DNA from: a virus
Lineage: Duplodnaviria; Caudoviricetes
Reading direction: 5' to 3' (one strand)
IMG/VR virus record: IMGVR_UViG_3300032305_003086
Span: 1 to 64,000 of that record
DNA: 64,000 bases
Shown: positions 1-64,000 of the stretch, in pieces
How positions within the stretch are numbered: the stretch's first letter is position 1
How the letters are laid out: each line of letters begins with the position of its first letter
Position numbers and translations under genes: made by a program
Notes under the pieces: model-generated
What the model was told of the DNA's origin: nothing
What the model saw: the letters and a program-made list of their open reading frames with translations, nothing else
Databases searched by the model: none

Positions 1-993
1 AGAAATAGTAGGAGTTTGTGTTGATGTATTGGTGGAGGTTTGTGTTTGTGTAGAAGTTAAAGTTCTAGTCAAAGTTGGAGTGTTGGTGCTTGTTAGAGAA
101 ATAGTAGGAGTTTGTGTTGATGTTCTGGTGGGGGTTTGTGTTGGTGTAGATGTTTTGGTGGGAGTTTGTGTTAATGTAGATGTTAGTGTTTTAGTTAAAG
201 TAGGAGTGTTAGTACTTGTCCTAGTAGGAGTGAGTGTTTTAGTTAAAGTAGGAGTGTTGGTACTTGTCCTAGTAGGAGTGGGTGTTTTTGTGGAAGTTAG
301 TGTTTTAGTTAAAGTAGGAGTGTTGGTACTTGTTAAAGAAATGGTAGGGGTTATAGTTAAAGTTGGCGTTAGAGTCCTGGTCGGCTGAGCAGTGCCGCCA
401 GGAGGCTCTACATCTGGTCCACCTGGGCCAGTTAGACCAAAATATATAGAATCTAAGCCAAAGTCATTTCCTACTGTTGCTCCTTGAACATTTACAATTC
501 TAATATAAATATTTCCATTTTTAGGCGCTAACCATTGACAAGCAACTGCCGCCCAACTCCCAACAGGCAATGTATCAGTTAATGCATTTCTAGCTTTTGG
601 TAAAGCTGCCCAACGTTCTCCTTCATATAAAATCTGAAAACTTAGATTGGCTGGTACTGCGCTAAAACATTTGGAAACATAAGCTTCGAATTGATACAAA
701 GAGCCTTGGGAAACAGCTATCGGCAGTGCATTTCTCCAAGCTACAAGGTCGCCAGAGTTAGCTCCGTTAAAAACAAGGTATCTTCCAGGACTGTGGGGAC
801 CATAGTTCGCCCAATTAAAACGCCAACCAGGTCTATTATGAACATGAAAAGCAGATGTAACCCAACTATAGCAATTTTCTTGATCAATAAGAGTAGCTTT
901 ATATGTAAAGCTGGTGACAAAATAATTCGTTGCTTCTGGATTATAATCAAATCCACCATCTTGTATTAGATTGCCTTGTGCTTGTCTGTACAT
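1..993 (-). CDS. Virion/surface protein, partial (runs off the window edge): N-terminal beta-sandwich/CBM-like domain followed by Thr/Pro-rich mucin-like repeats
   Basis: Absent from the ORF track. Manual translation from ATG at 993 gives MYRQAQGNLIQDGGFDY...GNDFGLDSIYFG..., then TPT/TST repeats to the window edge. The Val-rich + strand ORF 29..388 is its antisense shadow. Confidence 0.8.
   Translation of the reverse strand, partial: MYRQAQGNLIQDGGFDYNPEATNYFVTSFTYKATLIDQENCYSWVTSAFHVHNRPGWRFNWANYGPHSPGRYLVFNGANSGDLVAWRNALPIAVSQGSLYQFEAYVSKCFSAVPANLSFQILYEGERWAALPKARNALTDTLPVGSWAAVACQWLAPKNGNIYIRIVNVQGATVGNDFGLDSIYFGLTGPGGPDVEPPGGTAQPTRTLTPTLTITPTISLTSTNTPTLTKTLTSTKTPTPTRTSTNTPTLTKTLTPTRTSTNTPTLTKTLTSTLTQTPTKTSTPTQTPTRTSTQTPTISLTSTNTPTLTRTLTSTQTQTSTNTSTQTPTIS
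186..335. repeat. Imperfect coding tandem repeat (core gtgttttagttaaagtaggagtgttggtacttgt, 3 copies)
   Basis: Visible copies near 186, 235 and 300; they encode Thr/Pro repeats on the - strand. Confidence 0.75.
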
Positions 994-1032
994 TTGACCC
1001 CAATTTGATAGAATATAAAATTATATATGAAT

Positions 1033-1080
1033 AAAAAATAAAAAGCCTCACAATAATTTATCATGAGGCTTTTTATTTTT
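1033..1080. terminator. Rho-independent terminator, probably bidirectional
   Basis: Inverted repeat aaaaataaaaagcctca...tgaggctttttattttt with A and T tails, downstream of 1106..1588. Confidence 0.75.
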
Positions 1081-1105
1081 TATTCTTTAATAGATCAATA
1101 ATTGA

Positions 1106-1588
1106 TCAAGGACTTGGGGGAAACTTAGTTGCTGCTGGATCAAAAGTAGCTCCAGCTTGTGGTTGAGCTTGTTGAGTTTGTATTCCAGCAACTTGTTTGT
1201 TAGCTAGCTGCCCTTCCTGATTTTTTAGTTCCTGAATAGTTTCTTTTAACCAATTTAATAAAGGCATAGACTTTATTGAAGGTGATCCTGTTGTTGCGGA
1301 TCTACTCCAATTCGGATCTTTTTCAAGTTGACCTAAAGCTTTTTGTAAAGCAGAAATAGCATTAGAATACTGCGTTGCAGGCCCGGTCATTTGGCTCCAA
1401 GCAGCAGTCGCTCCGTCCTTGACGGACTTCCACATTTGACCGCCTGCTTTTGCAAGATTATTAAAAAAGCCAGCTTCATCTAAAATACTATAAAGCTCTG
1501 GGTTGAGTTTGGACTCGATAATAACAGATTCCAATAGGCTGTCGATGTGTTGTCTTTTGTTATAATACTCAGAAAAATTGGTCTTCAT
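1106..1588 (-). CDS. Hypothetical protein, possible internal head protein
   Basis: 160-aa ORF with AAGGA RBS; N-terminus MKTNFSEYY resembles a T4 capsid-targeting sequence. Confidence 0.7.
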   Translation of the reverse strand: MKTNFSEYYNKRQHIDSLLESVIIESKLNPELYSILDEAGFFNNLAKAGGQMWKSVKDGATAAWSQMTGPATQYSNAISALQKALGQLEKDPNWSRSATTGSPSIKSMPLLNWLKETIQELKNQEGQLANKQVAGIQTQQAQPQAGATFDPAATKFPPSP

Positions 1589-1603
1589 AATTTCATTCCT
1601 TTA

Positions 1604-1837
1604 TTATTTCATGTTTTCTTTATCCAAATCAGCAGTAGCTTTACTTGGATTGAAATAGTGGTTTGGATATTGAGCGGCAACATAAGCTGCTGGGTAGTTT
1701 GCACTATATCCTGTTCTTACTCTTTTTTCATCAATCGTTGGCTTGCCGTCAGTTTCTACCTTTTCAGCATTATTGGCATCAGTGATGGATGGCAATTGTA
1801 ATTTTTGTTCTTTTATCCAACTTAAAAATGTTTGCAT
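1604..1837 (-). CDS. Hypothetical protein, possible internal head protein
   Basis: 77 aa, AGGAG RBS, N-terminus MQTFLSWIKE. Confidence 0.7.
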   Translation of the reverse strand: MQTFLSWIKEQKLQLPSITDANNAEKVETDGKPTIDEKRVRTGYSANYPAAYVAAQYPNHYFNPSKATADLDKENMK

Positions 1838-1892
1838 TTATAATCTCTCCTAATTTTTCGGAACTATTTTATATAGTTATTAGAATATATTT

Positions 1893-2513
1893 TTATCTAA
1901 TTCCTTGCGTAATTTTACCTACTGGGGCAAATCCTAGATCTCCAGGAATTGATCCTAATTGGTCACTAACGCTTGCCCACCAGGCCTTTTCATCTTCTGT
2001 CATTTCTTTTTCTTCTAAAAGATTTTTAATATTTTCTAGATTACTTCTGACTTGGGATACAACTTTTGTATCTTTTCCTTCTAAAAGAGAGTCGAAATCA
2101 GCTAAAATTTCATTCCATTCTTTTTTAGATTTTTTCTTCATCTTCATTTTCATCTTCATTTTCTTTTTCATCATCATTTTTTCTTCGGAATCTTCCTCGG
2201 AATCTTCATCCTCGGAATCTTCATCTTCATCTTCAGAATCTTCTTTTTCTTCTTTTTCAGAATCTTCATCTTCGTGTTTGTCCGAATCACAACCGCAATC
2301 CATTCCTTTTTTCATCATTTTTCCACATTTGCATTTCATTTTTTTAGCTTCTTCCAAAGAAAGCTCTTCGTTTTCTTCAGTCTCTGTTTCCATTACTTCA
2401 GTCGCTCCTAAAGCTCCTATCGGACCGCTTACTGAACTAGGATTCTTGATACCTAGATTGATGGCTCCATAAAGAGATTCATTTAGTTGTTTATATTCTT
2501 TATAAGATAGCAT
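1893..2513 (-). CDS. Low-complexity acidic/Met-Lys-rich protein, possible head core or internal protein
   Basis: MLSYKEYKQLNE start, long E/D tract, KMMMKKKMKMKMKMKKK tract; GGAG RBS. Confidence 0.75.
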   Translation of the reverse strand: MLSYKEYKQLNESLYGAINLGIKNPSSVSGPIGALGATEVMETETEENEELSLEEAKKMKCKCGKMMKKGMDCGCDSDKHEDEDSEKEEKEDSEDEDEDSEDEDSEEDSEEKMMMKKKMKMKMKMKKKSKKEWNEILADFDSLLEGKDTKVVSQVRSNLENIKNLLEEKEMTEDEKAWWASVSDQLGSIPGDLGFAPVGKITQGIR

Positions 2514-2562
2514 ATTTTAAACTCCGATTTTAGTAGTGAAAACCATGATTATATATACTTCC

Positions 2563-3315
2563 GTGAAAAAATTTTTAATAATACTCTTTTTTTTATTTTT
2601 CATCTTTTTATTATTAAATAATAAAAAAGAAAAATATTTCCATCCAATTGGCGAAAGAATAGAATCGCCAGATATTTTAAATAATTTAAATTCAAAGTTA
2701 ATAAATATTAAAAAAATATATTGTGACTTGCAGATAAAACAAGGGATAGGATCAATAAAAGGCTTTATAGCATACGAAAAGCCAAATAATTTTAAGATGA
2801 TTGGAAGTTCAATATTCTCAAAAGAATTAGAAATAGGATCAAATAATAATTATTTTTGGTTTTATATAAGAACAATGAAGCCAAAAGGTCTGTACTACTG
2901 TGATTTGAAATCTATAGAAAAGACCAGGCTTAGAAAAATATTTTATCCTAGCCTATTGAATAGTTTTATTGGAATAAATCAAATTACTAATAAAAATTTA
3001 TTTAAAACAGAAGATTATTATTACTTAAAAGAACAAATAAATATTGGCAAAGATTCTTATTCTAAAATAACAATAATTAAAAATGATAAAATTATAGGTT
3101 ATAAATTTTGTAACAATGATAAAATTTTATTAGAAGTTGAAATAATAGAATTTCAAAATATAAAAGGTTTATATTTGCCGCAAAAAATAAAAATAAATTG
3201 GATTGAAGAGTCCATAAAGCAAGAATGGACTCTTAGTAAAATAGAGATTAATTCAAATTATAATGAATGGGAAATGCCAAATTATAAAAATAAAATAAAT
3301 TTAATAGATTATTGA
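2563..3315 (+). CDS. Membrane-anchored LolA-like (lipoprotein-sorting fold) protein
   Basis: N-terminal TM helix; YEKPNNFK, LEIGSNNNYFWFY and GLYLPQKIKINW match the LolA-like beta-sheet pattern. Probable start is GTG at 2563. Confidence 0.55.
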   Translation: MKKFLIILFFLFFIFLLLNNKKEKYFHPIGERIESPDILNNLNSKLINIKKIYCDLQIKQGIGSIKGFIAYEKPNNFKMIGSSIFSKELEIGSNNNYFWFYIRTMKPKGLYYCDLKSIEKTRLRKIFYPSLLNSFIGINQITNKNLFKTEDYYYLKEQINIGKDSYSKITIIKNDKIIGYKFCNNDKILLEVEIIEFQNIKGLYLPQKIKINWIEESIKQEWTLSKIEINSNYNEWEMPNYKNKINLIDY

Positions 3316-3530
3316 CCACTTCTTTTTGCAATAATTGCTTGAATTCTTTTTTTTCTTTCTGCGTCTCTTTGTTCTTTAGAAAGACCGGTAACATTTCCAT
3401 CGGATCTACTAGAAGAATTTTCTAAAGCCCTTAGTCTAGCAGCATTATTTATATTTTGAGAAACAGGAGCTGGTCCTGCGGCTGGTCGATTAACTCTTCT
3501 TGGTCCACCTCCCCTACATCCACAACCCAT
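3309..3530 (-). CDS. Small basic protein with N-terminal MGCGC
   Basis: 73 aa, AGGAG RBS upstream. Confidence 0.65.
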   Translation of the reverse strand: MGCGCRGGGPRRVNRPAAGPAPVSQNINNAARLRALENSSSRSDGNVTGLSKEQRDAERKKRIQAIIAKRSGQ

Positions 3531-3540
3531 TTTATACTCC

Positions 3541-3684
3541 TTATAAAAATAATTTTAAATTTTTAGATAACTTAGTTTTTACTTCCTTAATTTCTTTATT
3601 TTTTTTTCTAACATATGTATGTTTATTTATATTTTTTTGACAATTACAATTTCTTTTTGGTAAAACTCTTTTATTATCAGACAT
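3541..3684 (-). CDS. Small basic protein with CNC motif (47 aa)
   Basis: C-terminal part of ORF 3541..3924, starting at ATG 3684. This start avoids overlap with the TPR gene and follows an ATAAATA box. Confidence 0.45.
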   Translation of the reverse strand: MSDNKRVLPKRNCNCQKNINKHTYVRKKNKEIKEVKTKLSKNLKLFL

Positions 3685-3697
3685 ACAGTATTTATTT

Positions 3698-5164
3698 ATG
3701 AAATTAATAAAAAAAGCAATAAAATTAGCTGATGATAAAATAAAAAATAAAGCATATATCGAAGCAGAAACAATATGCGAACAAATTATTAAGGTTGAGC
3801 CTAAAAATCTAGATGCTTTATATCTCTTATCTATTTCAAAATATAAACTCTCAAAAAAAGAAGAATTTAAGGAATGTTTTGATAAAATTCTGAAATTAAC
3901 TCCTAATGACTTCAATGCAAACAATTCACTAGGAATTTCCTACCTTCATTTAGGCAATTTGCAAAAATCAATTGAATATTTCAATAAAGCAATAAAATTA
4001 GAGCCTAAAAATCCTTTGGGCTGGTCAAATTTGGGATGTCAGCTAAGAGCACAAAAGTCTAATTATAAAGCAATACGATGTTTAGAAAAAGCAAATACTT
4101 TATCTAAAGGCAAAGATGCAAAAATTTTAGTAAACTTGGCAGGAGCTTACGCAGAGTCTTTGAATATAAAAGAATCGATCAAAATTCTTAAAAAAGCAAT
4201 TAAAATAAATGAAAAACTACATTCGGCCCATGTAGATCTGGCCTGTGCTTATTTTCTAAACAAAGAGTACAAAAAAGCTTGGAGTCATTATCAGCATAGA
4301 TTTTATCATTTTGATTATCTAAAGTCTAAATTAGAAAATTTTAATAAAAATAAAAAATGGAATGGAGAAGATATAAAAAATGGAAAAACAATTTTATTTT
4401 TTTGTGAACAAGGAATTGGGGATTCAATAAATTTTATTAGATTTATTGAAAATTTCAAAGAAAAATTTCCAAATGTAATAGTAAAAACACTAGTTCCAAA
4501 TGTTTTATTTGACTTGTTTAGTAAAAATTTTGAAGGAATAATAAAGAATTTAGAAGAACATGATCACTGGTGTAGTGTGATGGATATTCCTTATTATTTG
4601 GGATTAGGACCAAAAGAAATTAAAAATAATTACAAGCCTTACATCAAAGAAACAAAAAAATGTGATTATTCAAAGTTTGATAATTTATACAAAATAGGAA
4701 TATGTTGGGCAGGAAACCCTCAGCATCCAAAAGATGCAGATAGGTCTTGTTATTTATATTATTTCAAAGAACTCTATGACATTCCTAAAACAAAATTATT
4801 TAGCCTTCAAAAAGACTTGAGAAAAAGAGTTTGGCCTTTTTATGATGACCCTGTTGATCTTTCAGATTGTCCAGAAATAAAAATGATCAATATGGCTGGA
4901 CATATGAACTGCTGGGAGGATACGGCATCGATAATATCCGGCTTAGATCTAGTGATATCGGTAGATACATCTATACTGCATTTGGCAGGAGCCATGGGTA
5001 AAAAAACTTTTGGATTATTGCAATTCTTTCCAGATTGGAGATGGGGATTAGATTCAACAAGTACTTTTTGGTATCCAAATGTTACTTTGTTTAGACAAAA
5101 AGTTCAAAATGATTGGTTTAGTGTTTTTCACGAAATCAAAAAAGAAATTAATATCAATATATAA
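3698..5164 (+). CDS. TPR-repeat protein with C-terminal GT9-like glycosyltransferase domain
   Basis: Multiple TPRs, then EQGIGDSINFIRF, IGICWAGNP, DLVISVDTSILHLAGAMG and DWRW. Confidence 0.9.
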   Translation: MKLIKKAIKLADDKIKNKAYIEAETICEQIIKVEPKNLDALYLLSISKYKLSKKEEFKECFDKILKLTPNDFNANNSLGISYLHLGNLQKSIEYFNKAIKLEPKNPLGWSNLGCQLRAQKSNYKAIRCLEKANTLSKGKDAKILVNLAGAYAESLNIKESIKILKKAIKINEKLHSAHVDLACAYFLNKEYKKAWSHYQHRFYHFDYLKSKLENFNKNKKWNGEDIKNGKTILFFCEQGIGDSINFIRFIENFKEKFPNVIVKTLVPNVLFDLFSKNFEGIIKNLEEHDHWCSVMDIPYYLGLGPKEIKNNYKPYIKETKKCDYSKFDNLYKIGICWAGNPQHPKDADRSCYLYYFKELYDIPKTKLFSLQKDLRKRVWPFYDDPVDLSDCPEIKMINMAGHMNCWEDTASIISGLDLVISVDTSILHLAGAMGKKTFGLLQFFPDWRWGLDSTSTFWYPNVTLFRQKVQNDWFSVFHEIKKEININI

Positions 5165-5199
5165 TGTAAGCTGAAGCCATAAACAAGGAGGTTGCTTCT

Positions 5200-5628
5200 A
5201 TGGATATAAAATCAAAATCAAATCCCATTGGAATAATTCAAAATATTCCTGAACTTGAGCAAAAAATAAAAAATTTAATGCAAGAATGGGATGACAAAAT
5301 CAAAGTTGTCTCTGCTGGTTGGCTTTATTATTTTGGAGCTAAAGGAAAAGTAACATTAAGTTTGGTAACAAGTTTTTTGTTATTTGCTCTAGATGAATTG
5401 ATTACGGCTGCAAATGAGGTCCTAATAAGCGGCCCGGATAAAAAAGCTACAGTACTAAGCGGACTAGATAAGTTGTATGAATATGTAATAAAAGAAGCCT
5501 TGCCTATATGGCTTAGGCCGTTTGCATCTGCGGTGAAGCAATATGTGATTTATTCACTGGCTTCTTATGCTATAGATTATATTGTTCTTAAATACAAAAA
5601 TGGAAACTGGAAAACAACAGGAGGTTAA
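5200..5628 (+). CDS. Hypothetical protein
   Basis: 142 aa, AGGAGG RBS, AATATATAAT box upstream. Confidence 0.7.
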   Translation: MDIKSKSNPIGIIQNIPELEQKIKNLMQEWDDKIKVVSAGWLYYFGAKGKVTLSLVTSFLLFALDELITAANEVLISGPDKKATVLSGLDKLYEYVIKEALPIWLRPFASAVKQYVIYSLASYAIDYIVLKYKNGNWKTTGG

Positions 5629-5629
5629 T

Positions 5630-6586
5630 ATGTCAAAAAAAGAATTTCATCTTTTCCCATACGAAGTGCAAAATGTTTTTTCAATTCAAGAAGTAAAACA
5701 GAATGCTGGCTGGGGAATAAATGCTTTTGATTTACCTAAAGCATGGCAAAAAACAAAAGGAGAAGGGGTAAAAATAGCAGTTCTTGATACGGGTTGCGAC
5801 TTAAGTCACCAAGACTTAGTTGCAAATTTATTACCAGGAAAAAATTTTATAGATGAAAGCAAGGAACCTTTAGATGATAATGGCCATGGAACGCATGTGT
5901 GCGGAATCATTGCTGCAGAAAACAATGAAATGGGAATTGTTGGAGTTGCTCCTAATTCAAGTATAATACCTGTAAAAGTTTTGGACAGGAATGGAGGAGG
6001 AGATGTAGCAACAGTCTGCAAAGGAATAAAATGGGCTGTTGATGTGGCAAAAGCAGATTTTATATGCATGAGCCTTGGATGCCCAAATCCAGTAGATGAA
6101 GTTAGAGATTGTATAAAATATGCAATGTCTAAAAAAGTCATTTGTTTTGTTGCTGCTGGAAATTCCGGAGAGACAAAAGAAGTTTTTTATCCGGCTAATT
6201 ATCCAGAAGCTGTGGCTATCGGATCTATAGATGAAAATTTCAATAGATCGAGTTTTAGCAACACAGGAGAAAACTTAGATTTTTTAGCTCCAGGAGGAAA
6301 AATACTATCTACCGTTCCAACAAATTGGTATGCTATTATGAGTGGAACTAGCATGGCTACTCCATTCGTTGTTGGAGTGGCAGCTTTATATCTAGCTTAT
6401 TCGAGAAAAAATAATCTTTCCGTGAAGCTTGATAATAATTGGGACTATATAAATGAATTTAAAAAACACACAAGAAATATAGAATCGATAAAAGGTAACA
6501 AAGCATTTTATGAAGGATTCGGAATACTTGACCCGAAAAAAATGTTTGAAAGTCTTAAATCTATATTTTTTGAATTATTTTTATAA
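5630..6586 (+). CDS. Subtilisin-like serine protease (S8)
   Basis: Catalytic motifs VLDTG, HGTHVCG, AAGN and SGTSMATP. Start at ATG 5630 after GGAGG. Confidence 0.95.
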   Translation: MSKKEFHLFPYEVQNVFSIQEVKQNAGWGINAFDLPKAWQKTKGEGVKIAVLDTGCDLSHQDLVANLLPGKNFIDESKEPLDDNGHGTHVCGIIAAENNEMGIVGVAPNSSIIPVKVLDRNGGGDVATVCKGIKWAVDVAKADFICMSLGCPNPVDEVRDCIKYAMSKKVICFVAAGNSGETKEVFYPANYPEAVAIGSIDENFNRSSFSNTGENLDFLAPGGKILSTVPTNWYAIMSGTSMATPFVVGVAALYLAYSRKNNLSVKLDNNWDYINEFKKHTRNIESIKGNKAFYEGFGILDPKKMFESLKSIFFELFL

Positions 6587-7225
6587 TTCTTTTTCTCTAA
6601 AAAAATAGATGAATTCAGAAATTTGATTTCGAATCAAAACTTGTTGTTCGCAATCTTTTTCGAATTCATCTATATTTTTTAATAAGGACTCAAAGGCATA
6701 AATGCAATCTTTGATTTCTTTGCATTTTTCATACTTTTCTTCTCTGGCAAATAATGCCAACTTTTGCTTAAGTTCTAATAAGAATTTTTTAGGATCCGTT
6801 TCTTGTGCTTGTTTTTTCTTCCATTGAGAAGGGACGCTTCCCACATGCTTTAATTCTTTTTTTATTAATTGGGGATTTCTTTGAAGCTTTTCAAATGCAA
6901 TTATTAATGGCTTTTCAAATACTTGATAGCATTTTTCACAACCAAGCCTACTTTTGTTGAGTAACTCTTCCAATGTTAGTTTGCAAAATTCACAATAAAG
7001 AGATTTAGAATTGTTTTGTTTTTCTTCGATCAATTTTGTTTCAGCAGGAGCTGAGCATGTCTCTGGGGTCGGTGTGGTTTCTAAAATTTTCCCATCAAAA
7101 TTTGAAATTTGAGATAAGCAATCTTCACAAACATTAGAAATACTTACTTCATTATTTTTTATATTTGTTACATGAAAAGCCTTATATTTCATACAGGCCT
7201 TACCAGTGATTGGACAATTGAGCAT
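6581..7225 (-). CDS. mcsA: McsA-like protein (CxxC Zn motifs plus UVR domain; protein-arginine kinase activator family)
   Basis: VCEDC, CEFC, RLGCEKCYQVF, HVGSVP and a UVR-like EEKYEKCKEIKD helix pair, in McsA order. Confidence 0.75.
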   Translation of the reverse strand: MLNCPITGKACMKYKAFHVTNIKNNEVSISNVCEDCLSQISNFDGKILETTPTPETCSAPAETKLIEEKQNNSKSLYCEFCKLTLEELLNKSRLGCEKCYQVFEKPLIIAFEKLQRNPQLIKKELKHVGSVPSQWKKKQAQETDPKKFLLELKQKLALFAREEKYEKCKEIKDCIYAFESLLKNIDEFEKDCEQQVLIRNQISEFIYFFREKEL

Positions 7226-7761
7226 TATTTTTTCCTATCAATTAAATTTTGATTTTCATTCCAATTTTTAATTTTAATTAGTAAGTTTTGTTTTTCATCT
7301 TCTGTGAGATCCGAAACATTCTGAAGGCGTTCTTCTAATAATTTTTCAAATTTAATAGCATGTTTACTTCTAAGCTCTTTTAGCTTATTGATTAGTTTTG
7401 TTAGACCTTCTTTTTCTTCTTTTTCTTTTAGATTAGAAAGATCTTTACTCCAAATTATATTGACTACATATAGCATATCAGAAATAGATTGAGCTTGATA
7501 TATGTAAAAAGAATTCAGTTCATTAGATTCTAATCTCCACAAGTTTTTTTCTTTTGATCCTTTATAAATTTGATTATAAAAAGACATCTTATCAAAATTA
7601 TTAATTATATTTTCAAAATAAGAAATAATTACTTCATTTTTTGAAAATTTTTCTTTTAAATTTTCTACTTTTACTTGATTTTGATAATTTGTCTGGTCTG
7701 GCAGTGTTAGGGTCTCATCGGATTGAAGAGCAAAAAGTAGAATTAGTAGTAGTTTATTCAT
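7225..7761 (-). CDS. Hypothetical helical protein with signal peptide
   Basis: MNKLLLILLFALQS leader; overlaps both neighbouring genes. Confidence 0.65.
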   Translation of the reverse strand: MNKLLLILLFALQSDETLTLPDQTNYQNQVKVENLKEKFSKNEVIISYFENIINNFDKMSFYNQIYKGSKEKNLWRLESNELNSFYIYQAQSISDMLYVVNIIWSKDLSNLKEKEEKEGLTKLINKLKELRSKHAIKFEKLLEERLQNVSDLTEDEKQNLLIKIKNWNENQNLIDRKK

Positions 7762-8620
7762 AATAAAAACAAGGCTTATTACTAAAAGGTTGAGTGGTTG
7801 GATTTTTTACTAAATTTCCACTAAATCTAAATTCGAACCCATTTAATTGATCATTTGAAACAGATCCCAATGTAACTCTCTTGACCCAAACAGGAACTCC
7901 ATCTTTTGGTCTCAAGTCTCCAATAAAAATCTTAGTTTCGTTGTTGATGTCGTTCGTTTCATAAAAGGTTACGTTAGAGGGGATCGTAGTGTTTGTTGCT
8001 AATAAAGGTGCTATAGAATTTATCGGTTGACCTTCCGCAGTCTTTTGAATTTTTATTGAATTTGAAGGACTTAAATTATTTATTCCGACTTCAATCAAAG
8101 AGTGGTTTCTATAATTATCTTCTCCCAAAAAAGAAATTTGATAATTATTTGTAAAAATTCTTTGAACCACAACGCCAGATAAAATGTCCAAATCATTTAG
8201 AGCATTCTCTATATTTTTTTGAAATATTAAATAATTATTATTCCAACTAATATTAGAAGTTGTGTATTCATCATAAATAAGTTGAAAACTTCCCGACCTA
8301 GGAATTTGATCTAATGATAGAACTTGAACATCTGTTGACTTCGACAATCCAATTTGGCACTTAGAGACGCCTGTCAATTGACTTTTTAGGTACAGGTTCA
8401 CGTTAAAAATCGAACTACTTTCGCTATCATTAAAAATATAAAAGCAACGATAATCTACCAATCCAATCTCAGCATCCTCTTTTTTTACATATCCAAATAA
8501 ATTATTAACAGATAAATTAATTGGATTAATTGAAGGATAACCCCCAATAGATTTTGTAGGATCTAAATTATTAGAACCGCCAGAATAAACAAAATTTATA
8601 TCATTTGTTGTTATTGCCAT
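7754..8620 (-). CDS. Putative virion structural protein
   Basis: 288 aa, beta-rich, with SGG...SIGG, DYRCFYIFN and VWVKR motifs of a phage structural type. Confidence 0.6.
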   Translation of the reverse strand: MAITTNDINFVYSGGSNNLDPTKSIGGYPSINPINLSVNNLFGYVKKEDAEIGLVDYRCFYIFNDSESSSIFNVNLYLKSQLTGVSKCQIGLSKSTDVQVLSLDQIPRSGSFQLIYDEYTTSNISWNNNYLIFQKNIENALNDLDILSGVVVQRIFTNNYQISFLGEDNYRNHSLIEVGINNLSPSNSIKIQKTAEGQPINSIAPLLATNTTIPSNVTFYETNDINNETKIFIGDLRPKDGVPVWVKRVTLGSVSNDQLNGFEFRFSGNLVKNPTTQPFSNKPCFYYE

Positions 8621-8900
8621 TTTTTAATATATTTAAGACGTGTCTTTTTGAATAACCTGTGAATTCTGAGACTTTTTCAGGTTTCATTCCTGAGTCTGCT
8701 AGCGATCTTACGGTGTCATGTTGCATTTTTCTTCTATTTGGCTTACCAAAAGAATGAATAATTCTGTATATTTCGGGTATCGACTTTTTTGTTTCATTTG
8801 ACAAATGTCTAACGGAATCTTTGCCATCAAAATATAGTCCGGCTATATCTAAATTACTTAAATTTGCTTCGTTTTCTTCTAAAAATTGCTTGAAATTCAT
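8601..8900 (-). CDS. Small protein with capsid-targeting-like N-terminus and C-terminal HTH
   Basis: Likely start MNFKQFLEE at 8900; GMKPEKVSEFTGYSKRHVLNIL is HTH-like. Confidence 0.6.
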   Translation of the reverse strand: MNFKQFLEENEANLSNLDIAGLYFDGKDSVRHLSNETKKSIPEIYRIIHSFGKPNRRKMQHDTVRSLADSGMKPEKVSEFTGYSKRHVLNILKNGNNNK

Positions 8901-8954
8901 AAAATTATATATGGTTATAAATATATTTTCAGGCAAATCATTGTGCGTTTAGCC

Positions 8955-8984
8955 TTGACGAACAATATGGCACGAGTTTATATT
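8955..8984 (+). promoter_or_regulatory. Putative sigma70-type (early) promoter
   Basis: TTGACG-N18-TATATT upstream of an AAGGAG RBS and ATG 9003. Confidence 0.4.
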
Positions 8985-9002
8985 ATAAGAAAGGAGAATG
9001 CT

Positions 9003-9947
9003 ATGAATTTTACAATTGGAAGCGATCCTGAATTTATATTAATTGATAATTCAAATAAAATAAAAAGTGCCATAGGAATAGTAAAAGGAACAAAAAATAA
9101 AAGAATAAAAATAGATCAAATAGATTTTTATTACGATAATGTTTTAGCCGAATGCACAATAAAACCAGCAAAAAATAAAGAAGAATTCGTATCTAATATT
9201 AAAAAATCATTAAATATTTATAAAAAATTAGTAAGCCCTTATAAAATATCAGCTCTATCATCTGCTTACTTTTCATCTGAAGATCTGTTACACAAAGATG
9301 CAAGAAAATCAGGCTGTGCTGTTGAGTATTGTGCTTATTCGTTGGGAACTATTTCTCCTAAAAAGATTGACAAAATATTAAACTCAACAAAACTAAGAAC
9401 TGCCGGTGGGCATGTTCACTTAGGAACGGAACTAGGCAAAAAGCACGAGTCTTGTCTGATGCTTGTGAGGATGCTTGATTTATTTTTAGGATTTGCTTTT
9501 TTATTGTTAGATAATTCAAAAGAAAGCATAGAAAGAAGAAAGGTTTACGGATCTGCGGGTCGTTATCGTCAACCGATCCATGGTGTTGAGTATAGAACTC
9601 TAGGAAACTTTTGGCTATCAAGTCCAAAATTAGCAGAACTTGTTTATGAGCTTTGTGAGTTTACAATAAATTTCACAAATGAAAATAAACATGAAAATTT
9701 TTGGAAGATAGATCAAGAAAAACTAAATTCAGATGATTTTTGGAATAATGGAGGGGATCCATCTCAATGTCATAGTTGCTATGGTTATGACTCAAAAAAA
9801 TTTAGAAATTTATTTATAGATCAAAATTGCTCTTATAAAAAAGATATAGAAGAAATATTTAATTTTTATATTGATGATCGAATAAAAAACAAGATATCAA
9901 ATTTATCAAATAATAAAAGTTATGATATTTATAAAGAATGGGATTAG
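9003..9947 (+). CDS. phiEco32-like COOH-NH2 ligase type 2
   Basis: IGSDPEF, DNVLAE, RTAGGHVHLG, RRKVYGSAGRYR and GVEYRTLGNFW. Start at ATG 9003 after AAGGAG. Confidence 0.85.
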   Translation: MNFTIGSDPEFILIDNSNKIKSAIGIVKGTKNKRIKIDQIDFYYDNVLAECTIKPAKNKEEFVSNIKKSLNIYKKLVSPYKISALSSAYFSSEDLLHKDARKSGCAVEYCAYSLGTISPKKIDKILNSTKLRTAGGHVHLGTELGKKHESCLMLVRMLDLFLGFAFLLLDNSKESIERRKVYGSAGRYRQPIHGVEYRTLGNFWLSSPKLAELVYELCEFTINFTNENKHENFWKIDQEKLNSDDFWNNGGDPSQCHSCYGYDSKKFRNLFIDQNCSYKKDIEEIFNFYIDDRIKNKISNLSNNKSYDIYKEWD

Positions 9948-10409
9948 CTATCTTTTAGGCCCTGTTTTCAACTTTACCGGGCTAAGCTTTTCTTGATGAT
10001 TGTCTTTTTTATTTTTTAATTCATTCATAAGAGACTTGAGTTCTTTAACTATCTCAGAAGAACTATCAGAATTGCACTTTTGTGACTTTTGAATGCTAAT
10101 TGTTTTTCTATCTTTATTATAAAATCCTTTTGAAACTATAAAGCAACCTCCTTGAACTTCGGGATTAAAACTGACCATTCCGACCCATTCTCCGTCATCC
10201 CAATTTCTAGAAGAAACAAGAACTCTAAAAGGCTCTTTTTCAAAAACAATCTTAACATGGTAACCAGCTTTTTTCATCCCAGCACTTACATAACCTAAAG
10301 ATATTTTGGCAAATCCATTTAAAATATCTTTAATGTTGGTGTTATAATCAACACCAACAGAATATCTTGAATTATTTTCTTTTAATAATTGCCATTCAGA
10401 GAATTTCAT
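9948..10409 (-). CDS. Hypothetical protein with capsid-targeting-like N-terminus
   Basis: Likely start MKFSEWQLLKE at 10409, just after an AATATATA box. Confidence 0.7.
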   Translation of the reverse strand: MKFSEWQLLKENNSRYSVGVDYNTNIKDILNGFAKISLGYVSAGMKKAGYHVKIVFEKEPFRVLVSSRNWDDGEWVGMVSFNPEVQGGCFIVSKGFYNKDRKTISIQKSQKCNSDSSSEIVKELKSLMNELKNKKDNHQEKLSPVKLKTGPKR

Positions 10410-10452
10410 AATATTATATATTATAATTCCATCTAGTTTTCCCACAGTCCCA

Positions 10453-11343
10453 TTAGTCTAGACTGATATATGGCAAATCACCAAATTTATTAATTAAATC
10501 TTCAAACCATTTCTGCCTATCTTCTCTGGCTTCTTGTAATAATTGTTGACCATCCATAGCAACACTGCCACCTGCTCCTGGGACACTTTGATATTTACTT
10601 CTAATTCTGCCTAGGATTTCTTTCGCATATGTTAGTGCCCCTTCCTGCATAGCCTGGGTGACTTCCGCCCAATCTTTTTGCTTTTGTATATAATGAACTA
10701 TTACTTTTTGGTTTCTAAATGGAACAGGATATAATTTAATTGTTCCAAAACCTCCTAGAAATTCCCAACCCCCCAGGTTAGAACTTGTTCTGCTATACAT
10801 TTGCTCATACTGTTTGTATAAAACCCATTCTCCCATTCTTCCCCAAATTGGCTGAATCGGGTCAATCATGCCGCCTTGAATGCTTCCATAAGCACCACCT
10901 GGATAGAAATATTCTATCGGAATCGCGCCATTTAAATCACTGCTTTGAAAAGCAAAACTGCCTGTTTCTTTATAGAATACATTTCTAATCATTCCTACTT
11001 CTGGTGGCATTTCATAAACGCTCTTTCCAGGAACAGTTGGAAATACATAATATGAAAAATATTCTCTACCTGCGTAGTCTTCGAAAACTTTCATAGCTTG
11101 ATCAACACAAAAATCTAAATTTTGTTCATCAAATTCAAGCTTAACAACAGGTGCTCCAAGCATATGAAGGCAATATTCTTTTATTTGCTCTCTAACTTTT
11201 TCCCTTTGTCTTCTTGGACCTAATTTATTTTTATTTAAAGGATCTACTGGTCCTAGATCACTACAAGAAGAGGAACAAGACATGGAAGCCATGTTGTCTT
11301 TACTTGGTCTATTTACTGCTAATGTATTATTTCCACAACCCAT
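10453..11343 (-). CDS. gp13: Neck protein (T4 gp13-like)
   Basis: IKEYCLHMLGAPVVKLE, AKEILGRIRSKY and GGSVAMDGQQLLQEA match the gp13 pattern. Confidence 0.85.
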   Translation of the reverse strand: MGCGNNTLAVNRPSKDNMASMSCSSSCSDLGPVDPLNKNKLGPRRQREKVREQIKEYCLHMLGAPVVKLEFDEQNLDFCVDQAMKVFEDYAGREYFSYYVFPTVPGKSVYEMPPEVGMIRNVFYKETGSFAFQSSDLNGAIPIEYFYPGGAYGSIQGGMIDPIQPIWGRMGEWVLYKQYEQMYSRTSSNLGGWEFLGGFGTIKLYPVPFRNQKVIVHYIQKQKDWAEVTQAMQEGALTYAKEILGRIRSKYQSVPGAGGSVAMDGQQLLQEAREDRQKWFEDLINKFGDLPYISLD

Positions 11344-11358
11344 AAAAAAATTCTCCTA

Positions 11359-11370
11359 CAATATATATTG
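11359..11370. promoter_or_regulatory. Palindromic ATATATA late-promoter-like box
   Basis: CAATATATATTG between the gp13-like gene and the divergent ORF at 11393. Confidence 0.55.
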
Positions 11371-11392
11371 AAAGCAAACTATATTACATTTG

Positions 11393-11692
11393 ATGTTTTG
11401 GTCAAATTATTTCTCAAATCCAAATTCGATTCATGTAAAGAAGTACCTATACGAGGTATTAAAAGAGAAATATACAGAAAATGAAAAATTTATAGAGAGA
11501 ATTTCTAGTCAATTAATTTTACAAACAGACGCTCAAGATTTTGTCAAACTTGCAGGAGATCTTTTTCAAAAAGGATATATGATTGCATTAGAACAACACA
11601 AAGAGGCGTTGGCAAAAGTAGGAATGAATGTAAAAGTTAGTGCAGATTCGAACGGTAAAAATAAAATTTTTCAATCAGAAAAATCAGGGTGA
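11393..11692 (+). CDS. Hypothetical protein
   Basis: About 99-aa helical ORF filling the intergenic space. Confidence 0.6.
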   Translation: MFWSNYFSNPNSIHVKKYLYEVLKEKYTENEKFIERISSQLILQTDAQDFVKLAGDLFQKGYMIALEQHKEALAKVGMNVKVSADSNGKNKIFQSEKSG

Positions 11693-12378
11693 TCTTGTGA
11701 TGGGGCTGTGGTGAATAGATATCCACCTTCTTTTTCTTCTTTTTTGACAACTTTCCACCATCTGTATTCGTCAAAAGGAACCCTATCATATGAATCGATT
11801 TCTTGATTATAAATTTCGTATGAAAAAGGATAAACAATCGATTTTTCTGATATTTGATTTTTTGGATCGCTAGTCCAAAATTCCATTCGCAAATCATTAT
11901 TTGAAATCATTACAGAGGGAAAAATAAATTTCTCTCCGTACTTAATAGTTTGCCAACTTTCACCATAAAATTTATCTTTATTTTCTCTTATTTTTACAGG
12001 AAGACAATGCATAAGAACCTTTACTTTTAGTAAAGGCAATTTAAATTCTTCTTTTGTTTCTTCTACTTCAATTGCTTCAATTGGTGGCATTTCTGCTTCA
12101 TTGGGAATTGCCTCTACTTCTTTTATTTCTTCTTTCGGAATGTTAACTTTAGGAATGTCAAATTTTGAAGCTTCTTGAGAAGGAGAAGGAATAACGATTT
12201 CTTTATTTTTAATTTTTGAATCAGGGGATTTTACTTTAGATTCTCTTTTCCATATTATCTCATTCCAAGTAAAATTGTGAAAAACGCATTTGTCTAAATC
12301 TATTTTTTGTTGATCTTTAACAAGCTTATTAGGTCCCTCTAAAACATAAACATTGCCATCTTTTTTCTTAATTGTCAT
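11671..12378 (-). CDS. Hypothetical protein
   Basis: 235 aa; N-terminus MTIKKKDGNVY resembles the start of the gp14-like protein. Confidence 0.7.
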   Translation of the reverse strand: MTIKKKDGNVYVLEGPNKLVKDQQKIDLDKCVFHNFTWNEIIWKRESKVKSPDSKIKNKEIVIPSPSQEASKFDIPKVNIPKEEIKEVEAIPNEAEMPPIEAIEVEETKEEFKLPLLKVKVLMHCLPVKIRENKDKFYGESWQTIKYGEKFIFPSVMISNNDLRMEFWTSDPKNQISEKSIVYPFSYEIYNQEIDSYDRVPFDEYRWWKVVKKEEKEGGYLFTTAPSQDHPDFSD

Positions 12379-12825
12379 CTAATTTTCTCTGTGGTGTTTG
12401 AGGCAGGGATATAAGTATTGATATTTGGATTTATGGTTGAATCCAAATTGCCCATTGTTTTCTAAAGGATTACTATCAGACTTATTTTGTAATTCACTTT
12501 CGCCTCCTACGTATACAGAACCTTTTTTTATATTTTCAAGCATATTTTTAATACTTTCGTGTAAAGATTTAGAATATGATATTTGATAAACTTTTGGTTC
12601 GCTTTTTTTGTTTATAATGGGATTGGAGTTTTTTGATTCTAATTCTTCGCCCAATAAGAAAATAGATCCATCAGAATTTGGGTCTGGCTCTTCTATCTGT
12701 GCCCAGTAAACAATGTATTTGTTTGGTAGTGGATCTTTTGAAGATAGGCCTAAATAATAACAAAAAATAGAAGAGGTGCTAATTAATACAATAAAAATCC
12801 ACCACTTTAAAAAAATAGTTTTCAC
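12379..12825 (-). CDS. Hypothetical membrane-anchored protein
   Basis: GTG start after GAGGAGG; N-terminal hydrophobic helix. Confidence 0.65.
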   Translation of the reverse strand: MKTIFLKWWIFIVLISTSSIFCYYLGLSSKDPLPNKYIVYWAQIEEPDPNSDGSIFLLGEELESKNSNPIINKKSEPKVYQISYSKSLHESIKNMLENIKKGSVYVGGESELQNKSDSNPLENNGQFGFNHKSKYQYLYPCLKHHREN

Positions 12826-12879
12826 AAAGCCTCCTCTTCAACAAATTATATATCAAATGGAAAAAAAATAAAAAAACTA

Positions 12880-12890
12880 CAATATATAAA
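12880..12890 (+). promoter_or_regulatory. ATATATA late-promoter-like box
   Basis: CAATATATAAA upstream of the neck operon; the same 11-mer occurs at 13902..13912. Confidence 0.55.
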
Positions 12891-12913
12891 TTAGACTAAT
12901 ATAGGAGAAATTT

Positions 12914-13315
12914 ATGGCTTTAGTAGTTCCTGATCAGGGGGAAGTTAGACTTCTACAATACATCGTAAATAAAAATAGTCCTACTAATTTAGTGCTTCAT
13001 TTATACACAAATGATGTGGCTTTATTGACGGATGAATTTAGCACAGGAAGCTTTACAGAAGCCACGGCAACTGGATATTCTTCGGTAACACTAACTGGTG
13101 CTGGTTGGACAGCTTCAACAACAGCAGGCATAAGTGCTGCATTATATGGAACAGGAATAACATTTAGTTTTTCTGTCGGTCAAAATGTTCAAGGTTACTA
13201 TGTAACAGACACATCTAATAACATTTTATGGGCCGAAGAATTTCCTGGCGCTCCTTTCCAATTGCCAAATGCGGGCGGCGATATAGCAATTAGACCACAA
13301 ATTCAATTAAGTTAA
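12914..13315 (+). CDS. Putative virion structural protein
   Basis: 133 aa, T/G/S-rich beta protein, AGGAG RBS, late box upstream, first gene of the neck operon. Confidence 0.65.
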   Translation: MALVVPDQGEVRLLQYIVNKNSPTNLVLHLYTNDVALLTDEFSTGSFTEATATGYSSVTLTGAGWTASTTAGISAALYGTGITFSFSVGQNVQGYYVTDTSNNILWAEEFPGAPFQLPNAGGDIAIRPQIQLS

Positions 13316-13338
13316 TTTATAAATAAACATGGAGGTAT

Positions 13339-13893
13339 ATGGCACTAAAAAATCCAGATGGAAGTCCTTACAAACCAATCGGAAGTTTAGAACAATTTGA
13401 TCCAGACAATCCTGAGAGGTGTTTATGGAACACTTGGGATGCAGAATGGATTAAGATATATGGATCTCCAATATTTTATTATGAAGTTTTTATTCAAACT
13501 GGATCTCTGGACCGTGTCTACAGAGAGGATAGAGGTAAGCTTTGGTCAAACAACCCAATAACTCTCTATGCTAGTTACGAGCCAATTCCTGGGCAGAATT
13601 ACCAAAGTGCTTTTGGAATAGATTCTCCTGATGAGATGGTATTTGATCTAAATTATAGGGATGTTTTAGAAAAAATAGGACATCCTCCGAAAATAGGATC
13701 TAGAATTTATACTCCACACAGAAAAGAAGATTGGGTTATAATTCAAAGAAATATTGGAGAAACTATGCTATGGAGTCAGCTTAGAATCCAAATTCTGTGT
13801 CAGAGATTCCAAGAAAATATAACGACAGGAGAAGGTAGAGTCACAGAAAAGAAACCAGAGTTCGATCTAAATCAAGCAAATCAAAAAAAATAA
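13339..13893 (+). CDS. gp14: Neck / head-closure protein (T4 gp14-like)
   Basis: IKIYGSPIFYY, VYRED, FGIDSPDE, PKIGSRIYTP; lies just before the gp15-like gene. Confidence 0.7.
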   Translation: MALKNPDGSPYKPIGSLEQFDPDNPERCLWNTWDAEWIKIYGSPIFYYEVFIQTGSLDRVYREDRGKLWSNNPITLYASYEPIPGQNYQSAFGIDSPDEMVFDLNYRDVLEKIGHPPKIGSRIYTPHRKEDWVIIQRNIGETMLWSQLRIQILCQRFQENITTGEGRVTEKKPEFDLNQANQKK

Positions 13894-13929
13894 TACTTAA
13901 ACAATATATAAAAATAAATTGAGGTTTTT

Positions 13930-14253
13930 ATGAGTAAACAAATAAGAAAATGGATAAAGGAAAAGAAAAACGAATTAAAAGAGCAGTCTTTGATTGAAAG
14001 TGAAAATTTAATGCAAACTCAGCCTCAACAGACTCAACAAGAGCCTCAACAGAACATTAATCAAGAAGCAAATCGTTTCATGAAATTAGTTAAACAATTA
14101 TCCGTGAAATTTGGCGAGAAATCAACAGTTAGATACACTCCTTTGATTCGCTATGTTTCTAGAAATCCCAAGATGCTAGAATTACTAGAAGAGCTTTTAG
14201 AAAAGTCAAGCCAACTGCAGTCTAGCATAGGCAAAAAAGTATTTGGTAATTAA
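13930..14253 (+). CDS. Hypothetical Gln-rich protein
   Basis: 107 aa, GAGG RBS, CAATATATA box upstream. Confidence 0.65.
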   Translation: MSKQIRKWIKEKKNELKEQSLIESENLMQTQPQQTQQEPQQNINQEANRFMKLVKQLSVKFGEKSTVRYTPLIRYVSRNPKMLELLEELLEKSSQLQSSIGKKVFGN

Positions 14254-14372
14254 TGTTTTTTATTCCAAAATATAACTCTTGGAAATTTAGGTTTTTTAAG
14301 ACCTAAATTAATTTTAATAAAAGGCTTTACCTTGGTTTTATTTATAGTTTTTTTAATTTTAAAGTGTTTCAT
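14250..14372 (-). CDS. Small Lys-rich peptide (40 aa)
   Basis: MKHFKIKKTINKTKVKPFIKIKLGLKKPKFPRVIFWNKKH; below the ORF-track cutoff; ACTAAATA box 6 nt upstream. Confidence 0.4.
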   Translation of the reverse strand: MKHFKIKKTINKTKVKPFIKINLGLKKPKFPRVIFWNKKH

Positions 14373-14373
14373 T

Positions 14374-14401
14374 TAACTTATTTAGTTTACTAAATAAGTT
14401 A
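14374..14401. promoter_or_regulatory. Perfect inverted repeat forming back-to-back ACTAAATA late-promoter-like boxes
   Basis: TAACTTATTTAGT-tt-ACTAAATAAGTTA between divergent ORFs. Confidence 0.6.
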
Positions 14402-14414
14402 GTAAGGAAAAGCC

Positions 14415-15401
14415 ATGTCTAAAAACCAAGAAAAAAAGCTGCACGATTGCAATCCAACAAGTCCAATTCAATCAAGTATAAACAACGATAAAGTTCAACC
14501 TCAATGTGGAAAGCAAGAAGATTCATTAAAATCTCCGCATGGTGGTGATCTGGGTTGGTTGGAAGAATCAGCAAATAAAAAAATAGGCTTAGGACACGAA
14601 GCTCAATGCGATCCTATGCAAACTGGGCAGATAGTGGAGGATCTTAAAAATCCAACAAAAGATGCTCTTTACAGATATTCGAAAAGCATACGTGGTTGTG
14701 ATGAAGCAATGCTAGATTTATTTAATAATGTGTCTGTAATAGATGAAGATGGTAAGGCACATAAAGTTCCAATAATTTGGGGGACACAAGAAAAAGCAGT
14801 CGCTTGGATCTTACAAGACAATACAAGAAAAGATGGAAGTTTAGTTGTAGAAAGAATAAGACTTCCAGCAATGGCAATTTATGGTTCAGGAATAGAATTT
14901 GATTCTACAAGGTACACCTATCACAGAGCTATAGATTATTTAAGACAATTAAGACCAGATAATAAGCCTGGATTTACGATTAAAGAAAAATATGAAAGAG
15001 ACACTGTTTTTGGCGTATCAAGAGGAATACCCGTAAATAAGACATATACTCTTCTTATTTGGACGATGTTTATGGAAGACATTGATCAAATTTTAGAACA
15101 AATATTTTTAAAATTTTCTCCTATTGCATATATAACTACGCGTGGAGTTCATTGGGAAACTACGGTTTCTATGGATTCTGTTGCAAACAACATAGATTAT
15201 GAACCGGGCGATCAAAATCAACGAATTATAAAATACGAAATAAATTTGACCGCTCGAACATATATACCACAGCCGATCATTCGTAAGAAGTCGGTTTTGC
15301 AAACAAAAGTTGACCTTTACAATAATGTAGAGGAAGACAAGATCACGGATGTTTTGGGACGATTAGAAGATGCTGTTGAAGAATTTAGAAAAGGGCAATA
15401 A
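14415..15401 (+). CDS. gp15: Tail terminator / sheath stabilizer (T4 gp15-like)
   Basis: LFNNVSV, KVPIIWG, RLPAMA, DQILEQIFLKFSP; lies before the sheath gene. Confidence 0.8.
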   Translation: MSKNQEKKLHDCNPTSPIQSSINNDKVQPQCGKQEDSLKSPHGGDLGWLEESANKKIGLGHEAQCDPMQTGQIVEDLKNPTKDALYRYSKSIRGCDEAMLDLFNNVSVIDEDGKAHKVPIIWGTQEKAVAWILQDNTRKDGSLVVERIRLPAMAIYGSGIEFDSTRYTYHRAIDYLRQLRPDNKPGFTIKEKYERDTVFGVSRGIPVNKTYTLLIWTMFMEDIDQILEQIFLKFSPIAYITTRGVHWETTVSMDSVANNIDYEPGDQNQRIIKYEINLTARTYIPQPIIRKKSVLQTKVDLYNNVEEDKITDVLGRLEDAVEEFRKGQ

Positions 15402-15625
15402 TGATTGAAATAAGAAATAAAACAAGAGGTCCGGTACAACTTGTGATTAAATCAAAAAAAGCTCCTAAAGCCTTCACGACACTAAACATTCCAGGAATAG
15501 GTGCTGGTAACAATACTTATTTGCTGGAAGATGAACGAAACACAGAGTATGTTGAACGTGCAGAAAAAATGGGGTTGATTTCAACGCGACACTTAACAAA
15601 AAAAGAATTGAACAAGGGAGAATAA
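15401..15625 (+). CDS. Hypothetical protein, probably structural
   Basis: 74 aa, translationally coupled (TAATG), between the gp15-like and sheath genes. Confidence 0.7.
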   Translation: MIEIRNKTRGPVQLVIKSKKAPKAFTTLNIPGIGAGNNTYLLEDERNTEYVERAEKMGLISTRHLTKKELNKGE

Positions 15626-15629
15626 GATT

Positions 15630-18056
15630 ATGGCAATTCTAAAAGGCTTTCCACCTTCAAACACAATTTCACCATCTGTTCGAATAACAGAGAAAGATTT
15701 GAGCTTCATAGCTCCAGATCAATCTTTTCATCGAGCAGGCATTGTTGGTTTTGCTAGTAAAGGTCCAATAAACATTCCGACTACGATCTCATCTAGAAGA
15801 CAGCTAAACACTGTATTCGGATACCCGCATCCAGAGAGTGGAGATCCATATCTAATATATGCTGCAGAGCAGTATCTACTAGTAGCAAATGAACTTTATA
15901 TTGTTCGTGTAGCTTCTACCGATGCAGTTGACTCAGAAGCAGCATCAGCAGCTTCAGCAGATGTTATTAGTGCTGGCGGTCAAGTAATGATAACATCGAC
16001 AGTAGCACAAAATTATAATTTTGTCAAAACAAGTTACTTCAAATGGAGACTAAATGGAGTTTTGGCATCCAAAACTTTAGTAGTTCTAAAAAATAGTGAT
16101 CATCCTGATGAAGTGGTTAGAGATAATGGATATAGCGCTGCTCAATTGGCAGAAGATTTAAGTTCGCAACTAAATAGAGAAGTTGATGGAATTGAATTCT
16201 TTGCTACCGATGATCCAAATCCAGCAATTGGTGTTAGAACTGTATTCTCTTTCGGTCCAAATGCAAGTCTAGAATTGGTTTCAGTTCAAGACGCAATATA
16301 TGGCGGAAACGTAGAAAATGAAGGAAATAGCAATGTAAATATAAATATAACTGGGCTAGGCCAGGGAATGACAGTTGCTCAAATGACAGGTTCTGTCGGT
16401 GGAAATTTCAATTTATCAAGTATTACAGATTCAGATATACAAGTAGTTGTTGATGGAACTGATAATGTAAACATAGATAATGTTGTTCAAGTTTTAGATC
16501 TTTCAAATTATGATGGAAACGCCTCTCTTTCTGTTGGAGATCTAGCAACAACTATCAATAATATTATTTCATCTGGCGAAGTTCCTGGTGGGTTTGAGGC
16601 AGTAGCCGTTGGAAATAATCTATCTTTTAGAACTCTACATCATGGAAGAGACGCAAGAATACTAGTAAAAGAAGAAAGTTCACTATTTAGAACTTTAGGA
16701 TTTGATCGTCCTTTATCAATTCCATCAAGCGAATCATCTGAAGCTGGAGTATATATAACAGCTTCTGGTTCTACTCCGAGTGGTGTAACCGATAATGCTG
16801 ACATAACTGATCTAGGATTAGTATATGGCAACTTTAGCTCCTCTGGACCTGTTTCTTTGACAATAAGAGCAGATAGTCCAGGAATAGATGGAAATTCCAC
16901 ACAAGTAGTTATTAGAAACAACATTAGAGAAGGAAACTTCATAATGGAAGTTTATAATAATGGAGTTCAAGTGGAATCATGGGGAAATCTTACAAAGAAT
17001 GAAACAAGTAGATATTATGTAGAAACATTTTTATCTCTAGTTTCTGACTTCGTAAAAGTATCAGACAATACAGCAAATCCAGCACCACCACTTGACGGAA
17101 CATATGCCCTAGCAGGTGGAAGTGACGGAATACCATCGGATCCAGATGATCAAGATAGCTTGATGATAGGAAATTTATTGGGAATGACTGGAATCTATGC
17201 TCTTAGCGAACCAGAACAGATTGATCTAGATCTTGTTGCTGTTCCTGGACATTCTTCAACTGGGGTTATCTTAGCTCTAATTGATATGTGCCAGAATCTA
17301 AGATCAGATTGCATGGCTATTATCGATCCGCCATTTGGACTAACTGTAAAAGAAATTGTTCAATGGCAGAACGGTTCTCACCCACTAAACACAACAAGAT
17401 TTGACTCTGACTTTGCGGCTTTATATTGGCCATGGGTCAAGATCAGAGATACATTCAATAATGTTGATGTTTGGATTCCACCAAGTGGATCTATTATGGC
17501 GGTTTATGCTAGAAATGACTTTTTGGCACGTCCTTGGTTTGCCCCTGCTGGGTTGAGCAGAGGTGCGGTTCCAAATATAACTGACGTTTATAGCAGGCCA
17601 ACATTGGAAGAAAGAGACTTAATGTACGGAAACAGAAATGCTGTCAATCCGATTGTTCAATATAGTGATACTCAAGACTTTGTTGTTTGGGGTCAAAAAA
17701 CACTTCAAAGAAAACCGACCGCTCTTGACAGAGTTAATGTTAGAAGATTGATGTTCTATATCGAAAAAAGAATTAGAGCGGCTTCAAGAACATTACTATT
17801 CGAACCACATGATGAAATTTTTCATCAAAGGTTCATAAGAATAGCAAAGGGAATTTTAGAAGAAGTTCAAGTAGGAAGAGGTCTAACCGACTTTATTATC
17901 AAAGCCGATTATGAACTCAATACACCCGATGTAATTGATAGAAATGAATTTAGAGCTAGAATTGGTGTTCAACCAACAAGAGCAGTAGAATTTATGTTTA
18001 TCGAATTTAGCATTCATAGAACTGGTAGTTTCAGTGAAACAGCTGAAAGCTTTTAG
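15630..18056 (+). CDS. gp18: Contractile tail sheath protein (T4 gp18-like)
   Basis: SPSVRITEKD, YWPWVK, PPSG, WFAPAGLSRG, WGQKTLQ, DRVNVRRL and FEPHD. Confidence 0.97.
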   Translation: MAILKGFPPSNTISPSVRITEKDLSFIAPDQSFHRAGIVGFASKGPINIPTTISSRRQLNTVFGYPHPESGDPYLIYAAEQYLLVANELYIVRVASTDAVDSEAASAASADVISAGGQVMITSTVAQNYNFVKTSYFKWRLNGVLASKTLVVLKNSDHPDEVVRDNGYSAAQLAEDLSSQLNREVDGIEFFATDDPNPAIGVRTVFSFGPNASLELVSVQDAIYGGNVENEGNSNVNINITGLGQGMTVAQMTGSVGGNFNLSSITDSDIQVVVDGTDNVNIDNVVQVLDLSNYDGNASLSVGDLATTINNIISSGEVPGGFEAVAVGNNLSFRTLHHGRDARILVKEESSLFRTLGFDRPLSIPSSESSEAGVYITASGSTPSGVTDNADITDLGLVYGNFSSSGPVSLTIRADSPGIDGNSTQVVIRNNIREGNFIMEVYNNGVQVESWGNLTKNETSRYYVETFLSLVSDFVKVSDNTANPAPPLDGTYALAGGSDGIPSDPDDQDSLMIGNLLGMTGIYALSEPEQIDLDLVAVPGHSSTGVILALIDMCQNLRSDCMAIIDPPFGLTVKEIVQWQNGSHPLNTTRFDSDFAALYWPWVKIRDTFNNVDVWIPPSGSIMAVYARNDFLARPWFAPAGLSRGAVPNITDVYSRPTLEERDLMYGNRNAVNPIVQYSDTQDFVVWGQKTLQRKPTALDRVNVRRLMFYIEKRIRAASRTLLFEPHDEIFHQRFIRIAKGILEEVQVGRGLTDFIIKADYELNTPDVIDRNEFRARIGVQPTRAVEFMFIEFSIHRTGSFSETAESF

Positions 18057-18091
18057 TAATTTCATAAATAAAAGAAATAGGAGAATATAAC

Positions 18092-18670
18092 ATGATTAAT
18101 ATGGGTATAGGCCAACTTGGAGGACCAAGCGTTCTCCATAAAAGAAAGTTTAGGTGGACGTTTGAAGTTTTTAAAGGCACTGGTAATGATGCTGTTGTTT
18201 TAGTTCCTGAACATTTTGTAAAAATGGCTGCTCGTCCAAATATTAGTATAGAAGAAACCGAAATTAATTTTCTAAATGCAAAGACCTATATTCCAGGAAA
18301 AGGCACTTGGGAAACAATTACGGTAACTTATTATGACGTTGCTGTTCAAAACGGAGAAGGAAATGTTGGTCTTTGGACATGGCTAGCTAATGTTTACGAC
18401 TACACAAATCCAGTAACACTAAAGCAAAACTCAATCAGACAAAACTATGCTGGAAATGCAGTTTGTACTTTGTATGATGGTTGCGGAGCTGCTTTAGAAC
18501 AATGGACTTTAGGTGACTGCTGGCCTCAGGCTGTCAACTTTGGTGAATTAGATTATTCTTCATCAGAAGAATGCACAATAGAAGTTACTATGAGATATTC
18601 AAATGTCGCTTATGCTTCTCTTTCTAGTTGCGTCAAAGAACCAAAACCAAATTGCGTCAGTTGCTCGTAA
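18092..18670 (+). CDS. gp19: Tail tube protein (T4 gp19-like)
   Basis: KRKFRW, RPNISIEE, WETITVT, WPQAVNFGELDYS; directly follows the sheath gene. Confidence 0.9.
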   Translation: MINMGIGQLGGPSVLHKRKFRWTFEVFKGTGNDAVVLVPEHFVKMAARPNISIEETEINFLNAKTYIPGKGTWETITVTYYDVAVQNGEGNVGLWTWLANVYDYTNPVTLKQNSIRQNYAGNAVCTLYDGCGAALEQWTLGDCWPQAVNFGELDYSSSEECTIEVTMRYSNVAYASLSSCVKEPKPNCVSCS

Positions 18671-18685
18671 TTTTATTATTTTATA

Positions 18686-18723
18686 TTACAAGAGGGTTCA
18701 GATTAATTTGAACCCTCTTGTAA
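18686..18723 (+). terminator. Hairpin terminator between the two tube genes
   Basis: ttacaagagggttca-loop-tgaaccctcttgtaa, 15-bp stem. Confidence 0.75.
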
Positions 18724-18747
18724 ACTTTTAATAAACAAAGGAAAAAT

Positions 18748-19260
18748 ATGGCAAGAAATATGGGCTTAGATTTTGGATTGGAGTCCAATTTTTGCGTGAA
18801 AAGAAAGTTTAGATGGCTATTCAGAATACCAGAAGTTTCTGCTGAAGGCGTGAATACTTTGCCTCCAGATAAGGGAGCTAGACCAAGCTTAAGTTTTAAA
18901 GAAGTAGAAGTTCAACACTTAAATGAAGTAATTTATTTTCCAGGAAAGCCCGACTGGAAGCCTATAAATTTGACTTTATATGATATTAAAAAAAATAATA
19001 ATCCAGTAATTGATTGGCTAAACAATCAATATAATCCAGAAAGTGGAAGATGGAGAATTGGATTTGGAGGAGGCCCAGAATTCAAAAAACCAGAGGCCAC
19101 TTTGGAAATGTACGATGGATGCGGAGATATTCTTGAAACTTGGACTTTTGAAAATATTTGGCCTAATAACATAGAATGGGGAGAACTAGACATGTCCGAC
19201 ACCATGTATGTTACCATAGATTTAACACTAAGATATGATCGAGCTTATTATTCTCAGTAA
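18748..19260 (+). CDS. Second tail tube-like protein (gp19 paralogue, possible tube initiator)
   Basis: Clear paralogue of 18092..18670: KRKFRW, PGKPDW, YDGCG, WPNNIEWGELD. Confidence 0.85.
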   Translation: MARNMGLDFGLESNFCVKRKFRWLFRIPEVSAEGVNTLPPDKGARPSLSFKEVEVQHLNEVIYFPGKPDWKPINLTLYDIKKNNNPVIDWLNNQYNPESGRWRIGFGGGPEFKKPEATLEMYDGCGDILETWTFENIWPNNIEWGELDMSDTMYVTIDLTLRYDRAYYSQ

Positions 19261-19488
19261 TTAGTCTAAATCTTTTTTCAACAAATCTTTCATTTCTTCA
19301 AGTTTATCTTCTAACTGTTTAGTTTTTAATTTTAATTTTCGACAAGCTCCACTTTTGTTGAGCCGTCCTTTTTTTGTATAAACTTTATTATCATTTTCTA
19401 ATAAAACTTTTACTATATCTCCATAACCACTTTTAATTAATTTTTGAATTAATTCTTGTCTTTCCATTTCTTCTAGCATATTACTCAT
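19261..19488 (-). CDS. Small basic protein, possibly HTH
   Basis: 75 aa, AAGGA RBS, downstream of the sigma gene. Confidence 0.65.
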   Translation of the reverse strand: MSNMLEEMERQELIQKLIKSGYGDIVKVLLENDNKVYTKKGRLNKSGACRKLKLKTKQLEDKLEEMKDLLKKDLD

Positions 19489-19537
19489 ATTCCTTAATAT
19501 AATATTTTTTTTAAGTTAAATCAATGTTAAGTTAAAC

Positions 19538-20077
19538 TTAATTTCTTTGATTTTCTATAAAAATTTCTTTTCCATTCTTAATCATAGAATGATTATGAAA
19601 AATTTGAACATGTTTTAGATATTTTTTCTTAAGTTCATTGTAATTTCTTGCAGATCTATAGAGCTGTCTAAAGTGATTTAGAATACATGTTGTCATATAA
19701 TTAAATGCTTTTCCTTTTCTAGAATCAAATCTATTTATTTTATCAAAACAAATCATTACTCCCTCTTGGACAGCATCATCTACATCTATTAATTGAAATT
19801 TTGCATATCTAACTATATTTTCAGATAAAGTGAAAAAGGCAAAAGCAAGATTATTTTTAACCTGATCGCATTCATTAGTTATATTTAAATATAACTCTTC
19901 TTTATTTTTTAAATCTAATTTATTTTTAACAAAATCTATTTTTCTTATTTTCTTATTTTCTATAGTGCCCTTAATATCTTCGATTAGTATTTCCAACCTA
20001 GATTTTTCTTTTTTTGAATTTTGAAATTGAACTATTATTTTTTCAAAAAATTTATTATTTAAATATTCACTACTCAT
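19538..20077 (-). CDS. gp55: Phage late-transcription sigma factor (T4 gp55-like, region 2 only)
   Basis: YLNNK, DDAVQEGVMICFDKINRFD and KAFNYMTTC, a gp55-type region-2 signature; no region 4. Confidence 0.8.
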   Translation of the reverse strand: MSSEYLNNKFFEKIIVQFQNSKKEKSRLEILIEDIKGTIENKKIRKIDFVKNKLDLKNKEELYLNITNECDQVKNNLAFAFFTLSENIVRYAKFQLIDVDDAVQEGVMICFDKINRFDSRKGKAFNYMTTCILNHFRQLYRSARNYNELKKKYLKHVQIFHNHSMIKNGKEIFIENQRN

Positions 20078-20930
20078 CTATCTCCTTTTGCCATAGTTTT
20101 ATTCTATCTAAAGCTTGTTTTTTAGCGTCTTCATACCAGGAAATTGCTGTTTGATAATATTCAGGACTGTACAACAATCCCGATGTTATACTTCTGCAGT
20201 GATCGATATTCTCGTCTTTGTTTCGTTGAAAATTATCTTCTTTACCAATTATATTAACTGGAATGTTGTGTTGTCGTAATATAACGTTGCCTAAAATTTC
20301 AGTATCTGGCCAGTTGGGTCTCATTGGATTTGGTTTATAATCAGGTAAATTATATAGAGAAGCAAGTCTTCTCATGCTCCATCCAAAACCTATTTTATCT
20401 AAAGTTTTTAAATAATACATTGATGCAGTGTGAGAAATCATTCCTTTCCAATCAGTATGCTGCCTTGGACTTATTTCATATCCAACAACTGGAAACCTGG
20501 AGTGGTCTTCTAAATGATCTCCACAAATGCCCAACAAATATTCCAAAAAGTTTCGCCTCATCAAGAAAACATCTGCGTGGGTTGCAAACAAATATTTGGT
20601 TCTACATAAGGATTGGGCCAAATCCATTGCCATAGCAACAAAGTCCGATGGGTGCTCTACCCCATTGAGTTTTATCGAATGAACTTCCAAATCTTCATCT
20701 ATTAAATTATTTATTTTTTCAATATTTTCTTTTGTAGAGCCAGTATCTACTACAATTATATATGGTTTGATTGTTTGTAATCTTAATAATTCGACACACA
20801 AAGATAATGACTCATAAGTATCTAAAACTGGAATTACCGCTGTAACTTGGTATTCCCAAGGCTTTATTTTACAAATTCCTTCCCAAGGCTTTTCTTCTAT
20901 TGTCATATTTCTTATTGGCGCAAATTGCAT
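20070..20930 (-). CDS. Glycosyltransferase family 2-like
   Basis: VTAVIPVLD, VVDTGS and HADVF (GT-A fold). Confidence 0.8.
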   Translation of the reverse strand: MQFAPIRNMTIEEKPWEGICKIKPWEYQVTAVIPVLDTYESLSLCVELLRLQTIKPYIIVVDTGSTKENIEKINNLIDEDLEVHSIKLNGVEHPSDFVAMAMDLAQSLCRTKYLFATHADVFLMRRNFLEYLLGICGDHLEDHSRFPVVGYEISPRQHTDWKGMISHTASMYYLKTLDKIGFGWSMRRLASLYNLPDYKPNPMRPNWPDTEILGNVILRQHNIPVNIIGKEDNFQRNKDENIDHCRSITSGLLYSPEYYQTAISWYEDAKKQALDRIKLWQKEIDE

Positions 20931-20982
20931 TTTTAAAACTCCTTATCTTATAAATAAGTAATTTTTTTACTAAATTAAAAAT

Positions 20983-21162
20983 ATGAAATGGGAAAAATCT
21001 ATATTAGCTTTAGTTTCTATATTGGAAAATCCATTAGTTGAGAACGGCTATAGAGAACTTAAAAAGTATTATGAATTAAATAATATGAATTATGAAGTAG
21101 AATGCATAGATTTTTTAATAAAAGAAAAATTTAAAAATGCTCACAACGCAGATATTAGTTGA
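20983..21162 (+). CDS. Small hypothetical protein (59 aa)
   Basis: MKWEKSILALVSILENPLVENGYRELKKYY...; not in the ORF track; overlaps the start of the next gene. Confidence 0.55.
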   Translation: MKWEKSILALVSILENPLVENGYRELKKYYELNNMNYEVECIDFLIKEKFKNAHNADIS

Positions 21163-22057
21163 AAATAATGAAAAAACAATAAAAAATACTTTAGATTCAT
21201 TGGTAAAATTGAAATCTAAAGTAATTATTGGAGATATGGGATCTTCGGACAATACTATTAAAATTTGTAAAGAATTTGAATTAGAAATAGTAGATGTGTC
21301 AAAACAAAAAAATTATTCAAAAATTCGAAACCAATTAATAAAAGAAGGACTCAATTTTTATATTAATCCTTGGGAAACTTTAGAGCAAGGAGAAGATTTT
21401 TTAAGTCAAATAAATGAAACCACAAATGTTTATGTTTTTCAAAATGATGTTATATCCAAAGAAATAAGAATTTGGAAAAATGAACAATTTAAGAATCCAG
21501 TTTATGAAACAATAATAAATAAAAATGCTGTTATTAGTGACAAAATAATCATATCTTCTAAAAAAATTAATAATGATATAGAAGAAAAACTAAAATTAGT
21601 AAAAGATTGGATGAAAGATAGGCCTTTAGACCTTGAGCCTTATTACTATCTAGCTTCTTGTTATTTGTCTTTAAGAGATTATAAAAAATTTCTATTTTAT
21701 GCAAATGAATACTGCAACAGAGAGAATAAAATAAATAATTCGCTAATTATGATGAAATATTATATGGCACAAGTAAAACTTCACACACACCAGATAAAAG
21801 AAGCCGCAGAACTAACTCTCACTTGTATATCTTACTTGCCTTCTTATGCCGAATTTTGGTGTCTATTAGGAGATATATTTTATCATCAAAAAAAATGGGA
21901 AAAATCAAAATGTTTTTATGAAAACGCAATGACAATAGGAAAAAAAAGAAAAAACAAAGATGAAATGCCAATAGAAATTAGAAAATACAAACAATACCCA
22001 GAGTCAATGATAAAAAATATTGACATAATCAAAAACAACATATCAATTATGGGCTAA
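21137..22057 (+). CDS. GT2-like domain plus TPR protein (catalytic motif degenerate)
   Basis: NNEKTIKNTLDS, IGDMGSSDNT, YSKIRN, then TPRs (AEFWCLLGDIFY); DxD replaced by NPWE. Confidence 0.75.
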   Translation: MLTTQILVENNEKTIKNTLDSLVKLKSKVIIGDMGSSDNTIKICKEFELEIVDVSKQKNYSKIRNQLIKEGLNFYINPWETLEQGEDFLSQINETTNVYVFQNDVISKEIRIWKNEQFKNPVYETIINKNAVISDKIIISSKKINNDIEEKLKLVKDWMKDRPLDLEPYYYLASCYLSLRDYKKFLFYANEYCNRENKINNSLIMMKYYMAQVKLHTHQIKEAAELTLTCISYLPSYAEFWCLLGDIFYHQKKWEKSKCFYENAMTIGKKRKNKDEMPIEIRKYKQYPESMIKNIDIIKNNISIMG

Positions 22058-22434
22058 AAAACTATATCTAATTCATTAATTACAACAGTGATTTGATCTT
22101 CATACCTAGCGATATCTAGCTGCTTTCTGCCTGGGCCTAGCTTTCTCAATTCTTTTTCAAGATCATTAATGCTACAATTAATTACAGTCCATTGGTTATC
22201 GGCAAGTTTTTTAATTTCTTCATCAAGGTTAGTTATATCAGAATTTGGATAATATTTTTCCAGTTGTTCTTTACATTCTTTTAATATTTTTTTGTATAAA
22301 GGAACATGACAAGGACACCCTGGATTATTTAAAAATTCATTGACTTCTTTATCTAAACTTTTAGGTAAAGATAATCTAAATCTAGAATCTTTTAGTGCGG
22401 ACTTGACTTCCATTAGACTAATTTTTTTATTCAT
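22054..22434 (-). CDS. Hypothetical protein
   Basis: 126 aa with NPGCPCH motif; part of an overlapping operon. Confidence 0.7.
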   Translation of the reverse strand: MNKKISLMEVKSALKDSRFRLSLPKSLDKEVNEFLNNPGCPCHVPLYKKILKECKEQLEKYYPNSDITNLDEEIKKLADNQWTVINCSINDLEKELRKLGPGRKQLDIARYEDQITVVINELDIVF

Positions 22435-22721
22435 ATTTCTTCCTTAGTAATTTCTTGTTGCTTGCCTATTTCTTCGATCCATTTTTTATATTCCTCTAAA
22501 TGTTTTTCTTTATTTTCTTTAATTTCTAATTCTTTTTGTGGATCTGGAGCCTGTTTCGAGGTTATCAATCTTCCACAAGAAGGACATTTGAATTTTTTAT
22601 TTTTACTTTCAGAAGGAACTTCATTTAATTTTAATTTAGAAAAATCTTTTGCTACTGTTTTCCAGTTGCAATATTCACAATAAATTAAATAAACTTTATT
22701 TGTCTTCATCTTCATTGCCAT
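22431..22721 (-). CDS. Zn-ribbon protein
   Basis: CEYC...CPSC. Confidence 0.7.
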   Translation of the reverse strand: MAMKMKTNKVYLIYCEYCNWKTVAKDFSKLKLNEVPSESKNKKFKCPSCGRLITSKQAPDPQKELEIKENKEKHLEEYKKWIEEIGKQQEITKEEI

Positions 22722-23028
22722 CTATATTTATTATGCTTTGAGCTTCAAGATAATTCAAATAAGTAGCGGCCCAAGTTGAAATAAAACTACCAGCCATGCC
22801 ACATAAAAAGATAACAAGGGGTTCTTTGCTAATTAAAACGAACCCACAGAAAAAACCAACCCAAGTTCCACAACATTGATAGCAAGAAAATAATTTATTC
22901 AACCAAGAAAAACAATATTTTTCAATAAGATCTCTAAAAGGCTTGGCAATAGTGGCTGGGTCTACAATTATATGCGTAAATCCAATAACAGATAAAGCAA
23001 ATAAAATCAAAGATGCAAAAGAAATCAT
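22696..23028 (-). CDS. Small membrane protein with CxxC (DUF1360-like)
   Basis: Hydrophobic helices and LFSCYQCCGTWVG; likely start at 23028 after GGAG. Confidence 0.65.
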   Translation of the reverse strand: MISFASLILFALSVIGFTHIIVDPATIAKPFRDLIEKYCFSWLNKLFSCYQCCGTWVGFFCGFVLISKEPLVIFLCGMAGSFISTWAATYLNYLEAQSIINIDGNEDEDK

Positions 23029-23029
23029 T

Positions 23030-23407
23030 TTATCTCCAAAAAGTAATATAAATTTTGTCTTTAGTTCTATATGTTCCAAAATAAGAATACAAAGGATTTT
23101 CCGCTTCTATTAAATTTAGTTCTAATTCAGCGTTTTCTATTGGAAGTTCTATATTTTGAACTACATGATAGTCCAACTTATCAATAGTAATTGTGGTTCC
23201 CAAATGCTTCGATATTATAATTTCATGTTCTTTTTTAGCTTTATTTAAAAAATCTAAAATAGATTTTTTTCCCATTGCTTTTAAAACAGGACTTATTCTG
23301 CTCAGTCTCCATTGTTCTCTCAGATATCGTAAGTCGGGTAAATCTCGCCATATTTCATCGTTTTGAAAAATAATTTGCTCAACATTTTGAATATTTATTC
23401 GAACCAT
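23030..23407 (-). CDS. Hypothetical protein
   Basis: Likely start MVRINIQ at 23407. Confidence 0.65.
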   Translation of the reverse strand: MVRINIQNVEQIIFQNDEIWRDLPDLRYLREQWRLSRISPVLKAMGKKSILDFLNKAKKEHEIIISKHLGTTITIDKLDYHVVQNIELPIENAELELNLIEAENPLYSYFGTYRTKDKIYITFWR

Positions 23408-23454
23408 ACTCTTATAATAATAACAAATTTGCAAAATAATACAAGGAGAAAAAA

Positions 23455-24504
23455 ATGGCAGATGAAACTTTCAGACCCCAAAAGAAACAAATTTCAGCCG
23501 AAGAAATAACTCAAGAAGATGTTGTTCAAGATATTGAAAAGGAATTGCAAAATCCGCAGGGCGAAGGTTCTGTTAAAGTAACAGGCAGAATACCAGAGGC
23601 TTTCAAGAATGCATTAGCCTCTCAAAGAATGGGTAAAACAAAAGAGCCAACTAAAGCAGCAAAACCAAGTGAAATGAGGGTGACTGGGAGCAGTAAGCTA
23701 GAAGAGTTAATTGCTGGAATAAACTCCAAGGGGAGTCTAGTTTATGAAAAAGTAGAGCTTCCTTCAAAGGGAAAATTTTATCATGAAGATGATGGTCCTA
23801 CAAATGGAATAATTCACATAAGACCAATGACCGGAGAAGAAGAAGAAATTCTTGCAACGCCAAGATTCGTTAAAAAAGGCCAAGCAATAAATATGATTTT
23901 CAATCGTTGTATGCAAGAAAATTATGACTCAGCAAATTTTTTAACTCAAGATAGAACTTATTTATTGATTTATCTAAGAGGCATATCATACACGCCAGAA
24001 TATGATGTAGAAGTAAAAGACCCAGAGTCAGATCAAACTTTTGCAACAACAATTAATTTAAATGATCTTTATGTTAATTACTGCAGTGAAGATTATTCGA
24101 AAGAAAATTTAGAAGACGTTCTGCCTGTAACTGGTTATAGATTTAAGTACAAGCTTGCTACCGGAAAAGACGAGCAATCTGTACAGGATTACAGAGAACG
24201 AAGAGCTAAGAACTTTGATCTATCAGGACAAGCAGACGATACTCTTCTTTATCGAACAGCTTATTTGTTAGAAGAAATCGAAGGGCTAAATAATAAAATA
24301 GAAATTCAAACTCTATTGAAAAAGTTGCCAATTCAAGATGTGGCTTATCTTAGAACTGTTGTTAATGATCCGCCATTTGGAGTGGAAACAAAAATTTCAG
24401 TCAATAATCCTTACACATTAAATGATTTCGAAATTGAATTGCCACTAGAAGCAAATTTTTTCTTCCCACGGGCGAAGCGAAAGACTTCAGCGACTCAAGC
24501 CTAA
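23455..24504 (+). CDS. gp26: Baseplate hub assembly / tail assembly chaperone (T4 gp26-like)
   Basis: VELPSKG, IRPMTGEEEEIL, DRTYLLIYLRGIS and terminal LEANFF. Confidence 0.8.
   Translation: MADETFRPQKKQISAEEITQEDVVQDIEKELQNPQGEGSVKVTGRIPEAFKNALASQRMGKTKEPTKAAKPSEMRVTGSSKLEELIAGINSKGSLVYEKVELPSKGKFYHEDDGPTNGIIHIRPMTGEEEEILATPRFVKKGQAINMIFNRCMQENYDSANFLTQDRTYLLIYLRGISYTPEYDVEVKDPESDQTFATTINLNDLYVNYCSEDYSKENLEDVLPVTGYRFKYKLATGKDEQSVQDYRERRAKNFDLSGQADDTLLYRTAYLLEEIEGLNNKIEIQTLLKKLPIQDVAYLRTVVNDPPFGVETKISVNNPYTLNDFEIELPLEANFFFPRAKRKTSATQA
24453..24462 (+). other. Putative -1 programmed ribosomal frameshift site
   Basis: A AAT TTT TTC holds two overlapping XXXYYYZ heptamers. The -1 frame is open from 24456 into the gp51-like ORF. 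Confidence 0.65.
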
Positions 24505-24521
24505 GTCTGTGGAAGAATCTA

Positions 24522-24686
24522 ATGGAAGAACTTTTTTTCTTCATGTATCACATGAGGCAATCAAGGGAGAATTTCATGTCTTTGCCCATCAATGAAAGAA
24601 AATGGATTATAGATCGATTTATTCAACAAAAAGAAAAAGAGAACGAAGCTATGGAAGCGGCCAGAAAGAAAGCAAAGGTTAAGTAA
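24522..24686 (+). CDS. gp51: Small gp51-like baseplate/tail assembly protein (54 aa), or C-terminal part of a frameshift product
   Basis: MEELFFFMYHMRQSRENFMSLPINERKWIIDRFIQQKEKE; the MxLPxxER motif directly after the gp26-like gene; not in the ORF track. Confidence 0.7.
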   Translation: MEELFFFMYHMRQSRENFMSLPINERKWIIDRFIQQKEKENEAMEAARKKAKVK

Positions 24687-24691
24687 AAAAT

Positions 24692-25429
24692 ATGTCTAAA
24701 GAAAGAAATCAAAATATAGTTGCAGGAGATAATTTAAATCTAAGATTATTCACCTATAACTCCAACCAAAGACAGAATGTCTTGAGTGTAGATAAAGTAG
24801 AAATTTATTATTTAGATAATAGTTGCATAACTCAAGATAATCCAGAAGGAAAAAGATTAGTTCAATTATTAGAAGAGCCAGATATAAATTTAATTAGTGA
24901 AGGTCAATATTCAATAAATATTGAAGTAGAAGATCAAAAATATGTAATTGGAAAGTATTTAGATGTTTGGTATGTTAATTTTGACTCCCAACAATCTGGC
25001 TCTGTGACCAATGAATTTAGTGTAACTCCAGATCTTTGGTTTGCTTCTGACCTTCCTATTATTTATGATTTTTCTTTTGGCTTTAGACCAAATAGAATCA
25101 GATATGGTGAAAAAAGATGGATTAATATTGAAATTACACCAAATGTTCCAAATATATCTGAGCTTAGAAGATACTATGCAAATTTATCAGTTTCTTCTCC
25201 TCTAAGAATTTGGGTAGAAAAAATCTGTGGGGATTGTTTGCCAAAAGAAAAAGATCTTAGAATTGTTGTAGAAGGCGATTTAGTAGAACACAGAAGAGGA
25301 ACAGAAGGAAGTTATTTTATAAATACAGAACTATTAAATATGGAATGCGGAATGTATAATGTTTGGTTCGAAATGGAATTTGGGGAAAATAAATATATTT
25401 CAGACAATCTTCAACTACAAGTATTTTAA
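24692..25429 (+). CDS. Putative structural protein with two Ig-like beta domains
   Basis: Two GxY-x-VW repeats (GKYLDVW, GMYNVW). Confidence 0.6.
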   Translation: MSKERNQNIVAGDNLNLRLFTYNSNQRQNVLSVDKVEIYYLDNSCITQDNPEGKRLVQLLEEPDINLISEGQYSINIEVEDQKYVIGKYLDVWYVNFDSQQSGSVTNEFSVTPDLWFASDLPIIYDFSFGFRPNRIRYGEKRWINIEITPNVPNISELRRYYANLSVSSPLRIWVEKICGDCLPKEKDLRIVVEGDLVEHRRGTEGSYFINTELLNMECGMYNVWFEMEFGENKYISDNLQLQVF

Positions 25430-25456
25430 TGTTTACACACAACTAGCTTTGGCGGC

Positions 25457-25795
25457 TCATTCCCAATATCCATCTGGGTAATTATTATTGTATATCTCAA
25501 ATTTTACATATACAATGTAATCATCAACTATCTCATAATTATTGACCTTCATGGCTCTTACATAAGCAACAAGAGGATTCCACCATTCTATGTATTCTTT
25601 TAAATTAACTTGGTAGGATCTTTCTTCCTCTTGTTCCACAAAAAACCAAGTGTCAGTATCCGCTTCTTGGGGTATTTTTATGTTAGACTTTCTAGTCAAC
25701 CAGTGATGAAAGCTTTCTTTATCTATAAACCAACAATCATACATTTCTTGTATAGTTAAATCTATTATTTCAGCATTATTTATTTGAATTTTCAT
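25457..25795 (-). CDS. Hypothetical protein
   Basis: 112 aa, AAGGT RBS. Confidence 0.65.
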   Translation of the reverse strand: MKIQINNAEIIDLTIQEMYDCWFIDKESFHHWLTRKSNIKIPQEADTDTWFFVEQEEERSYQVNLKEYIEWWNPLVAYVRAMKVNNYEIVDDYIVYVKFEIYNNNYPDGYWE

Positions 25796-25894
25796 TTAAT
25801 GTTACCTTTTAATATTGTGTCAATTATTAGCCGCCGAACAAAGATACAAATCTAGAGATAGTTTTGTATACATGTCTCCAATGAATAATATTTT

Positions 25895-26107
25895 TCATGC
25901 CTCTCTAAGCACTATTTCTTCTGAGAACGTAGAGATAACAATAGTATGAATATCTTGTGTTAGATTTAAGTCAGATAACGTATACCAGATATAGTCCACA
26001 GAATTTTCGTACGGAATCTCAAAAGGTATTAGTGCTACTTCTATGTCCCAAGAATTATCTTTTTTAATACGGTAATATTCTACTTTTCTAAGTTCTGATA
26101 TTGACAT
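25895..26107 (-). CDS. Hypothetical protein
   Basis: 70-aa ORF. Confidence 0.5.
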   Translation of the reverse strand: MSISELRKVEYYRIKKDNSWDIEVALIPFEIPYENSVDYIWYTLSDLNLTQDIHTIVISTFSEEIVLREA

Positions 26108-26219
26108 AATGACATAATCCTATTAGTATTGTATTTTTGATATCTTTAAAACTTCTTTTTCATAATAGAGTCAACAGTTCCGCAAGCATTATTGATTTGA
26201 ATTTTCATTTATTTTTTCC

Positions 26220-27053
26220 TTATGTTTCTACAATGATACTATCAACATATATCGGCTCAGAAAAAGATATAAAACCAATTTGAGGATTTTTTATTTTGTT
26301 AAAAAGCATCCTATCTTGATATGGAGCATATCCTTCTTTCACTTTTTTATGTCCTAGTATTGCATATTTTTTAATACTAATGTCATTATTATATAAATAA
26401 AAATAACTATTATTGTGTCCGTGAAAAATATAAATATTACTATAGTTTTCTTTTATCTCTATTTTTCTAATATTTTTTTTAATTTTTTGCGTGAATGTTT
26501 TTGTTCTAAATTGATTATTTGTTAGATAGTTTGAAATATTTGACGTTATTATTTTTTTGTTAGGTAAGTGCAATCCATCTTTTGTAATTTTATCGTCATT
26601 TGCATCAAATCTTAAATCAATATGAAAAATATTTTTTTCATTTGTCATATTTATTTTTTCTTGATTATATTTATTACAGTTCATGTGCTCATGCTCTGGT
26701 CTTGGGTTAAAAGGACCAGTTAAAGCAAAAACAAGTATGGAGTCGTAGTAGACAGTGTCAAACCAGTTCTTAATTTCAACTATTGTTTTGCCATTATTCC
26801 ACCCATTTCTATCATGACTTGAGCCTGCAATAAAGTATATTCCTTCATTCAAATTAGGCTTAGATTTTAAAAACATCAAAAACTCATAACATGTTCCTCC
26901 TCCACATGATATGTTTTGAATGTTAAACGAATCATATACCTCAGGAGAATTTTGTTTTAAATCTTTGTGTATATTTTGAAAAAAACATTCTCCAAAAAAA
27001 TACACATTTGATAGGGCTGGGTTTTCAAGAAAATATATTTCGTCTTCAATCAT
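26220..27053 (-). CDS. SGNH/GDSL hydrolase-like protein, degenerate
   Basis: YFFGECF (GDS-like block), ISCGG, GSSHD and DGLHL. Confidence 0.5.
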   Translation of the reverse strand: MIEDEIYFLENPALSNVYFFGECFFQNIHKDLKQNSPEVYDSFNIQNISCGGGTCYEFLMFLKSKPNLNEGIYFIAGSSHDRNGWNNGKTIVEIKNWFDTVYYDSILVFALTGPFNPRPEHEHMNCNKYNQEKINMTNEKNIFHIDLRFDANDDKITKDGLHLPNKKIITSNISNYLTNNQFRTKTFTQKIKKNIRKIEIKENYSNIYIFHGHNNSYFYLYNNDISIKKYAILGHKKVKEGYAPYQDRMLFNKIKNPQIGFISFSEPIYVDSIIVET

Positions 27054-27071
27054 TTTTAAACCTATCTATTT

Positions 27072-27704
27072 TTAAGGCCAAGATTTGTTCTTGTGACACC
27101 AAGAAAAGTTTTGTATCTCAAGAAACTCTGCTAATTTCTCACCACTATCTAGTTCAATATTAAACAATAAAAAATTGTCTTTGTTTTTAAAAAAATCTAT
27201 CATATTGTTCTTATGTTGAAGATACCAATGTTCAAGTTCATCATCAGTTTTCCCTTTACCTTTTGGTAGGCCAGGAATGTCCAGTCTAATTATTCTTTCA
27301 ATTAGAGATTGACCCTTTTGTCTAATTGGTCCTGTGCTTATGTTCCATCTATATAATGACCTTAGCCAATTATCAATATTTCTATCATTAAAAATGAATT
27401 TACTATTAGGATATTGTTGATCCAATAAGGGAATATCTATTAATTGAGGCCAATAGCACCTATCTTTATCTATACAAGTTTCCATTTGCGTGAATGCTTG
27501 ATAATTATTTAATTCAGATAATAGCGGTTTGCTTTGATATTTAGATTTTTGAATACTAATACCAACAATAATCTCATTTAGAGTCTTTATGGGAAGAAAA
27601 TCATCCGTTGACCAGTGGATAGAGGGTATTCTCGCTAAAGTCAAAGATGTGTACATTGATGTTGTACCACTTTTGGGAAAACCTATGACAAAAATTTTAT
27701 TCAT
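27072..27704 (-). CDS. Sulfotransferase family protein
   Basis: KIFVIGFPKSGTTS PAPS-binding loop, YPNSKFI and WLRS; start at 27704. Confidence 0.85.
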   Translation of the reverse strand: MNKIFVIGFPKSGTTSMYTSLTLARIPSIHWSTDDFLPIKTLNEIIVGISIQKSKYQSKPLLSELNNYQAFTQMETCIDKDRCYWPQLIDIPLLDQQYPNSKFIFNDRNIDNWLRSLYRWNISTGPIRQKGQSLIERIIRLDIPGLPKGKGKTDDELEHWYLQHKNNMIDFFKNKDNFLLFNIELDSGEKLAEFLEIQNFSWCHKNKSWP

Positions 27705-28626
27705 TAGAAGTATTCTCTCCATAGAAAAACAAAGATGCAAATCTAGAATTTTCAATAAACGCTGGGGCTAGTGAATGCAAGTTAGATGAATGTTGTCTAT
27801 CCAAATATTGCTTTATGATATTATCCGTAACTTGTTCTATATCTAAATCTTCGGCTCGTTTAAATTTGTGAGCAAATTCTTGATGAGAAAAACACTCCCA
27901 TTTCATATCTCCATCTATTTTGCTTGTTATGGATGAAATGTGCCAACCGTGTCTATCTGTTTGCATAGAAACTTTTTGTATCGGCGCTGTATAGCTATTG
28001 TATACTGTTTTTCTTTCTTCGTCATCAAATCTAAACTCATACGAGGCTATGTGGTCCAATTTATGAGGAACGCACTTTAGATTAATTCTTCTATAGTCAT
28101 TTATGTTGATTTTTTTAATATTAGAGTAATTTGTAACATATCCTTTTCTCCATATTTTTTTTGTTGGCGAGTTACTTATACTATATTTGAAGTTGATATA
28201 TGATAAAAATTGTATTCTATTGAAATCATTAATTTGATCAAGATATTGTATATTTTGAATTTCATCTATATCTTGAATACAAATAATATCATCGGGTTGT
28301 GCAATATTTGACAAGGCTTCTTGTAGCCTGTTTCTGTGTTCAAACTCAACAATCCACCTATTTTCCTTTAATGGAAGATCATTAAACCCTATAAAATTAC
28401 CTTTATATGGTTTAGGTAAATTATTGATTTTTACATAAATTATTCTATCTTTATATTCTTCAAATAGATAGCTATATTTTTCATAAAAAAAGGGTTTTTT
28501 AATTCCGCTAAATGTAGAGTCTGCCTCTGCTATAACGATAAAATCAAACCATTGTAAATCATATTTAATACGGGCTTCTAATAGCCATATTTCGTTGTTC
28601 ATTATTAAGCAGTTATATTTTTTCAT
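27697..28626 (-). CDS. Glycosyltransferase family 17-like (GlcNAc transferase)
   Basis: NEIWLLEARI, EADSTFSGIKKP, QDIDEI, GWHIS and FSHQE. Confidence 0.85.
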   Translation of the reverse strand: MKKYNCLIMNNEIWLLEARIKYDLQWFDFIVIAEADSTFSGIKKPFFYEKYSYLFEEYKDRIIYVKINNLPKPYKGNFIGFNDLPLKENRWIVEFEHRNRLQEALSNIAQPDDIICIQDIDEIQNIQYLDQINDFNRIQFLSYINFKYSISNSPTKKIWRKGYVTNYSNIKKININDYRRINLKCVPHKLDHIASYEFRFDDEERKTVYNSYTAPIQKVSMQTDRHGWHISSITSKIDGDMKWECFSHQEFAHKFKRAEDLDIEQVTDNIIKQYLDRQHSSNLHSLAPAFIENSRFASLFFYGENTSNE

Positions 28627-28627
28627 T

Positions 28628-30919
28628 TTAAAAACAGGTTCTTAACCTAATAATATTATAGGCGTTAATACAGTTTTGTCTCATCTCTTCTATTTTATCA
28701 ACAGGGATTGATTTTAGTATATCAAAGACATTTTTAATATCAGTTGTTAATATAGTAACTGAGAAGTCGTCCCAATTATAGCCTTTAATATCTGGTCTGA
28801 TCCAATCATTTTCAAACAATACTGGAATAGACCCAACAGCCATGCTTTCCCAAAGTCTAATGGTATTTGGCCCAGTTCCTTCTGGGCACAAACTAAATAC
28901 AGAATCGGACAATACGGTGTTGTATTCAAAGGTCTCAACTTCTTCCAAGCTAATCTCGTACTCAGATAGAGTTTGTTTTTTAATTTGTTTTTTATAGACA
29001 ATATTATTATAAAACCATGAATTTTTGAGCTTAAAATAAATCTCATCATTATCTTTTAGTAGCTGATATAGCTGCTCTCTTATGTCAGACGGATACCATC
29101 TGTCGCGCGCTCCTATAAAAGAACACAAATATTGCTTTTCTTCATATCTTTTGATTTTAATCCCTTTGTTCCTGTTGGGATTTTCTATATTAGCTGCGCA
29201 TATATGCCATGGAAATAAATTTATCCCATCTAGGGGGAACTTATATGATTTTTGGCTCAAATGTGACAGATGAATATTATTAATTCCAATTTTTTTCCAA
29301 AATCCTAATAGTTTGTGCCAATTTATATGCTGACAGACTGTGTGTGTATTTTTATTGGATGGAATTTCAATCTTATCAAATATCTCCTCTAAATAATTTT
29401 TACAAATAGGTTCATGTAAAAAATCATCACATTTGGGAAATTGTATTTGTAAAGTATCTATTATACTTGCCCATGAGCAAGCAATATATAAATTATCCGT
29501 AGAGTCATTGTGTATATTACTATGGTTGTAAAAAGATTGTTTTTCTGTTATTGCTGGTGATTGCCAAAGAACAGATTTAACTTCTAAAGTTTTATCATCT
29601 TCAGAAAGACTAATTTCGATATTATTTATTTCTTTTTCAACTTCATCGATTTCTTGTTGGGTTTTAGCTATTACCAATTGTTTAAATGATATTTTAGAAG
29701 ACACAGAACTAAAACTGCTCCAATTTGATCCTATTATTTTAGATGTTTTAGATAATAAAAATAAATCCACCACGGCATCGTCTTGATTATATTTAGGTTC
29801 ATACATGCAAACACTATTAAAAAAAGTTTTATTTGTGTTATAAAATATTTTATCTCTATATTTATTTAAAAAAATCTCATTTGTTTCTTCGCTATCTGTT
29901 GATAAGAAAAAATTTACATTAGGATTTTTATCTATCTCTTCGTCTAGTAAACAAAAAAAACTTTGATCATCAGATACTTTAAATTGATTTTTGCATGTAC
30001 TATTCCATGCATCTCCTCTTCTTATATGTATGCCAACCGTATTGTTGTTGAAATTAATATTATATATTTTATCTATTTTATCTTGTATCCATTTAATAGG
30101 TTGTAGGCGAGAATAAAAACAGTTTTGTTCTTTGAAAAAATGTGGCATCATATACTCTAAACAAGAATCACCGCTATAACAAAAGTCTTCTGTCAGAATC
30201 TTATGAAAAATACTTCTTACAGATTCATTGAATGTATAGGAAATACTATCATCTGACTTAATTATACTCGATTTTAGATCAAATATATTATTTTTTTTTG
30301 TAGAATATTCTTCACCAGATATAAAATTAATTTCTTGATTAATAAATAAATCTGTAAATTTATCATTTGACCATCCCGGACCAGACTCCCAACATACGAA
30401 CAAATTTTTGCCAAAAAGTATTGATAGACTATAAAAAGAATTGATGGTTCTTAACCTATTGGCCAATCCATTTTGCACTTTTATGTATACGTTTTTTTTA
30501 TTCTTTTGAGGTATAGAGAATTTGTTTTCTAATGTTTTTTTATATTTGAACTCTAAATTAATTTTGTTTTTAAGGTCTTGGATTGCATTAGCTGTAACCT
30601 CACACTTACCCCATCCAGTTTTTGAACAAATATCTTCTGCTTTAGCGATATAATCAAAAGCCAAAACAAATTCATTTTGATTTAGAAAAACCTTAGATAA
30701 TCCTAAGCAAGCCCAAGGAGTTTGACCAATTTTCAAAGCTTTTTTATAAAGTGATATTTTTCTATGATCTCCGTCATCTAGGCAATTAGCGTATCTTATT
30801 AAAAGTTTAAAGTCTTCAGTATCATCTGTAACTATTTGTTGATATATGTCTCTAGCTTCAATGTGGCGACCACTCAGTTGTAACTCGTATGCTTTTTCTT
30901 TTTGTTCTATTATATTCAT
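28628..30919 (-). CDS. Multidomain glycosyltransferase: TPR, fucosyltransferase-like (GT11/GT23-like) and exostosin (GT47)
   Basis: TPR N-terminus; GLANRLR, GIHIRRGD, SSFS; C-terminal FSLCPEGTGPNTIRLWESMAVGSIPV. Confidence 0.85.
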   Translation of the reverse strand: MNIIEQKEKAYELQLSGRHIEARDIYQQIVTDDTEDFKLLIRYANCLDDGDHRKISLYKKALKIGQTPWACLGLSKVFLNQNEFVLAFDYIAKAEDICSKTGWGKCEVTANAIQDLKNKINLEFKYKKTLENKFSIPQKNKKNVYIKVQNGLANRLRTINSFYSLSILFGKNLFVCWESGPGWSNDKFTDLFINQEINFISGEEYSTKKNNIFDLKSSIIKSDDSISYTFNESVRSIFHKILTEDFCYSGDSCLEYMMPHFFKEQNCFYSRLQPIKWIQDKIDKIYNINFNNNTVGIHIRRGDAWNSTCKNQFKVSDDQSFFCLLDEEIDKNPNVNFFLSTDSEETNEIFLNKYRDKIFYNTNKTFFNSVCMYEPKYNQDDAVVDLFLLSKTSKIIGSNWSSFSSVSSKISFKQLVIAKTQQEIDEVEKEINNIEISLSEDDKTLEVKSVLWQSPAITEKQSFYNHSNIHNDSTDNLYIACSWASIIDTLQIQFPKCDDFLHEPICKNYLEEIFDKIEIPSNKNTHTVCQHINWHKLLGFWKKIGINNIHLSHLSQKSYKFPLDGINLFPWHICAANIENPNRNKGIKIKRYEEKQYLCSFIGARDRWYPSDIREQLYQLLKDNDEIYFKLKNSWFYNNIVYKKQIKKQTLSEYEISLEEVETFEYNTVLSDSVFSLCPEGTGPNTIRLWESMAVGSIPVLFENDWIRPDIKGYNWDDFSVTILTTDIKNVFDILKSIPVDKIEEMRQNCINAYNIIRLRTCF

Positions 30920-31740
30920 AAAATAATAAAGTCCATGGGTTGGTCTAATATGTATTCAAACGTTGAGTCTTCAATACCTCTAATTTTATTTTCAAGCCAC
31001 CGTCCAATGATAACTTCTTTTTTAATATTAGTAGTTTTAATTGGCATTATGTGATATTCTACGATTGAAGGATTTTCCGGATTAGTTGTAGGACTAACAA
31101 AAGCCAAAGATCCAATAATTGAAGTGTCTGCTTTATCATATGTTCTTATTTTAGATATGTGCCTGTGGTAAGACTTTATCTCATAAAAAGGATTATAAAG
31201 ATCCCAACCATGCACAGAAAAAATATAAGCTATTTTATTATCACAGCGATACTTTCCTGTTGGTACATCTAGTTCTTTTATAAAGCTAAAATTATTTTCT
31301 TTGCTGAAATTAATAATCCAAGAATCTTGCGACCATTGGGGGTTTTCGTGGGGAACAATATGTTCATCAAGATCTTCATATCTAGACAAGCACATTAAGC
31401 TATTTGGTTTTTCAAGATATTTGTATACTTCGTTGATGCTATCGTCAAAATACATATCGGCATTACCAAATATAGAAACGGTATTATTTTTGATAGAGTA
31501 GTCAATCCAATCTTTATATGTAGGGATTCTATCTATTTTTATGAAATTTAATTTATTTGCGTAGATATCCGGCTCTTCAAAAAAATGATAGAAGTCAGAA
31601 GATCTAGTGTTTTGATCAAGAAATATGTTTATTTTATTGATGCATGGATTTCTTATGTTCTGAGTTAAACAATAGTCTAACTCTTTTTGCCTATACTCAG
31701 ATTCAGACTTAAAATAAGTGGTAAACAGATTAATTTTCAT
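30916..31740 (-). CDS. Putative GT-A glycosyltransferase
   Basis: RQKELDYCL, NADMYFD, SQDSW and CDNKIA; lies inside the GT island. Confidence 0.6.
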   Translation of the reverse strand: MKINLFTTYFKSESEYRQKELDYCLTQNIRNPCINKINIFLDQNTRSSDFYHFFEEPDIYANKLNFIKIDRIPTYKDWIDYSIKNNTVSIFGNADMYFDDSINEVYKYLEKPNSLMCLSRYEDLDEHIVPHENPQWSQDSWIINFSKENNFSFIKELDVPTGKYRCDNKIAYIFSVHGWDLYNPFYEIKSYHRHISKIRTYDKADTSIIGSLAFVSPTTNPENPSIVEYHIMPIKTTNIKKEVIIGRWLENKIRGIEDSTFEYILDQPMDFIIL

Positions 31741-32714
31741 GAAAAAATATTTTTGACCTCATCTATGTGAGTATGACGTCTCATTTTATGATAATAATTT
31801 TTTTCAAAATAGTCTTTAGCATTAATTTGCACATTGTATTTATTAAAAACTAATTGTAAAATATTGATAAATTTTTCTTTCTGTTTTTGGGCTAAAAGTA
31901 TGTGATCTTTTCTAATCCTATCCCCATCTCTGGGGTTGTTTTTAAAAAATTCAACAGATTCTGCGACGGAATCTTCGTCGTCATCACATATTATAGAGTT
32001 ATAGTCATTATACCAAAAGTCTCTTCCTCCTAATGATTTTGTAGAAACAACCGGTATGCCGCACAATAGATATTCACTTGAGGAAAAACAGGCTCCTTCC
32101 ATAGCAGATAACATTAGTCCGCAATAAGATTGATTAATTTTTTTACAAACTTCTTCTATATTGAGTTGCCTGTCATTGTTGTAAATATGTGGCGGTAAAG
32201 AATAAGATAAACTTGGGCCACAATGATTATTTCCACCCGCAACGATAGCCAGCTTATCCACCTTTCTTGCTAAGTAATGTCTTTTGAAATCTCTTTGTCT
32301 GGAAACTAGTATGGCATCGTATTTTTTTTCTATAACTTCGGGCTTTATTATGTTTTCATCTATCCAAGCATTATGATTTATCAATTCTCCAAAAAATCCT
32401 TTTTGTTCTAGAAAATTTTTCTCTTGAATAGAGTTGAACAGAAAGAAAAAATTGTTCTTATTCAGTTTTAGATACTCGAACATTTCATGGTAGTGCTTGG
32501 CATGATGATTATCCATATACCAACCACAATAAACAAAGAAAAAATGACTATCGTTGATTTTATTTTTACATTCATCAAGCCAATTAAAATTATGAACTAT
32601 ATTTTCAATAATAAAAATATTGAGTCTTTTATCTTGAAAGTAGTGTCTAAATGGAAAATAGACATTTGGCCAAACATAAAAGGGCTTGAATGTCATTGGT
32701 AAAATCCTAATCAT
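31737..32714 (-). CDS. GT-B glycosyltransferase (GT4-like)
   Basis: KRHYL and EGACFSSSEYLLCGIPVVST (E-X7-E motif). Confidence 0.8.
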   Translation of the reverse strand: MIRILPMTFKPFYVWPNVYFPFRHYFQDKRLNIFIIENIVHNFNWLDECKNKINDSHFFFVYCGWYMDNHHAKHYHEMFEYLKLNKNNFFFLFNSIQEKNFLEQKGFFGELINHNAWIDENIIKPEVIEKKYDAILVSRQRDFKRHYLARKVDKLAIVAGGNNHCGPSLSYSLPPHIYNNDRQLNIEEVCKKINQSYCGLMLSAMEGACFSSSEYLLCGIPVVSTKSLGGRDFWYNDYNSIICDDDEDSVAESVEFFKNNPRDGDRIRKDHILLAQKQKEKFINILQLVFNKYNVQINAKDYFEKNYYHKMRRHTHIDEVKNIFS

Positions 32715-33727
32715 ATTTCTAATTCCAGTTCAAGAGCATCTATATCTATGATTATATTAAAAGATTTATCCGCTTCTATTAATATATGTTTGTATTTTTC
32801 CGCCATCTTGAATGCATTTCTAAAATTGTAACACACTCTGTTGTTTGGGCAAAACTCTATTATTTTAGCTTCAGGATTACAGAATATAGAATTTGCAAAC
32901 ATAGATCCATGTGCTCCAATTATAATTTTTGCATTAGCGAAATATTCAACCACTAAATCAAGTGGTTCTTGCCCATTTAGAATAATAAATTCTTTTTTGG
33001 ACAGAGCATCAATAACTTCTTTTTCATTAATAACACCTCTATTCCCAACTTTAATATGGTTTCTGCTTAAATATAGGCTATATTTTGGCTCGATATTTTG
33101 TATGTTAAAGAGTGAAAAATACCTCTCTAAAATCCAACTGTAGGCGTCTCTGTCTATTTCTGTTGGTATTGTTGGGGATAATGAATATATTAAATTGCGT
33201 ATCTTTATGTTCAATTCATTTGCCACTATCAAGTCTTCTTTTCTTATGTCTCTTTCAGAAAACGCAGACAAGTGTTTTATAAAGTCTGTAATTCTGTCGT
33301 GTGTTGATACTATAAATTTAATATTTGGATCTTGTATTTGAGATTTTATAGGATAAAGTCTTTGAAGCGTATCAAATAAATGCCCAAAAGCATAATAACC
33401 AAAAGGATGTGTTAAGTCTACGCAATTCTCAACATCTATAAAATCAGAACATTTAAAAGCTTGTTCATGTTTATTCTTAATATCTTTTCTTCTAATTTGA
33501 ACATGTTCGTTCAATATGTTTTTGTCACGCATAAATCTAGAAATGCAAGACGGCTCCCAAAAAATACGCTCGTCTAAAGTTTCAGGTAAAACAACTCCAT
33601 CTTTATCAAATAAAATACCATTAGACATAATCACATTATGAAACTCATAAGATAATTTATCGTGACCAAAATAGTTATGATTTTTTGATTCTAAAAATTT
33701 GATTGTATTTCTTTTTGGCAATTTCAT
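32711..33727 (-). CDS. Glycosyltransferase family 61 (DUF563)
   Basis: FGHLFD, LYLSR, RGVINEKE and IIGAHGSMFANSIFC. Confidence 0.85.
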   Translation of the reverse strand: MKLPKRNTIKFLESKNHNYFGHDKLSYEFHNVIMSNGILFDKDGVVLPETLDERIFWEPSCISRFMRDKNILNEHVQIRRKDIKNKHEQAFKCSDFIDVENCVDLTHPFGYYAFGHLFDTLQRLYPIKSQIQDPNIKFIVSTHDRITDFIKHLSAFSERDIRKEDLIVANELNIKIRNLIYSLSPTIPTEIDRDAYSWILERYFSLFNIQNIEPKYSLYLSRNHIKVGNRGVINEKEVIDALSKKEFIILNGQEPLDLVVEYFANAKIIIGAHGSMFANSIFCNPEAKIIEFCPNNRVCYNFRNAFKMAEKYKHILIEADKSFNIIIDIDALELELEI

Positions 33728-34485
33728 TTGTAGGCAATCTTTACATCTTTATCGTAATAAAACCAATCCTTAGGAGATCTATAGTAATCTCCCTTACCAA
33801 GAATGTAAGCTAAATGACTGAATCCGCTTGGTGATCCAACGACTACATCTGCGTTTGCCATATGGTAAAACGCTTCAATATCTGTTTTGTGTGTTAGTAT
33901 TGTGGGATTGAATTCGTTAAATATACTTACATCCTCAAGATTTGGTTCGGATGTTATGTACAAGTTATATTCTCCATCGTTCTCAAAAATTTTCTTCACT
34001 AATCTGTGGAAGTAATCAACGCCTAAGATTCTTGATTCCATACCAACGGCATCACCTCTTCTTATGTGGACTATCAAATTATTGTTTTCTTTATATGGGT
34101 TTTTTTCGTAGTATTTGGAACCAAGTCTTTTTTTGTGTTGTTGGTAAAGCTTAAAAATCGAATCTTTTTTAGGCACAGGCTTCAACAACTGATTGAATAT
34201 GCTGCTGTTTTTTCCAAGATCAAGCCTATACAAAACGCCTTCGTTTTTTTGATTCAAAATGTCATCGGCACTATTTACATTGATGCTTGACTTTTCTTCA
34301 CAACTCAAAATATGCATGTCATTAAATGAAAGAACATGCTCAAAATGAGAAGAGTATCCCGAGAATGGATGATATACTGGGGTAAGGTTGTAGAAATTGC
34401 AAATAAGCAAAAAAGAAAAGTAGTTGTTAGTTTGATGCCCTATCCTGGCTCCTTTGTCGTGTTCAATACACAGATAGTTTGTCAT
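33724..34485 (-). CDS. Fucosyltransferase-like protein (GT11-like)
   Basis: IGHQ, VHIRRGD and ADVVVGSPSGFS. Confidence 0.7.
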   Translation of the reverse strand: MTNYLCIEHDKGARIGHQTNNYFSFLLICNFYNLTPVYHPFSGYSSHFEHVLSFNDMHILSCEEKSSINVNSADDILNQKNEGVLYRLDLGKNSSIFNQLLKPVPKKDSIFKLYQQHKKRLGSKYYEKNPYKENNNLIVHIRRGDAVGMESRILGVDYFHRLVKKIFENDGEYNLYITSEPNLEDVSIFNEFNPTILTHKTDIEAFYHMANADVVVGSPSGFSHLAYILGKGDYYRSPKDWFYYDKDVKIAYK

Positions 34486-35321
34486 TTTGGCCTCTTGTAA
34501 TCAATCAAATTATAATTGAATGCGTCAAGTTTATCTTGAGCACGTTTTATATCCTTCCACCCAGTCCAAGCAGGGTCTTTGTAAGAACGAACCCATTTTT
34601 CCATTCTTACTTTTCCTTCTTCGCTCCACCTAAAGTGATGAGTCTTTCCAGAATCACTTATTTTTATACCAAACTCGTCAATAAACTTTTTATCTATGTA
34701 ATGATGCCCACAGCCAACAAATTTATAGTACTCTTTTTTAATCAATGAAATTTTTGGAAATCCATATAGTTCATTGTTAAATTTAGGAAATTGATCAAAT
34801 ATATCTTTGTCTACTTCGATTTTTTTTGTAAAACCATCTTCTGATATTCTTTCTACTGTTGTTCCACACATCACATCACAACCATTTTTTTCTAGATCAT
34901 CTATTGCCAGCAGGACATTGTCCTTAATATACTCGTGGAATTCGTCAAGATCCGCCGGTATTACATAATCTATGTCGTTTTGGATTTCTAATAATTCTTT
35001 TGTTCTGTTTACACCAATTGAATCATTTAATACATGAGGCCCAATGTTGTATATAATTTCTGGGTATTTCTTTGTTGTCTTATTCACGAAATCTTTGAAA
35101 TTTTCCTCATCTTCTGGGAACCTGTAACTGAAGTTAGCAATAAAAATATTAGCTCCAACTTTTTTATAATAGCTTATAAAATGATCGATCAGGTAGTCAT
35201 CTTCGTGACAAGCACGAAATAAAATAGCAACTTTTTTAATAGGCGTTTCAGTTATTCTATCGAAAATATCCGCAGGCCCATCGACTGAAGACCCTAAATA
35301 TTTTTCTTCCATTTTATCCAT
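34482..35321 (-). CDS. Glycosyltransferase family 2-like
   Basis: DHFISYY, PADLDEF, GHH and HHFRW. Confidence 0.75.
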   Translation of the reverse strand: MDKMEEKYLGSSVDGPADIFDRITETPIKKVAILFRACHEDDYLIDHFISYYKKVGANIFIANFSYRFPEDEENFKDFVNKTTKKYPEIIYNIGPHVLNDSIGVNRTKELLEIQNDIDYVIPADLDEFHEYIKDNVLLAIDDLEKNGCDVMCGTTVERISEDGFTKKIEVDKDIFDQFPKFNNELYGFPKISLIKKEYYKFVGCGHHYIDKKFIDEFGIKISDSGKTHHFRWSEEGKVRMEKWVRSYKDPAWTGWKDIKRAQDKLDAFNYNLIDYKRPK

Positions 35322-35328
35322 AACGCTC

Positions 35329-36642
35329 CTAATTAGTAAAACAGTCCATTTGTCTAAAATATTTATAAGCGTTAATACAGTTTAATTTCATTTGTTCTAA
35401 CTCCTCTTCAGAGAAAGAGCGAAGTATGGAAATAGTATCTTTTAAGTCTGTTTTTTTGATAAAAACAGAAAAATCGCTCCACTCTAACCCTGTTATTTTA
35501 GGGGGCGTCCAATCATCTGAGAATATTACTGGAATCACACCTATTGCCATGCTTTCCCACAGTCTAATTGTATTAGGCCCAGTCCCCTCCGGACACAAAG
35601 AGAATATTGAGTCGCTGAGTATGTCGTTATATCTTTGAGTTTCTTTATCATAAGACTCCATGTACTCACTAGATAATTTCTCTTTTTTAACTTGATGATT
35701 AAAAACAATTTTTTCATAAAACCATTCATCTTTTAATTCATAGATTATTTGGTTTTCTTTTTCTAATATGTTTTTTAAATCTAATCTGATTGTGTTACGA
35801 TAATAGTTTGTATAAGCTCCAATAAAAGACGCTAAATATTTTTTGTTTTTATTTGTTTTGACTTTTAAGTCTCTTGACCTGTCTTTGTTTTCGTAATTAG
35901 CCGCAATCAAAGCCCATGAATGAAATTTTATCTTATCCGTATTATTTATATTTTTTTCATAATGAGATAAATGAACGTCTGTGATTCCGATCTCCTCCCA
36001 CAAATCAATTAACCAGCTCCACCGGATATGTTGACATACAGTATGCTTTTTACCATCTTTTGTAGATATAATATTTTTAATTTTTTGTATATTTTCATCG
36101 TTCAAAAACATACGCTTGTCTATGAAAGTTGCCCAAGGAAACGAAACATAATATTCTTTTATCTTTGAATTAACAAAAGCATGATTGTAAAAATAAAATT
36201 TTTCCGTACATGCTGGAAACTGCCAATTAATTTCGTTCGAGTTAATGCTAATGATAGAATCTTTAGCTTTTATATCTAATTGATTAATGGACATAAGTTG
36301 TTTTTTATTTGATGCATTCTTCAAAAAATAATGATGAAATAATCTTCTTCTCTCCGTCACGCTATTTTCACTAGCCCAGGGTTGATAATACCCTTCAATA
36401 TTTGGAATATTTTTTTCATAAGAAATTTCATCAAATTCAATAGGGATTTCAATGATCCAAGCTATTCTGTCTAAAACTTGATGTTCATAATTTTCATCAA
36501 TATTTATGTGTGCGAAAACGTTTTCGCCATCCATTATCAACACATGATCTGGGTGAACTTCGACATTAATGTTTTTATCAAAAAAAATATTATTTTTTTG
36601 TTGAAATCCAAGGCTTTTTAGAATGGAAAATAAACTAAACAT
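35329..36642 (-). CDS. Exostosin family glycosyltransferase (GT47)
   Basis: ASFIGAY and FSLCPEGTGPNTIRLWESMAIGVIPV; paralogous to the C-terminus of 28628..30919. Confidence 0.85.
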   Translation of the reverse strand: MFSLFSILKSLGFQQKNNIFFDKNINVEVHPDHVLIMDGENVFAHINIDENYEHQVLDRIAWIIEIPIEFDEISYEKNIPNIEGYYQPWASENSVTERRRLFHHYFLKNASNKKQLMSINQLDIKAKDSIISINSNEINWQFPACTEKFYFYNHAFVNSKIKEYYVSFPWATFIDKRMFLNDENIQKIKNIISTKDGKKHTVCQHIRWSWLIDLWEEIGITDVHLSHYEKNINNTDKIKFHSWALIAANYENKDRSRDLKVKTNKNKKYLASFIGAYTNYYRNTIRLDLKNILEKENQIIYELKDEWFYEKIVFNHQVKKEKLSSEYMESYDKETQRYNDILSDSIFSLCPEGTGPNTIRLWESMAIGVIPVIFSDDWTPPKITGLEWSDFSVFIKKTDLKDTISILRSFSEEELEQMKLNCINAYKYFRQMDCFTN

Positions 36643-36670
36643 ATTTTTTTTTGAGATCGATCCTTTTTAG

Positions 36671-37246
36671 CTAACATATATTAAAAAAAAAATCATCCTT
36701 TAATGACAATATATCTTTAAAGTTAAAAACTAACCAATCATTGTATTTCATAAAAAATTCAAAATCTTTATATAGATCTTTGCCTATATCATAATGCTTT
36801 ATAAAAGCCAATCTAGGCTTTCTATCTTTTTTCCATAAAAGCATTGGCTTTCTGCCAGTTCTTTTGGAATCTTCAGAAACTTGTTTTAAGAATTCGTCTA
36901 ATTCCTTTTGGCCTTTATCAAAAGCAGAACAAAGATCTATATCATTATAGCCACCTTTTGATTCTAAAACAAATTTAAAATTCTCAGGACAAACTAAATC
37001 TCCTGAAAAATTATTTATAGCATTTTTAGAAAGAAATACATTTTGCCCCCACCTGTTTCCACTGCCTATTGTTCTAGAAAACTTGCCCCAAGAAGGATTA
37101 GAGTTTAATATTTCATGAAACCTAGAATTAAGTTCTTTTACAACTTCTAATTCTACTCTTTTGCCTTTCTTACCAGATTTTATTTTTTTTGTTTTATTAG
37201 ATAGAACGTTCTCTATCTCTACTTCTATTTTTTCTTCTTCTTCCAT
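36671..37246 (-). CDS. Holliday junction resolvase-like PD-(D/E)XK nuclease
   Basis: SGKKGKRVELE, SG, GDL and ESK motifs of Hjc-like phage resolvases. Confidence 0.75.
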   Translation of the reverse strand: MEEEEKIEVEIENVLSNKTKKIKSGKKGKRVELEVVKELNSRFHEILNSNPSWGKFSRTIGSGNRWGQNVFLSKNAINNFSGDLVCPENFKFVLESKGGYNDIDLCSAFDKGQKELDEFLKQVSEDSKRTGRKPMLLWKKDRKPRLAFIKHYDIGKDLYKDFEFFMKYNDWLVFNFKDILSLKDDFFFNIC

Positions 37247-37258
37247 GAACTAAAATAG

Positions 37259-38296
37259 TCAACTTTTATTTAAAATATTTAAAAATATTTTTTCTAACTC
37301 CTTGATGTTATCTATTAAAAAATCATAATCTGAGCTATTTTCGATAATTGATTCTAATTCATAAGAATAATTAATTATTTCTGCTACTTTATATTTTGCT
37401 AAATTATAATTTTCAAGAGAAAAATCTTCACATTGCTCTTCTAAATTTAAATTAGTATATATTTTATTAGTAAGCTTAGGTTTTTCAAAATTTAAAAAAT
37501 TGCCATCTTCGATCCAATTATCAATTTCTTCTGATATTATATCAAATTTATTAATTTTTAATTCTTCTGACAATTCAAATAGCCAAACTTCGTCGGTTGG
37601 TAACTGTGCCGCTTCGCAATCAAAATTGAATTCTCTTGTTGAATCGCTCCAAATTTCTGCGGTGGAGACAAAGAAAACTTGCCCTAGTAAATCCATCATG
37701 TCAACATAAAATAAAGAACGATGTTCATTTCTAAATAGCCACAATCTCTTTTCTTCTTTGCTCAATTCGCCAATAGCTACAGCCATATGCGACTCACAAG
37801 CCATTGACCATAGATTATTGATTCCCAATAATCTATTTTCTATTTTTTCTTCATTTTTATAAAATCCACTTTGAAATAATCTTAATAAAATTTCAGAATC
37901 GCATAATGTGTGAACTTCATATTTATTTTTCAAAAAATTATAAACATGATTTGGAACTCTGCCATTGTGAATTAAAGCGATAGATAAGTCTTCATTTACA
38001 AAAGGATGATTATTCTTATTATCTCTTGGAAGACCAGAGCCAGAAGAAGCCTCCCTAGCATGACATAAAAGCAAATTTGGATTTAGATCTTTGATATTTT
38101 TCCAAATATTTTTATTTACAAAATTGGAAGAACGAGTTGGTTCTTTATGATAAAGAATTTTATTATTTTTATTTGATCCCCAAAAACCAGACGCATCTTT
38201 GCCCCTAATTTCTAAATTATCAAATAAATTTGATATTATTCTAAAGCTAACATCAGGATCTTTTGAATTACCTATAAAACCTGCTATGCCACAAAT
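37259..38296 (-). CDS. Class II glutamine amidotransferase (Ntn hydrolase) with non-canonical ATT start
   Basis: The frame stays open upstream of the track ORF: ATT-CGIAGFIG...RGKDASG...CHAREAS...NNHPF...HNG...CDSE. GAGGTG RBS lies 4 nt before the ATT. Confidence 0.88.
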   Translation of the reverse strand: MCGIAGFIGNSKDPDVSFRIISNLFDNLEIRGKDASGFWGSNKNNKILYHKEPTRSSNFVNKNIWKNIKDLNPNLLLCHAREASSGSGLPRDNKNNHPFVNEDLSIALIHNGRVPNHVYNFLKNKYEVHTLCDSEILLRLFQSGFYKNEEKIENRLLGINNLWSMACESHMAVAIGELSKEEKRLWLFRNEHRSLFYVDMMDLLGQVFFVSTAEIWSDSTREFNFDCEAAQLPTDEVWLFELSEELKINKFDIISEEIDNWIEDGNFLNFEKPKLTNKIYTNLNLEEQCEDFSLENYNLAKYKVAEIINYSYELESIIENSSDYDFLIDNIKELEKIFLNILNKS

Positions 38297-38309
38297 AAAA
38301 CACCTCTAT

Positions 38310-38669
38310 TCATTCCGGAGAACCTATATTATTTATAGGAGCGTCTAATTTAGAAGACATTTGCTTGAGAGTTGAGAGACAAGAAGATAAAACAGAATTT
38401 AAGTCTGGCCTGTTCTCTCTTTTTGGATCTAGACTCATAGAAATATTAGCGGCACAATTCTGAAGGGTCTTTAGATTTGCCCCTAATTTTGAATTCCACT
38501 TGGTTCTGAGCAGTCTTGCTCTTATTTGATTAACTATTTCTTTTGCTTTTTTATCTTTTCCGAGTGCAACGGGATCTTGAGTCAAATCTTGAATAGAGTT
38601 CATTATATCCCCAAGTCTTTGAGAAAATAAAACTTGGTTTTCAATTATTAAGTAATTTTTAAATTCCAT
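38310..38669 (-). CDS. Hypothetical protein with capsid-targeting-like N-terminus
   Basis: Starts MEFKNYLIIE. Confidence 0.7.
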   Translation of the reverse strand: MEFKNYLIIENQVLFSQRLGDIMNSIQDLTQDPVALGKDKKAKEIVNQIRARLLRTKWNSKLGANLKTLQNCAANISMSLDPKRENRPDLNSVLSSCLSTLKQMSSKLDAPINNIGSPE

Positions 38670-38670
38670 A

Positions 38671-39066
38671 TTAGTGATTGATATAACATTCGAGTTTAGG
38701 TTTAGTTTTATTTTTAATTTGCTTTTCTATTTGCAAATTTTTAACCGCTTTGTAAGATTTTGTTGCTTGATGAATATTTTCTGCTGATCCTTTGAGCAGC
38801 AAATCTTCAGGCTTATAGAGATTTTTATGACTATATTCTAAATCTATTTCTTCTTTTATATATCCATTTTCATCATATTTTTGATCGGATACTTTGGGAA
38901 CGCAATAACAAGTAAAACAAATTTTCGGATAAAGCCTATTGTCTACAAAAGGTTTATTTTTATGAGAAATTACACATAAGTCCATGTATTGGCCACATAT
39001 TGGGCAATTATCAGACTTTTTTTTATCTTTTTTCTCTGCTTTGAAATTTATTTTAATTTTCTTCAT
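38671..39066 (-). CDS. Zn-finger hypothetical protein
   Basis: CPIC...CFTC. Confidence 0.65.
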   Translation of the reverse strand: MKKIKINFKAEKKDKKKSDNCPICGQYMDLCVISHKNKPFVDNRLYPKICFTCYCVPKVSDQKYDENGYIKEEIDLEYSHKNLYKPEDLLLKGSAENIHQATKSYKAVKNLQIEKQIKNKTKPKLECYINH

Positions 39067-39069
39067 TAT

Positions 39070-39489
39070 TTAAGTTCCAGTAGAGCCAAAACCTCCTTCG
39101 CCTCTTTGAGTATACGAAAGATCTTCGACAATTTCAAACTCAAAATTAAAATGCTTTTCAATTATTAATTGTGCGATTCTATCACCAATATTAATTTTAA
39201 AATAATTTTCTTTGTCTGTATTGAATAAAATTACTTTAATTTCTCCTCTATAGGAACTATCTACAACTCCTGCCAGAACATCAATTCCATTCTTGTAAGC
39301 AAGTCCAGATCTTGGAGCTATTCTGCCGTAATGACCTTCTGGAATCTCTAATGAGATGCCTGTTGAAATTGCTTTTCTTTCAAGAGGATTTAAAATGAAA
39401 TCTTCAACAGAACAAAGATCCGCTCCCGCGTCTGACGGGTTTGCTCTCATTGGAATCTTTGCTTCTTTTGATAAAAATTTTATTTTCAT
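39070..39489 (-). CDS. dut: Trimeric dUTPase
   Basis: AGADL, PRSG, GVVDSSYRGE, RIAQL and RGEGGFGSTG. Confidence 0.97.
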   Translation of the reverse strand: MKIKFLSKEAKIPMRANPSDAGADLCSVEDFILNPLERKAISTGISLEIPEGHYGRIAPRSGLAYKNGIDVLAGVVDSSYRGEIKVILFNTDKENYFKINIGDRIAQLIIEKHFNFEFEIVEDLSYTQRGEGGFGSTGT

Positions 39490-39839
39490 ATATTAATTTC
39501 TTCTAAATTTATACCCTTATCTCTTTGAATGCTGTATGAGTAGGCAGTTATAGATCCATCCGGTTTCGTGTCATTTATTACAATTCTTGGACCTGTTGGC
39601 AGATTGCATATAATTAGATCATAACGAAGATTGAATTTTTTCATAAAACTTTCAATTCGATTTTTATGATTTGCTTCTTCTCTTCCTGTCGTAATGATTA
39701 CAAAATCGTCATTTTTTATTATTGTATTAAAGAAATCGATTGTGGTGGGTAAAATTTCATCTACATCTCCGTGGTAGCTTTTTTGAGCAACAAGGGTGCC
39801 GTCAAAGTCTAAGAACCAGGTTTTTCTATTGTCAACCAC
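39486..39839 (-). CDS. Small HAD-superfamily phosphatase-like protein
   Basis: FLDFDGTL, ITTGR and INDTKP; GTG start. Confidence 0.75.
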   Translation of the reverse strand: MVDNRKTWFLDFDGTLVAQKSYHGDVDEILPTTIDFFNTIIKNDDFVIITTGREEANHKNRIESFMKKFNLRYDLIICNLPTGPRIVINDTKPDGSITAYSYSIQRDKGINLEEINI

Positions 39840-39841
39840 TT

Positions 39842-41491
39842 TTAGGCCTCACAAGAAGAGCAGGTGAGAATGGATCTAGCTAATTCTTGAGCAGGATTTG
39901 CACTTCTTTGATAGTAGAAAGTTTTAACACCCATTTCCCAACCTTCAATCAACAAAGAATTAACTTCTTTTGGAGATGTATTTGGAGGAATCATTAGATT
40001 TAGTGACTGAGATTGATCGATATGCTTCTGACGTTGGGCCGCTTGAATGACAATTTCTTTCTGGCTGATTTCTCCAAAAGTTTTAAAAACATTTTTCTCT
40101 TGTTCCGATAAGAAATCTAAGTGTTGGACCGACCCTCCCTTTACCAATATGCTTTTCCAAACTTCATCATTGTTTTTTTCATATTTTTTAAGAATTTCTT
40201 TAAGGAAGGGATTTTTATAAGTGAATTTGCCCTTGGCTAAATTTTTTACAAAATAATTAGAATTGAGCGGCTCTATAGAAGGGCTTACTTGACCTAAAAT
40301 AAAACTGCTTGAAGTTGTAGGGGCGACAGCCAAAGTGGTCACATTTCTTCTTCCATAGCCTTTTAGAAGTTCTGGCTCTCCGTACTCTTTCGCCAAAGAT
40401 TCGGTTGCATTATCAGCTCTCTCTCTGATTATCTTCCAAACATCAACATTCAAATACTTTGCTTCCATTGATTCAAATGCAATCATTTTAGATTGCAACA
40501 AAGAATGCCAACCCAAAACTCCCATTCCTAAAGCTCTTTGAGCTTTAGCAAAATTATGGGCGGCTTCCATGTACTTTACATTTTTTGTTTTATCAATAAA
40601 TTCTTCGTTAACAGCATCAAGAAAATAAACTAAAGTTTCTACAGCATCGGTGTCTTTGATCTCATCCCAATGAAGCAAATTAAGACTTGATAAAACACAT
40701 ACAAAAGAGTTTTTTTCATCAGAAAAAAGTTGAATTTCAGAACATAAATTTGAACTTTTTATTTTTAAATTTTTATCTTTATAAACTTGTGGAGCTTGTT
40801 TGTTAGTTGTATCAACAAACATTATATAAGGATAACCAGTTTCAAATCTTTTTTGAATTACCTTCGCCCATATTTTTCTTTTATCTTTATCTCCATTTAT
40901 TAGTCCCTCCATAAACTCATCAGTAACGGTAACTCCAATGCTCATATTTTGTATAGAATGCCCTTCAGATCTAATTTGAAGAAATTCTTCTATATCATTG
41001 TGCTCTATTGGCATGTAGGCAGCAAACGAGCCTCTTCTGGCGCTTCCTTGGCTAATTACATCTGCGACTTTGTCATAAATTTCCATAAAATGAACAGCAC
41101 CGCTACTTTCTCCACCAACACTAATCTTGGTTCCTCTTGGTCTCAAGGATCCAAAATAACCTGATGTCCCTCCGCCTAACTTGCTCATCATTCCAACTTC
41201 CGCAGCTTTAGTTAATATTTCTTCCATCTTATCTTGAATGAAGCTGCCGAAGCAACTAACCGGAAGCCCCCGATTATTGCCAAAATTAGTCCAAACAGGC
41301 GTAGCAAGGCTGTAAAAGCCCTTTGCCATATAATTTTGAAACTTATCAGAGAAACCTTTTAATTTAAGAATTTTCTCTGCATTATCTGCAATTTGTTTGA
41401 TTCTAGCCTCTGGCGTAACGCCCTCTTCTAGATATCCTCTTTCCAAAAAAAGGCGGCTGTGGCTGTTGAGCCAATAATATTCTTTGTTCAT
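39842..41491 (-). CDS. nrdA: Ribonucleotide reductase class I alpha subunit (no ATP cone)
   Basis: SCF, SNLCSEI, CVLSS, APTTSSS, KTFYYQRS and C-terminal CSSC. Confidence 0.97.
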   Translation of the reverse strand: MNKEYYWLNSHSRLFLERGYLEEGVTPEARIKQIADNAEKILKLKGFSDKFQNYMAKGFYSLATPVWTNFGNNRGLPVSCFGSFIQDKMEEILTKAAEVGMMSKLGGGTSGYFGSLRPRGTKISVGGESSGAVHFMEIYDKVADVISQGSARRGSFAAYMPIEHNDIEEFLQIRSEGHSIQNMSIGVTVTDEFMEGLINGDKDKRKIWAKVIQKRFETGYPYIMFVDTTNKQAPQVYKDKNLKIKSSNLCSEIQLFSDEKNSFVCVLSSLNLLHWDEIKDTDAVETLVYFLDAVNEEFIDKTKNVKYMEAAHNFAKAQRALGMGVLGWHSLLQSKMIAFESMEAKYLNVDVWKIIRERADNATESLAKEYGEPELLKGYGRRNVTTLAVAPTTSSSFILGQVSPSIEPLNSNYFVKNLAKGKFTYKNPFLKEILKKYEKNNDEVWKSILVKGGSVQHLDFLSEQEKNVFKTFGEISQKEIVIQAAQRQKHIDQSQSLNLMIPPNTSPKEVNSLLIEGWEMGVKTFYYQRSANPAQELARSILTCSSCEA

Positions 41492-41561
41492 TTTTTACTT
41501 AATAAAATTGTTGATGAGAATAGGCATTATACACAAAAAAAACAGAAAAAACAGGCAACAA

Positions 41562-42533
41562 TCAAAATAAATCTTCTTCAGAAAAACTTTGAGATTTTTT
41601 GCTGTATTCGGTTGGACGAGAATGAAAGAAATCTGACATGTTGTTTCCTAAAACCTGCTCGTCAAACCAAACTGTTTTTGACAATAATTCTCTATTTACA
41701 TCGAAAATTTCATTATAGCCGATCTGCTTTAAAGATTCATTCATTCTATTTTTTATAAATTCTTTAAGTATCTCTGAACTAAGTTTTTCAGCTTTGTGTC
41801 CATTTACAATCCATTCTACTATTTTCATTTCATGACTAACTGCTTCTTTTGCTTCGCTAATTATTTTTTCTTCTAATTCTTTATCAAATAATTCTGGGTA
41901 TTCTTTTCTGATAACATTAATGATCTTCATCCCAATCATTGCGTGTAGATTTTCTTCTCTTGAAGTATATTCTACTTGTTTGTTTGTGTCTTTCAATAAA
42001 TTTCTGTACCTTCCAAACCAGCTTATTGTATAGAATTGCGAGAATAGAGCTATGTTCTCAACGAACAAAGTGAAAAGTATCAAGGAATAAATAAATTGCT
42101 TTTTATTATCTGTGTGGAATCTGCGCAGATGCTTTCTTAAGTAATTTACTCTTCCCTTAATAATATCTAGTTCCAATATATTATCAAAAGCATCATCTAT
42201 TCCAAGAACTTCAAGTAGACGTTCATAAGCGTCTCCGTGAATAACCTCGGTATTTGCCATAACGTAGCCCATGTCATTGATAGAAGGGTGCGGCAAATTA
42301 TCGCCAATTTTCGCCCAAAATTTCTTGACCGAAATTTCAAGTTGGCCAATAGTAGCAAGTGCTCTAGTAATTATTTCTCTCTCTTGATCTGTAAGAGAAA
42401 CTCTAAAGTCTTGAACGTCACTTTGAAAAGAAAATTCTTTATCTGTCCAAAATCCATTATGCATAGAAGAGATAAACTCTTGCGTCCATGGGTATTGGTC
42501 AGGCTTGCGACTAATTTGCTCATCAAAAATCAT
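41562..42533 (-). CDS. nrdB: Ribonucleotide reductase class I beta subunit, class Id-like
   Basis: QLEISVK, EVIHGDAY, VENIALFSQF, EENLH and DFFHSRPTEY. Confidence 0.95.
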   Translation of the reverse strand: MIFDEQISRKPDQYPWTQEFISSMHNGFWTDKEFSFQSDVQDFRVSLTDQEREIITRALATIGQLEISVKKFWAKIGDNLPHPSINDMGYVMANTEVIHGDAYERLLEVLGIDDAFDNILELDIIKGRVNYLRKHLRRFHTDNKKQFIYSLILFTLFVENIALFSQFYTISWFGRYRNLLKDTNKQVEYTSREENLHAMIGMKIINVIRKEYPELFDKELEEKIISEAKEAVSHEMKIVEWIVNGHKAEKLSSEILKEFIKNRMNESLKQIGYNEIFDVNRELLSKTVWFDEQVLGNNMSDFFHSRPTEYSKKSQSFSEEDLF

Positions 42534-42596
42534 AAAATCTCCTGGCTAGTTTAAAATATGTTTGTAGGTATATCTAAGTTTGATAAAAAAAATTTT

Positions 42597-44600
42597 TCAA
42601 ATTTTTTTTATTTTGGTAAAACCACCCTTTTTTTCTAATCTTATTAATTCACAACCCTCTAATAAATCTAATAAGTTTTGATCATGAGTAGTTATAAATA
42701 CTTTTCTGTCCTTGGATAATTCAGTAATCATATTATACACTCCATAAACTCCAATTGGATCTATATTGGTGGTGACTTCATCTAAAAAAACAATTGATGG
42801 ACAAACTCCTGAACTTAGAGACATAACATAGGCGAAAGCCTGGGAAACGGCAAGATTTAATCTTCTTCTTTCTCCTCCACTCATAGCATGATAAACAAAA
42901 GGATCTCCATCTGATGGGTTTCTTTCTATTTTTTCTTCTAGTTCATTATTGAATTCCAACTTGGTTTTTCCATCTATTAAAAATTGTAACCAATAAGCAA
43001 TTCTAGAATTTAGTGCTGGTATTACGCCATCTATTACAAATTTCCTTATTCCAGTATCTCCAAATGCAGTGACCCAAAAATCATAATAAGGCAAATCTTT
43101 TTCTAATTCTTCCAATTCTTTTTTCTTATTGAATAGAATGTTTCTATTTTCAATAAGATCTTCACTTATAGAATTAATTATTTTAATAAAAGGACTTTCA
43201 TTTAGTTCTTTATTCTTATTAATTATTTGATCTTCTAGATTATTAATTTTTTCTTCAATGATTTGATTAGAAACATTTTTATTTTGCGGCTTTTCAATCT
43301 TATTTAAATCTTGTAGTCTTTTTCTTTTTTTTGTTAATAAAGTATTATTATTATCTAAACTTAACTTTGCTGACTGTAGACCTTTATTTATTTTATTCAA
43401 CACCAACTCTACATCAGAAGACTCTGAAACAACGCGTTCTTTTTCACTATTTTTAGTTAATATTTCTGATTCTAGCTCCAGTATCTTTTTCCTAATCTCA
43501 GATACATATTTTTTATAATTATCTTCTGATACCTCTCCTAAGCAAAACTTACACTTTGAACCCTTATTTTCTTCAAATTTGTTTATTTCTTTTACACAAT
43601 CTTTTATGTTAGATTTTATTTTTTCTATAGAAGCGTCAACATTATCTATTTTAATTGTAAGGCTGTTAAAGTTTCTATTAGTTAGATTTATTTTATCTTT
43701 TGCTAAACTTATTATTTCTTCTAGTTCGCTTTGTTTTTCTTCTAACTCAGATAGGTTTTTATTTATAGAATCAATTTCTTTTTGTGATTCTAAGTATAAA
43801 GAAATTTCTTGACCCTCATCGGTTGAAGAAAGGCTTTCTTTTAATTCTTTTATCTTGTTTTCAAAATCTTTAATTTCTTTTTTCTTTTGAACATTCCATT
43901 CTTTTTCTTGATTTTTTGTTGTTTCTAATCTAGATTCTATCTGTTTTATCTGTGCGGATAGAGTTTCATGCTCATAAGAAACGCTTTTTATCGAGTCTTT
44001 TTTATCCTTCTTAATCTCTTTGGCTTTATCTGCAAAATTTCTATATTTATCTAAGGACAATAAGTTTTCTACTATTTGTCTCTTATCATTGGCATCACAT
44101 TCTAAAAAGCTGCCCGCATTATTATCAGTGAATATAAGAACATTTACAAAAGTTTCATAATTAAGTCCTATTTTTTCTTCTATTAACTTTTGGGTTGCAG
44201 GAATTCCTCCCAAAGTAATTTCAGTTTCGTCTTTCCACTCATGTTTTGTATCTTCCCAAATTCTAAGGCTATCCGGCTTTCTTGTTCTAATTACTCTAAG
44301 ATCTCCCCATCGAACTTCCGTTTTTAAATTTTTACCAATTTGATTATTAATTACATCTTTATGAGTTATTTTTTTAGGATGCTTTATAGTTTTACCAAAT
44401 AAGGCATAAACAATGATTTCAGGTATAGAACTTTTTCCAACGCCATTACTTGCAACCTTATCATCGATCTCTTTAATGTCTAAATTATTGCCTCTTATTA
44501 GAACAATATTAGAAAAATCTTCAAAATTAAATTCTATACCTTGGGGACCGAAGCACAAAAAGTTTTGTGCAGAAATGTATTTGAAATCTAAATTTTTCAT
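42597..44600 (-). CDS. gp46: Recombination endonuclease ATPase subunit (T4 gp46 / SbcC / Rad50-like)
   Basis: Walker A NGVGKSS, CKFC Zn hook, MSGGE signature and FLDE. Confidence 0.95.
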   Translation of the reverse strand: MKNLDFKYISAQNFLCFGPQGIEFNFEDFSNIVLIRGNNLDIKEIDDKVASNGVGKSSIPEIIVYALFGKTIKHPKKITHKDVINNQIGKNLKTEVRWGDLRVIRTRKPDSLRIWEDTKHEWKDETEITLGGIPATQKLIEEKIGLNYETFVNVLIFTDNNAGSFLECDANDKRQIVENLLSLDKYRNFADKAKEIKKDKKDSIKSVSYEHETLSAQIKQIESRLETTKNQEKEWNVQKKKEIKDFENKIKELKESLSSTDEGQEISLYLESQKEIDSINKNLSELEEKQSELEEIISLAKDKINLTNRNFNSLTIKIDNVDASIEKIKSNIKDCVKEINKFEENKGSKCKFCLGEVSEDNYKKYVSEIRKKILELESEILTKNSEKERVVSESSDVELVLNKINKGLQSAKLSLDNNNTLLTKKRKRLQDLNKIEKPQNKNVSNQIIEEKINNLEDQIINKNKELNESPFIKIINSISEDLIENRNILFNKKKELEELEKDLPYYDFWVTAFGDTGIRKFVIDGVIPALNSRIAYWLQFLIDGKTKLEFNNELEEKIERNPSDGDPFVYHAMSGGERRRLNLAVSQAFAYVMSLSSGVCPSIVFLDEVTTNIDPIGVYGVYNMITELSKDRKVFITTHDQNLLDLLEGCELIRLEKKGGFTKIKKI

Positions 44601-44726
44601 TTTCGATTAGCCAAACAAAAATTGCAATATTAATTCTAAATAGATTATAGATCAAAAATCTTTTAATTACAAGACAAAAGGCTTGTAGAAAAATTTTGAT
44701 CCAAACACTTAAAAAGGAGTTTAAAT

Positions 44727-45596
44727 ATGACACAAACAACAGAAGGAACAGGACCAGGATCGGTTGATAGAGTAAAATCTAGAATACTAAATGGAGATGT
44801 AAAAGATTCTAATCTTGAATTAGTAACAATTATAGATGGTGGCAGCGGAGACCTTGAAAATGTAGAACTTATCAAAGCACCAAACGGAACAGAAAGTTCC
44901 ATGGATGGTAGAGATCTAGTTATAAGAGGCGGAGAAGGTTATGCGACAGCAGGAGAAGAGGACGACGCAGACGGAGGCGATGTACTCATTTCCGGTGGTA
45001 TGCAACATGGAAATGGCGATAGTGGGGATGTAGAGATTAACGGCGGAGACAGTAGCACGGAATTTGATAACTCCGACGCAGGTGAGGTTACCCTCCGTGG
45101 CGGCGACGGACTCGGACCAGGCGACAGCGACGGCGGAGACGTGACGATCAGAGGCGGAGACTGCCAGGCCGAAGGAACCACAGGGGAGGCTGGTGACGTT
45201 ACTCTAAGAGGTGGAAGCTCTTATGGATCCTCTGGAGGAAACGTGCAGATTCTTGGTGGTGACTCGGGGTATTCAGAAGAAGAAGAAGAAGATGACAACG
45301 ACGGCGGAAGCGTAACGATCAGAGGAGGCTCTACGACCAGTAACACATCTCGCGGAGGAGATGTGAACATCGGAGCGGGCAGCGGTAACTACGGCTATGG
45401 CGTTGTTCGTATAGACAACCTACTCAGACTTCCAGTGTTAGCCACCACGGATGCGTTGGATAACTTGATTCCGGAAGGACAAGAAGAAAATGGCATGATA
45501 TGCTATGTGATTGAATTGAATGCATTTGTCGTTAGAGCGAACGGTGCTTGGGCGACACTGAACACCAGCCCTATGATTCCCGATCCAGCCCTATGA
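44727..45596 (+). CDS. Gly/Asp-rich repeat protein, putative fibre or beta-helix structural protein
   Basis: Repeated G-D/E-V-x-I/L-x-GG units; AGGAG RBS; visibly GC-richer than its flanks. Confidence 0.75.
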   Translation: MTQTTEGTGPGSVDRVKSRILNGDVKDSNLELVTIIDGGSGDLENVELIKAPNGTESSMDGRDLVIRGGEGYATAGEEDDADGGDVLISGGMQHGNGDSGDVEINGGDSSTEFDNSDAGEVTLRGGDGLGPGDSDGGDVTIRGGDCQAEGTTGEAGDVTLRGGSSYGSSGGNVQILGGDSGYSEEEEEDDNDGGSVTIRGGSTTSNTSRGGDVNIGAGSGNYGYGVVRIDNLLRLPVLATTDALDNLIPEGQEENGMICYVIELNAFVVRANGAWATLNTSPMIPDPAL

Positions 45597-45604
45597 TTCC
45601 CGAT
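45565..45604 (+). repeat. Perfect 20-bp tandem duplication spanning the stop codon
   Basis: ccagccctatgattcccgat x2. Confidence 0.9.
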
Positions 45605-45630
45605 TTGGCAGGCTGATTTAGTTTTAGTTC

Positions 45631-45668
45631 AGCCCCCTCCCTAAAAGCAGGGAGGGGGCTATTTTATT
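45631..45668 (+). terminator. Rho-independent terminator
   Basis: agccccctccct-aaaagc-agggagggggct followed by attttatt, between convergent genes. Confidence 0.85.
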
Positions 45669-45694
45669 AGTGTCACTATATGTAAAAATTTATC

Positions 45695-46771
45695 TTATTT
45701 TTCTAAAATCATTTTTCCAACTTTTATAAGTTTATTTTTATCTAAATTTTCATTAACTTGATCAACATATTTTTCGATCATTTCATCTTCTTTGAGTAAA
45801 ATTGCTTTTGCATCGGTTATGACATGTTCTTCTTTTTTTACAAACTGTTTAATTTCCATTGTTGCAACTTTTTTTTCTTCTAGTAAGTTTTTTCTAACTT
45901 CCAACATAGAAGAAGATGAAATATCTTTTACCTCTAGTCTTATAAAATTACCCTCTAAATTATAATTATCTAATTCATCTTCGTTTAGTATGTAATGTTT
46001 TGGACTAAATTCATTTTTAATGTAATCACATTTGTCATTTTCAAAATTATAAATTGCTATATGCTTTTCTTGAAAAGCCTCTCCAAAACTTAATTGAAGT
46101 GGAGAACCAATATATTCAACATTATCGGACAGTTTTTGTTGGGCGTGATAATGGCCTAAAAATACTTTACTCCATCCTTTAAATATATCTGGGCCTACTT
46201 TGATCATATCTCCATCATGTTCAATAGCAACCTCAGCATGAGTTCCATACTTTACATTCCAAGTCGCTCCATCAACGGCGATATGACCTCCCATTCTTTT
46301 AGGAGGATTTATATTTTTTTCTTTACAAATTATCTTCCACTCTTTTTCGACTTTTTTCAAATCTTCAATTGGGTTGTGAGTATAAGGTAAAAATCCAAAC
46401 AAATAATTTTTTGAAATCACTTTCACGCAAGGCTCATTTACAACTGTGACGCCAGGTAAATTTCTAAGAGGATTGACCGATGATATGTCGCATTTTTGGT
46501 TGTGCCAAAGATCGTGGTTACCAAGCAAAAGGTATGTGCTGAATTTATTTCTTAATAAATATTTTTCAAATACTTCAAAAGTTTTTTGATAAGTCAAAAC
46601 ATCAATTTTTTGTCTATCATGAAATAGATCTCCCAAAAAAATAATATTTTCTATATTATTTTCTTCAGCAGTTAGAAACACCCAATCCAAAGTTTTTATA
46701 CAATCCTCTAGCCTATCAATAGACTTCTTATGAGGATGAATATGGATGTCGCTAAAAATAAGTGCTTTCAT
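45695..46771 (-). CDS. gp47: Recombination endonuclease nuclease subunit (T4 gp47 / SbcD / Mre11-like)
   Basis: SDIH, GDLFH, GNHD, GHYH and YIGSP metallophosphoesterase motifs. Confidence 0.93.
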   Translation of the reverse strand: MKALIFSDIHIHPHKKSIDRLEDCIKTLDWVFLTAEENNIENIIFLGDLFHDRQKIDVLTYQKTFEVFEKYLLRNKFSTYLLLGNHDLWHNQKCDISSVNPLRNLPGVTVVNEPCVKVISKNYLFGFLPYTHNPIEDLKKVEKEWKIICKEKNINPPKRMGGHIAVDGATWNVKYGTHAEVAIEHDGDMIKVGPDIFKGWSKVFLGHYHAQQKLSDNVEYIGSPLQLSFGEAFQEKHIAIYNFENDKCDYIKNEFSPKHYILNEDELDNYNLEGNFIRLEVKDISSSSMLEVRKNLLEEKKVATMEIKQFVKKEEHVITDAKAILLKEDEMIEKYVDQVNENLDKNKLIKVGKMILEK

Positions 46772-46786
46772 GAATATATCTCAAAT

Positions 46787-47155
46787 CTAATTAGATTGAG
46801 ATTTTACCATTTTGTTTTTGCTTTGTCCATTGTTATTCTTAGCTACTTTTTCTAATGCGTCCCAAACAGTTAATGGCTTAGATTTTTGTATTTGAACAGG
46901 AGCGGAAGGAGCAGAAGGATCTCCTGGTGCTCCTCCCATCGATCCGCCTGATGGCATTCCGCCTCCTAGACCACCTCCTAGACCGCCGCCAATTCCGCCT
47001 CCTAGACCACCTCCTAGACCGCCTCCTAATCCTCCAGGTGCTCCTGGTGGCGCTCCAGGAGGAGCACCACCAGGTGGTGCGGCGGGCGGCTTGCCAGCAG
47101 GAGGTGCTGCCGGGGGTTGGGGGGCTTCTACCAAAAAATCATAGAACGTTTTCAT
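46787..47155 (-). CDS. Pro/Gly-rich disordered protein with capsid-targeting-like N-terminus
   Basis: MKTFYDFLVEA followed by PPGAP and GGGL repeats. Confidence 0.75.
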   Translation of the reverse strand: MKTFYDFLVEAPQPPAAPPAGKPPAAPPGGAPPGAPPGAPGGLGGGLGGGLGGGIGGGLGGGLGGGMPSGGSMGGAPGDPSAPSAPVQIQKSKPLTVWDALEKVAKNNNGQSKNKMVKSQSN

Positions 47156-47166
47156 AAAAATATATA

Positions 47167-47325
47167 TTATCTAAAAGATAAATCTAAATTTCTAATATTT
47201 TTAGATTCAATTGATATATTTTTATTAAGACTCTCTACGTAAACTAAATACAAAGAGATATCTATTTTTTTAATTATATAACCAAAAGAATTTACATTAT
47301 CAAAATGAACAAAAACTCTTCTCAT
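47167..47325 (-). CDS. Small hypothetical protein (52 aa)
   Basis: MRRVFVHFDNVNSFGYIIKK...; fills the gap just downstream of map; not in the ORF track. Confidence 0.4.
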   Translation of the reverse strand: MRRVFVHFDNVNSFGYIIKKIDISLYLVYVESLNKNISIESKNIRNLDLSFR

Positions 47326-47327
47326 AT

Positions 47328-48086
47328 TTAATTTAACTCTGTTAGTATTTCGTACCCGGTTTCTGTGCAGAGGATCATATGCTCGTACTGAGCAGATAAT
47401 TTTTTATCTACAGTAATAGCAGTCCACTTGTCTTCAAGAATAAGACAATCAGCATCTCCTAGGTTTATCATTGGCTCTATAGTAAAAGTCATGCCAGGTT
47501 CAATCTTTTGTCCAAAATCTTTAAATTTCTTATCAACATAATGGCAGATTTTTGGGTCTTCGTGAAAACTAAGGCCACATCCATGACCAACAAATTTATC
47601 AACTATAGAGTATTTTGAATTAATTAAAAAATCAGTAATAGCCCAGCCTATATTATTAAATGCAACGCCAGGAGAAATAGATTCTATTCCTTTATACAGG
47701 CTTTCTTTAGTAATTTTCATTAATTCTTTGGCCTCTTCAGATACAATTCCAACAGCGTACATTTTGCTCGTATCACCATAATAGCCATCTAATATTGTTG
47801 TGACATCTATATTAAGTATATCACCTTCTAATAAAACTCGATCACTGGGTATCCCGTGGCAAACAACTTCATTGACTGAGATGCAAGTTTCTTTTGGAAA
47901 ACCATGATAATTCAAAGGAGCCGGAATTGCTCCGTTATCTCTTATAAATTCATTTATTTTTTGATTAAGTTGATCAGTTGTTACTCCTGGCAAGACGAAA
48001 GGATCGATGAATTCTAAAGACTTAGCCGCAAGCTTGCAGCTTTTTCTTATTCCTTCTATTTGCTCATTATTTTTTTTAATAATCAT
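47328..48086 (-). CDS. map: Methionine aminopeptidase type I
   Basis: CISVNEVVCHGIP, NIDVT, GDTS, GHGCG..FHEDP, TIEPMIN and SAQYEH. Likely start MIIKK at 48086. Confidence 0.95.
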   Translation of the reverse strand: MIIKKNNEQIEGIRKSCKLAAKSLEFIDPFVLPGVTTDQLNQKINEFIRDNGAIPAPLNYHGFPKETCISVNEVVCHGIPSDRVLLEGDILNIDVTTILDGYYGDTSKMYAVGIVSEEAKELMKITKESLYKGIESISPGVAFNNIGWAITDFLINSKYSIVDKFVGHGCGLSFHEDPKICHYVDKKFKDFGQKIEPGMTFTIEPMINLGDADCLILEDKWTAITVDKKLSAQYEHMILCTETGYEILTELN

Positions 48087-48130
48087 ATATAAATTTGTAA
48101 TGGTTTCAAGCCACAAACAAGGAGGTTTAT

Positions 48131-48310
48131 ATGGAAGATTTCGATGCACAAGACCTTTTAGTGCTTTTTTGCACTGTTATTTTACCACCTTTAGGTGTGT
48201 TTTTCAAGGTTGGATTTGCTGCTCACTTTTGGATCAACTTGCTATTAACTATTTTTGGATTTTATATAGCAGGAATTGTTCATGGTGTTTATGTAATACT
48301 TAAAAAATAA
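48131..48310 (+). CDS. YqaE/Pmp3 family small membrane protein (59 aa)
   Basis: ILPPLGVF...FWINLLLTIFG..AGIVHG; GGAGG RBS; not in the ORF track. Confidence 0.85.
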   Translation: MEDFDAQDLLVLFCTVILPPLGVFFKVGFAAHFWINLLLTIFGFYIAGIVHGVYVILKK

Positions 48311-48327
48311 TTTGCAAGGAGGCAAAG

Positions 48328-48825
48328 ATGAAAAATTTACAGATATTGTTTATTTTTTGTTTGTTTTTTTCTAGTTGTTTGAATGCAAAAAAAACAGAAG
48401 AAAATTATAAATTGAATGAACCAATAAAAAAAGAATTTAATCGACCAAATGAATTCAATGAATATGAAGTTGTTCTTTTAGATTTGCACAACAAAGAAAG
48501 AAAAAACAAAAAAATAAAAGAATTTAAATTAGATAAAAACTTGTGCTCTTACGCACAAAAACATGCAGAAAATATGGCAAACAAAAACTCCATGTATCAT
48601 TCTAAAATGAACGATCTAATGGAATTCAATAAAGGAAGTTTAGTTGGAGAAAATGTTGCTTGGAACCAAAAGACAGAACAAGAAGTTGTCTTTTCTTGGA
48701 TTTTGAGTCCAATGCACAGATATAACATTCTTAGCAAAAAGTACAAAACAGTTGGATTTGGAAAAGCAAGTAAAAATGGATCTATTTATTGGTGTGCAGT
48801 TTTTTCAGACAAGGAGGTTGAATAA
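48328..48825 (+). CDS. CAP (SCP) domain lipoprotein
   Basis: Lipobox-like FFSSC; LHNKER, AQKHAENMA, GENVA, SPMHRYNIL and YWCAVF. Confidence 0.9.
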   Translation: MKNLQILFIFCLFFSSCLNAKKTEENYKLNEPIKKEFNRPNEFNEYEVVLLDLHNKERKNKKIKEFKLDKNLCSYAQKHAENMANKNSMYHSKMNDLMEFNKGSLVGENVAWNQKTEQEVVFSWILSPMHRYNILSKKYKTVGFGKASKNGSIYWCAVFSDKEVE

Positions 48826-49049
48826 TGGAATCTTTAGTTCTATTGGTTTCTTTTATTTTTTTATTAGTCTTATTGTCTGGGCCTTTGGCTCTTTTGTTTT
48901 GTTATCTAAATATGTTTTGGATAACTATGTTTTTTAGTTTGCTGTCGATGGCAATTGGAACGCATTGGTGCTGTCTAGCTCCTTTTCCAATTTCAATAAT
49001 CGGAGGAATAACGGCATTGTGCGGAGCGTATGCTTTTGCAAAAATTTAG
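48825..49049 (+). CDS. Small membrane protein
   Basis: 74 aa, almost entirely hydrophobic, AGGAGG RBS. Confidence 0.65.
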   Translation: MESLVLLVSFIFLLVLLSGPLALLFCYLNMFWITMFFSLLSMAIGTHWCCLAPFPISIIGGITALCGAYAFAKI

Positions 49050-49056
49050 GCAATAA

Positions 49057-49647
49057 TTAAAAATTAGACAATTCTGGTATTCTTGATTTTATCATATTCC
49101 AATTTTGATTGGCCCATTGAACGAAACGATTCTCTGCGTTCTTTGGGCCAATTTCATTTGTTTTGCCAGTAGTCTGCATCTCTATTTCATGGGTAGATTC
49201 ATGAACTATTGTGCTTGCTATTTCTAAAATCGCCTCTTTACTATCACCTAATTCTGACACGATTTTTTGAACATTTACATGGATGGTGTCTGATGCTTGT
49301 AGTTCTTTTTCATCCAAATCGGGCACGTACTTTTTAATTACACTATTAGGTAAAGTTTGTAACTTTTGATTAAGCATCATGTCTTGAGGAAACAAAAGTT
49401 TAAGTCTATTAGCCAGTCTTTGACCTATTATTTTTTTATTTTCTCTAGACATGTATAGACCATAAACCCCGGAAGATAGAGGGGCTATGGTGCTTATATT
49501 AGTGAGTAATTTTTGATTAGTCATTTTGTCATACAATTGTACAATCTTCACAGAAATTTTGGCTTTTTTGTAAAGCGATTCTATCTTGGAAGAATCTACC
49601 AATTCAGTTCCAACTGTATTTTGTGCGATCCATTCTTTAAAATTCAT
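49057..49647 (-). CDS. Putative zincin metallopeptidase with capsid-targeting-like N-terminus
   Basis: MNFKEWIAQ start; TIVHESTH followed by a downstream Glu. Confidence 0.6.
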   Translation of the reverse strand: MNFKEWIAQNTVGTELVDSSKIESLYKKAKISVKIVQLYDKMTNQKLLTNISTIAPLSSGVYGLYMSRENKKIIGQRLANRLKLLFPQDMMLNQKLQTLPNSVIKKYVPDLDEKELQASDTIHVNVQKIVSELGDSKEAILEIASTIVHESTHEIEMQTTGKTNEIGPKNAENRFVQWANQNWNMIKSRIPELSNF

Positions 49648-49661
49648 ATATAATATATATG
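49645..49661. promoter_or_regulatory. Overlapping divergent ATATATA boxes between two start codons 11 nt apart
   Basis: CAT-ATATAATATAT-ATG. Confidence 0.55.
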
Positions 49662-50915
49662 AATAATTCTAAAAAAGTTTCAATAGCTGTTGCCGTTATG
49701 AATAGGACGGAACGAATAGTAAAGTGCTTATCTTCTTGGTCAAAATTCGAAATATTTGATGACATAGTTTTAGTAGATTGGTCAACAAATCCTCCAATAT
49801 TATCCAACCCATATGTAAAATCATTCGTTTTTGAAAATAAAATAAAAGTAATAAGAGTGGATAATGAAAAATATTTTAGTTTGCCTAAAGCATTTAATTT
49901 AGCAATTGATAATACAATAAACGAAAATATTCTAAAAATAGATATAGATTACATATTGATTAATAAAAATTTTATCAATCAAATTATAGAGTTTTCTGAT
50001 AGATTGGACAAAGAATTCTTCATATGTACAAATCCTAATTTAATAGATTTTTTCGGCATGGTATTGATGAAAAAACAAGCTTTTAATGATGCCGGGGGAT
50101 ATAATGAGCTTTTAGCTGGGTGGGGCTATGATGATATTGACTTGTACAATAGGCTCAAGAAAAACTTAAAAACCGGAAGTATCAATAATATTTTATCTTA
50201 TATATATCATAATCCTCATGACGATAACTTAAGAGTTGCTAATTACGAAATAAAAGATAAAAATATAAGTCATAAAATAAATATAAAAATATCAAATGAA
50301 AAAAAATTTGTAAGGAAAAAAATGAAACTTTATTCATTTTGCAATAGTGGTTATGAATCTTTAAAAGAAATATTTTTAAAATCTTGCAAAGACGATTACG
50401 AAATAATAATAGATAATATAGAGACCGATAATGTTTTTGGATCTAAATCAAATAAAATTTGGTGTTTTAAAACTAAAAAAATAATAGAACATATAGAAAA
50501 AAATTATGGTCAAAAAATAATATTTTGTGATATAGATATTCAATTTTTCAAACCAACAAGAGATGTGATAAACAGCTCTCCAGAAGTAGATATTTTATTT
50601 CAATTTGAAGATGAACAAATTTGCATAGGATTCATGGTAATAAAATGCAATCAAAATACTAAAGCTTTTTTTGAAGAAGTTCTTGAAAGATGTGAAAATA
50701 ACGAATGGGATCAAGATGTGATACGACAAAAAGTCAAAGAAGAAAAAATTTCTTGGGCACTTCTTTCAAAAAAAATATGGTGCTACACGCCAAGCGAAAA
50801 AGTTCCTCCATTAGATATTGTCTGCCACCATGCAACTTGGGCCTATTCTTTAGAGGAAAAACTATTGCAAATGAAAAGTGTAAAAAACCATATGTGCAAA
50901 AAGCGTATTTTTTAG
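49659..50915 (+). CDS. Two-domain glycosyltransferase (GT2/GT7-like plus nucleotide-diphospho-sugar transferase)
   Basis: VDWS, KIDID and GGYNELLAGWGYDDIDL; second domain has CDIDIQF, CIGFM and DQD. Confidence 0.85.
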   Translation: MNNSKKVSIAVAVMNRTERIVKCLSSWSKFEIFDDIVLVDWSTNPPILSNPYVKSFVFENKIKVIRVDNEKYFSLPKAFNLAIDNTINENILKIDIDYILINKNFINQIIEFSDRLDKEFFICTNPNLIDFFGMVLMKKQAFNDAGGYNELLAGWGYDDIDLYNRLKKNLKTGSINNILSYIYHNPHDDNLRVANYEIKDKNISHKINIKISNEKKFVRKKMKLYSFCNSGYESLKEIFLKSCKDDYEIIIDNIETDNVFGSKSNKIWCFKTKKIIEHIEKNYGQKIIFCDIDIQFFKPTRDVINSSPEVDILFQFEDEQICIGFMVIKCNQNTKAFFEEVLERCENNEWDQDVIRQKVKEEKISWALLSKKIWCYTPSEKVPPLDIVCHHATWAYSLEEKLLQMKSVKNHMCKKRIF

Positions 50916-50932
50916 AAAATTAAGGATTATAG

Positions 50933-51634
50933 ATGAAAAGACAACTTGTTTCCGTGGTAGGAGTTGAAATTTTAGATGAAAATTTATTTCATCATTTTAT
51001 CAATCATTATGACGAACACGTTGATGAATTCTCTATTATTTTTAATTACGAAAATATAAATTTATTAGATTTATTTTATCAAATGGTTCCAAAAAATAAA
51101 AGAAATATTAAGTTTTGGAATGGAAAATATGATGAACATACGAAAACAAAGCACATTAACAATCTAATAGATTCAGAAGACAGATCAAGCATCATAGCAG
51201 ACCATGACGAATTTATTGAATTCAATGAAGATTTTTTCAAATGTCCCGTTAATAAATATAATATGGGCACTTTAGTTGAAAGATTCAAAGTTAAAAACAA
51301 TAAGATACTTTTATCTAAAGTAAAAAAAAACAAAAGCATATTTGAACAATTCAACGAATCAAACACTCTAAATATTTCCTCTGGGAGCTTCGGAGAATTC
51401 AGAGCATTATCAAAGGCTTGTTATGTTCACAACAACATGCATGTATTTTTAGGTCACCACCATCTATTAAATAAAGAAGTGAGAATTCACACTAAAGTAA
51501 TTGTGCATCATTTTAAGTATAATAGCTCTTTTAAAAAAGTTGTTAATAATGTAATGAATTTACAAATGGGCTTCAAACACGAAATAGAAAAATTAAATAA
51601 AATAATACTTGATAATTCATTGAAAATATATTAA
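50933..51634 (+). CDS. Glycosyltransferase family 2-like
   Basis: HFINHY, ADHDEF, GHH and HHFKY; paralogue of 34482..35321. Confidence 0.7.
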   Translation: MKRQLVSVVGVEILDENLFHHFINHYDEHVDEFSIIFNYENINLLDLFYQMVPKNKRNIKFWNGKYDEHTKTKHINNLIDSEDRSSIIADHDEFIEFNEDFFKCPVNKYNMGTLVERFKVKNNKILLSKVKKNKSIFEQFNESNTLNISSGSFGEFRALSKACYVHNNMHVFLGHHHLLNKEVRIHTKVIVHHFKYNSSFKKVVNNVMNLQMGFKHEIEKLNKIILDNSLKIY

Positions 51635-51635
51635 T

Positions 51636-52262
51636 ATGAAAAAAAAATGTTACACATATTATGAAGAAATAAAAACAATAGACGCATGTGCAAAAAGAAA
51701 ATGCACGCAAAAAGAACTCTTGGATCTATGTAAAATTTCTTGGGAAAAAAACGGATGGGATTTGATCATCCTAGATCATTCTACTGCTGCTAGTCATGAT
51801 TTTTTCCCGATTTATAGCAGAATAGTAAAAAAACTACCGTCAGTTAACCCAAAAAAATATGACTATCATTGTTTTATTAGATGGTTGGCAATGGCAGTGG
51901 TTGGGGGAGGATTGATGATAGATTACGATGTTGTGAACTTGGGTTTTGAAAATATAGAAGAATATAAAGAAAAAATTGCAATATACCAAGGGCATGTCCC
52001 CTGTGTGGTACAAGGAACCGAAGATCAGTATCTTGAAATGTGTATGAATTTTTGCAAACTAAAAGATTGCATATCAAAGATAAATAAAAAACCACACGTT
52101 TCAGACATGATAATGTTAGCAAGTGGAAAAATAGACTTCAAAAAATTTACAACTGTAGTAGACTACCCGAGTAGTGGAATTTTGGTACACTGCAGTCAAT
52201 GGCATTGTGAACAAAACAATAAAAATAAAGTTGATGCCATGAAAGAATTAATTCAATTGTAA
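51636..52262 (+). CDS. Putative GT-A glycosyltransferase
   Basis: SWEKNGW, CFIRWLAM and IDYDV (DxD). Confidence 0.6.
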   Translation: MKKKCYTYYEEIKTIDACAKRKCTQKELLDLCKISWEKNGWDLIILDHSTAASHDFFPIYSRIVKKLPSVNPKKYDYHCFIRWLAMAVVGGGLMIDYDVVNLGFENIEEYKEKIAIYQGHVPCVVQGTEDQYLEMCMNFCKLKDCISKINKKPHVSDMIMLASGKIDFKKFTTVVDYPSSGILVHCSQWHCEQNNKNKVDAMKELIQL

Positions 52263-53048
52263 TTCTAAAATTTTATTTATATTTTTGACTATTTTTATAT
52301 ATTTTTTATAGTAATAATAAATACATTCATCTTGTTTATGAATAAAAGAAAAATGAAGAAAAATGCCTTTATATTTATTATTTATAATTATTTCTTTTCC
52401 AAACATCTCTCTTCTTAATTCTTTTATATTCCATAAAGCTAAATTGCAACCTAAATGTTTGCAATAATTAACATTTGGAAAATGAATATAAATAAAATCA
52501 AGATATTTTTGATCTACGAAAAGACCACTAACTTTTTTCATTTCGCATTTCCACAAACAAGCTTCTGACCACCACTTGATTGCCTCGGTCGATTTTCTAG
52601 AGCAACCGATAAATCCAGCATTAAACATCCCATCGGTAAAATTCAATAAAAATCCTGCGTCTTGTGTTGTGTATGGTCTCCAATGTCTGGTCAGTAAAAT
52701 GCCATCTATATCATCGAATAAAAAATCCCAATTATTTATAAAATACATATCAGGATCTACATATATCACTTTTTCATAAACATCCAGTAATTTTAAAATA
52801 AAAAAAGGCTTGAGGCTCCACCGCGTCTCATTAGAAATTATTCCATATTTTTTAGAAATATCTTCATATTCTTCAATAAAATTTAAGTCTAATATTTTTA
52901 TATTTTTAAAAGAACAATTAGGTAAATAATTATCCATATATAAAATACAAAAATCAACATTTTTATAAAATTTCCTCATTGAATGCAAAGTTGCCAAACC
53001 ATTTGCAAGAAAATCCGGGGTTACTATGGTACAAACGCAATTTTTCAT
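52248..53048 (-). CDS. Glycosyltransferase (GT8-like)
   Basis: LKPF, YVDPD, FNAGFIG, DQKYLD and FLHFS; start at 53048. Confidence 0.8.
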   Translation of the reverse strand: MKNCVCTIVTPDFLANGLATLHSMRKFYKNVDFCILYMDNYLPNCSFKNIKILDLNFIEEYEDISKKYGIISNETRWSLKPFFILKLLDVYEKVIYVDPDMYFINNWDFLFDDIDGILLTRHWRPYTTQDAGFLLNFTDGMFNAGFIGCSRKSTEAIKWWSEACLWKCEMKKVSGLFVDQKYLDFIYIHFPNVNYCKHLGCNLALWNIKELRREMFGKEIIINNKYKGIFLHFSFIHKQDECIYYYYKKYIKIVKNINKILELQLN

Positions 53049-53194
53049 TAATATATGATAATTATAAAAACAATAAAATTCTAAAAAAATTATCAAAATT
53101 GGTAAAATTTTTTAAATGAATTGTACATATTAATAAACAACAACTCCAATGTCCAGATGCAAATTTTTAAAAATTCAATTAGATATATATATTT

Positions 53195-53653
53195 ATGACA
53201 ATTAAAACAAAAAATGGAAATGATATTGAATTATCCGGCGAGCTATCGATTGCGAATTCTACCAAAATTAATAGTAATGGAATTGAATTAAGCCCTGGGG
53301 TAAGCATTACTTTTGCAGATGGAAGTCAATTAGAAAATGCAATTGGAGTCTCAGATCGTTTACATTCAATCGGCAATTCAGAAACAACAAAAACATTATC
53401 ATTAGCAGATGGAAATGTTCAAACGTTAATATTAAATCAAAATTGTATTTTTACAATGCCTTCGGTAGTACAAGCTGGAAATTTAACTATGATAGTAAAT
53501 CAGACAGCATCATACACAGCGACATTTAATACTGTCAAATGGTCATCAGGAATTGCCCCTACTATAACCACCGGGGCTGGAAAAATTGACATTTTAAGCT
53601 TCATATCAGATGGGGTTAGTTGGTATGGAGGCGTCATACAAAACCTATCATGA
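53195..53653 (+). CDS. Tail-fibre-associated protein
   Basis: VKWSSGIAPTITT...DILSFISDGVSWYG, typical of fibre C-terminal modules. Confidence 0.75.
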   Translation: MTIKTKNGNDIELSGELSIANSTKINSNGIELSPGVSITFADGSQLENAIGVSDRLHSIGNSETTKTLSLADGNVQTLILNQNCIFTMPSVVQAGNLTMIVNQTASYTATFNTVKWSSGIAPTITTGAGKIDILSFISDGVSWYGGVIQNLS

Positions 53654-56115
53654 GACATTGGCATTTTTCTATTTTTAGACCAGTTTATATACCGACACCC
53701 GGCCCTACGCTAACTAGGCCTACACTAACCAATACACCTACACTAACCAATACACTTACACTAACCAATACACTTACACTAACCAATACGCCTACACTTA
53801 CACTAACCAATACGCCTACACTTACACTAACCAATACACTTACACTAACCAATACGCCTACACTAACCAATACGCCTACACTAACCAATACGCCTACACT
53901 AACCAATACGCCTACACTAACCAATACGCCTACACTTACACTAACCAATACGCCTACACTAACCAATACGCCTACATCAATTTATGTTTCTGCCGCAGTT
54001 CAAGGATCTACAATTTCAAATTTCAATTTGAAATTAATTAAAAATAATCAAATTATGGATTATTTTATTAATGTTTCTGGGACGTCATCTCAATTAGCCT
54101 ATTCAGATATAAATCAAATATTAAATCGTCAACCTGATGCTATGATAGCTGAGAGCAATGATAACACCATAGATCTAGACACCGGTTTGCATGTAGATTT
54201 CAAATTTTACTATCCATTCGATTTAATTAGTGGAAAACTTGTAATTGGAGGAAGTATAATATTCTCAATAGTTTCTTCTATTGTTTACTCTTTGGTTGAA
54301 AAAGGAAATAATATTACGAGCGCTATTTCTAAAGCAAATTCAAATTTAGGTGTAAATTTTTCTAATTACATAACAGAAAGTTATGATAATTATATGGAAG
54401 GTAACGAAAAAGAAGCATTAGATAGATTGCAAGTTGTTTCTGTTATTACTAAAAATACTATAGACAATTCTACTAACGAGCATTTATTCGATTCATTTGC
54501 AGATGTTATCGACTCCGGAGCCTCTTCTTCTGATCCAGACCAGTTTTTATCAGATAATTTTTCTTCTGTGGTGCAAAAGGTGCAAAAAAAATCTTTAGGA
54601 CTATCTGATAATCAAAGCCTTCCATTGTATGAAACTCTGATCACAGAAAATATAGCTCAAAATGCAAATCAAGCAGCACAAAAACATATAACAGATGCAA
54701 AAGACATTTCTTCTTTAGTTTATGCGAATAATTTAATTGAAAATTCAAATGTTAGATTTGATGATAATACTGGTGTGGTTTTTGATGAAATTAATTTTCA
54801 AAATAACGTCCTAGTTAATCAAATATTCCCAACACCTACTCCCACTCCAACAATAACACCAACCCAAACTGCTACTCCAACAATTACTCTCACAGCTACT
54901 GTTAGCTCTACTGTGACATTGACCAATACACAAACTAATTCTCCGACAATTACCTCTACAAATACTTCAACCACAACATCTACTCCAACTCCAACTGTAT
55001 CTTCCACATTGACCGCAACTCCAACAATTACACCAACAACAACATCAATAGCTGGATTTAATTCATCAATATTAATTACAGATGAAACCAACGGAAATAG
55101 CAGTTATGGAATAACACTTATTGGAAAATATGGATCTCAACTAATATTTAATAATATTGCGGACTATAATTCTCTACCAAATAGTATGCAAGTTTATATT
55201 AGTGGAGTTGCTGCTTTGGGCGTAACTTACTCTGATGTGTATGAGAATTCGGCTATAATTATAATATATGATAGTGTTGCATACAGTGCTAATTTAACTA
55301 ATGGAAGATTAGATCTTTATAAGAACACACCAACTCCAACGCCAACAAATACAATGACAAATACGCCGACCACAACATCAACCTCGACTACAACGCTTAC
55401 CCCTACAATAACAGCAACAAATACAAATACTACTTCTTTAAGTGCAACTCCAACATTAACTAGCACTCCAACAATTACATCTACAAGAACTCCTAGAGCA
55501 ACAAGAACAGCAACCCCAACATCAACACCAACAATTACAAAAACTTCGACATTAACATCAACCCCTACACCAACACCAACACTAACAAATACCATGACAT
55601 TAACAAATACCAATACCCCCGCTGCCACTGCAACACCTACGCCGACTTTAACAAACACACAAACATGCACGCCCACAATCACAGCAACAAAAACATTGAC
55701 TTCTACATCTACCGCAACTCCTACAAAAACAAGCACTCCAACAATTACTAGCACTCCAACTCAAACTCCAACAATTACTAGCACTACAACACTAACTCCA
55801 ACAAATACAACAACTCCAACATTAACTGCAACCACCACGCCAGAATTCGATACTACAATAGTTATTTCAGATTCGCCTTACGGCAGTTCATCAAAATCAG
55901 GAGTAACCATTTCTGCTCTTTATAATGCAACTTTAAGTTTTAATTCAATAAATACCACGCAATCACTACCAGCTTCTATGTCTGTTTTCATTGACGGAAC
56001 CCCAGTTGCAAATATAACATTCCCGAATGATTATGATTCTAAATCATTATCATTAATTATAAATAATTTGAAATACAGAACAACATTCCAGAAAAATACT
56101 AGGGTGGACTTATAA
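53650..56115 (+). CDS. Mucin-like Thr/Pro-rich virion protein
   Basis: Three Thr/Pro tracts separate globular domains, including two related short beta domains. Start at ATG 53650, in an ATGA overlap with the upstream stop. Confidence 0.8.
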   Translation: MRHWHFSIFRPVYIPTPGPTLTRPTLTNTPTLTNTLTLTNTLTLTNTPTLTLTNTPTLTLTNTLTLTNTPTLTNTPTLTNTPTLTNTPTLTNTPTLTLTNTPTLTNTPTSIYVSAAVQGSTISNFNLKLIKNNQIMDYFINVSGTSSQLAYSDINQILNRQPDAMIAESNDNTIDLDTGLHVDFKFYYPFDLISGKLVIGGSIIFSIVSSIVYSLVEKGNNITSAISKANSNLGVNFSNYITESYDNYMEGNEKEALDRLQVVSVITKNTIDNSTNEHLFDSFADVIDSGASSSDPDQFLSDNFSSVVQKVQKKSLGLSDNQSLPLYETLITENIAQNANQAAQKHITDAKDISSLVYANNLIENSNVRFDDNTGVVFDEINFQNNVLVNQIFPTPTPTPTITPTQTATPTITLTATVSSTVTLTNTQTNSPTITSTNTSTTTSTPTPTVSSTLTATPTITPTTTSIAGFNSSILITDETNGNSSYGITLIGKYGSQLIFNNIADYNSLPNSMQVYISGVAALGVTYSDVYENSAIIIIYDSVAYSANLTNGRLDLYKNTPTPTPTNTMTNTPTTTSTSTTTLTPTITATNTNTTSLSATPTLTSTPTITSTRTPRATRTATPTSTPTITKTSTLTSTPTPTPTLTNTMTLTNTNTPAATATPTPTLTNTQTCTPTITATKTLTSTSTATPTKTSTPTITSTPTQTPTITSTTTLTPTNTTTPTLTATTTPEFDTTIVISDSPYGSSSKSGVTISALYNATLSFNSINTTQSLPASMSVFIDGTPVANITFPNDYDSKSLSLIINNLKYRTTFQKNTRVDL
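53719..53976 (+). repeat. Near-perfect coding VNTR, 18/24-bp units (TLTNTP)
   Basis: About 13 copies of acactaaccaatac(g/a)c(c/t)t with occasional 6-bp additions. Confidence 0.9.
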
Positions 56116-59100
56116 TGTTGAATATAACTGAAAATTCTAAAATTATACAGTACCTTGGTCCACTAGTTGAAATTTCTAGTCTGCCGGGCAATATTTCTAC
56201 TATATTTGGGGTTATAAATGGAAATTATGTTTCTTATAGAAATGATGTTCCTTACAACTCGCTAAATAGTCTTGCTACAGGATCTAGTTATCTAATATTC
56301 AGTTCACAAACGCCTTACCAATTATATTCAGATCCAGATGCATCTGTCTCGGGACAGTCTGTTGTTTTTCAGTATCAATTCGTTTATTATGAAGGGCCTG
56401 ATTTAGATTTACAGACCAATTCATTCATAACAGACAAGGTAAACAAAATATATTCCTGGAAGAACGGAAGTCCAATAGGTTGGATAAATGGCGAATCTCT
56501 AAATTCTCTTAAAACTTTAGCAGGAGGAAATTCTTATCTTTTTATAAATAAAATAGAAAAATTACCATATTTGCTTTGGGGCCAAGTTTCCATTACTCCT
56601 ACTGTAACTAAAACTTTAACAGCAACTCCAACCTTAACATCAACCCCAACATTGACTCCTGTGGCTACTCAAACTAGCACCGTAACATTCACTCCTACTC
56701 AAACCACAACACCAACACTAACAAGCACATCAACAGTAACTCCCACATTAACTACTACAAAAACACAAAAGAGCACGCCTACTATAACTCCAACAAAAAC
56801 ATCCACAAATACACTTACAAACACTCCAACCCAAACAAACACAAACACTCCAACAATTGTTACACCTACACCTACTCAAACTCAAACGCAAACTCCTACA
56901 ATTACCTCTACCAACACGCAAACATCGACTCAAACTCTAACACCAACACAAACACCTACTCCAACATTAACTTCAACTCAAACTTTAACATCCACTCCAA
57001 CTAACACACAAACTTTAACCAGAACTCAAAATACCACCCCTACACTAACATCAACAAAAACTCTAACTCCTACCTACACATTAACACCAACAATAACGTC
57101 CACTACGACATCAACATCTACTCCCACTTTGACTTCCACTTTAACCGCTACTCCTACACTGACATCAACGACAACTTTAACATCTACTCAAACTTCAACT
57201 CCAACTACAACCGCAACAGCAACATTAACTCCAACAATTACCTCTACAAAAACTCAAACTTCTACACCCACACTAACAAGAACAATTACAAATACAAAAA
57301 CCACTACCTCTACACCGACCAATACACCAACAACAACTTCAACAAGTACAAACACTCCTACTATTACACCTACACTAACCAATACATTTACATACGCCGG
57401 TGAGAAATTCATATCTTTACAAAATTCAGATTCAAATTATGTGAATCTAAATGGTGCCGGTACTGATATGTTTCCTTACTCTGGCTTTGTTGGAGGAAAT
57501 AGGGAAGACGGAACAATAAGAAATGTGGTGTTTTTAGTTAATAAAAATGGAACTCTTAGATATAGCCTAACAGCTTCCAGCGAAAGAAATTATGATTTTG
57601 GCATCATCAAGAAAAACGGATCTCCTGTCGATTTGGTCACCGGAGACGACAACATATCAGGAAACATACAAGTAATTATTGGCGACACAATAGAAATATC
57701 ATACCAAAAAGATTCAAGTGATTATTCTGGGGATGACGGTGTTTATTTGGATTATATAGCAGTAAATTATCCAACACCAACCCCAACGCAAACGCTCACT
57801 GCGACTTTTACTTTAACAAGCACTCTCACACAAACCCAGACTCTTACTGCCACACAGACACTGACACCAACACAAACACTTACAAACACACCAACTCAAA
57901 CTGTTACATCTACGCCTACAAGTACAATTACAAGCACTCCTACTCAGACTTTTACTTCAACGCCAACTCAAACCATAACTTCAACACCAACTCAAACTGT
58001 TACATCTACTACTACAAGTACCGTTACAAGCACTCCTACTCAAACTTTAACACCTACTCAAACAACCACATCAACACCAACTTCAACAACAACTTCAACA
58101 GCAACACCAACTACAACTCCTACTATTACACCAACTATTACATTGACTTCAACAACAACAGCAACACAGACTCCGAATACCCAAAACACAATAGACCCTT
58201 CAATATTAGATTACTTTATATTTAATGAAAGCTTGAGAAATGATTATAATCATTATCAACTTTTATATTCAAACAATGATAATTTCAATGATTTTGGTTA
58301 TTTTGAAAAAGCTTTGAATTTAGAGTACTTACTTGTGGGCGGAGGTGGTGGTGGCGGTATGGATATGGGCGGAGGAGGTGGTGGCGGCGGAGTTTTAACC
58401 GGAACAATGACCTTAAATAATTCTATTACCACAACAATCACTGTAGGCTCTGGCGGATGGGGTGCTCCTTCAGGAAATGGTGGATACCGTGGCGATGGAG
58501 TTGGTCCCCAACGAAACACACATCAATTTACAATTGGGGCAACAAATGGAGCGAACTCTTTAGCTCTGGGACTCACCGCTTTTGGCGGAGGTGCTGGTGG
58601 CAGTTCTTATTATGATTATTCGCCCGGAGCCTCAGGATCTAACGGTGGATCAGGCGGTGGCTCCTCAGGTTATAGCAATGGAAGTACAAGAGCAGGCGGG
58701 TTAGGAACATTAGGACAAGGATTCAATGGAGGACAAGGCGGAGGTCAATATTATTCTGGTGGAGGTGGCGGAGCAGGAGGACCTGGTATTAATTCTCCAA
58801 GTAGACCTGATGGTGGACCAGGAAAATTGAGTAGTATTTTAGGATCTACTTTATATTGGGGAGGTGGCGGTGGTGGTTCTGCTTACACTGCTGGAACAGG
58901 AGGAAACGGAGGAATTGGTGGGGGCGGTGGTGGAGCAGTTGGTATTACAATAGGAGGAAATGGTTACAACAATGGCTCTGCTGGTGGTGGCGGAGCAAAT
59001 AATTCTCAAACTAACAAACCAGGAGGAAATGCAGGAGCAAATACTGGTGGTGGTGGGGGAGGTGGTAGTCACTATAATTTCACAAACGCAGGTGGCAATG

Positions 59101-60662
59101 GAGGAAGCGGAATAGTTGTATTATGCTACTATGGACCGCCACTATCTAATATAAGCGCAGGACTAACATATACACTCAATACTACATTTAGACCTGGTTT
59201 CAATTTGTATATTTTCACTTCAGGAACAGGCCAAATTACTTTAAATACTGAACAGCCTGTGATCAGACCAACACCAACGCCAACAGCTACGCCAACAGCT
59301 ACGCCAACAGCCACAGCTACGCCAACAGCCACAGCTACGCCAACAGCCACAGCTACGCCAACAGCCACAGCTACGCCAACAATAACACCAACACAGACGG
59401 TTACGCCAACACTCACCATAACTAATACCCCCATACCAGTTACGCCTACTCCATCAGCTAGTCCAGCAGCAGCTAACAATGGTATTATTATACAATCTAA
59501 TGTTTCTAACACTCCAAGAGCATTAGTTGGTGGTGGAGTAACTTATAACCCAACCTTTATCAATAACGATTATAGACAATATTATAGTCAAATAGTAGAT
59601 CGTTGGAATTATACAATGAGTAATGGAAGATTACCTTATGATAATATATGGAATAACTATTATTTGTTTAATGGCGGTGGAACATATTATTTTAACTTTA
59701 TGATTCCAACAGTACTTACAAAGTATAGATTATGGAATCCTTTCAAAGCAAATATGCCATGTCCCGGATTTGGTGGACCTTATGAAATAAGGTCATCTGT
59801 TACAGGTCTTGGATATAATAGATATTTAGACTTTGGTAATCAAACGCCTCAAGCTTGGAAGATACAAGGAAGTAATGATGATGTTAATTGGGTTGATGTT
59901 GATGTTAGAACAAGTCAAGCAAGATTGCCGTATGCAACTAGCGATATACCGGCTAATAGTGAATACGGAGAGTTTTCTATTTCTTCTCCAACAGCATACA
60001 AGTCGTACAGATTTGTTGTTACAGGAAGAGGAAGAGACGGGTATGGCTGTAGCAAGAGTGGATGTTACTACGATTGGGTATTAGGAGAAATGCAACTTTG
60101 GGGATATGAAAGTCCTTCTTCCACAAGCGCCATTCATGGATATTACTCATGTCTACCCACGGCAAAATATGTAAATGCATCGCAAGGATTTGACACCTCT
60201 TCTTTTAAGAATGCATTTTTCCAATCTGGTGGTTTAGGGGGAGATGATAGAAATAAATGGAATGTATTTGGACAAGGAACACCAAATAGAAGTTGGAATA
60301 ATTATTGGGAAATTCCATACAAAAATATTGGAACAACCGAAACAGGATATTTAGGCTTTGATTACGAAGTTGTAATCAATTCATATTCTCTAAAGTCAGT
60401 GATTGCCCAAGGTGGTGCATTAAATTATCTGTCTTCGTGGGAATTATATGGATCAAATAATTTTTCTTCTTGGAGTTTGTTAGACAGTAGATCTGGCGTT
60501 GGTTCAAATGTTATCTCCACAAATTATAGTTTTAGTAATTCTGTTGGCTACAAATACTATAAATTCATAGCAACAGATGGAACAAGGCGCTGCGATAAGG
60601 ATGGTTGTAGTTGGGGGAATGTAAGAATTTCTGACATACAACTCAAAGGCTATATAACATAA
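56115..60662 (+). CDS. Large fibre/adhesin: Thr/Pro mucin-like tracts, Gly-rich domain and two discoidin (F5/8 type C)-like domains
   Basis: T/P tracts near 56590-57390, 57770-58185 and 59270-59460; LVGGGGGGG...GGSGIV Gly-rich domain; PQAWKIQGSND, WELYGSN and YKYYKF motifs. Confidence 0.85.
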   Translation: MLNITENSKIIQYLGPLVEISSLPGNISTIFGVINGNYVSYRNDVPYNSLNSLATGSSYLIFSSQTPYQLYSDPDASVSGQSVVFQYQFVYYEGPDLDLQTNSFITDKVNKIYSWKNGSPIGWINGESLNSLKTLAGGNSYLFINKIEKLPYLLWGQVSITPTVTKTLTATPTLTSTPTLTPVATQTSTVTFTPTQTTTPTLTSTSTVTPTLTTTKTQKSTPTITPTKTSTNTLTNTPTQTNTNTPTIVTPTPTQTQTQTPTITSTNTQTSTQTLTPTQTPTPTLTSTQTLTSTPTNTQTLTRTQNTTPTLTSTKTLTPTYTLTPTITSTTTSTSTPTLTSTLTATPTLTSTTTLTSTQTSTPTTTATATLTPTITSTKTQTSTPTLTRTITNTKTTTSTPTNTPTTTSTSTNTPTITPTLTNTFTYAGEKFISLQNSDSNYVNLNGAGTDMFPYSGFVGGNREDGTIRNVVFLVNKNGTLRYSLTASSERNYDFGIIKKNGSPVDLVTGDDNISGNIQVIIGDTIEISYQKDSSDYSGDDGVYLDYIAVNYPTPTPTQTLTATFTLTSTLTQTQTLTATQTLTPTQTLTNTPTQTVTSTPTSTITSTPTQTFTSTPTQTITSTPTQTVTSTTTSTVTSTPTQTLTPTQTTTSTPTSTTTSTATPTTTPTITPTITLTSTTTATQTPNTQNTIDPSILDYFIFNESLRNDYNHYQLLYSNNDNFNDFGYFEKALNLEYLLVGGGGGGGMDMGGGGGGGGVLTGTMTLNNSITTTITVGSGGWGAPSGNGGYRGDGVGPQRNTHQFTIGATNGANSLALGLTAFGGGAGGSSYYDYSPGASGSNGGSGGGSSGYSNGSTRAGGLGTLGQGFNGGQGGGQYYSGGGGGAGGPGINSPSRPDGGPGKLSSILGSTLYWGGGGGGSAYTAGTGGNGGIGGGGGGAVGITIGGNGYNNGSAGGGGANNSQTNKPGGNAGANTGGGGGGGSHYNFTNAGGNGGSGIVVLCYYGPPLSNISAGLTYTLNTTFRPGFNLYIFTSGTGQITLNTEQPVIRPTPTPTATPTATPTATATPTATATPTATATPTATATPTITPTQTVTPTLTITNTPIPVTPTPSASPAAANNGIIIQSNVSNTPRALVGGGVTYNPTFINNDYRQYYSQIVDRWNYTMSNGRLPYDNIWNNYYLFNGGGTYYFNFMIPTVLTKYRLWNPFKANMPCPGFGGPYEIRSSVTGLGYNRYLDFGNQTPQAWKIQGSNDDVNWVDVDVRTSQARLPYATSDIPANSEYGEFSISSPTAYKSYRFVVTGRGRDGYGCSKSGCYYDWVLGEMQLWGYESPSSTSAIHGYYSCLPTAKYVNASQGFDTSSFKNAFFQSGGLGGDDRNKWNVFGQGTPNRSWNNYWEIPYKNIGTTETGYLGFDYEVVINSYSLKSVIAQGGALNYLSSWELYGSNNFSSWSLLDSRSGVGSNVISTNYSFSNSVGYKYYKFIATDGTRRCDKDGCSWGNVRISDIQLKGYIT
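59277..59380 (+). repeat. Coding tandem repeat, 12/18-bp units (PTATAT)
   Basis: Repeated acgccaacagccacagct. Confidence 0.85.
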
Positions 60663-60672
60663 AAGGTAAATT

Positions 60673-62022
60673 ATGCCAAGTGAAAGAATATTAATAGGTG
60701 GAGGAACAGGGTACGACAACAGTTCTGTTGAATCTAAATATCGTTCTTATTATCAGTTTAGAACTTATGATATTTATGAGATTGTTGGAAATCCACAGGT
60801 GAGAAATGGAAGTTTACTTGCAACTTATTACAACTCGGACGATACAAGAATAAGCAATACATACACAATACTAACAAATAGACTTTTTACTGGAGTTTTG
60901 CCATATACTGACCCTTATGATAAAAACTATTATTGTCAAACATTAAACTTACCTCCTTTAGTACCCAATTACCTACCTGCTTTATCAACATATAATGCGG
61001 CTAATGAAATATTTTTTACATTTGGACTTCCTGTAACTTTAACAAAATACAGAATATGGAACGGTTTTGCAAACGGAACAAGTGGACAAACTAGTGCTAA
61101 TATGGGATTGGATACTCCAAGATCCTGGGTCTTATATGGAAGTAATGATTATATTAACTGGACGGAAGTAGATTCCAGATCAAATCAGTCACCACTGTCA
61201 TATGCCACTGGCAAACTTTGTAAAGATAGTCCATACTCAGAATACTCAATAACAGCGCCTTCTGCTTACAAAATATATAAACTTTCAGTTACTGTCGGAG
61301 CGTCTAATTCCTCTCTTGCCTTCAATTGTAATAAAAGTGGTTGTAATTATTTTTACGGATGGCAAATAGGAGAATTACAGCTGTGGGGATATGAAAGTCC
61401 AATGTCTTCTTGTAGCTTGCATGGATATGATACTCTGCTTCCTGGAACAAGTGGTTCTATGAGCAAACTATTTGGATTAAAAAACGCCTGTAAAGAAGTG
61501 GGCATCAACGAAGGTTTCTCGGCAGCACCAAATAATGATAATTTTGGTTATTTATCTCGTTCTTGGGAATATTTTAGTGACTGGACTTATTCAAATATTT
61601 ATTACTCTATATTGGATCAAACTAGAGCATTTAGAGCAAATTACTATGGTCCCAATCCAAATGTCGTTATCATTTCATCATCTATTGATATGGGTCAAGC
61701 ATTAACTATCACATCATACAATATGTTGGGAGCATATCTTGATACCGATGGTTGGTATAGAAAAGGAGATGGTTCTCCTAAAAATTGGACGCTCTATGGA
61801 TCAAACAACAACTCAACATGGACAACTATTGACTCAATAACTAATGCTAGTTTGACCTATACAGCTTATTCAAACTATAGCATAGGTTCTCCGGCGTCAT
61901 ATAGATATTACAAGCTAGAAGTCAAAGGAGGAGGGGGCGTACAAACTGGTAATTGCGACAAAGGAGGATGTTGGTATGCCTTGGGACTAAACGACCTTCA
62001 ATTTATAGGAGCCATATCATGA
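60673..62022 (+). CDS. Tandem discoidin (F5/8 type C)-like fibre protein
   Basis: PRSWVLYGSND, PKNWTLYGSN and YRYYKL; paralogous to the C-terminus of the upstream gene (shared GE.QLWGYESP). Confidence 0.8.
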   Translation: MPSERILIGGGTGYDNSSVESKYRSYYQFRTYDIYEIVGNPQVRNGSLLATYYNSDDTRISNTYTILTNRLFTGVLPYTDPYDKNYYCQTLNLPPLVPNYLPALSTYNAANEIFFTFGLPVTLTKYRIWNGFANGTSGQTSANMGLDTPRSWVLYGSNDYINWTEVDSRSNQSPLSYATGKLCKDSPYSEYSITAPSAYKIYKLSVTVGASNSSLAFNCNKSGCNYFYGWQIGELQLWGYESPMSSCSLHGYDTLLPGTSGSMSKLFGLKNACKEVGINEGFSAAPNNDNFGYLSRSWEYFSDWTYSNIYYSILDQTRAFRANYYGPNPNVVIISSSIDMGQALTITSYNMLGAYLDTDGWYRKGDGSPKNWTLYGSNNNSTWTTIDSITNASLTYTAYSNYSIGSPASYRYYKLEVKGGGGVQTGNCDKGGCWYALGLNDLQFIGAIS

Positions 62023-62558
62023 AAGGTGTCTGTGCTTTATTTAATGGAAAGGCTTTGGCTCTTGTGACAAGAAGCGGCAGTCATGCTTTAATGAATCTTA
62101 TGCTTCCAAAAGATCATGTAAAAAGTCAGCCCGAACATCTGAAAGCACAAAGATGGCACCCTATAATGAATCTTCAGGGTCATGATCTAAGACTAGGTTT
62201 GCCGGAATGTGAAGTTTATTGTATGGTTCGGGACCCTATTGAAAGATTCAAAAGTGCTTGTGCAAGAAGAAATAAGACCGTTGAAGAAGGATTATTAGAG
62301 GATGAAGTTCACTTTTGGAGTATAGAAAGCATGGGGCTTTTAAACGATAGTATTAAATACTTCTTATTTCCAGAACAAATAGATGAATGTGCAGATTGGC
62401 TAGGATTACCAACTCCAGTACCAAGAGTAAACGAAGAAAAAGATGAGAAAAAGCCAGTTTTAACCGAAGAACAGCTTGAATTAGTAACCAAACAGTATTA
62501 TAATGATAATGAACTATATAAAAAATTAAAGGAGAATTATTATGGCAAACAATTTTGA
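62019..62558 (+). CDS. Sulfotransferase family 2-like protein
   Basis: TRSGSHAL (degenerate PAPS loop), VRDPIERFKS, HFWS and YYND; ATGA overlap with the upstream gene. Confidence 0.6.
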   Translation: MKGVCALFNGKALALVTRSGSHALMNLMLPKDHVKSQPEHLKAQRWHPIMNLQGHDLRLGLPECEVYCMVRDPIERFKSACARRNKTVEEGLLEDEVHFWSIESMGLLNDSIKYFLFPEQIDECADWLGLPTPVPRVNEEKDEKKPVLTEEQLELVTKQYYNDNELYKKLKENYYGKQF

Positions 62559-63126
62559 TGGTCAGGTGTTATTAGTCCCTAATTTTATAACAGCAGAAGA
62601 GGTACAAGTTCTTAAAGATTGGGCTAATCAAGCTGTAATTGATGGGCAATTTGTTGATGGAGTTACTGGAAACTGGGACACTAAAGAATTCAGCAGAACT
62701 AAGAAAAGACTCACTAATCGTATGAGTCAAAATATTAATTATCCTGAGCTAGTTAAGACTTTGCAAGACCGAATTCGTCAAAGTATTCCGCTAACAACAG
62801 AAGCTCCGGTTATTGAGAACCATGGCAAAGACGGAGTTGTTGTGAGCGTAACCTATAATGATGGAGACGTTTATAAGCACAAAGATCCAGGTGTGGGCGA
62901 AGGCGTGGTCGGTCTAAGGTGTAATATTCTTGCTAGCAAAGCACAAAGCGGTGGTACGGTTCATGTTGAAGATAAAACCTATGATCTAAACGAAGGAGAT
63001 ATGATGTGTTATTTAGTAACAGAACTTTATCATAGTGTTGATGTTTGTCATGGAGATAATCCACGAACGCTATTTATGTTCGGGTTTGTTGTGGATGAGA
63101 ATAGTTGGAAAGATAGCCTTAAATAA
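62542..63126 (+). CDS. 2OG-Fe(II) oxygenase (prolyl 4-hydroxylase-like)
   Basis: VPNFIT, HKD, GG, distal HSV and R. Confidence 0.85.
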   Translation: MANNFDGQVLLVPNFITAEEVQVLKDWANQAVIDGQFVDGVTGNWDTKEFSRTKKRLTNRMSQNINYPELVKTLQDRIRQSIPLTTEAPVIENHGKDGVVVSVTYNDGDVYKHKDPGVGEGVVGLRCNILASKAQSGGTVHVEDKTYDLNEGDMMCYLVTELYHSVDVCHGDNPRTLFMFGFVVDENSWKDSLK

Positions 63127-63241
63127 TTATGAACTACTTATATGTCAATATATTTAAATAACAAAGACGCATATAAATATTTAAAACCCTTACTCATTTC
63201 TAACAAATTATAAATTTAACCTTTTAATACTATTATATTAT

Positions 63242-63598
63242 ATGGCAAATCCAGATTTAAGCAAAATATCTAGCGTGTATGGAAAAACTAGTGGAGTTTT
63301 GGCAAATGGAATTACCACGGTATTGAGCAATGATTCAAACAGTAACCAAATTTATAAGGTCAACGCATTGGTTGTTGCTGGTGATTCTGCGGATGCTTTG
63401 GGTTGCACAATAGATGTGTTTGATGGTGCAAGTGCAAAAACTTACGCAAAAGATATAGTAGTGCCATCAAAAAGCATAGTAGACTTTATTGTAAATAAGC
63501 CAATTTATATTGAAGAAGGAAAATCATTGAGGATAACGCCTCAAACAAACAATAAACTGAATGTGACAGTAAGTTACGAAATTATCATGTCAAATTAA
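63242..63598 (+). CDS. Putative virion structural protein
   Basis: Paralogue of 63607..63957 (KPIYIEEGKSLR...VSYE). Confidence 0.75.
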   Translation: MANPDLSKISSVYGKTSGVLANGITTVLSNDSNSNQIYKVNALVVAGDSADALGCTIDVFDGASAKTYAKDIVVPSKSIVDFIVNKPIYIEEGKSLRITPQTNNKLNVTVSYEIIMSN

Positions 63599-63606
63599 AG
63601 GAAAAA

Positions 63607-63957
63607 ATGACAGCACCAAATTTAAGAAATATAAGCAATATTGTTGGTAAAACAGCACAGATAACAATTGGTTCAACGCCAACAGTTATTTTAAGTAATT
63701 CAGCAGACAGCAACAAAGTTTTTAAAATAAATACTTTGTTGGTAAATGGTCATTCTGTCAATGCCGTTGACGTAACTGTTGATATTTATGACGGAGCAAC
63801 GTCGAGACCTTACGGAACTACCACTATACCTGCTATTGCTGTGGTAGATTTTATAGTGAATAAGCCACTTTATCTTGAAGAAGGAAAAAGTCTAAGATTA
63901 TTAGGAAGCGTAAACAATTTAACAACTGCAACAGTTAGTTACGAGGAAATCAGCTAA
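63607..63957 (+). CDS. Putative virion structural protein
   Basis: Tandem paralogue of 63242..63598; AAGGA RBS. Confidence 0.75.
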   Translation: MTAPNLRNISNIVGKTAQITIGSTPTVILSNSADSNKVFKINTLLVNGHSVNAVDVTVDIYDGATSRPYGTTTIPAIAVVDFIVNKPLYLEEGKSLRLLGSVNNLTTATVSYEEIS

Positions 63958-64000
63958 TGCCAGCGGCTAGTGGTTCCAACAGTGAGGCTGGTGGGGTTTG
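63957..64000 (+). CDS. Partial CDS at the window end
   Basis: ATG in a TAATG overlap, MPAASGSNSEAGGV..., open to the edge. Confidence 0.5.
   Translation, partial: MPAASGSNSEAGGV

Follow-up and report, generated by a model that had tools for sequence, protein, structure and literature searches.

In protists, enzymes of family GT60 (PF11397) transfer GlcNAc onto Thr of Thr/Pro-rich spacers or onto hydroxyproline (Hyp) of Skp1: Dictyostelium has Gnt1 for Skp1-Hyp and GntB for PTVT-type spacers, while T. cruzi uses such enzymes to initiate mucin glycosylation. Plants O-glycosylate the Hyp residues of extensins and arabinogalactan-proteins through prolyl 4-hydroxylase (P4H), HPAT/GT95, GT77, and GT47. 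Among giant viruses, particle glycosylation and proline hydroxylation are known from Mimivirus (with its fibrils) and the chlorovirus PBCV-1 (with its hydroxylase vCPH), and the glycosylation machinery that such viruses encode is proposed to coat surface fibres. Virion glycosylation is also described in mycobacteriophages such as Che8 and Corndog (Freeman et al. 2023, Cell Host Microbe 31:1216, as cited in PMC12619734 and PMC12801897). These phages encode one to a few soluble glycosyltransferases (GTs) near their structural genes, and O-glycosylation of virion proteins by these enzymes in the host cytoplasm is assumed or demonstrated; the sugars go to short segments at the C-termini of capsid and tail-tube subunits.

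The window analysed here (64,000 nucleotides) makes up the first half of a contig of 126.6 kb that represents ~25% of a genome (CheckV), which we assign to an uncultured aquatic T4-like huge phage of roughly 0.5 Mb. It encodes a tail sheath, gp15, and T4 baseplate genes, as well as gp46/47-like and RNR genes, and we regard it as the tail and fibre region of the phage (Table 1). The three proteins with Thr/Pro/Ser tracts described in an earlier note on this DNA were all confirmed by their tract residues, composition, and period-2 Thr. The tracts are strictly alternating (Thr-X)n sequences composed of 43-47% T, 12-13% P, 8-10% S, and 3-8% charged residues; about 90% of the tract Thr are followed by another Thr two residues on (i+2), and directly adjacent Thr (TT pairs) are scarce. 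The DNA coding for them is tandem-repetitive in part only, and no fourth protein of this kind was found anywhere in the 126.6-kb contig. The first protein loses its C-terminus to the contig end. The second has one large globular module and two small repeated ones, separated by tracts at residues 20-127, 396-484, and 559-757 (numbering of the 53620 ORF). The third runs from an N-terminal module through a tract (residues 153-435), a module, a tract (549-699), a Gly-rich domain, and a tract (1038-1118) to a C-terminal module, the only part conserved in relatives, which has two discoidin-like motifs visible by eye and no family match. The neighbours of these proteins are a small tail-fibre-like protein and discoidin, PA14, and Gly-rich proteins, and in relatives the same module occurs among collagen-like tail fibres and head-decoration/tail-fibre-like proteins. 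This supports the view that the tract proteins belong to a fibre module; gene context and weak PHROG matches would place them on the virion.

Table 1. Features of the tail and fibre region and of the sequence just past the window
Position	Strand	Feature	Remarks
1..993	-	Fibre-like protein fragment	136-aa (Thr-X)n tract after a globular N-terminal domain
3698..5164	+	TPR + GT9-like GT-B glycosyltransferase, soluble	Passes Pfam cut-off
20070..20930	-	GT2-like gene	Just under Pfam cut-off; tail sheath on one side, baseplate genes on the other
21137..22057	+	GT2 domain (N-terminal) joined to TPR repeats (C-terminal)	Passes Pfam cut-off
25457..25795, 25895..26107	-	Two small cassette-edge ORFs	87-93% identity in G010, G011
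26220..27053	-	Cassette member, 277 aa	57% identity in G010; no family match
27072..27755	-	PAPS-type sulfotransferase in GT cassette	Passes PF17784
27697..36642	-	GT cassette, soluble, co-oriented, 10 kb	Eight ORFs, one (30916) without family match
27697	-	GT17, cassette member	Passes Pfam cut-off
28628	-	NodZ/GT23 + GT47, cassette member	Passes Pfam cut-off
31737	-	GT4-like, cassette member	Sub-threshold
32711	-	GT61, cassette member	Passes Pfam cut-off
33724	-	Weak GT-B, cassette member	Sub-threshold
34482	-	GT2_4/GT92-like GT-A, cassette member	Sub-threshold
35329	-	GT47, cassette member	Passes Pfam cut-off
49659..53096		Second cluster, abuts fibre operon	One two-domain GT and three ORFs without family match
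49659..50915		Two-domain GT, GT7C/GT2-like + Nucleotid_trans	Passes Pfam cut-off
53195..53653	+	Small protein opening fibre operon	Weak tail-fibre C-terminus match (phrog_9017, E 1.9e-6)
53650..56115	+	Beads-on-a-string protein	396 aa of (Thr-X)n sequence, divided over three tracts
56115..60662	+	Fibre-like protein, 1515 aa	515 tract residues
60673..62022	+	~450-aa protein	F5/8-type-C (discoidin) C-terminus
62025..62558	+	Minimal sulfotransferase-like protein, 177 aa	RSGS and RNPxxRFxS motifs, fold matches
62542..63126	+	2OG-Fe(II) oxygenase, prolyl-4-hydroxylase-like fold	Invariant H113-x-D115...H164...R175
68861		GT2_4/GT92	Past window; passes Pfam cut-off
71218..72312		DegT sugar aminotransferase	Past window, same operon
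72314		Nucleotid_trans	Past window; passes Pfam cut-off
75788..77320		Mom-like DNA-modification gene	Past window

The tracts occur together with a candidate hydroxylase, sulfotransferases, and a dozen GTs; self-glycosylation of the fibres is therefore probable enough for us to propose, tentatively, that the phage modifies its own (Thr-X)n fibre spacers by means of soluble enzymes in the host cytoplasm. The fibre-like proteins would consist of lectin-like globular modules joined by nearly uncharged (Thr-X)n spacers of 80-280 residues. Their Thr residues would be O-glycosylated, a process that in relatives may be begun by a homologue of the GT60 polypeptide alpha-GlcNAc-transferase, while Pro could be hydroxylated by the conserved prolyl-hydroxylase-like oxygenase and sulfate added through the small sulfotransferase-like enzyme. 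The 10-kb eukaryote-type cassette (GT17, GT23+GT47, GT61, GT47, GT-A, GT-B, and sulfotransferase) would extend and decorate the glycan. We infer every chemical step and every acceptor in this scheme from the tracts, enzyme families, and gene linkages observed.

Seven genes of the window pass Pfam cut-offs as glycosyltransferases, as do two past it, and four more (20070, 31737, 33724, and 34482) have sub-threshold support. No search gave GT support for 30916 (-), 50933 (+), 51636 (+), or 52248 (-); a homologue of 51636 adjoins a GT47 gene in the relative G004. The "about 15" GTs counted earlier are thus an upper estimate, and a count of 7 to 11 is defensible for the window. Membrane segments are absent from all GTs of the contig (TM check). 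The GT2-like gene beside the tail sheath is the only GT common to this phage and the relative G001 (57% identity), and the TPR-GT gene 3698..5164 adjoins an S8 subtilase gene, at a place where relatives have a GT60 operon. The glycosaminoglycan-type chains that had been read from GT47 plus sulfotransferases are unsupported because the GT64 partner is missing, and the supposed SGNH-like gene has no family match and lacks the N-terminal GDS. The window is indeed devoid of nucleotide-sugar genes, the DegT aminotransferase lying past it.

Outside this phage, the cassette was found in only three contigs: G011 (52-78% identity), G010 (in part, up to 81%), and G004 (in part, 73-90%). The cassette sulfotransferase has a homologue in that of G010 (75% identity). 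In 3/3 of these contigs a GT60 gene lies 3-25 kb from the cassette, and a stretch of 42 kb in G011 takes in both of these as well as the genes for the fibre, the sulfotransferase, and the oxygenase. The cassette was not found in G001, G005, and G006, all of which retain long Thr/Pro tracts, so the tracts do not need it.

GT60 homologues (PF11397, E 1e-53 to 1e-64) were found in G001, G004, G005, G006, G010, and G011, with tract totals of 166-895 aa in all but G004 of these, and were not found in G007 and G009, which are nearly complete and poor in tracts (56 and 0 aa, respectively). Taking loci as they stand, shared ancestry included, a Thr/Pro protein is encoded within 10 kb at 37/80 phage GT60 loci and at 1/38 control loci (Fisher p = 4e-7). 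When GT60 is clustered at 90% identity, 28 of the 62 clusters have a Thr/Pro protein, its gene directly adjacent in eight; in G005, GT60 lies 4.6 kb from three of them. GT60 operons additionally contain sugar O-methyltransferases and a carbamoyltransferase. The fibre self-glycosylation suggested in the earlier note gains partial support from the linkage of enzyme pair to fibre, of GT60 to Thr/Pro protein, and of cassette to GT60, but no initiating enzyme for the glycans, neither GT60 nor an HPAT-like gene, was found in the 126-kb contig. Such an enzyme might be encoded in the 75% of the genome outside the contig, or by an ORF without family match.

Alternatively, the cassette and the dispersed GTs might remodel glycans of the host envelope (LPS, capsule, S-layer, or pilin), for instance to block superinfection, the Thr/Pro tracts being spacers that are unmodified or modified by the conserved enzyme pair only. 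We consider this less likely, yet several observations agree with it. The cassette is accessory and patchy among relatives, and the downstream operon holds the DegT aminotransferase together with a polytopic membrane protein. Among the records searched for GT1 and GT2 genes, relatives also have them whether rich or poor in tracts, contrary to the expected co-variation of GT number with tract length: G005 (895 aa) has, besides GT60, at least two GT2 and two GT1, G007 at least three of each, and G009 at least four GT1, as counted from PF00535, PF00534, and seed homology only. On the other hand, the contig encodes no lipid-carrier initiating phosphoglycosyl transferase (PF02397) and no recognised flippase or polymerase, its sole polytopic protein being HTTM-like and not Wzx/Wzy. 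Tail and fibre genes are interleaved with the GT genes of the window, and the cassette co-travels with GT60, whose known acceptors are, to our knowledge, proteins only. In favour of envelope remodelling, many GTs are common in large aquatic phages and are ascribed by authors to host-surface modification, as in one with 13 GTs (PMC12801897) and in two further reports (10.64898/2026.10.24.761521; PMC12619734).

Our proposal of modified spacers also draws on the sulfotransferase-like/oxygenase pair. In 21 related loci fibre genes precede this pair, most of these fibres having Thr/Pro tracts or collagen repeats, and the gene separating fibre gene and pair is always one of the 60673..62022 type or of the paralogous type 65992. 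A Thr/Pro protein is encoded at 16/21 pair loci (~11/15 distinct arrangements), with collagen-like proteins at other loci. Both sulfotransferases named earlier are supported, the one in the cassette by its family match and the small one by motifs and by fold matches that are weak (Z 7.3; Foldseek E 5e-3), almost all of them to sulfotransferases; the latter is 77-93% identical in most relatives and 42-59% in three divergent loci. The 2OG-Fe(II) oxygenase likewise stands: its HxD...H...R residues are invariant, and its fold resembles that of prolyl hydroxylases. The top fold matches include Chlamydomonas P4H in complex with a (Ser-Pro)5 peptide and Dictyostelium PhyA, and PBCV-1 vCPH (PDB 5c5t) is a close one. 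The list is flat, with prolyl hydroxylases at Z 15-16 and likewise PiuC-type oxygenases, SnoN, and AlkB, so that the fold does not fix the substrate.

That flatness would also suit an explanation we hold to be improbable, in which the (Thr-X)n tracts serve simply as extended linkers, like the PT boxes of bacterial cellulases made in non-glycosylating hosts. The pair would act elsewhere, for example on the ~450-aa discoidin proteins, on small molecules, or, in relatives, on collagen-like fibres, and its adjacency would reflect co-expression only. The tract measures 79 aa at locus L035 against 515 aa here, with C-termini 80% identical, and such wide variation between close relatives fits a simple spacer. 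The pair is also retained beside collagen-like proteins and at four loci (L033, L034, L051, and L052) with no Thr/Pro protein within reach, two of which (L051 and L052) lack collagen repeats as well across 7-10 kb of upstream sequence. However, period-2 Thr and near-zero charge exceed what a flexible linker needs, and the linkage of GT60 to Thr/Pro proteins is strong. Thr/Pro proteins are moreover concentrated around the pair (2/3 in this phage, G000; 3/5 in G001, inside 17 kb of 381 kb).

Hypermodification of phage DNA by the GTs against restriction is very improbable: a Mom-like gene follows the window and a nucleotide-metabolism block (dUTPase, RNR, GATase-like) sits between the two GT clusters, but no hydroxymethylase was seen among the annotated ORFs, we know of no DNA glycosyltransferases among GT17, GT23, GT47, GT61, GT77-like, and GT92-like enzymes, and the DNA glycan pathways known to us all use fewer than a dozen GTs. 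DNA glycosylation by phage GTs is itself well known (work cited in PMC12619734).

Set against the known systems, the proposed spacer modification has partial counterparts in each. The soluble TPR-GT 3698..5164, of FlmG/OGT-type architecture, resembles Caulobacter FlmG (PMC7591256) in its N-terminal TPR and C-terminal GT-B. Its relatives, however, lack a neighbourhood link to Thr/Pro proteins (4/62 loci, the background level), and the earlier idea of TPR-GTs as primers of the tracts is unsupported. With plant extensins and arabinogalactan-proteins, the locus shares non-contiguous Pro in Thr/Ser-Pro repeats together with prolyl-hydroxylase-like, GT77-like, and GT47 enzymes. These GT47 and GT77-like enzymes are related to those of plants at family level only, arabinose-donor genes were not seen, and the nearest approach to HPAT is a weak candidate in G001. 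The protist likeness extends to Thr/Pro-rich spacer acceptors, a prolyl-hydroxylase-like oxygenase in the gene set, GT77-like enzymes as in the Skp1 pathway, and strong GT60 homologues tied to Thr/Pro proteins in relatives. In contrast to protists, this contig has no GT60, the phage enzymes are soluble and would work in bacterial cytoplasm, and GT17, GT23, GT47, and GT61 of the cassette fall outside the protist pathways. Giant viruses infect eukaryotes, whereas this is a tailed T4-type phage with other acceptor sequences and GT families. Mycobacteriophages share the soluble GTs near structural genes; here, the acceptors would be hundreds of (Thr-X)n spacer residues in fibre-like proteins, and the phage adds a hydroxylase, sulfotransferases, and a eukaryote-type GT cassette.

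The three proteins singled out in the earlier note for long, nearly charge-free Thr/Pro/Ser tracts between globular domains (T/P proteins) were all confirmed, and this physical observation is real. Their tracts total 136, 396, and 515 residues and consist of 43-47% Thr, 12-13% Pro, and 8-10% Ser, with 3-8% charged residues, nearly all of them basic. Their periodicity is strictly two residues: for about 90% of the Thr residues, another Thr stands at position i+2, and TT pairs are scarce. Recent tandem repeats account for some stretches only, such as an 18-nt PTLTNT unit at 53719-53976, and no other ORF of the 126.6-kb contig carries such a tract. The tracts join globular modules. In the protein at 56115..60662, a middle module and a Gly_rich_2 domain stand between the N-terminal module and a C-terminal module with two discoidin-like sequence motifs, judged by eye. 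The C-terminal part is 44-80% identical in relatives and, therefore, the reading frame is real. Elsewhere in the contig, a 165-aa domain stands alone, while in the related phage record G011 it is joined to a T/P tract of 186 aa (a gene of record G010 served as a further counterpart), which shows modular shuffling of heads onto T/P stalks.

The source contig is a single IMG/VR virus record of 126,598 bp with 32% GC, and the window spans its bases 1-64000. CheckV estimated its completeness at 25%, therefore placing the genome near 0.5 Mb. In addition to tail sheath and baseplate genes, it encodes gp46/gp47-like nuclease subunits, a dUTPase, a phage PDDEXK nuclease, and a class I ribonucleotide reductase whose nearest relatives are jumbo-phage enzymes. 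A DNA-level search with the contig retrieved no near match among cultured phages. A giant eukaryotic virus, prompted by the GT17, GT47, GT61, CAP, and M24 genes, was ruled out because of the T4-type sheath, gp15, baseplate, gp46/47-like, and phage PDDEXK genes and because the relatives are huge-phage contigs. The M24 methionine-aminopeptidase-like and CAP (cysteine-rich secretory protein) domain genes are unusual in phages; a phiEco32-like COOH-NH2 ligase gene is kept in the related record G001; and a DUF7487 protein fused to a Mom-like/GNAT domain, adjoining a helicase, is a candidate DNA base-modification gene. Nine related records were taken whole for comparison.

Coordinates of features in the source contig (G000), in related phage records (other G-numbers), and in scanned viral-contig loci (L-numbers); single numbers are gene starts
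Feature	Record	Position	Remarks
T/P protein	G000	1..993	
TPR + GT9-like	G000	3698..5164	Pfam cut-off passed; TPR in residues 1-200, GT9-like C-terminus
S8 subtilase	G000	5582..6586	
COOH-NH2 ligase	G000	8886..9947	
gp15-type sheath stabiliser	G000	14415..15401	
Tail sheath	G000	15630..18056	
Weak GT candidate	G000	20070	Slightly below cut-offs
GT2 + TPR	G000	21137	Pfam cut-off passed
T4 baseplate protein	G000	23455..24504	
Sulfotransferase	G000	27072..27755	Passes PF17784
GT17	G000	27697	Pfam cut-off passed
NodZ/GT23 + GT47	G000	28628	Pfam cut-off passed
Weak GT candidate	G000	31737	Slightly below cut-offs
GT61	G000	32711	Pfam cut-off passed
Weak GT candidate	G000	33724	Faint GT matches
Weak GT candidate	G000	34482	DxD region aligns with GT2_4/GT92 gene 68861, E 0.003
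GT47	G000	35329	Pfam cut-off passed
M24 and CAP domain genes	G000	47328..48825	
GT7C + Nucleotid_trans	G000	49659	Pfam cut-off passed
Fibre-operon protein	G000	53195..53653	Weak PHROG matches to tail-fibre C-termini
T/P protein	G000	53650..56115	
T/P protein	G000	56115..60662	
Fibre-module protein	G000	60673	PHROG match to tail protein
Sulfotransferase-like	G000	62025..62558	Called as 61953..62558
2OG-Fe(II) oxygenase	G000	62542..63126	
Radical-SAM/GT operon	G000	68064..74345	L054:5064-11345; plus strand
GT2_4/GT92	G000	68861	
DegT sugar aminotransferase	G000	71218	
Nucleotid_trans	G000	72314	
HTTM-like membrane protein	G000	72960..74345	Six helices
DUF7487 + Mom-like/GNAT	G000	75788..77320	L054:12788-14320
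165-aa domain, alone	G000	116893..117651	
165-aa domain + T/P tract	G011	9710..11551	
165-aa domain counterpart	G010	21642..22700	
S8 subtilase	G011	46645..47547	
S8 subtilase	G004	17503..18420	
HPAT-like	G001	76616..77494	PF23452, E 5.6e-7
Giant T/P protein	L167	1-9942	
Giant T/P protein	L184	5052-9908	
Giant T/P protein	L190	5836-9936	

The oxygenase retrieved 21 loci from IMG/VR, and the gene order was the same in all of them: a long variable protein, a protein of about 450 aa (of the 60673 type or of a related type, 65992), the sulfotransferase-like gene, and the oxygenase. Conservation within this module is highest for the two enzymes, with 77-93% identity at most loci and 42-64% at three divergent ones. 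A T/P protein with a tract of 32-240 aa was present in 16 of the 21 loci, or about 11 of 15 distinct arrangements, and collagen-like proteins occurred in several other loci or in the same T/P loci. Collagen repeats were rejected as the oxygenase substrate in this phage, as neither the contig nor G001 has any. The neighbours in relatives matched PHROGs of collagen-like tail fibres, head-decoration or tail-fibre-like proteins, and a portal. Moreover, two of the three T/P proteins of the contig lie near the module, as do three of the five in G001, within 17 kb. Thus, a virion location is predicted for the tract proteins and is well supported by context.

Two sulfotransferase-like genes had been reported, and both are supported. 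One passes a Pfam sulfotransferase model (see table). The other most likely starts at 62025, giving a product of 177 aa that matches its relatives, and carries the invariant motifs R16-S17-G18-S19 and R69-x-P71-x-x-R74-F75, which by eye are of the PAPS-binding kind when set against known sulfotransferase motifs. With its AlphaFold model (pLDDT 77) as query, Foldseek listed sulfotransferases in almost all of the first 50 rows, the lowest E being just 5e-3. A second aligner (VIA) returned sulfotransferases in all top rows, with heparan sulfate 6-O- and 2-O-sulfotransferases reaching the best Z of 7.3 (rmsd 4.3 over 162 residues). Alignment of this small family with the Pfam-positive sulfotransferase by hhalign gave nothing, and profile searches with it and with the oxygenase family against PDB sequences gave nothing significant. 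With moderate confidence, we consider the product a minimal sulfotransferase-like protein. No APS kinase was found, which rejects a phage-encoded PAPS supply, so PAPS would have to be host-derived.

The 2OG-Fe(II) oxygenase inside the fibre operon was likewise borne out, by an invariant H-x-D...H...R signature and a prolyl-hydroxylase-like fold. The iron triad and 2OG-binding residue (H113, D115, H164, and R175) show no variation among 16 sequences. The top Foldseek matches of the model (pLDDT 84), at E of about 2e-7, were PHD2, Dictyostelium PhyA, PBCV-1 vCPH, and P4Hs of Pseudomonas and Bacillus. The VIA Z-scores were flat at 15-17 for P4Hs, yet PiuC-type oxygenases, SnoN, and AlkB scored alike; therefore, the modelled fold points to the clade rather than to a substrate. 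Against Pfam, the oxygenase had no match at E <= 0.01 (only WelO5, at 0.041), and the PF13640 profile found nothing in the contig. The best named viral match was a cyanophage 2OG oxygenase.

The glycosyltransferase (GT) inventory was smaller than first read. Of about 15 GT-like genes proposed in the window, seven pass Pfam cut-offs and four are weaker candidates, while four (30916, 50933, 51636, and 52248) gained GT support from no search; pairwise comparison of 50933 and 52248 with the GT-A genes of the contig was also negative. An SGNH-like gene proposed alongside them could not be confirmed. Membrane segments are missing from all of the GTs. Beyond the window, one plus-strand operon continues from the fibre genes and holds three small radical-SAM genes (two with SPASM), three genes of GT or sugar aminotransferase type, and the HTTM-like membrane protein. 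This operon could encode an unusual-sugar or peptide-modification pathway.

The GT cluster at 25.4-36.6 kb behaves as a cassette. Its genes recur in G011 (52-78% identity), and some of them in G010 (up to 81%) and in record G004 (73-90%); two small flanking ORFs are shared with both G010 and G011 at 87-93%. A scan with the GT23+GT47 protein matched only these three records and a sibling of G011. Each of these contigs has a GT60 gene 3-25 kb away from the cassette. In G011, the fibre, sulfotransferase-like, and oxygenase genes (7-12 kb) are followed by the cassette (23.6-38 kb), with GT60 at 41 kb. G001 (381 kb, 79% complete) has 62 ORFs in common with the contig, the fibre module among them, and its T/P tracts add up to 646 aa. 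It lacks homologues of either GT cluster, bar the GT2-like gene 20070, and lacks GT47. Its own GTs comprise eight GT2 matches spread over the genome and two GT7C, accompanied by sugar epimerases and dehydratases. Judging by gene content, T/P proteins of relatives do not need the cassette.

The earlier note had proposed to test whether GT number co-varies with tract length. Counting two families plus seed homology, so that GT1/GT2 numbers are lower bounds, we found two GT2 and two GT1 in G005 (895 aa of tract), three of each in G007 (56 aa), and no GT2 and four GT1 in G009 (0 aa). Among the records searched for them, GT1/GT2 genes thus occur in tract-rich and tract-poor relatives alike, and the proposed co-variation was not seen.

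A different family, GT60 (PF11397), did track the T/P proteins. It was detected in G001, G004, G005, G006, G010, and G011 at E-values of 1e-53 to 1e-64. Among near-complete records, it is present in the three with long tracts (G001, G005, and G006) and missing from the two that have short tracts or none (G007 and G009). Scanning viral contigs with a GT60 alignment brought up at least 566 relatives, and 37 of the best 80 of these loci have a T/P protein no farther than 10 kb away. When the loci were clustered at 90% identity, 28 of 62 GT60 clusters had a T/P protein, and in eight, the two genes are direct neighbours. Both controls were far lower, with 1 of 38 loci for a control gene from this phage group (Fisher p = 4e-7 versus GT60) and 4 of 62 for relatives of the TPR-GT, a large contrast between loci that are not phylogenetically independent. 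Protist GT60 enzymes glycosylate hydroxyproline, or Thr in T/P spacers, and by analogy the contrast fits these acceptors. GT60 operons also carry an HtrL/YibB-like protein, sugar O-methyltransferases, and a carbamoyltransferase. The clearest gene pairs are in other phages (loci L167, L184, and L190), where giant proteins (1366-3313 aa, of which 973-1460 aa are Thr/Pro tract) stop about 60 nt ahead of the GT60 gene. In G001, a weak HPAT-like gene lies 1.1 kb downstream of GT60.

The source contig itself has no PF11397 match at E <= 1; as it covers about 25% of the genome, a GT60 gene may lie in the remainder. In G011 and G004, the GT60 operon lies next to a conserved S8 subtilase gene, which has a T/P protein beside it in G001 and the TPR-GT (3698..5164) in the contig. 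The subtilase may be a processing protease tied to the same system, and the position of the TPR-GT hints at a replacement of the GT60 operon. As initiator of tract glycosylation, the TPR-GT was rejected. A single-sequence search gave no close viral relatives, and among 62 loci found by family alignment, four had a T/P tract, all marginal (30-35 aa), which is the background level. No initiator was found in the contig, and the predicted chain has a gap here.

Collectively, the best explanation would be phage-directed modification of the spacers, because of the fibre-linked sulfotransferase/oxygenase pair and the lineage-wide linkage of GT60 to T/P proteins. It is plausible that the cassette extends the same glycan, since it travels with GT60. 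A serious rival is the remodelling of host glycans by the GTs. Large GT sets in cyanophages have been ascribed in the literature to host-surface or DNA modification; the GTs studied here are placed between the genes for sheath and baseplate and directly beside the fibre operon. Two results speak against a self-contained surface-polysaccharide pathway: a search for the initiating phosphoglycosyl transferase PF02397 found none, and the only polytopic protein is HTTM-like, with no recognisable likeness to Wzx/Wzy flippases or polymerases. WecA-type transferases and ABC exporters could be supplied by the host.

Returning to phage-directed modification of the spacers, we postulate, as a tentative and rather doubtful whole, that this phage places a complex sulfated Thr- and/or hydroxyproline-linked glycan on its own fibre spacers using a eukaryote-type GT cassette, a prolyl hydroxylase, and two sulfotransferases, giving a mucin- or arabinogalactan-protein-like glycocalyx made entirely in the host cytoplasm. 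The mobile cassette named for such a glycan would contribute GT17, GT23, GT47, GT61, and GT77-like enzymes, and hundreds of (Thr-X)n residues would serve as the acceptor. Glycosylation of the spacers, if it occurs, would mean that tailed phages infecting aquatic bacteria produce mucin-like glycoproteins inside the bacterial cytoplasm, with enzyme families familiar mainly from the eukaryotic Golgi. Views on how phage fibres withstand proteases, attach to surfaces or mucus, and escape recognition would then need revision, and the enzymes, being soluble and independent of secretion, could serve to engineer O-glycans, hydroxyproline, and sulfate groups.

Several known pathways offer partial parallels. 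The earlier note read GT47 plus sulfotransferases as a sign of glycosaminoglycan-type chains. Heparan-type synthesis relies on EXT (GT47 + GT64), and the contig has GT47 domains without GT64 (PF09258), which is also absent from G001, G004, G010, and G011; this reading fails because GT64 is missing. The FlmG/OGT-type protein O-glycosyltransferases resemble the TPR-GT in fusing TPR to a GT-B domain, but relatives of the phage enzyme have no neighbourhood linkage to T/P proteins. Hyp-O-glycosylation of plant extensins and arabinogalactan proteins differs in its initiating HPAT (GT95, PF23452), which the contig lacks, and is alike, at family level only, in Nucleotid_trans (GT77-like) genes at 49659 and 72314 and GT47 at 28628 and 35329. 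Literature searches turned up virion glycosylation in mycobacteriophages, archaeal viruses, and giant viruses only. The mycobacteriophage type likewise has phage-encoded GTs among virion structural genes. Meanwhile, GT60-initiated mucin-type O-GlcNAc glycosylation differs in its initiator, given the lack of GT60 in the contig, and is alike in its Thr/Pro-rich repetitive acceptor domains.
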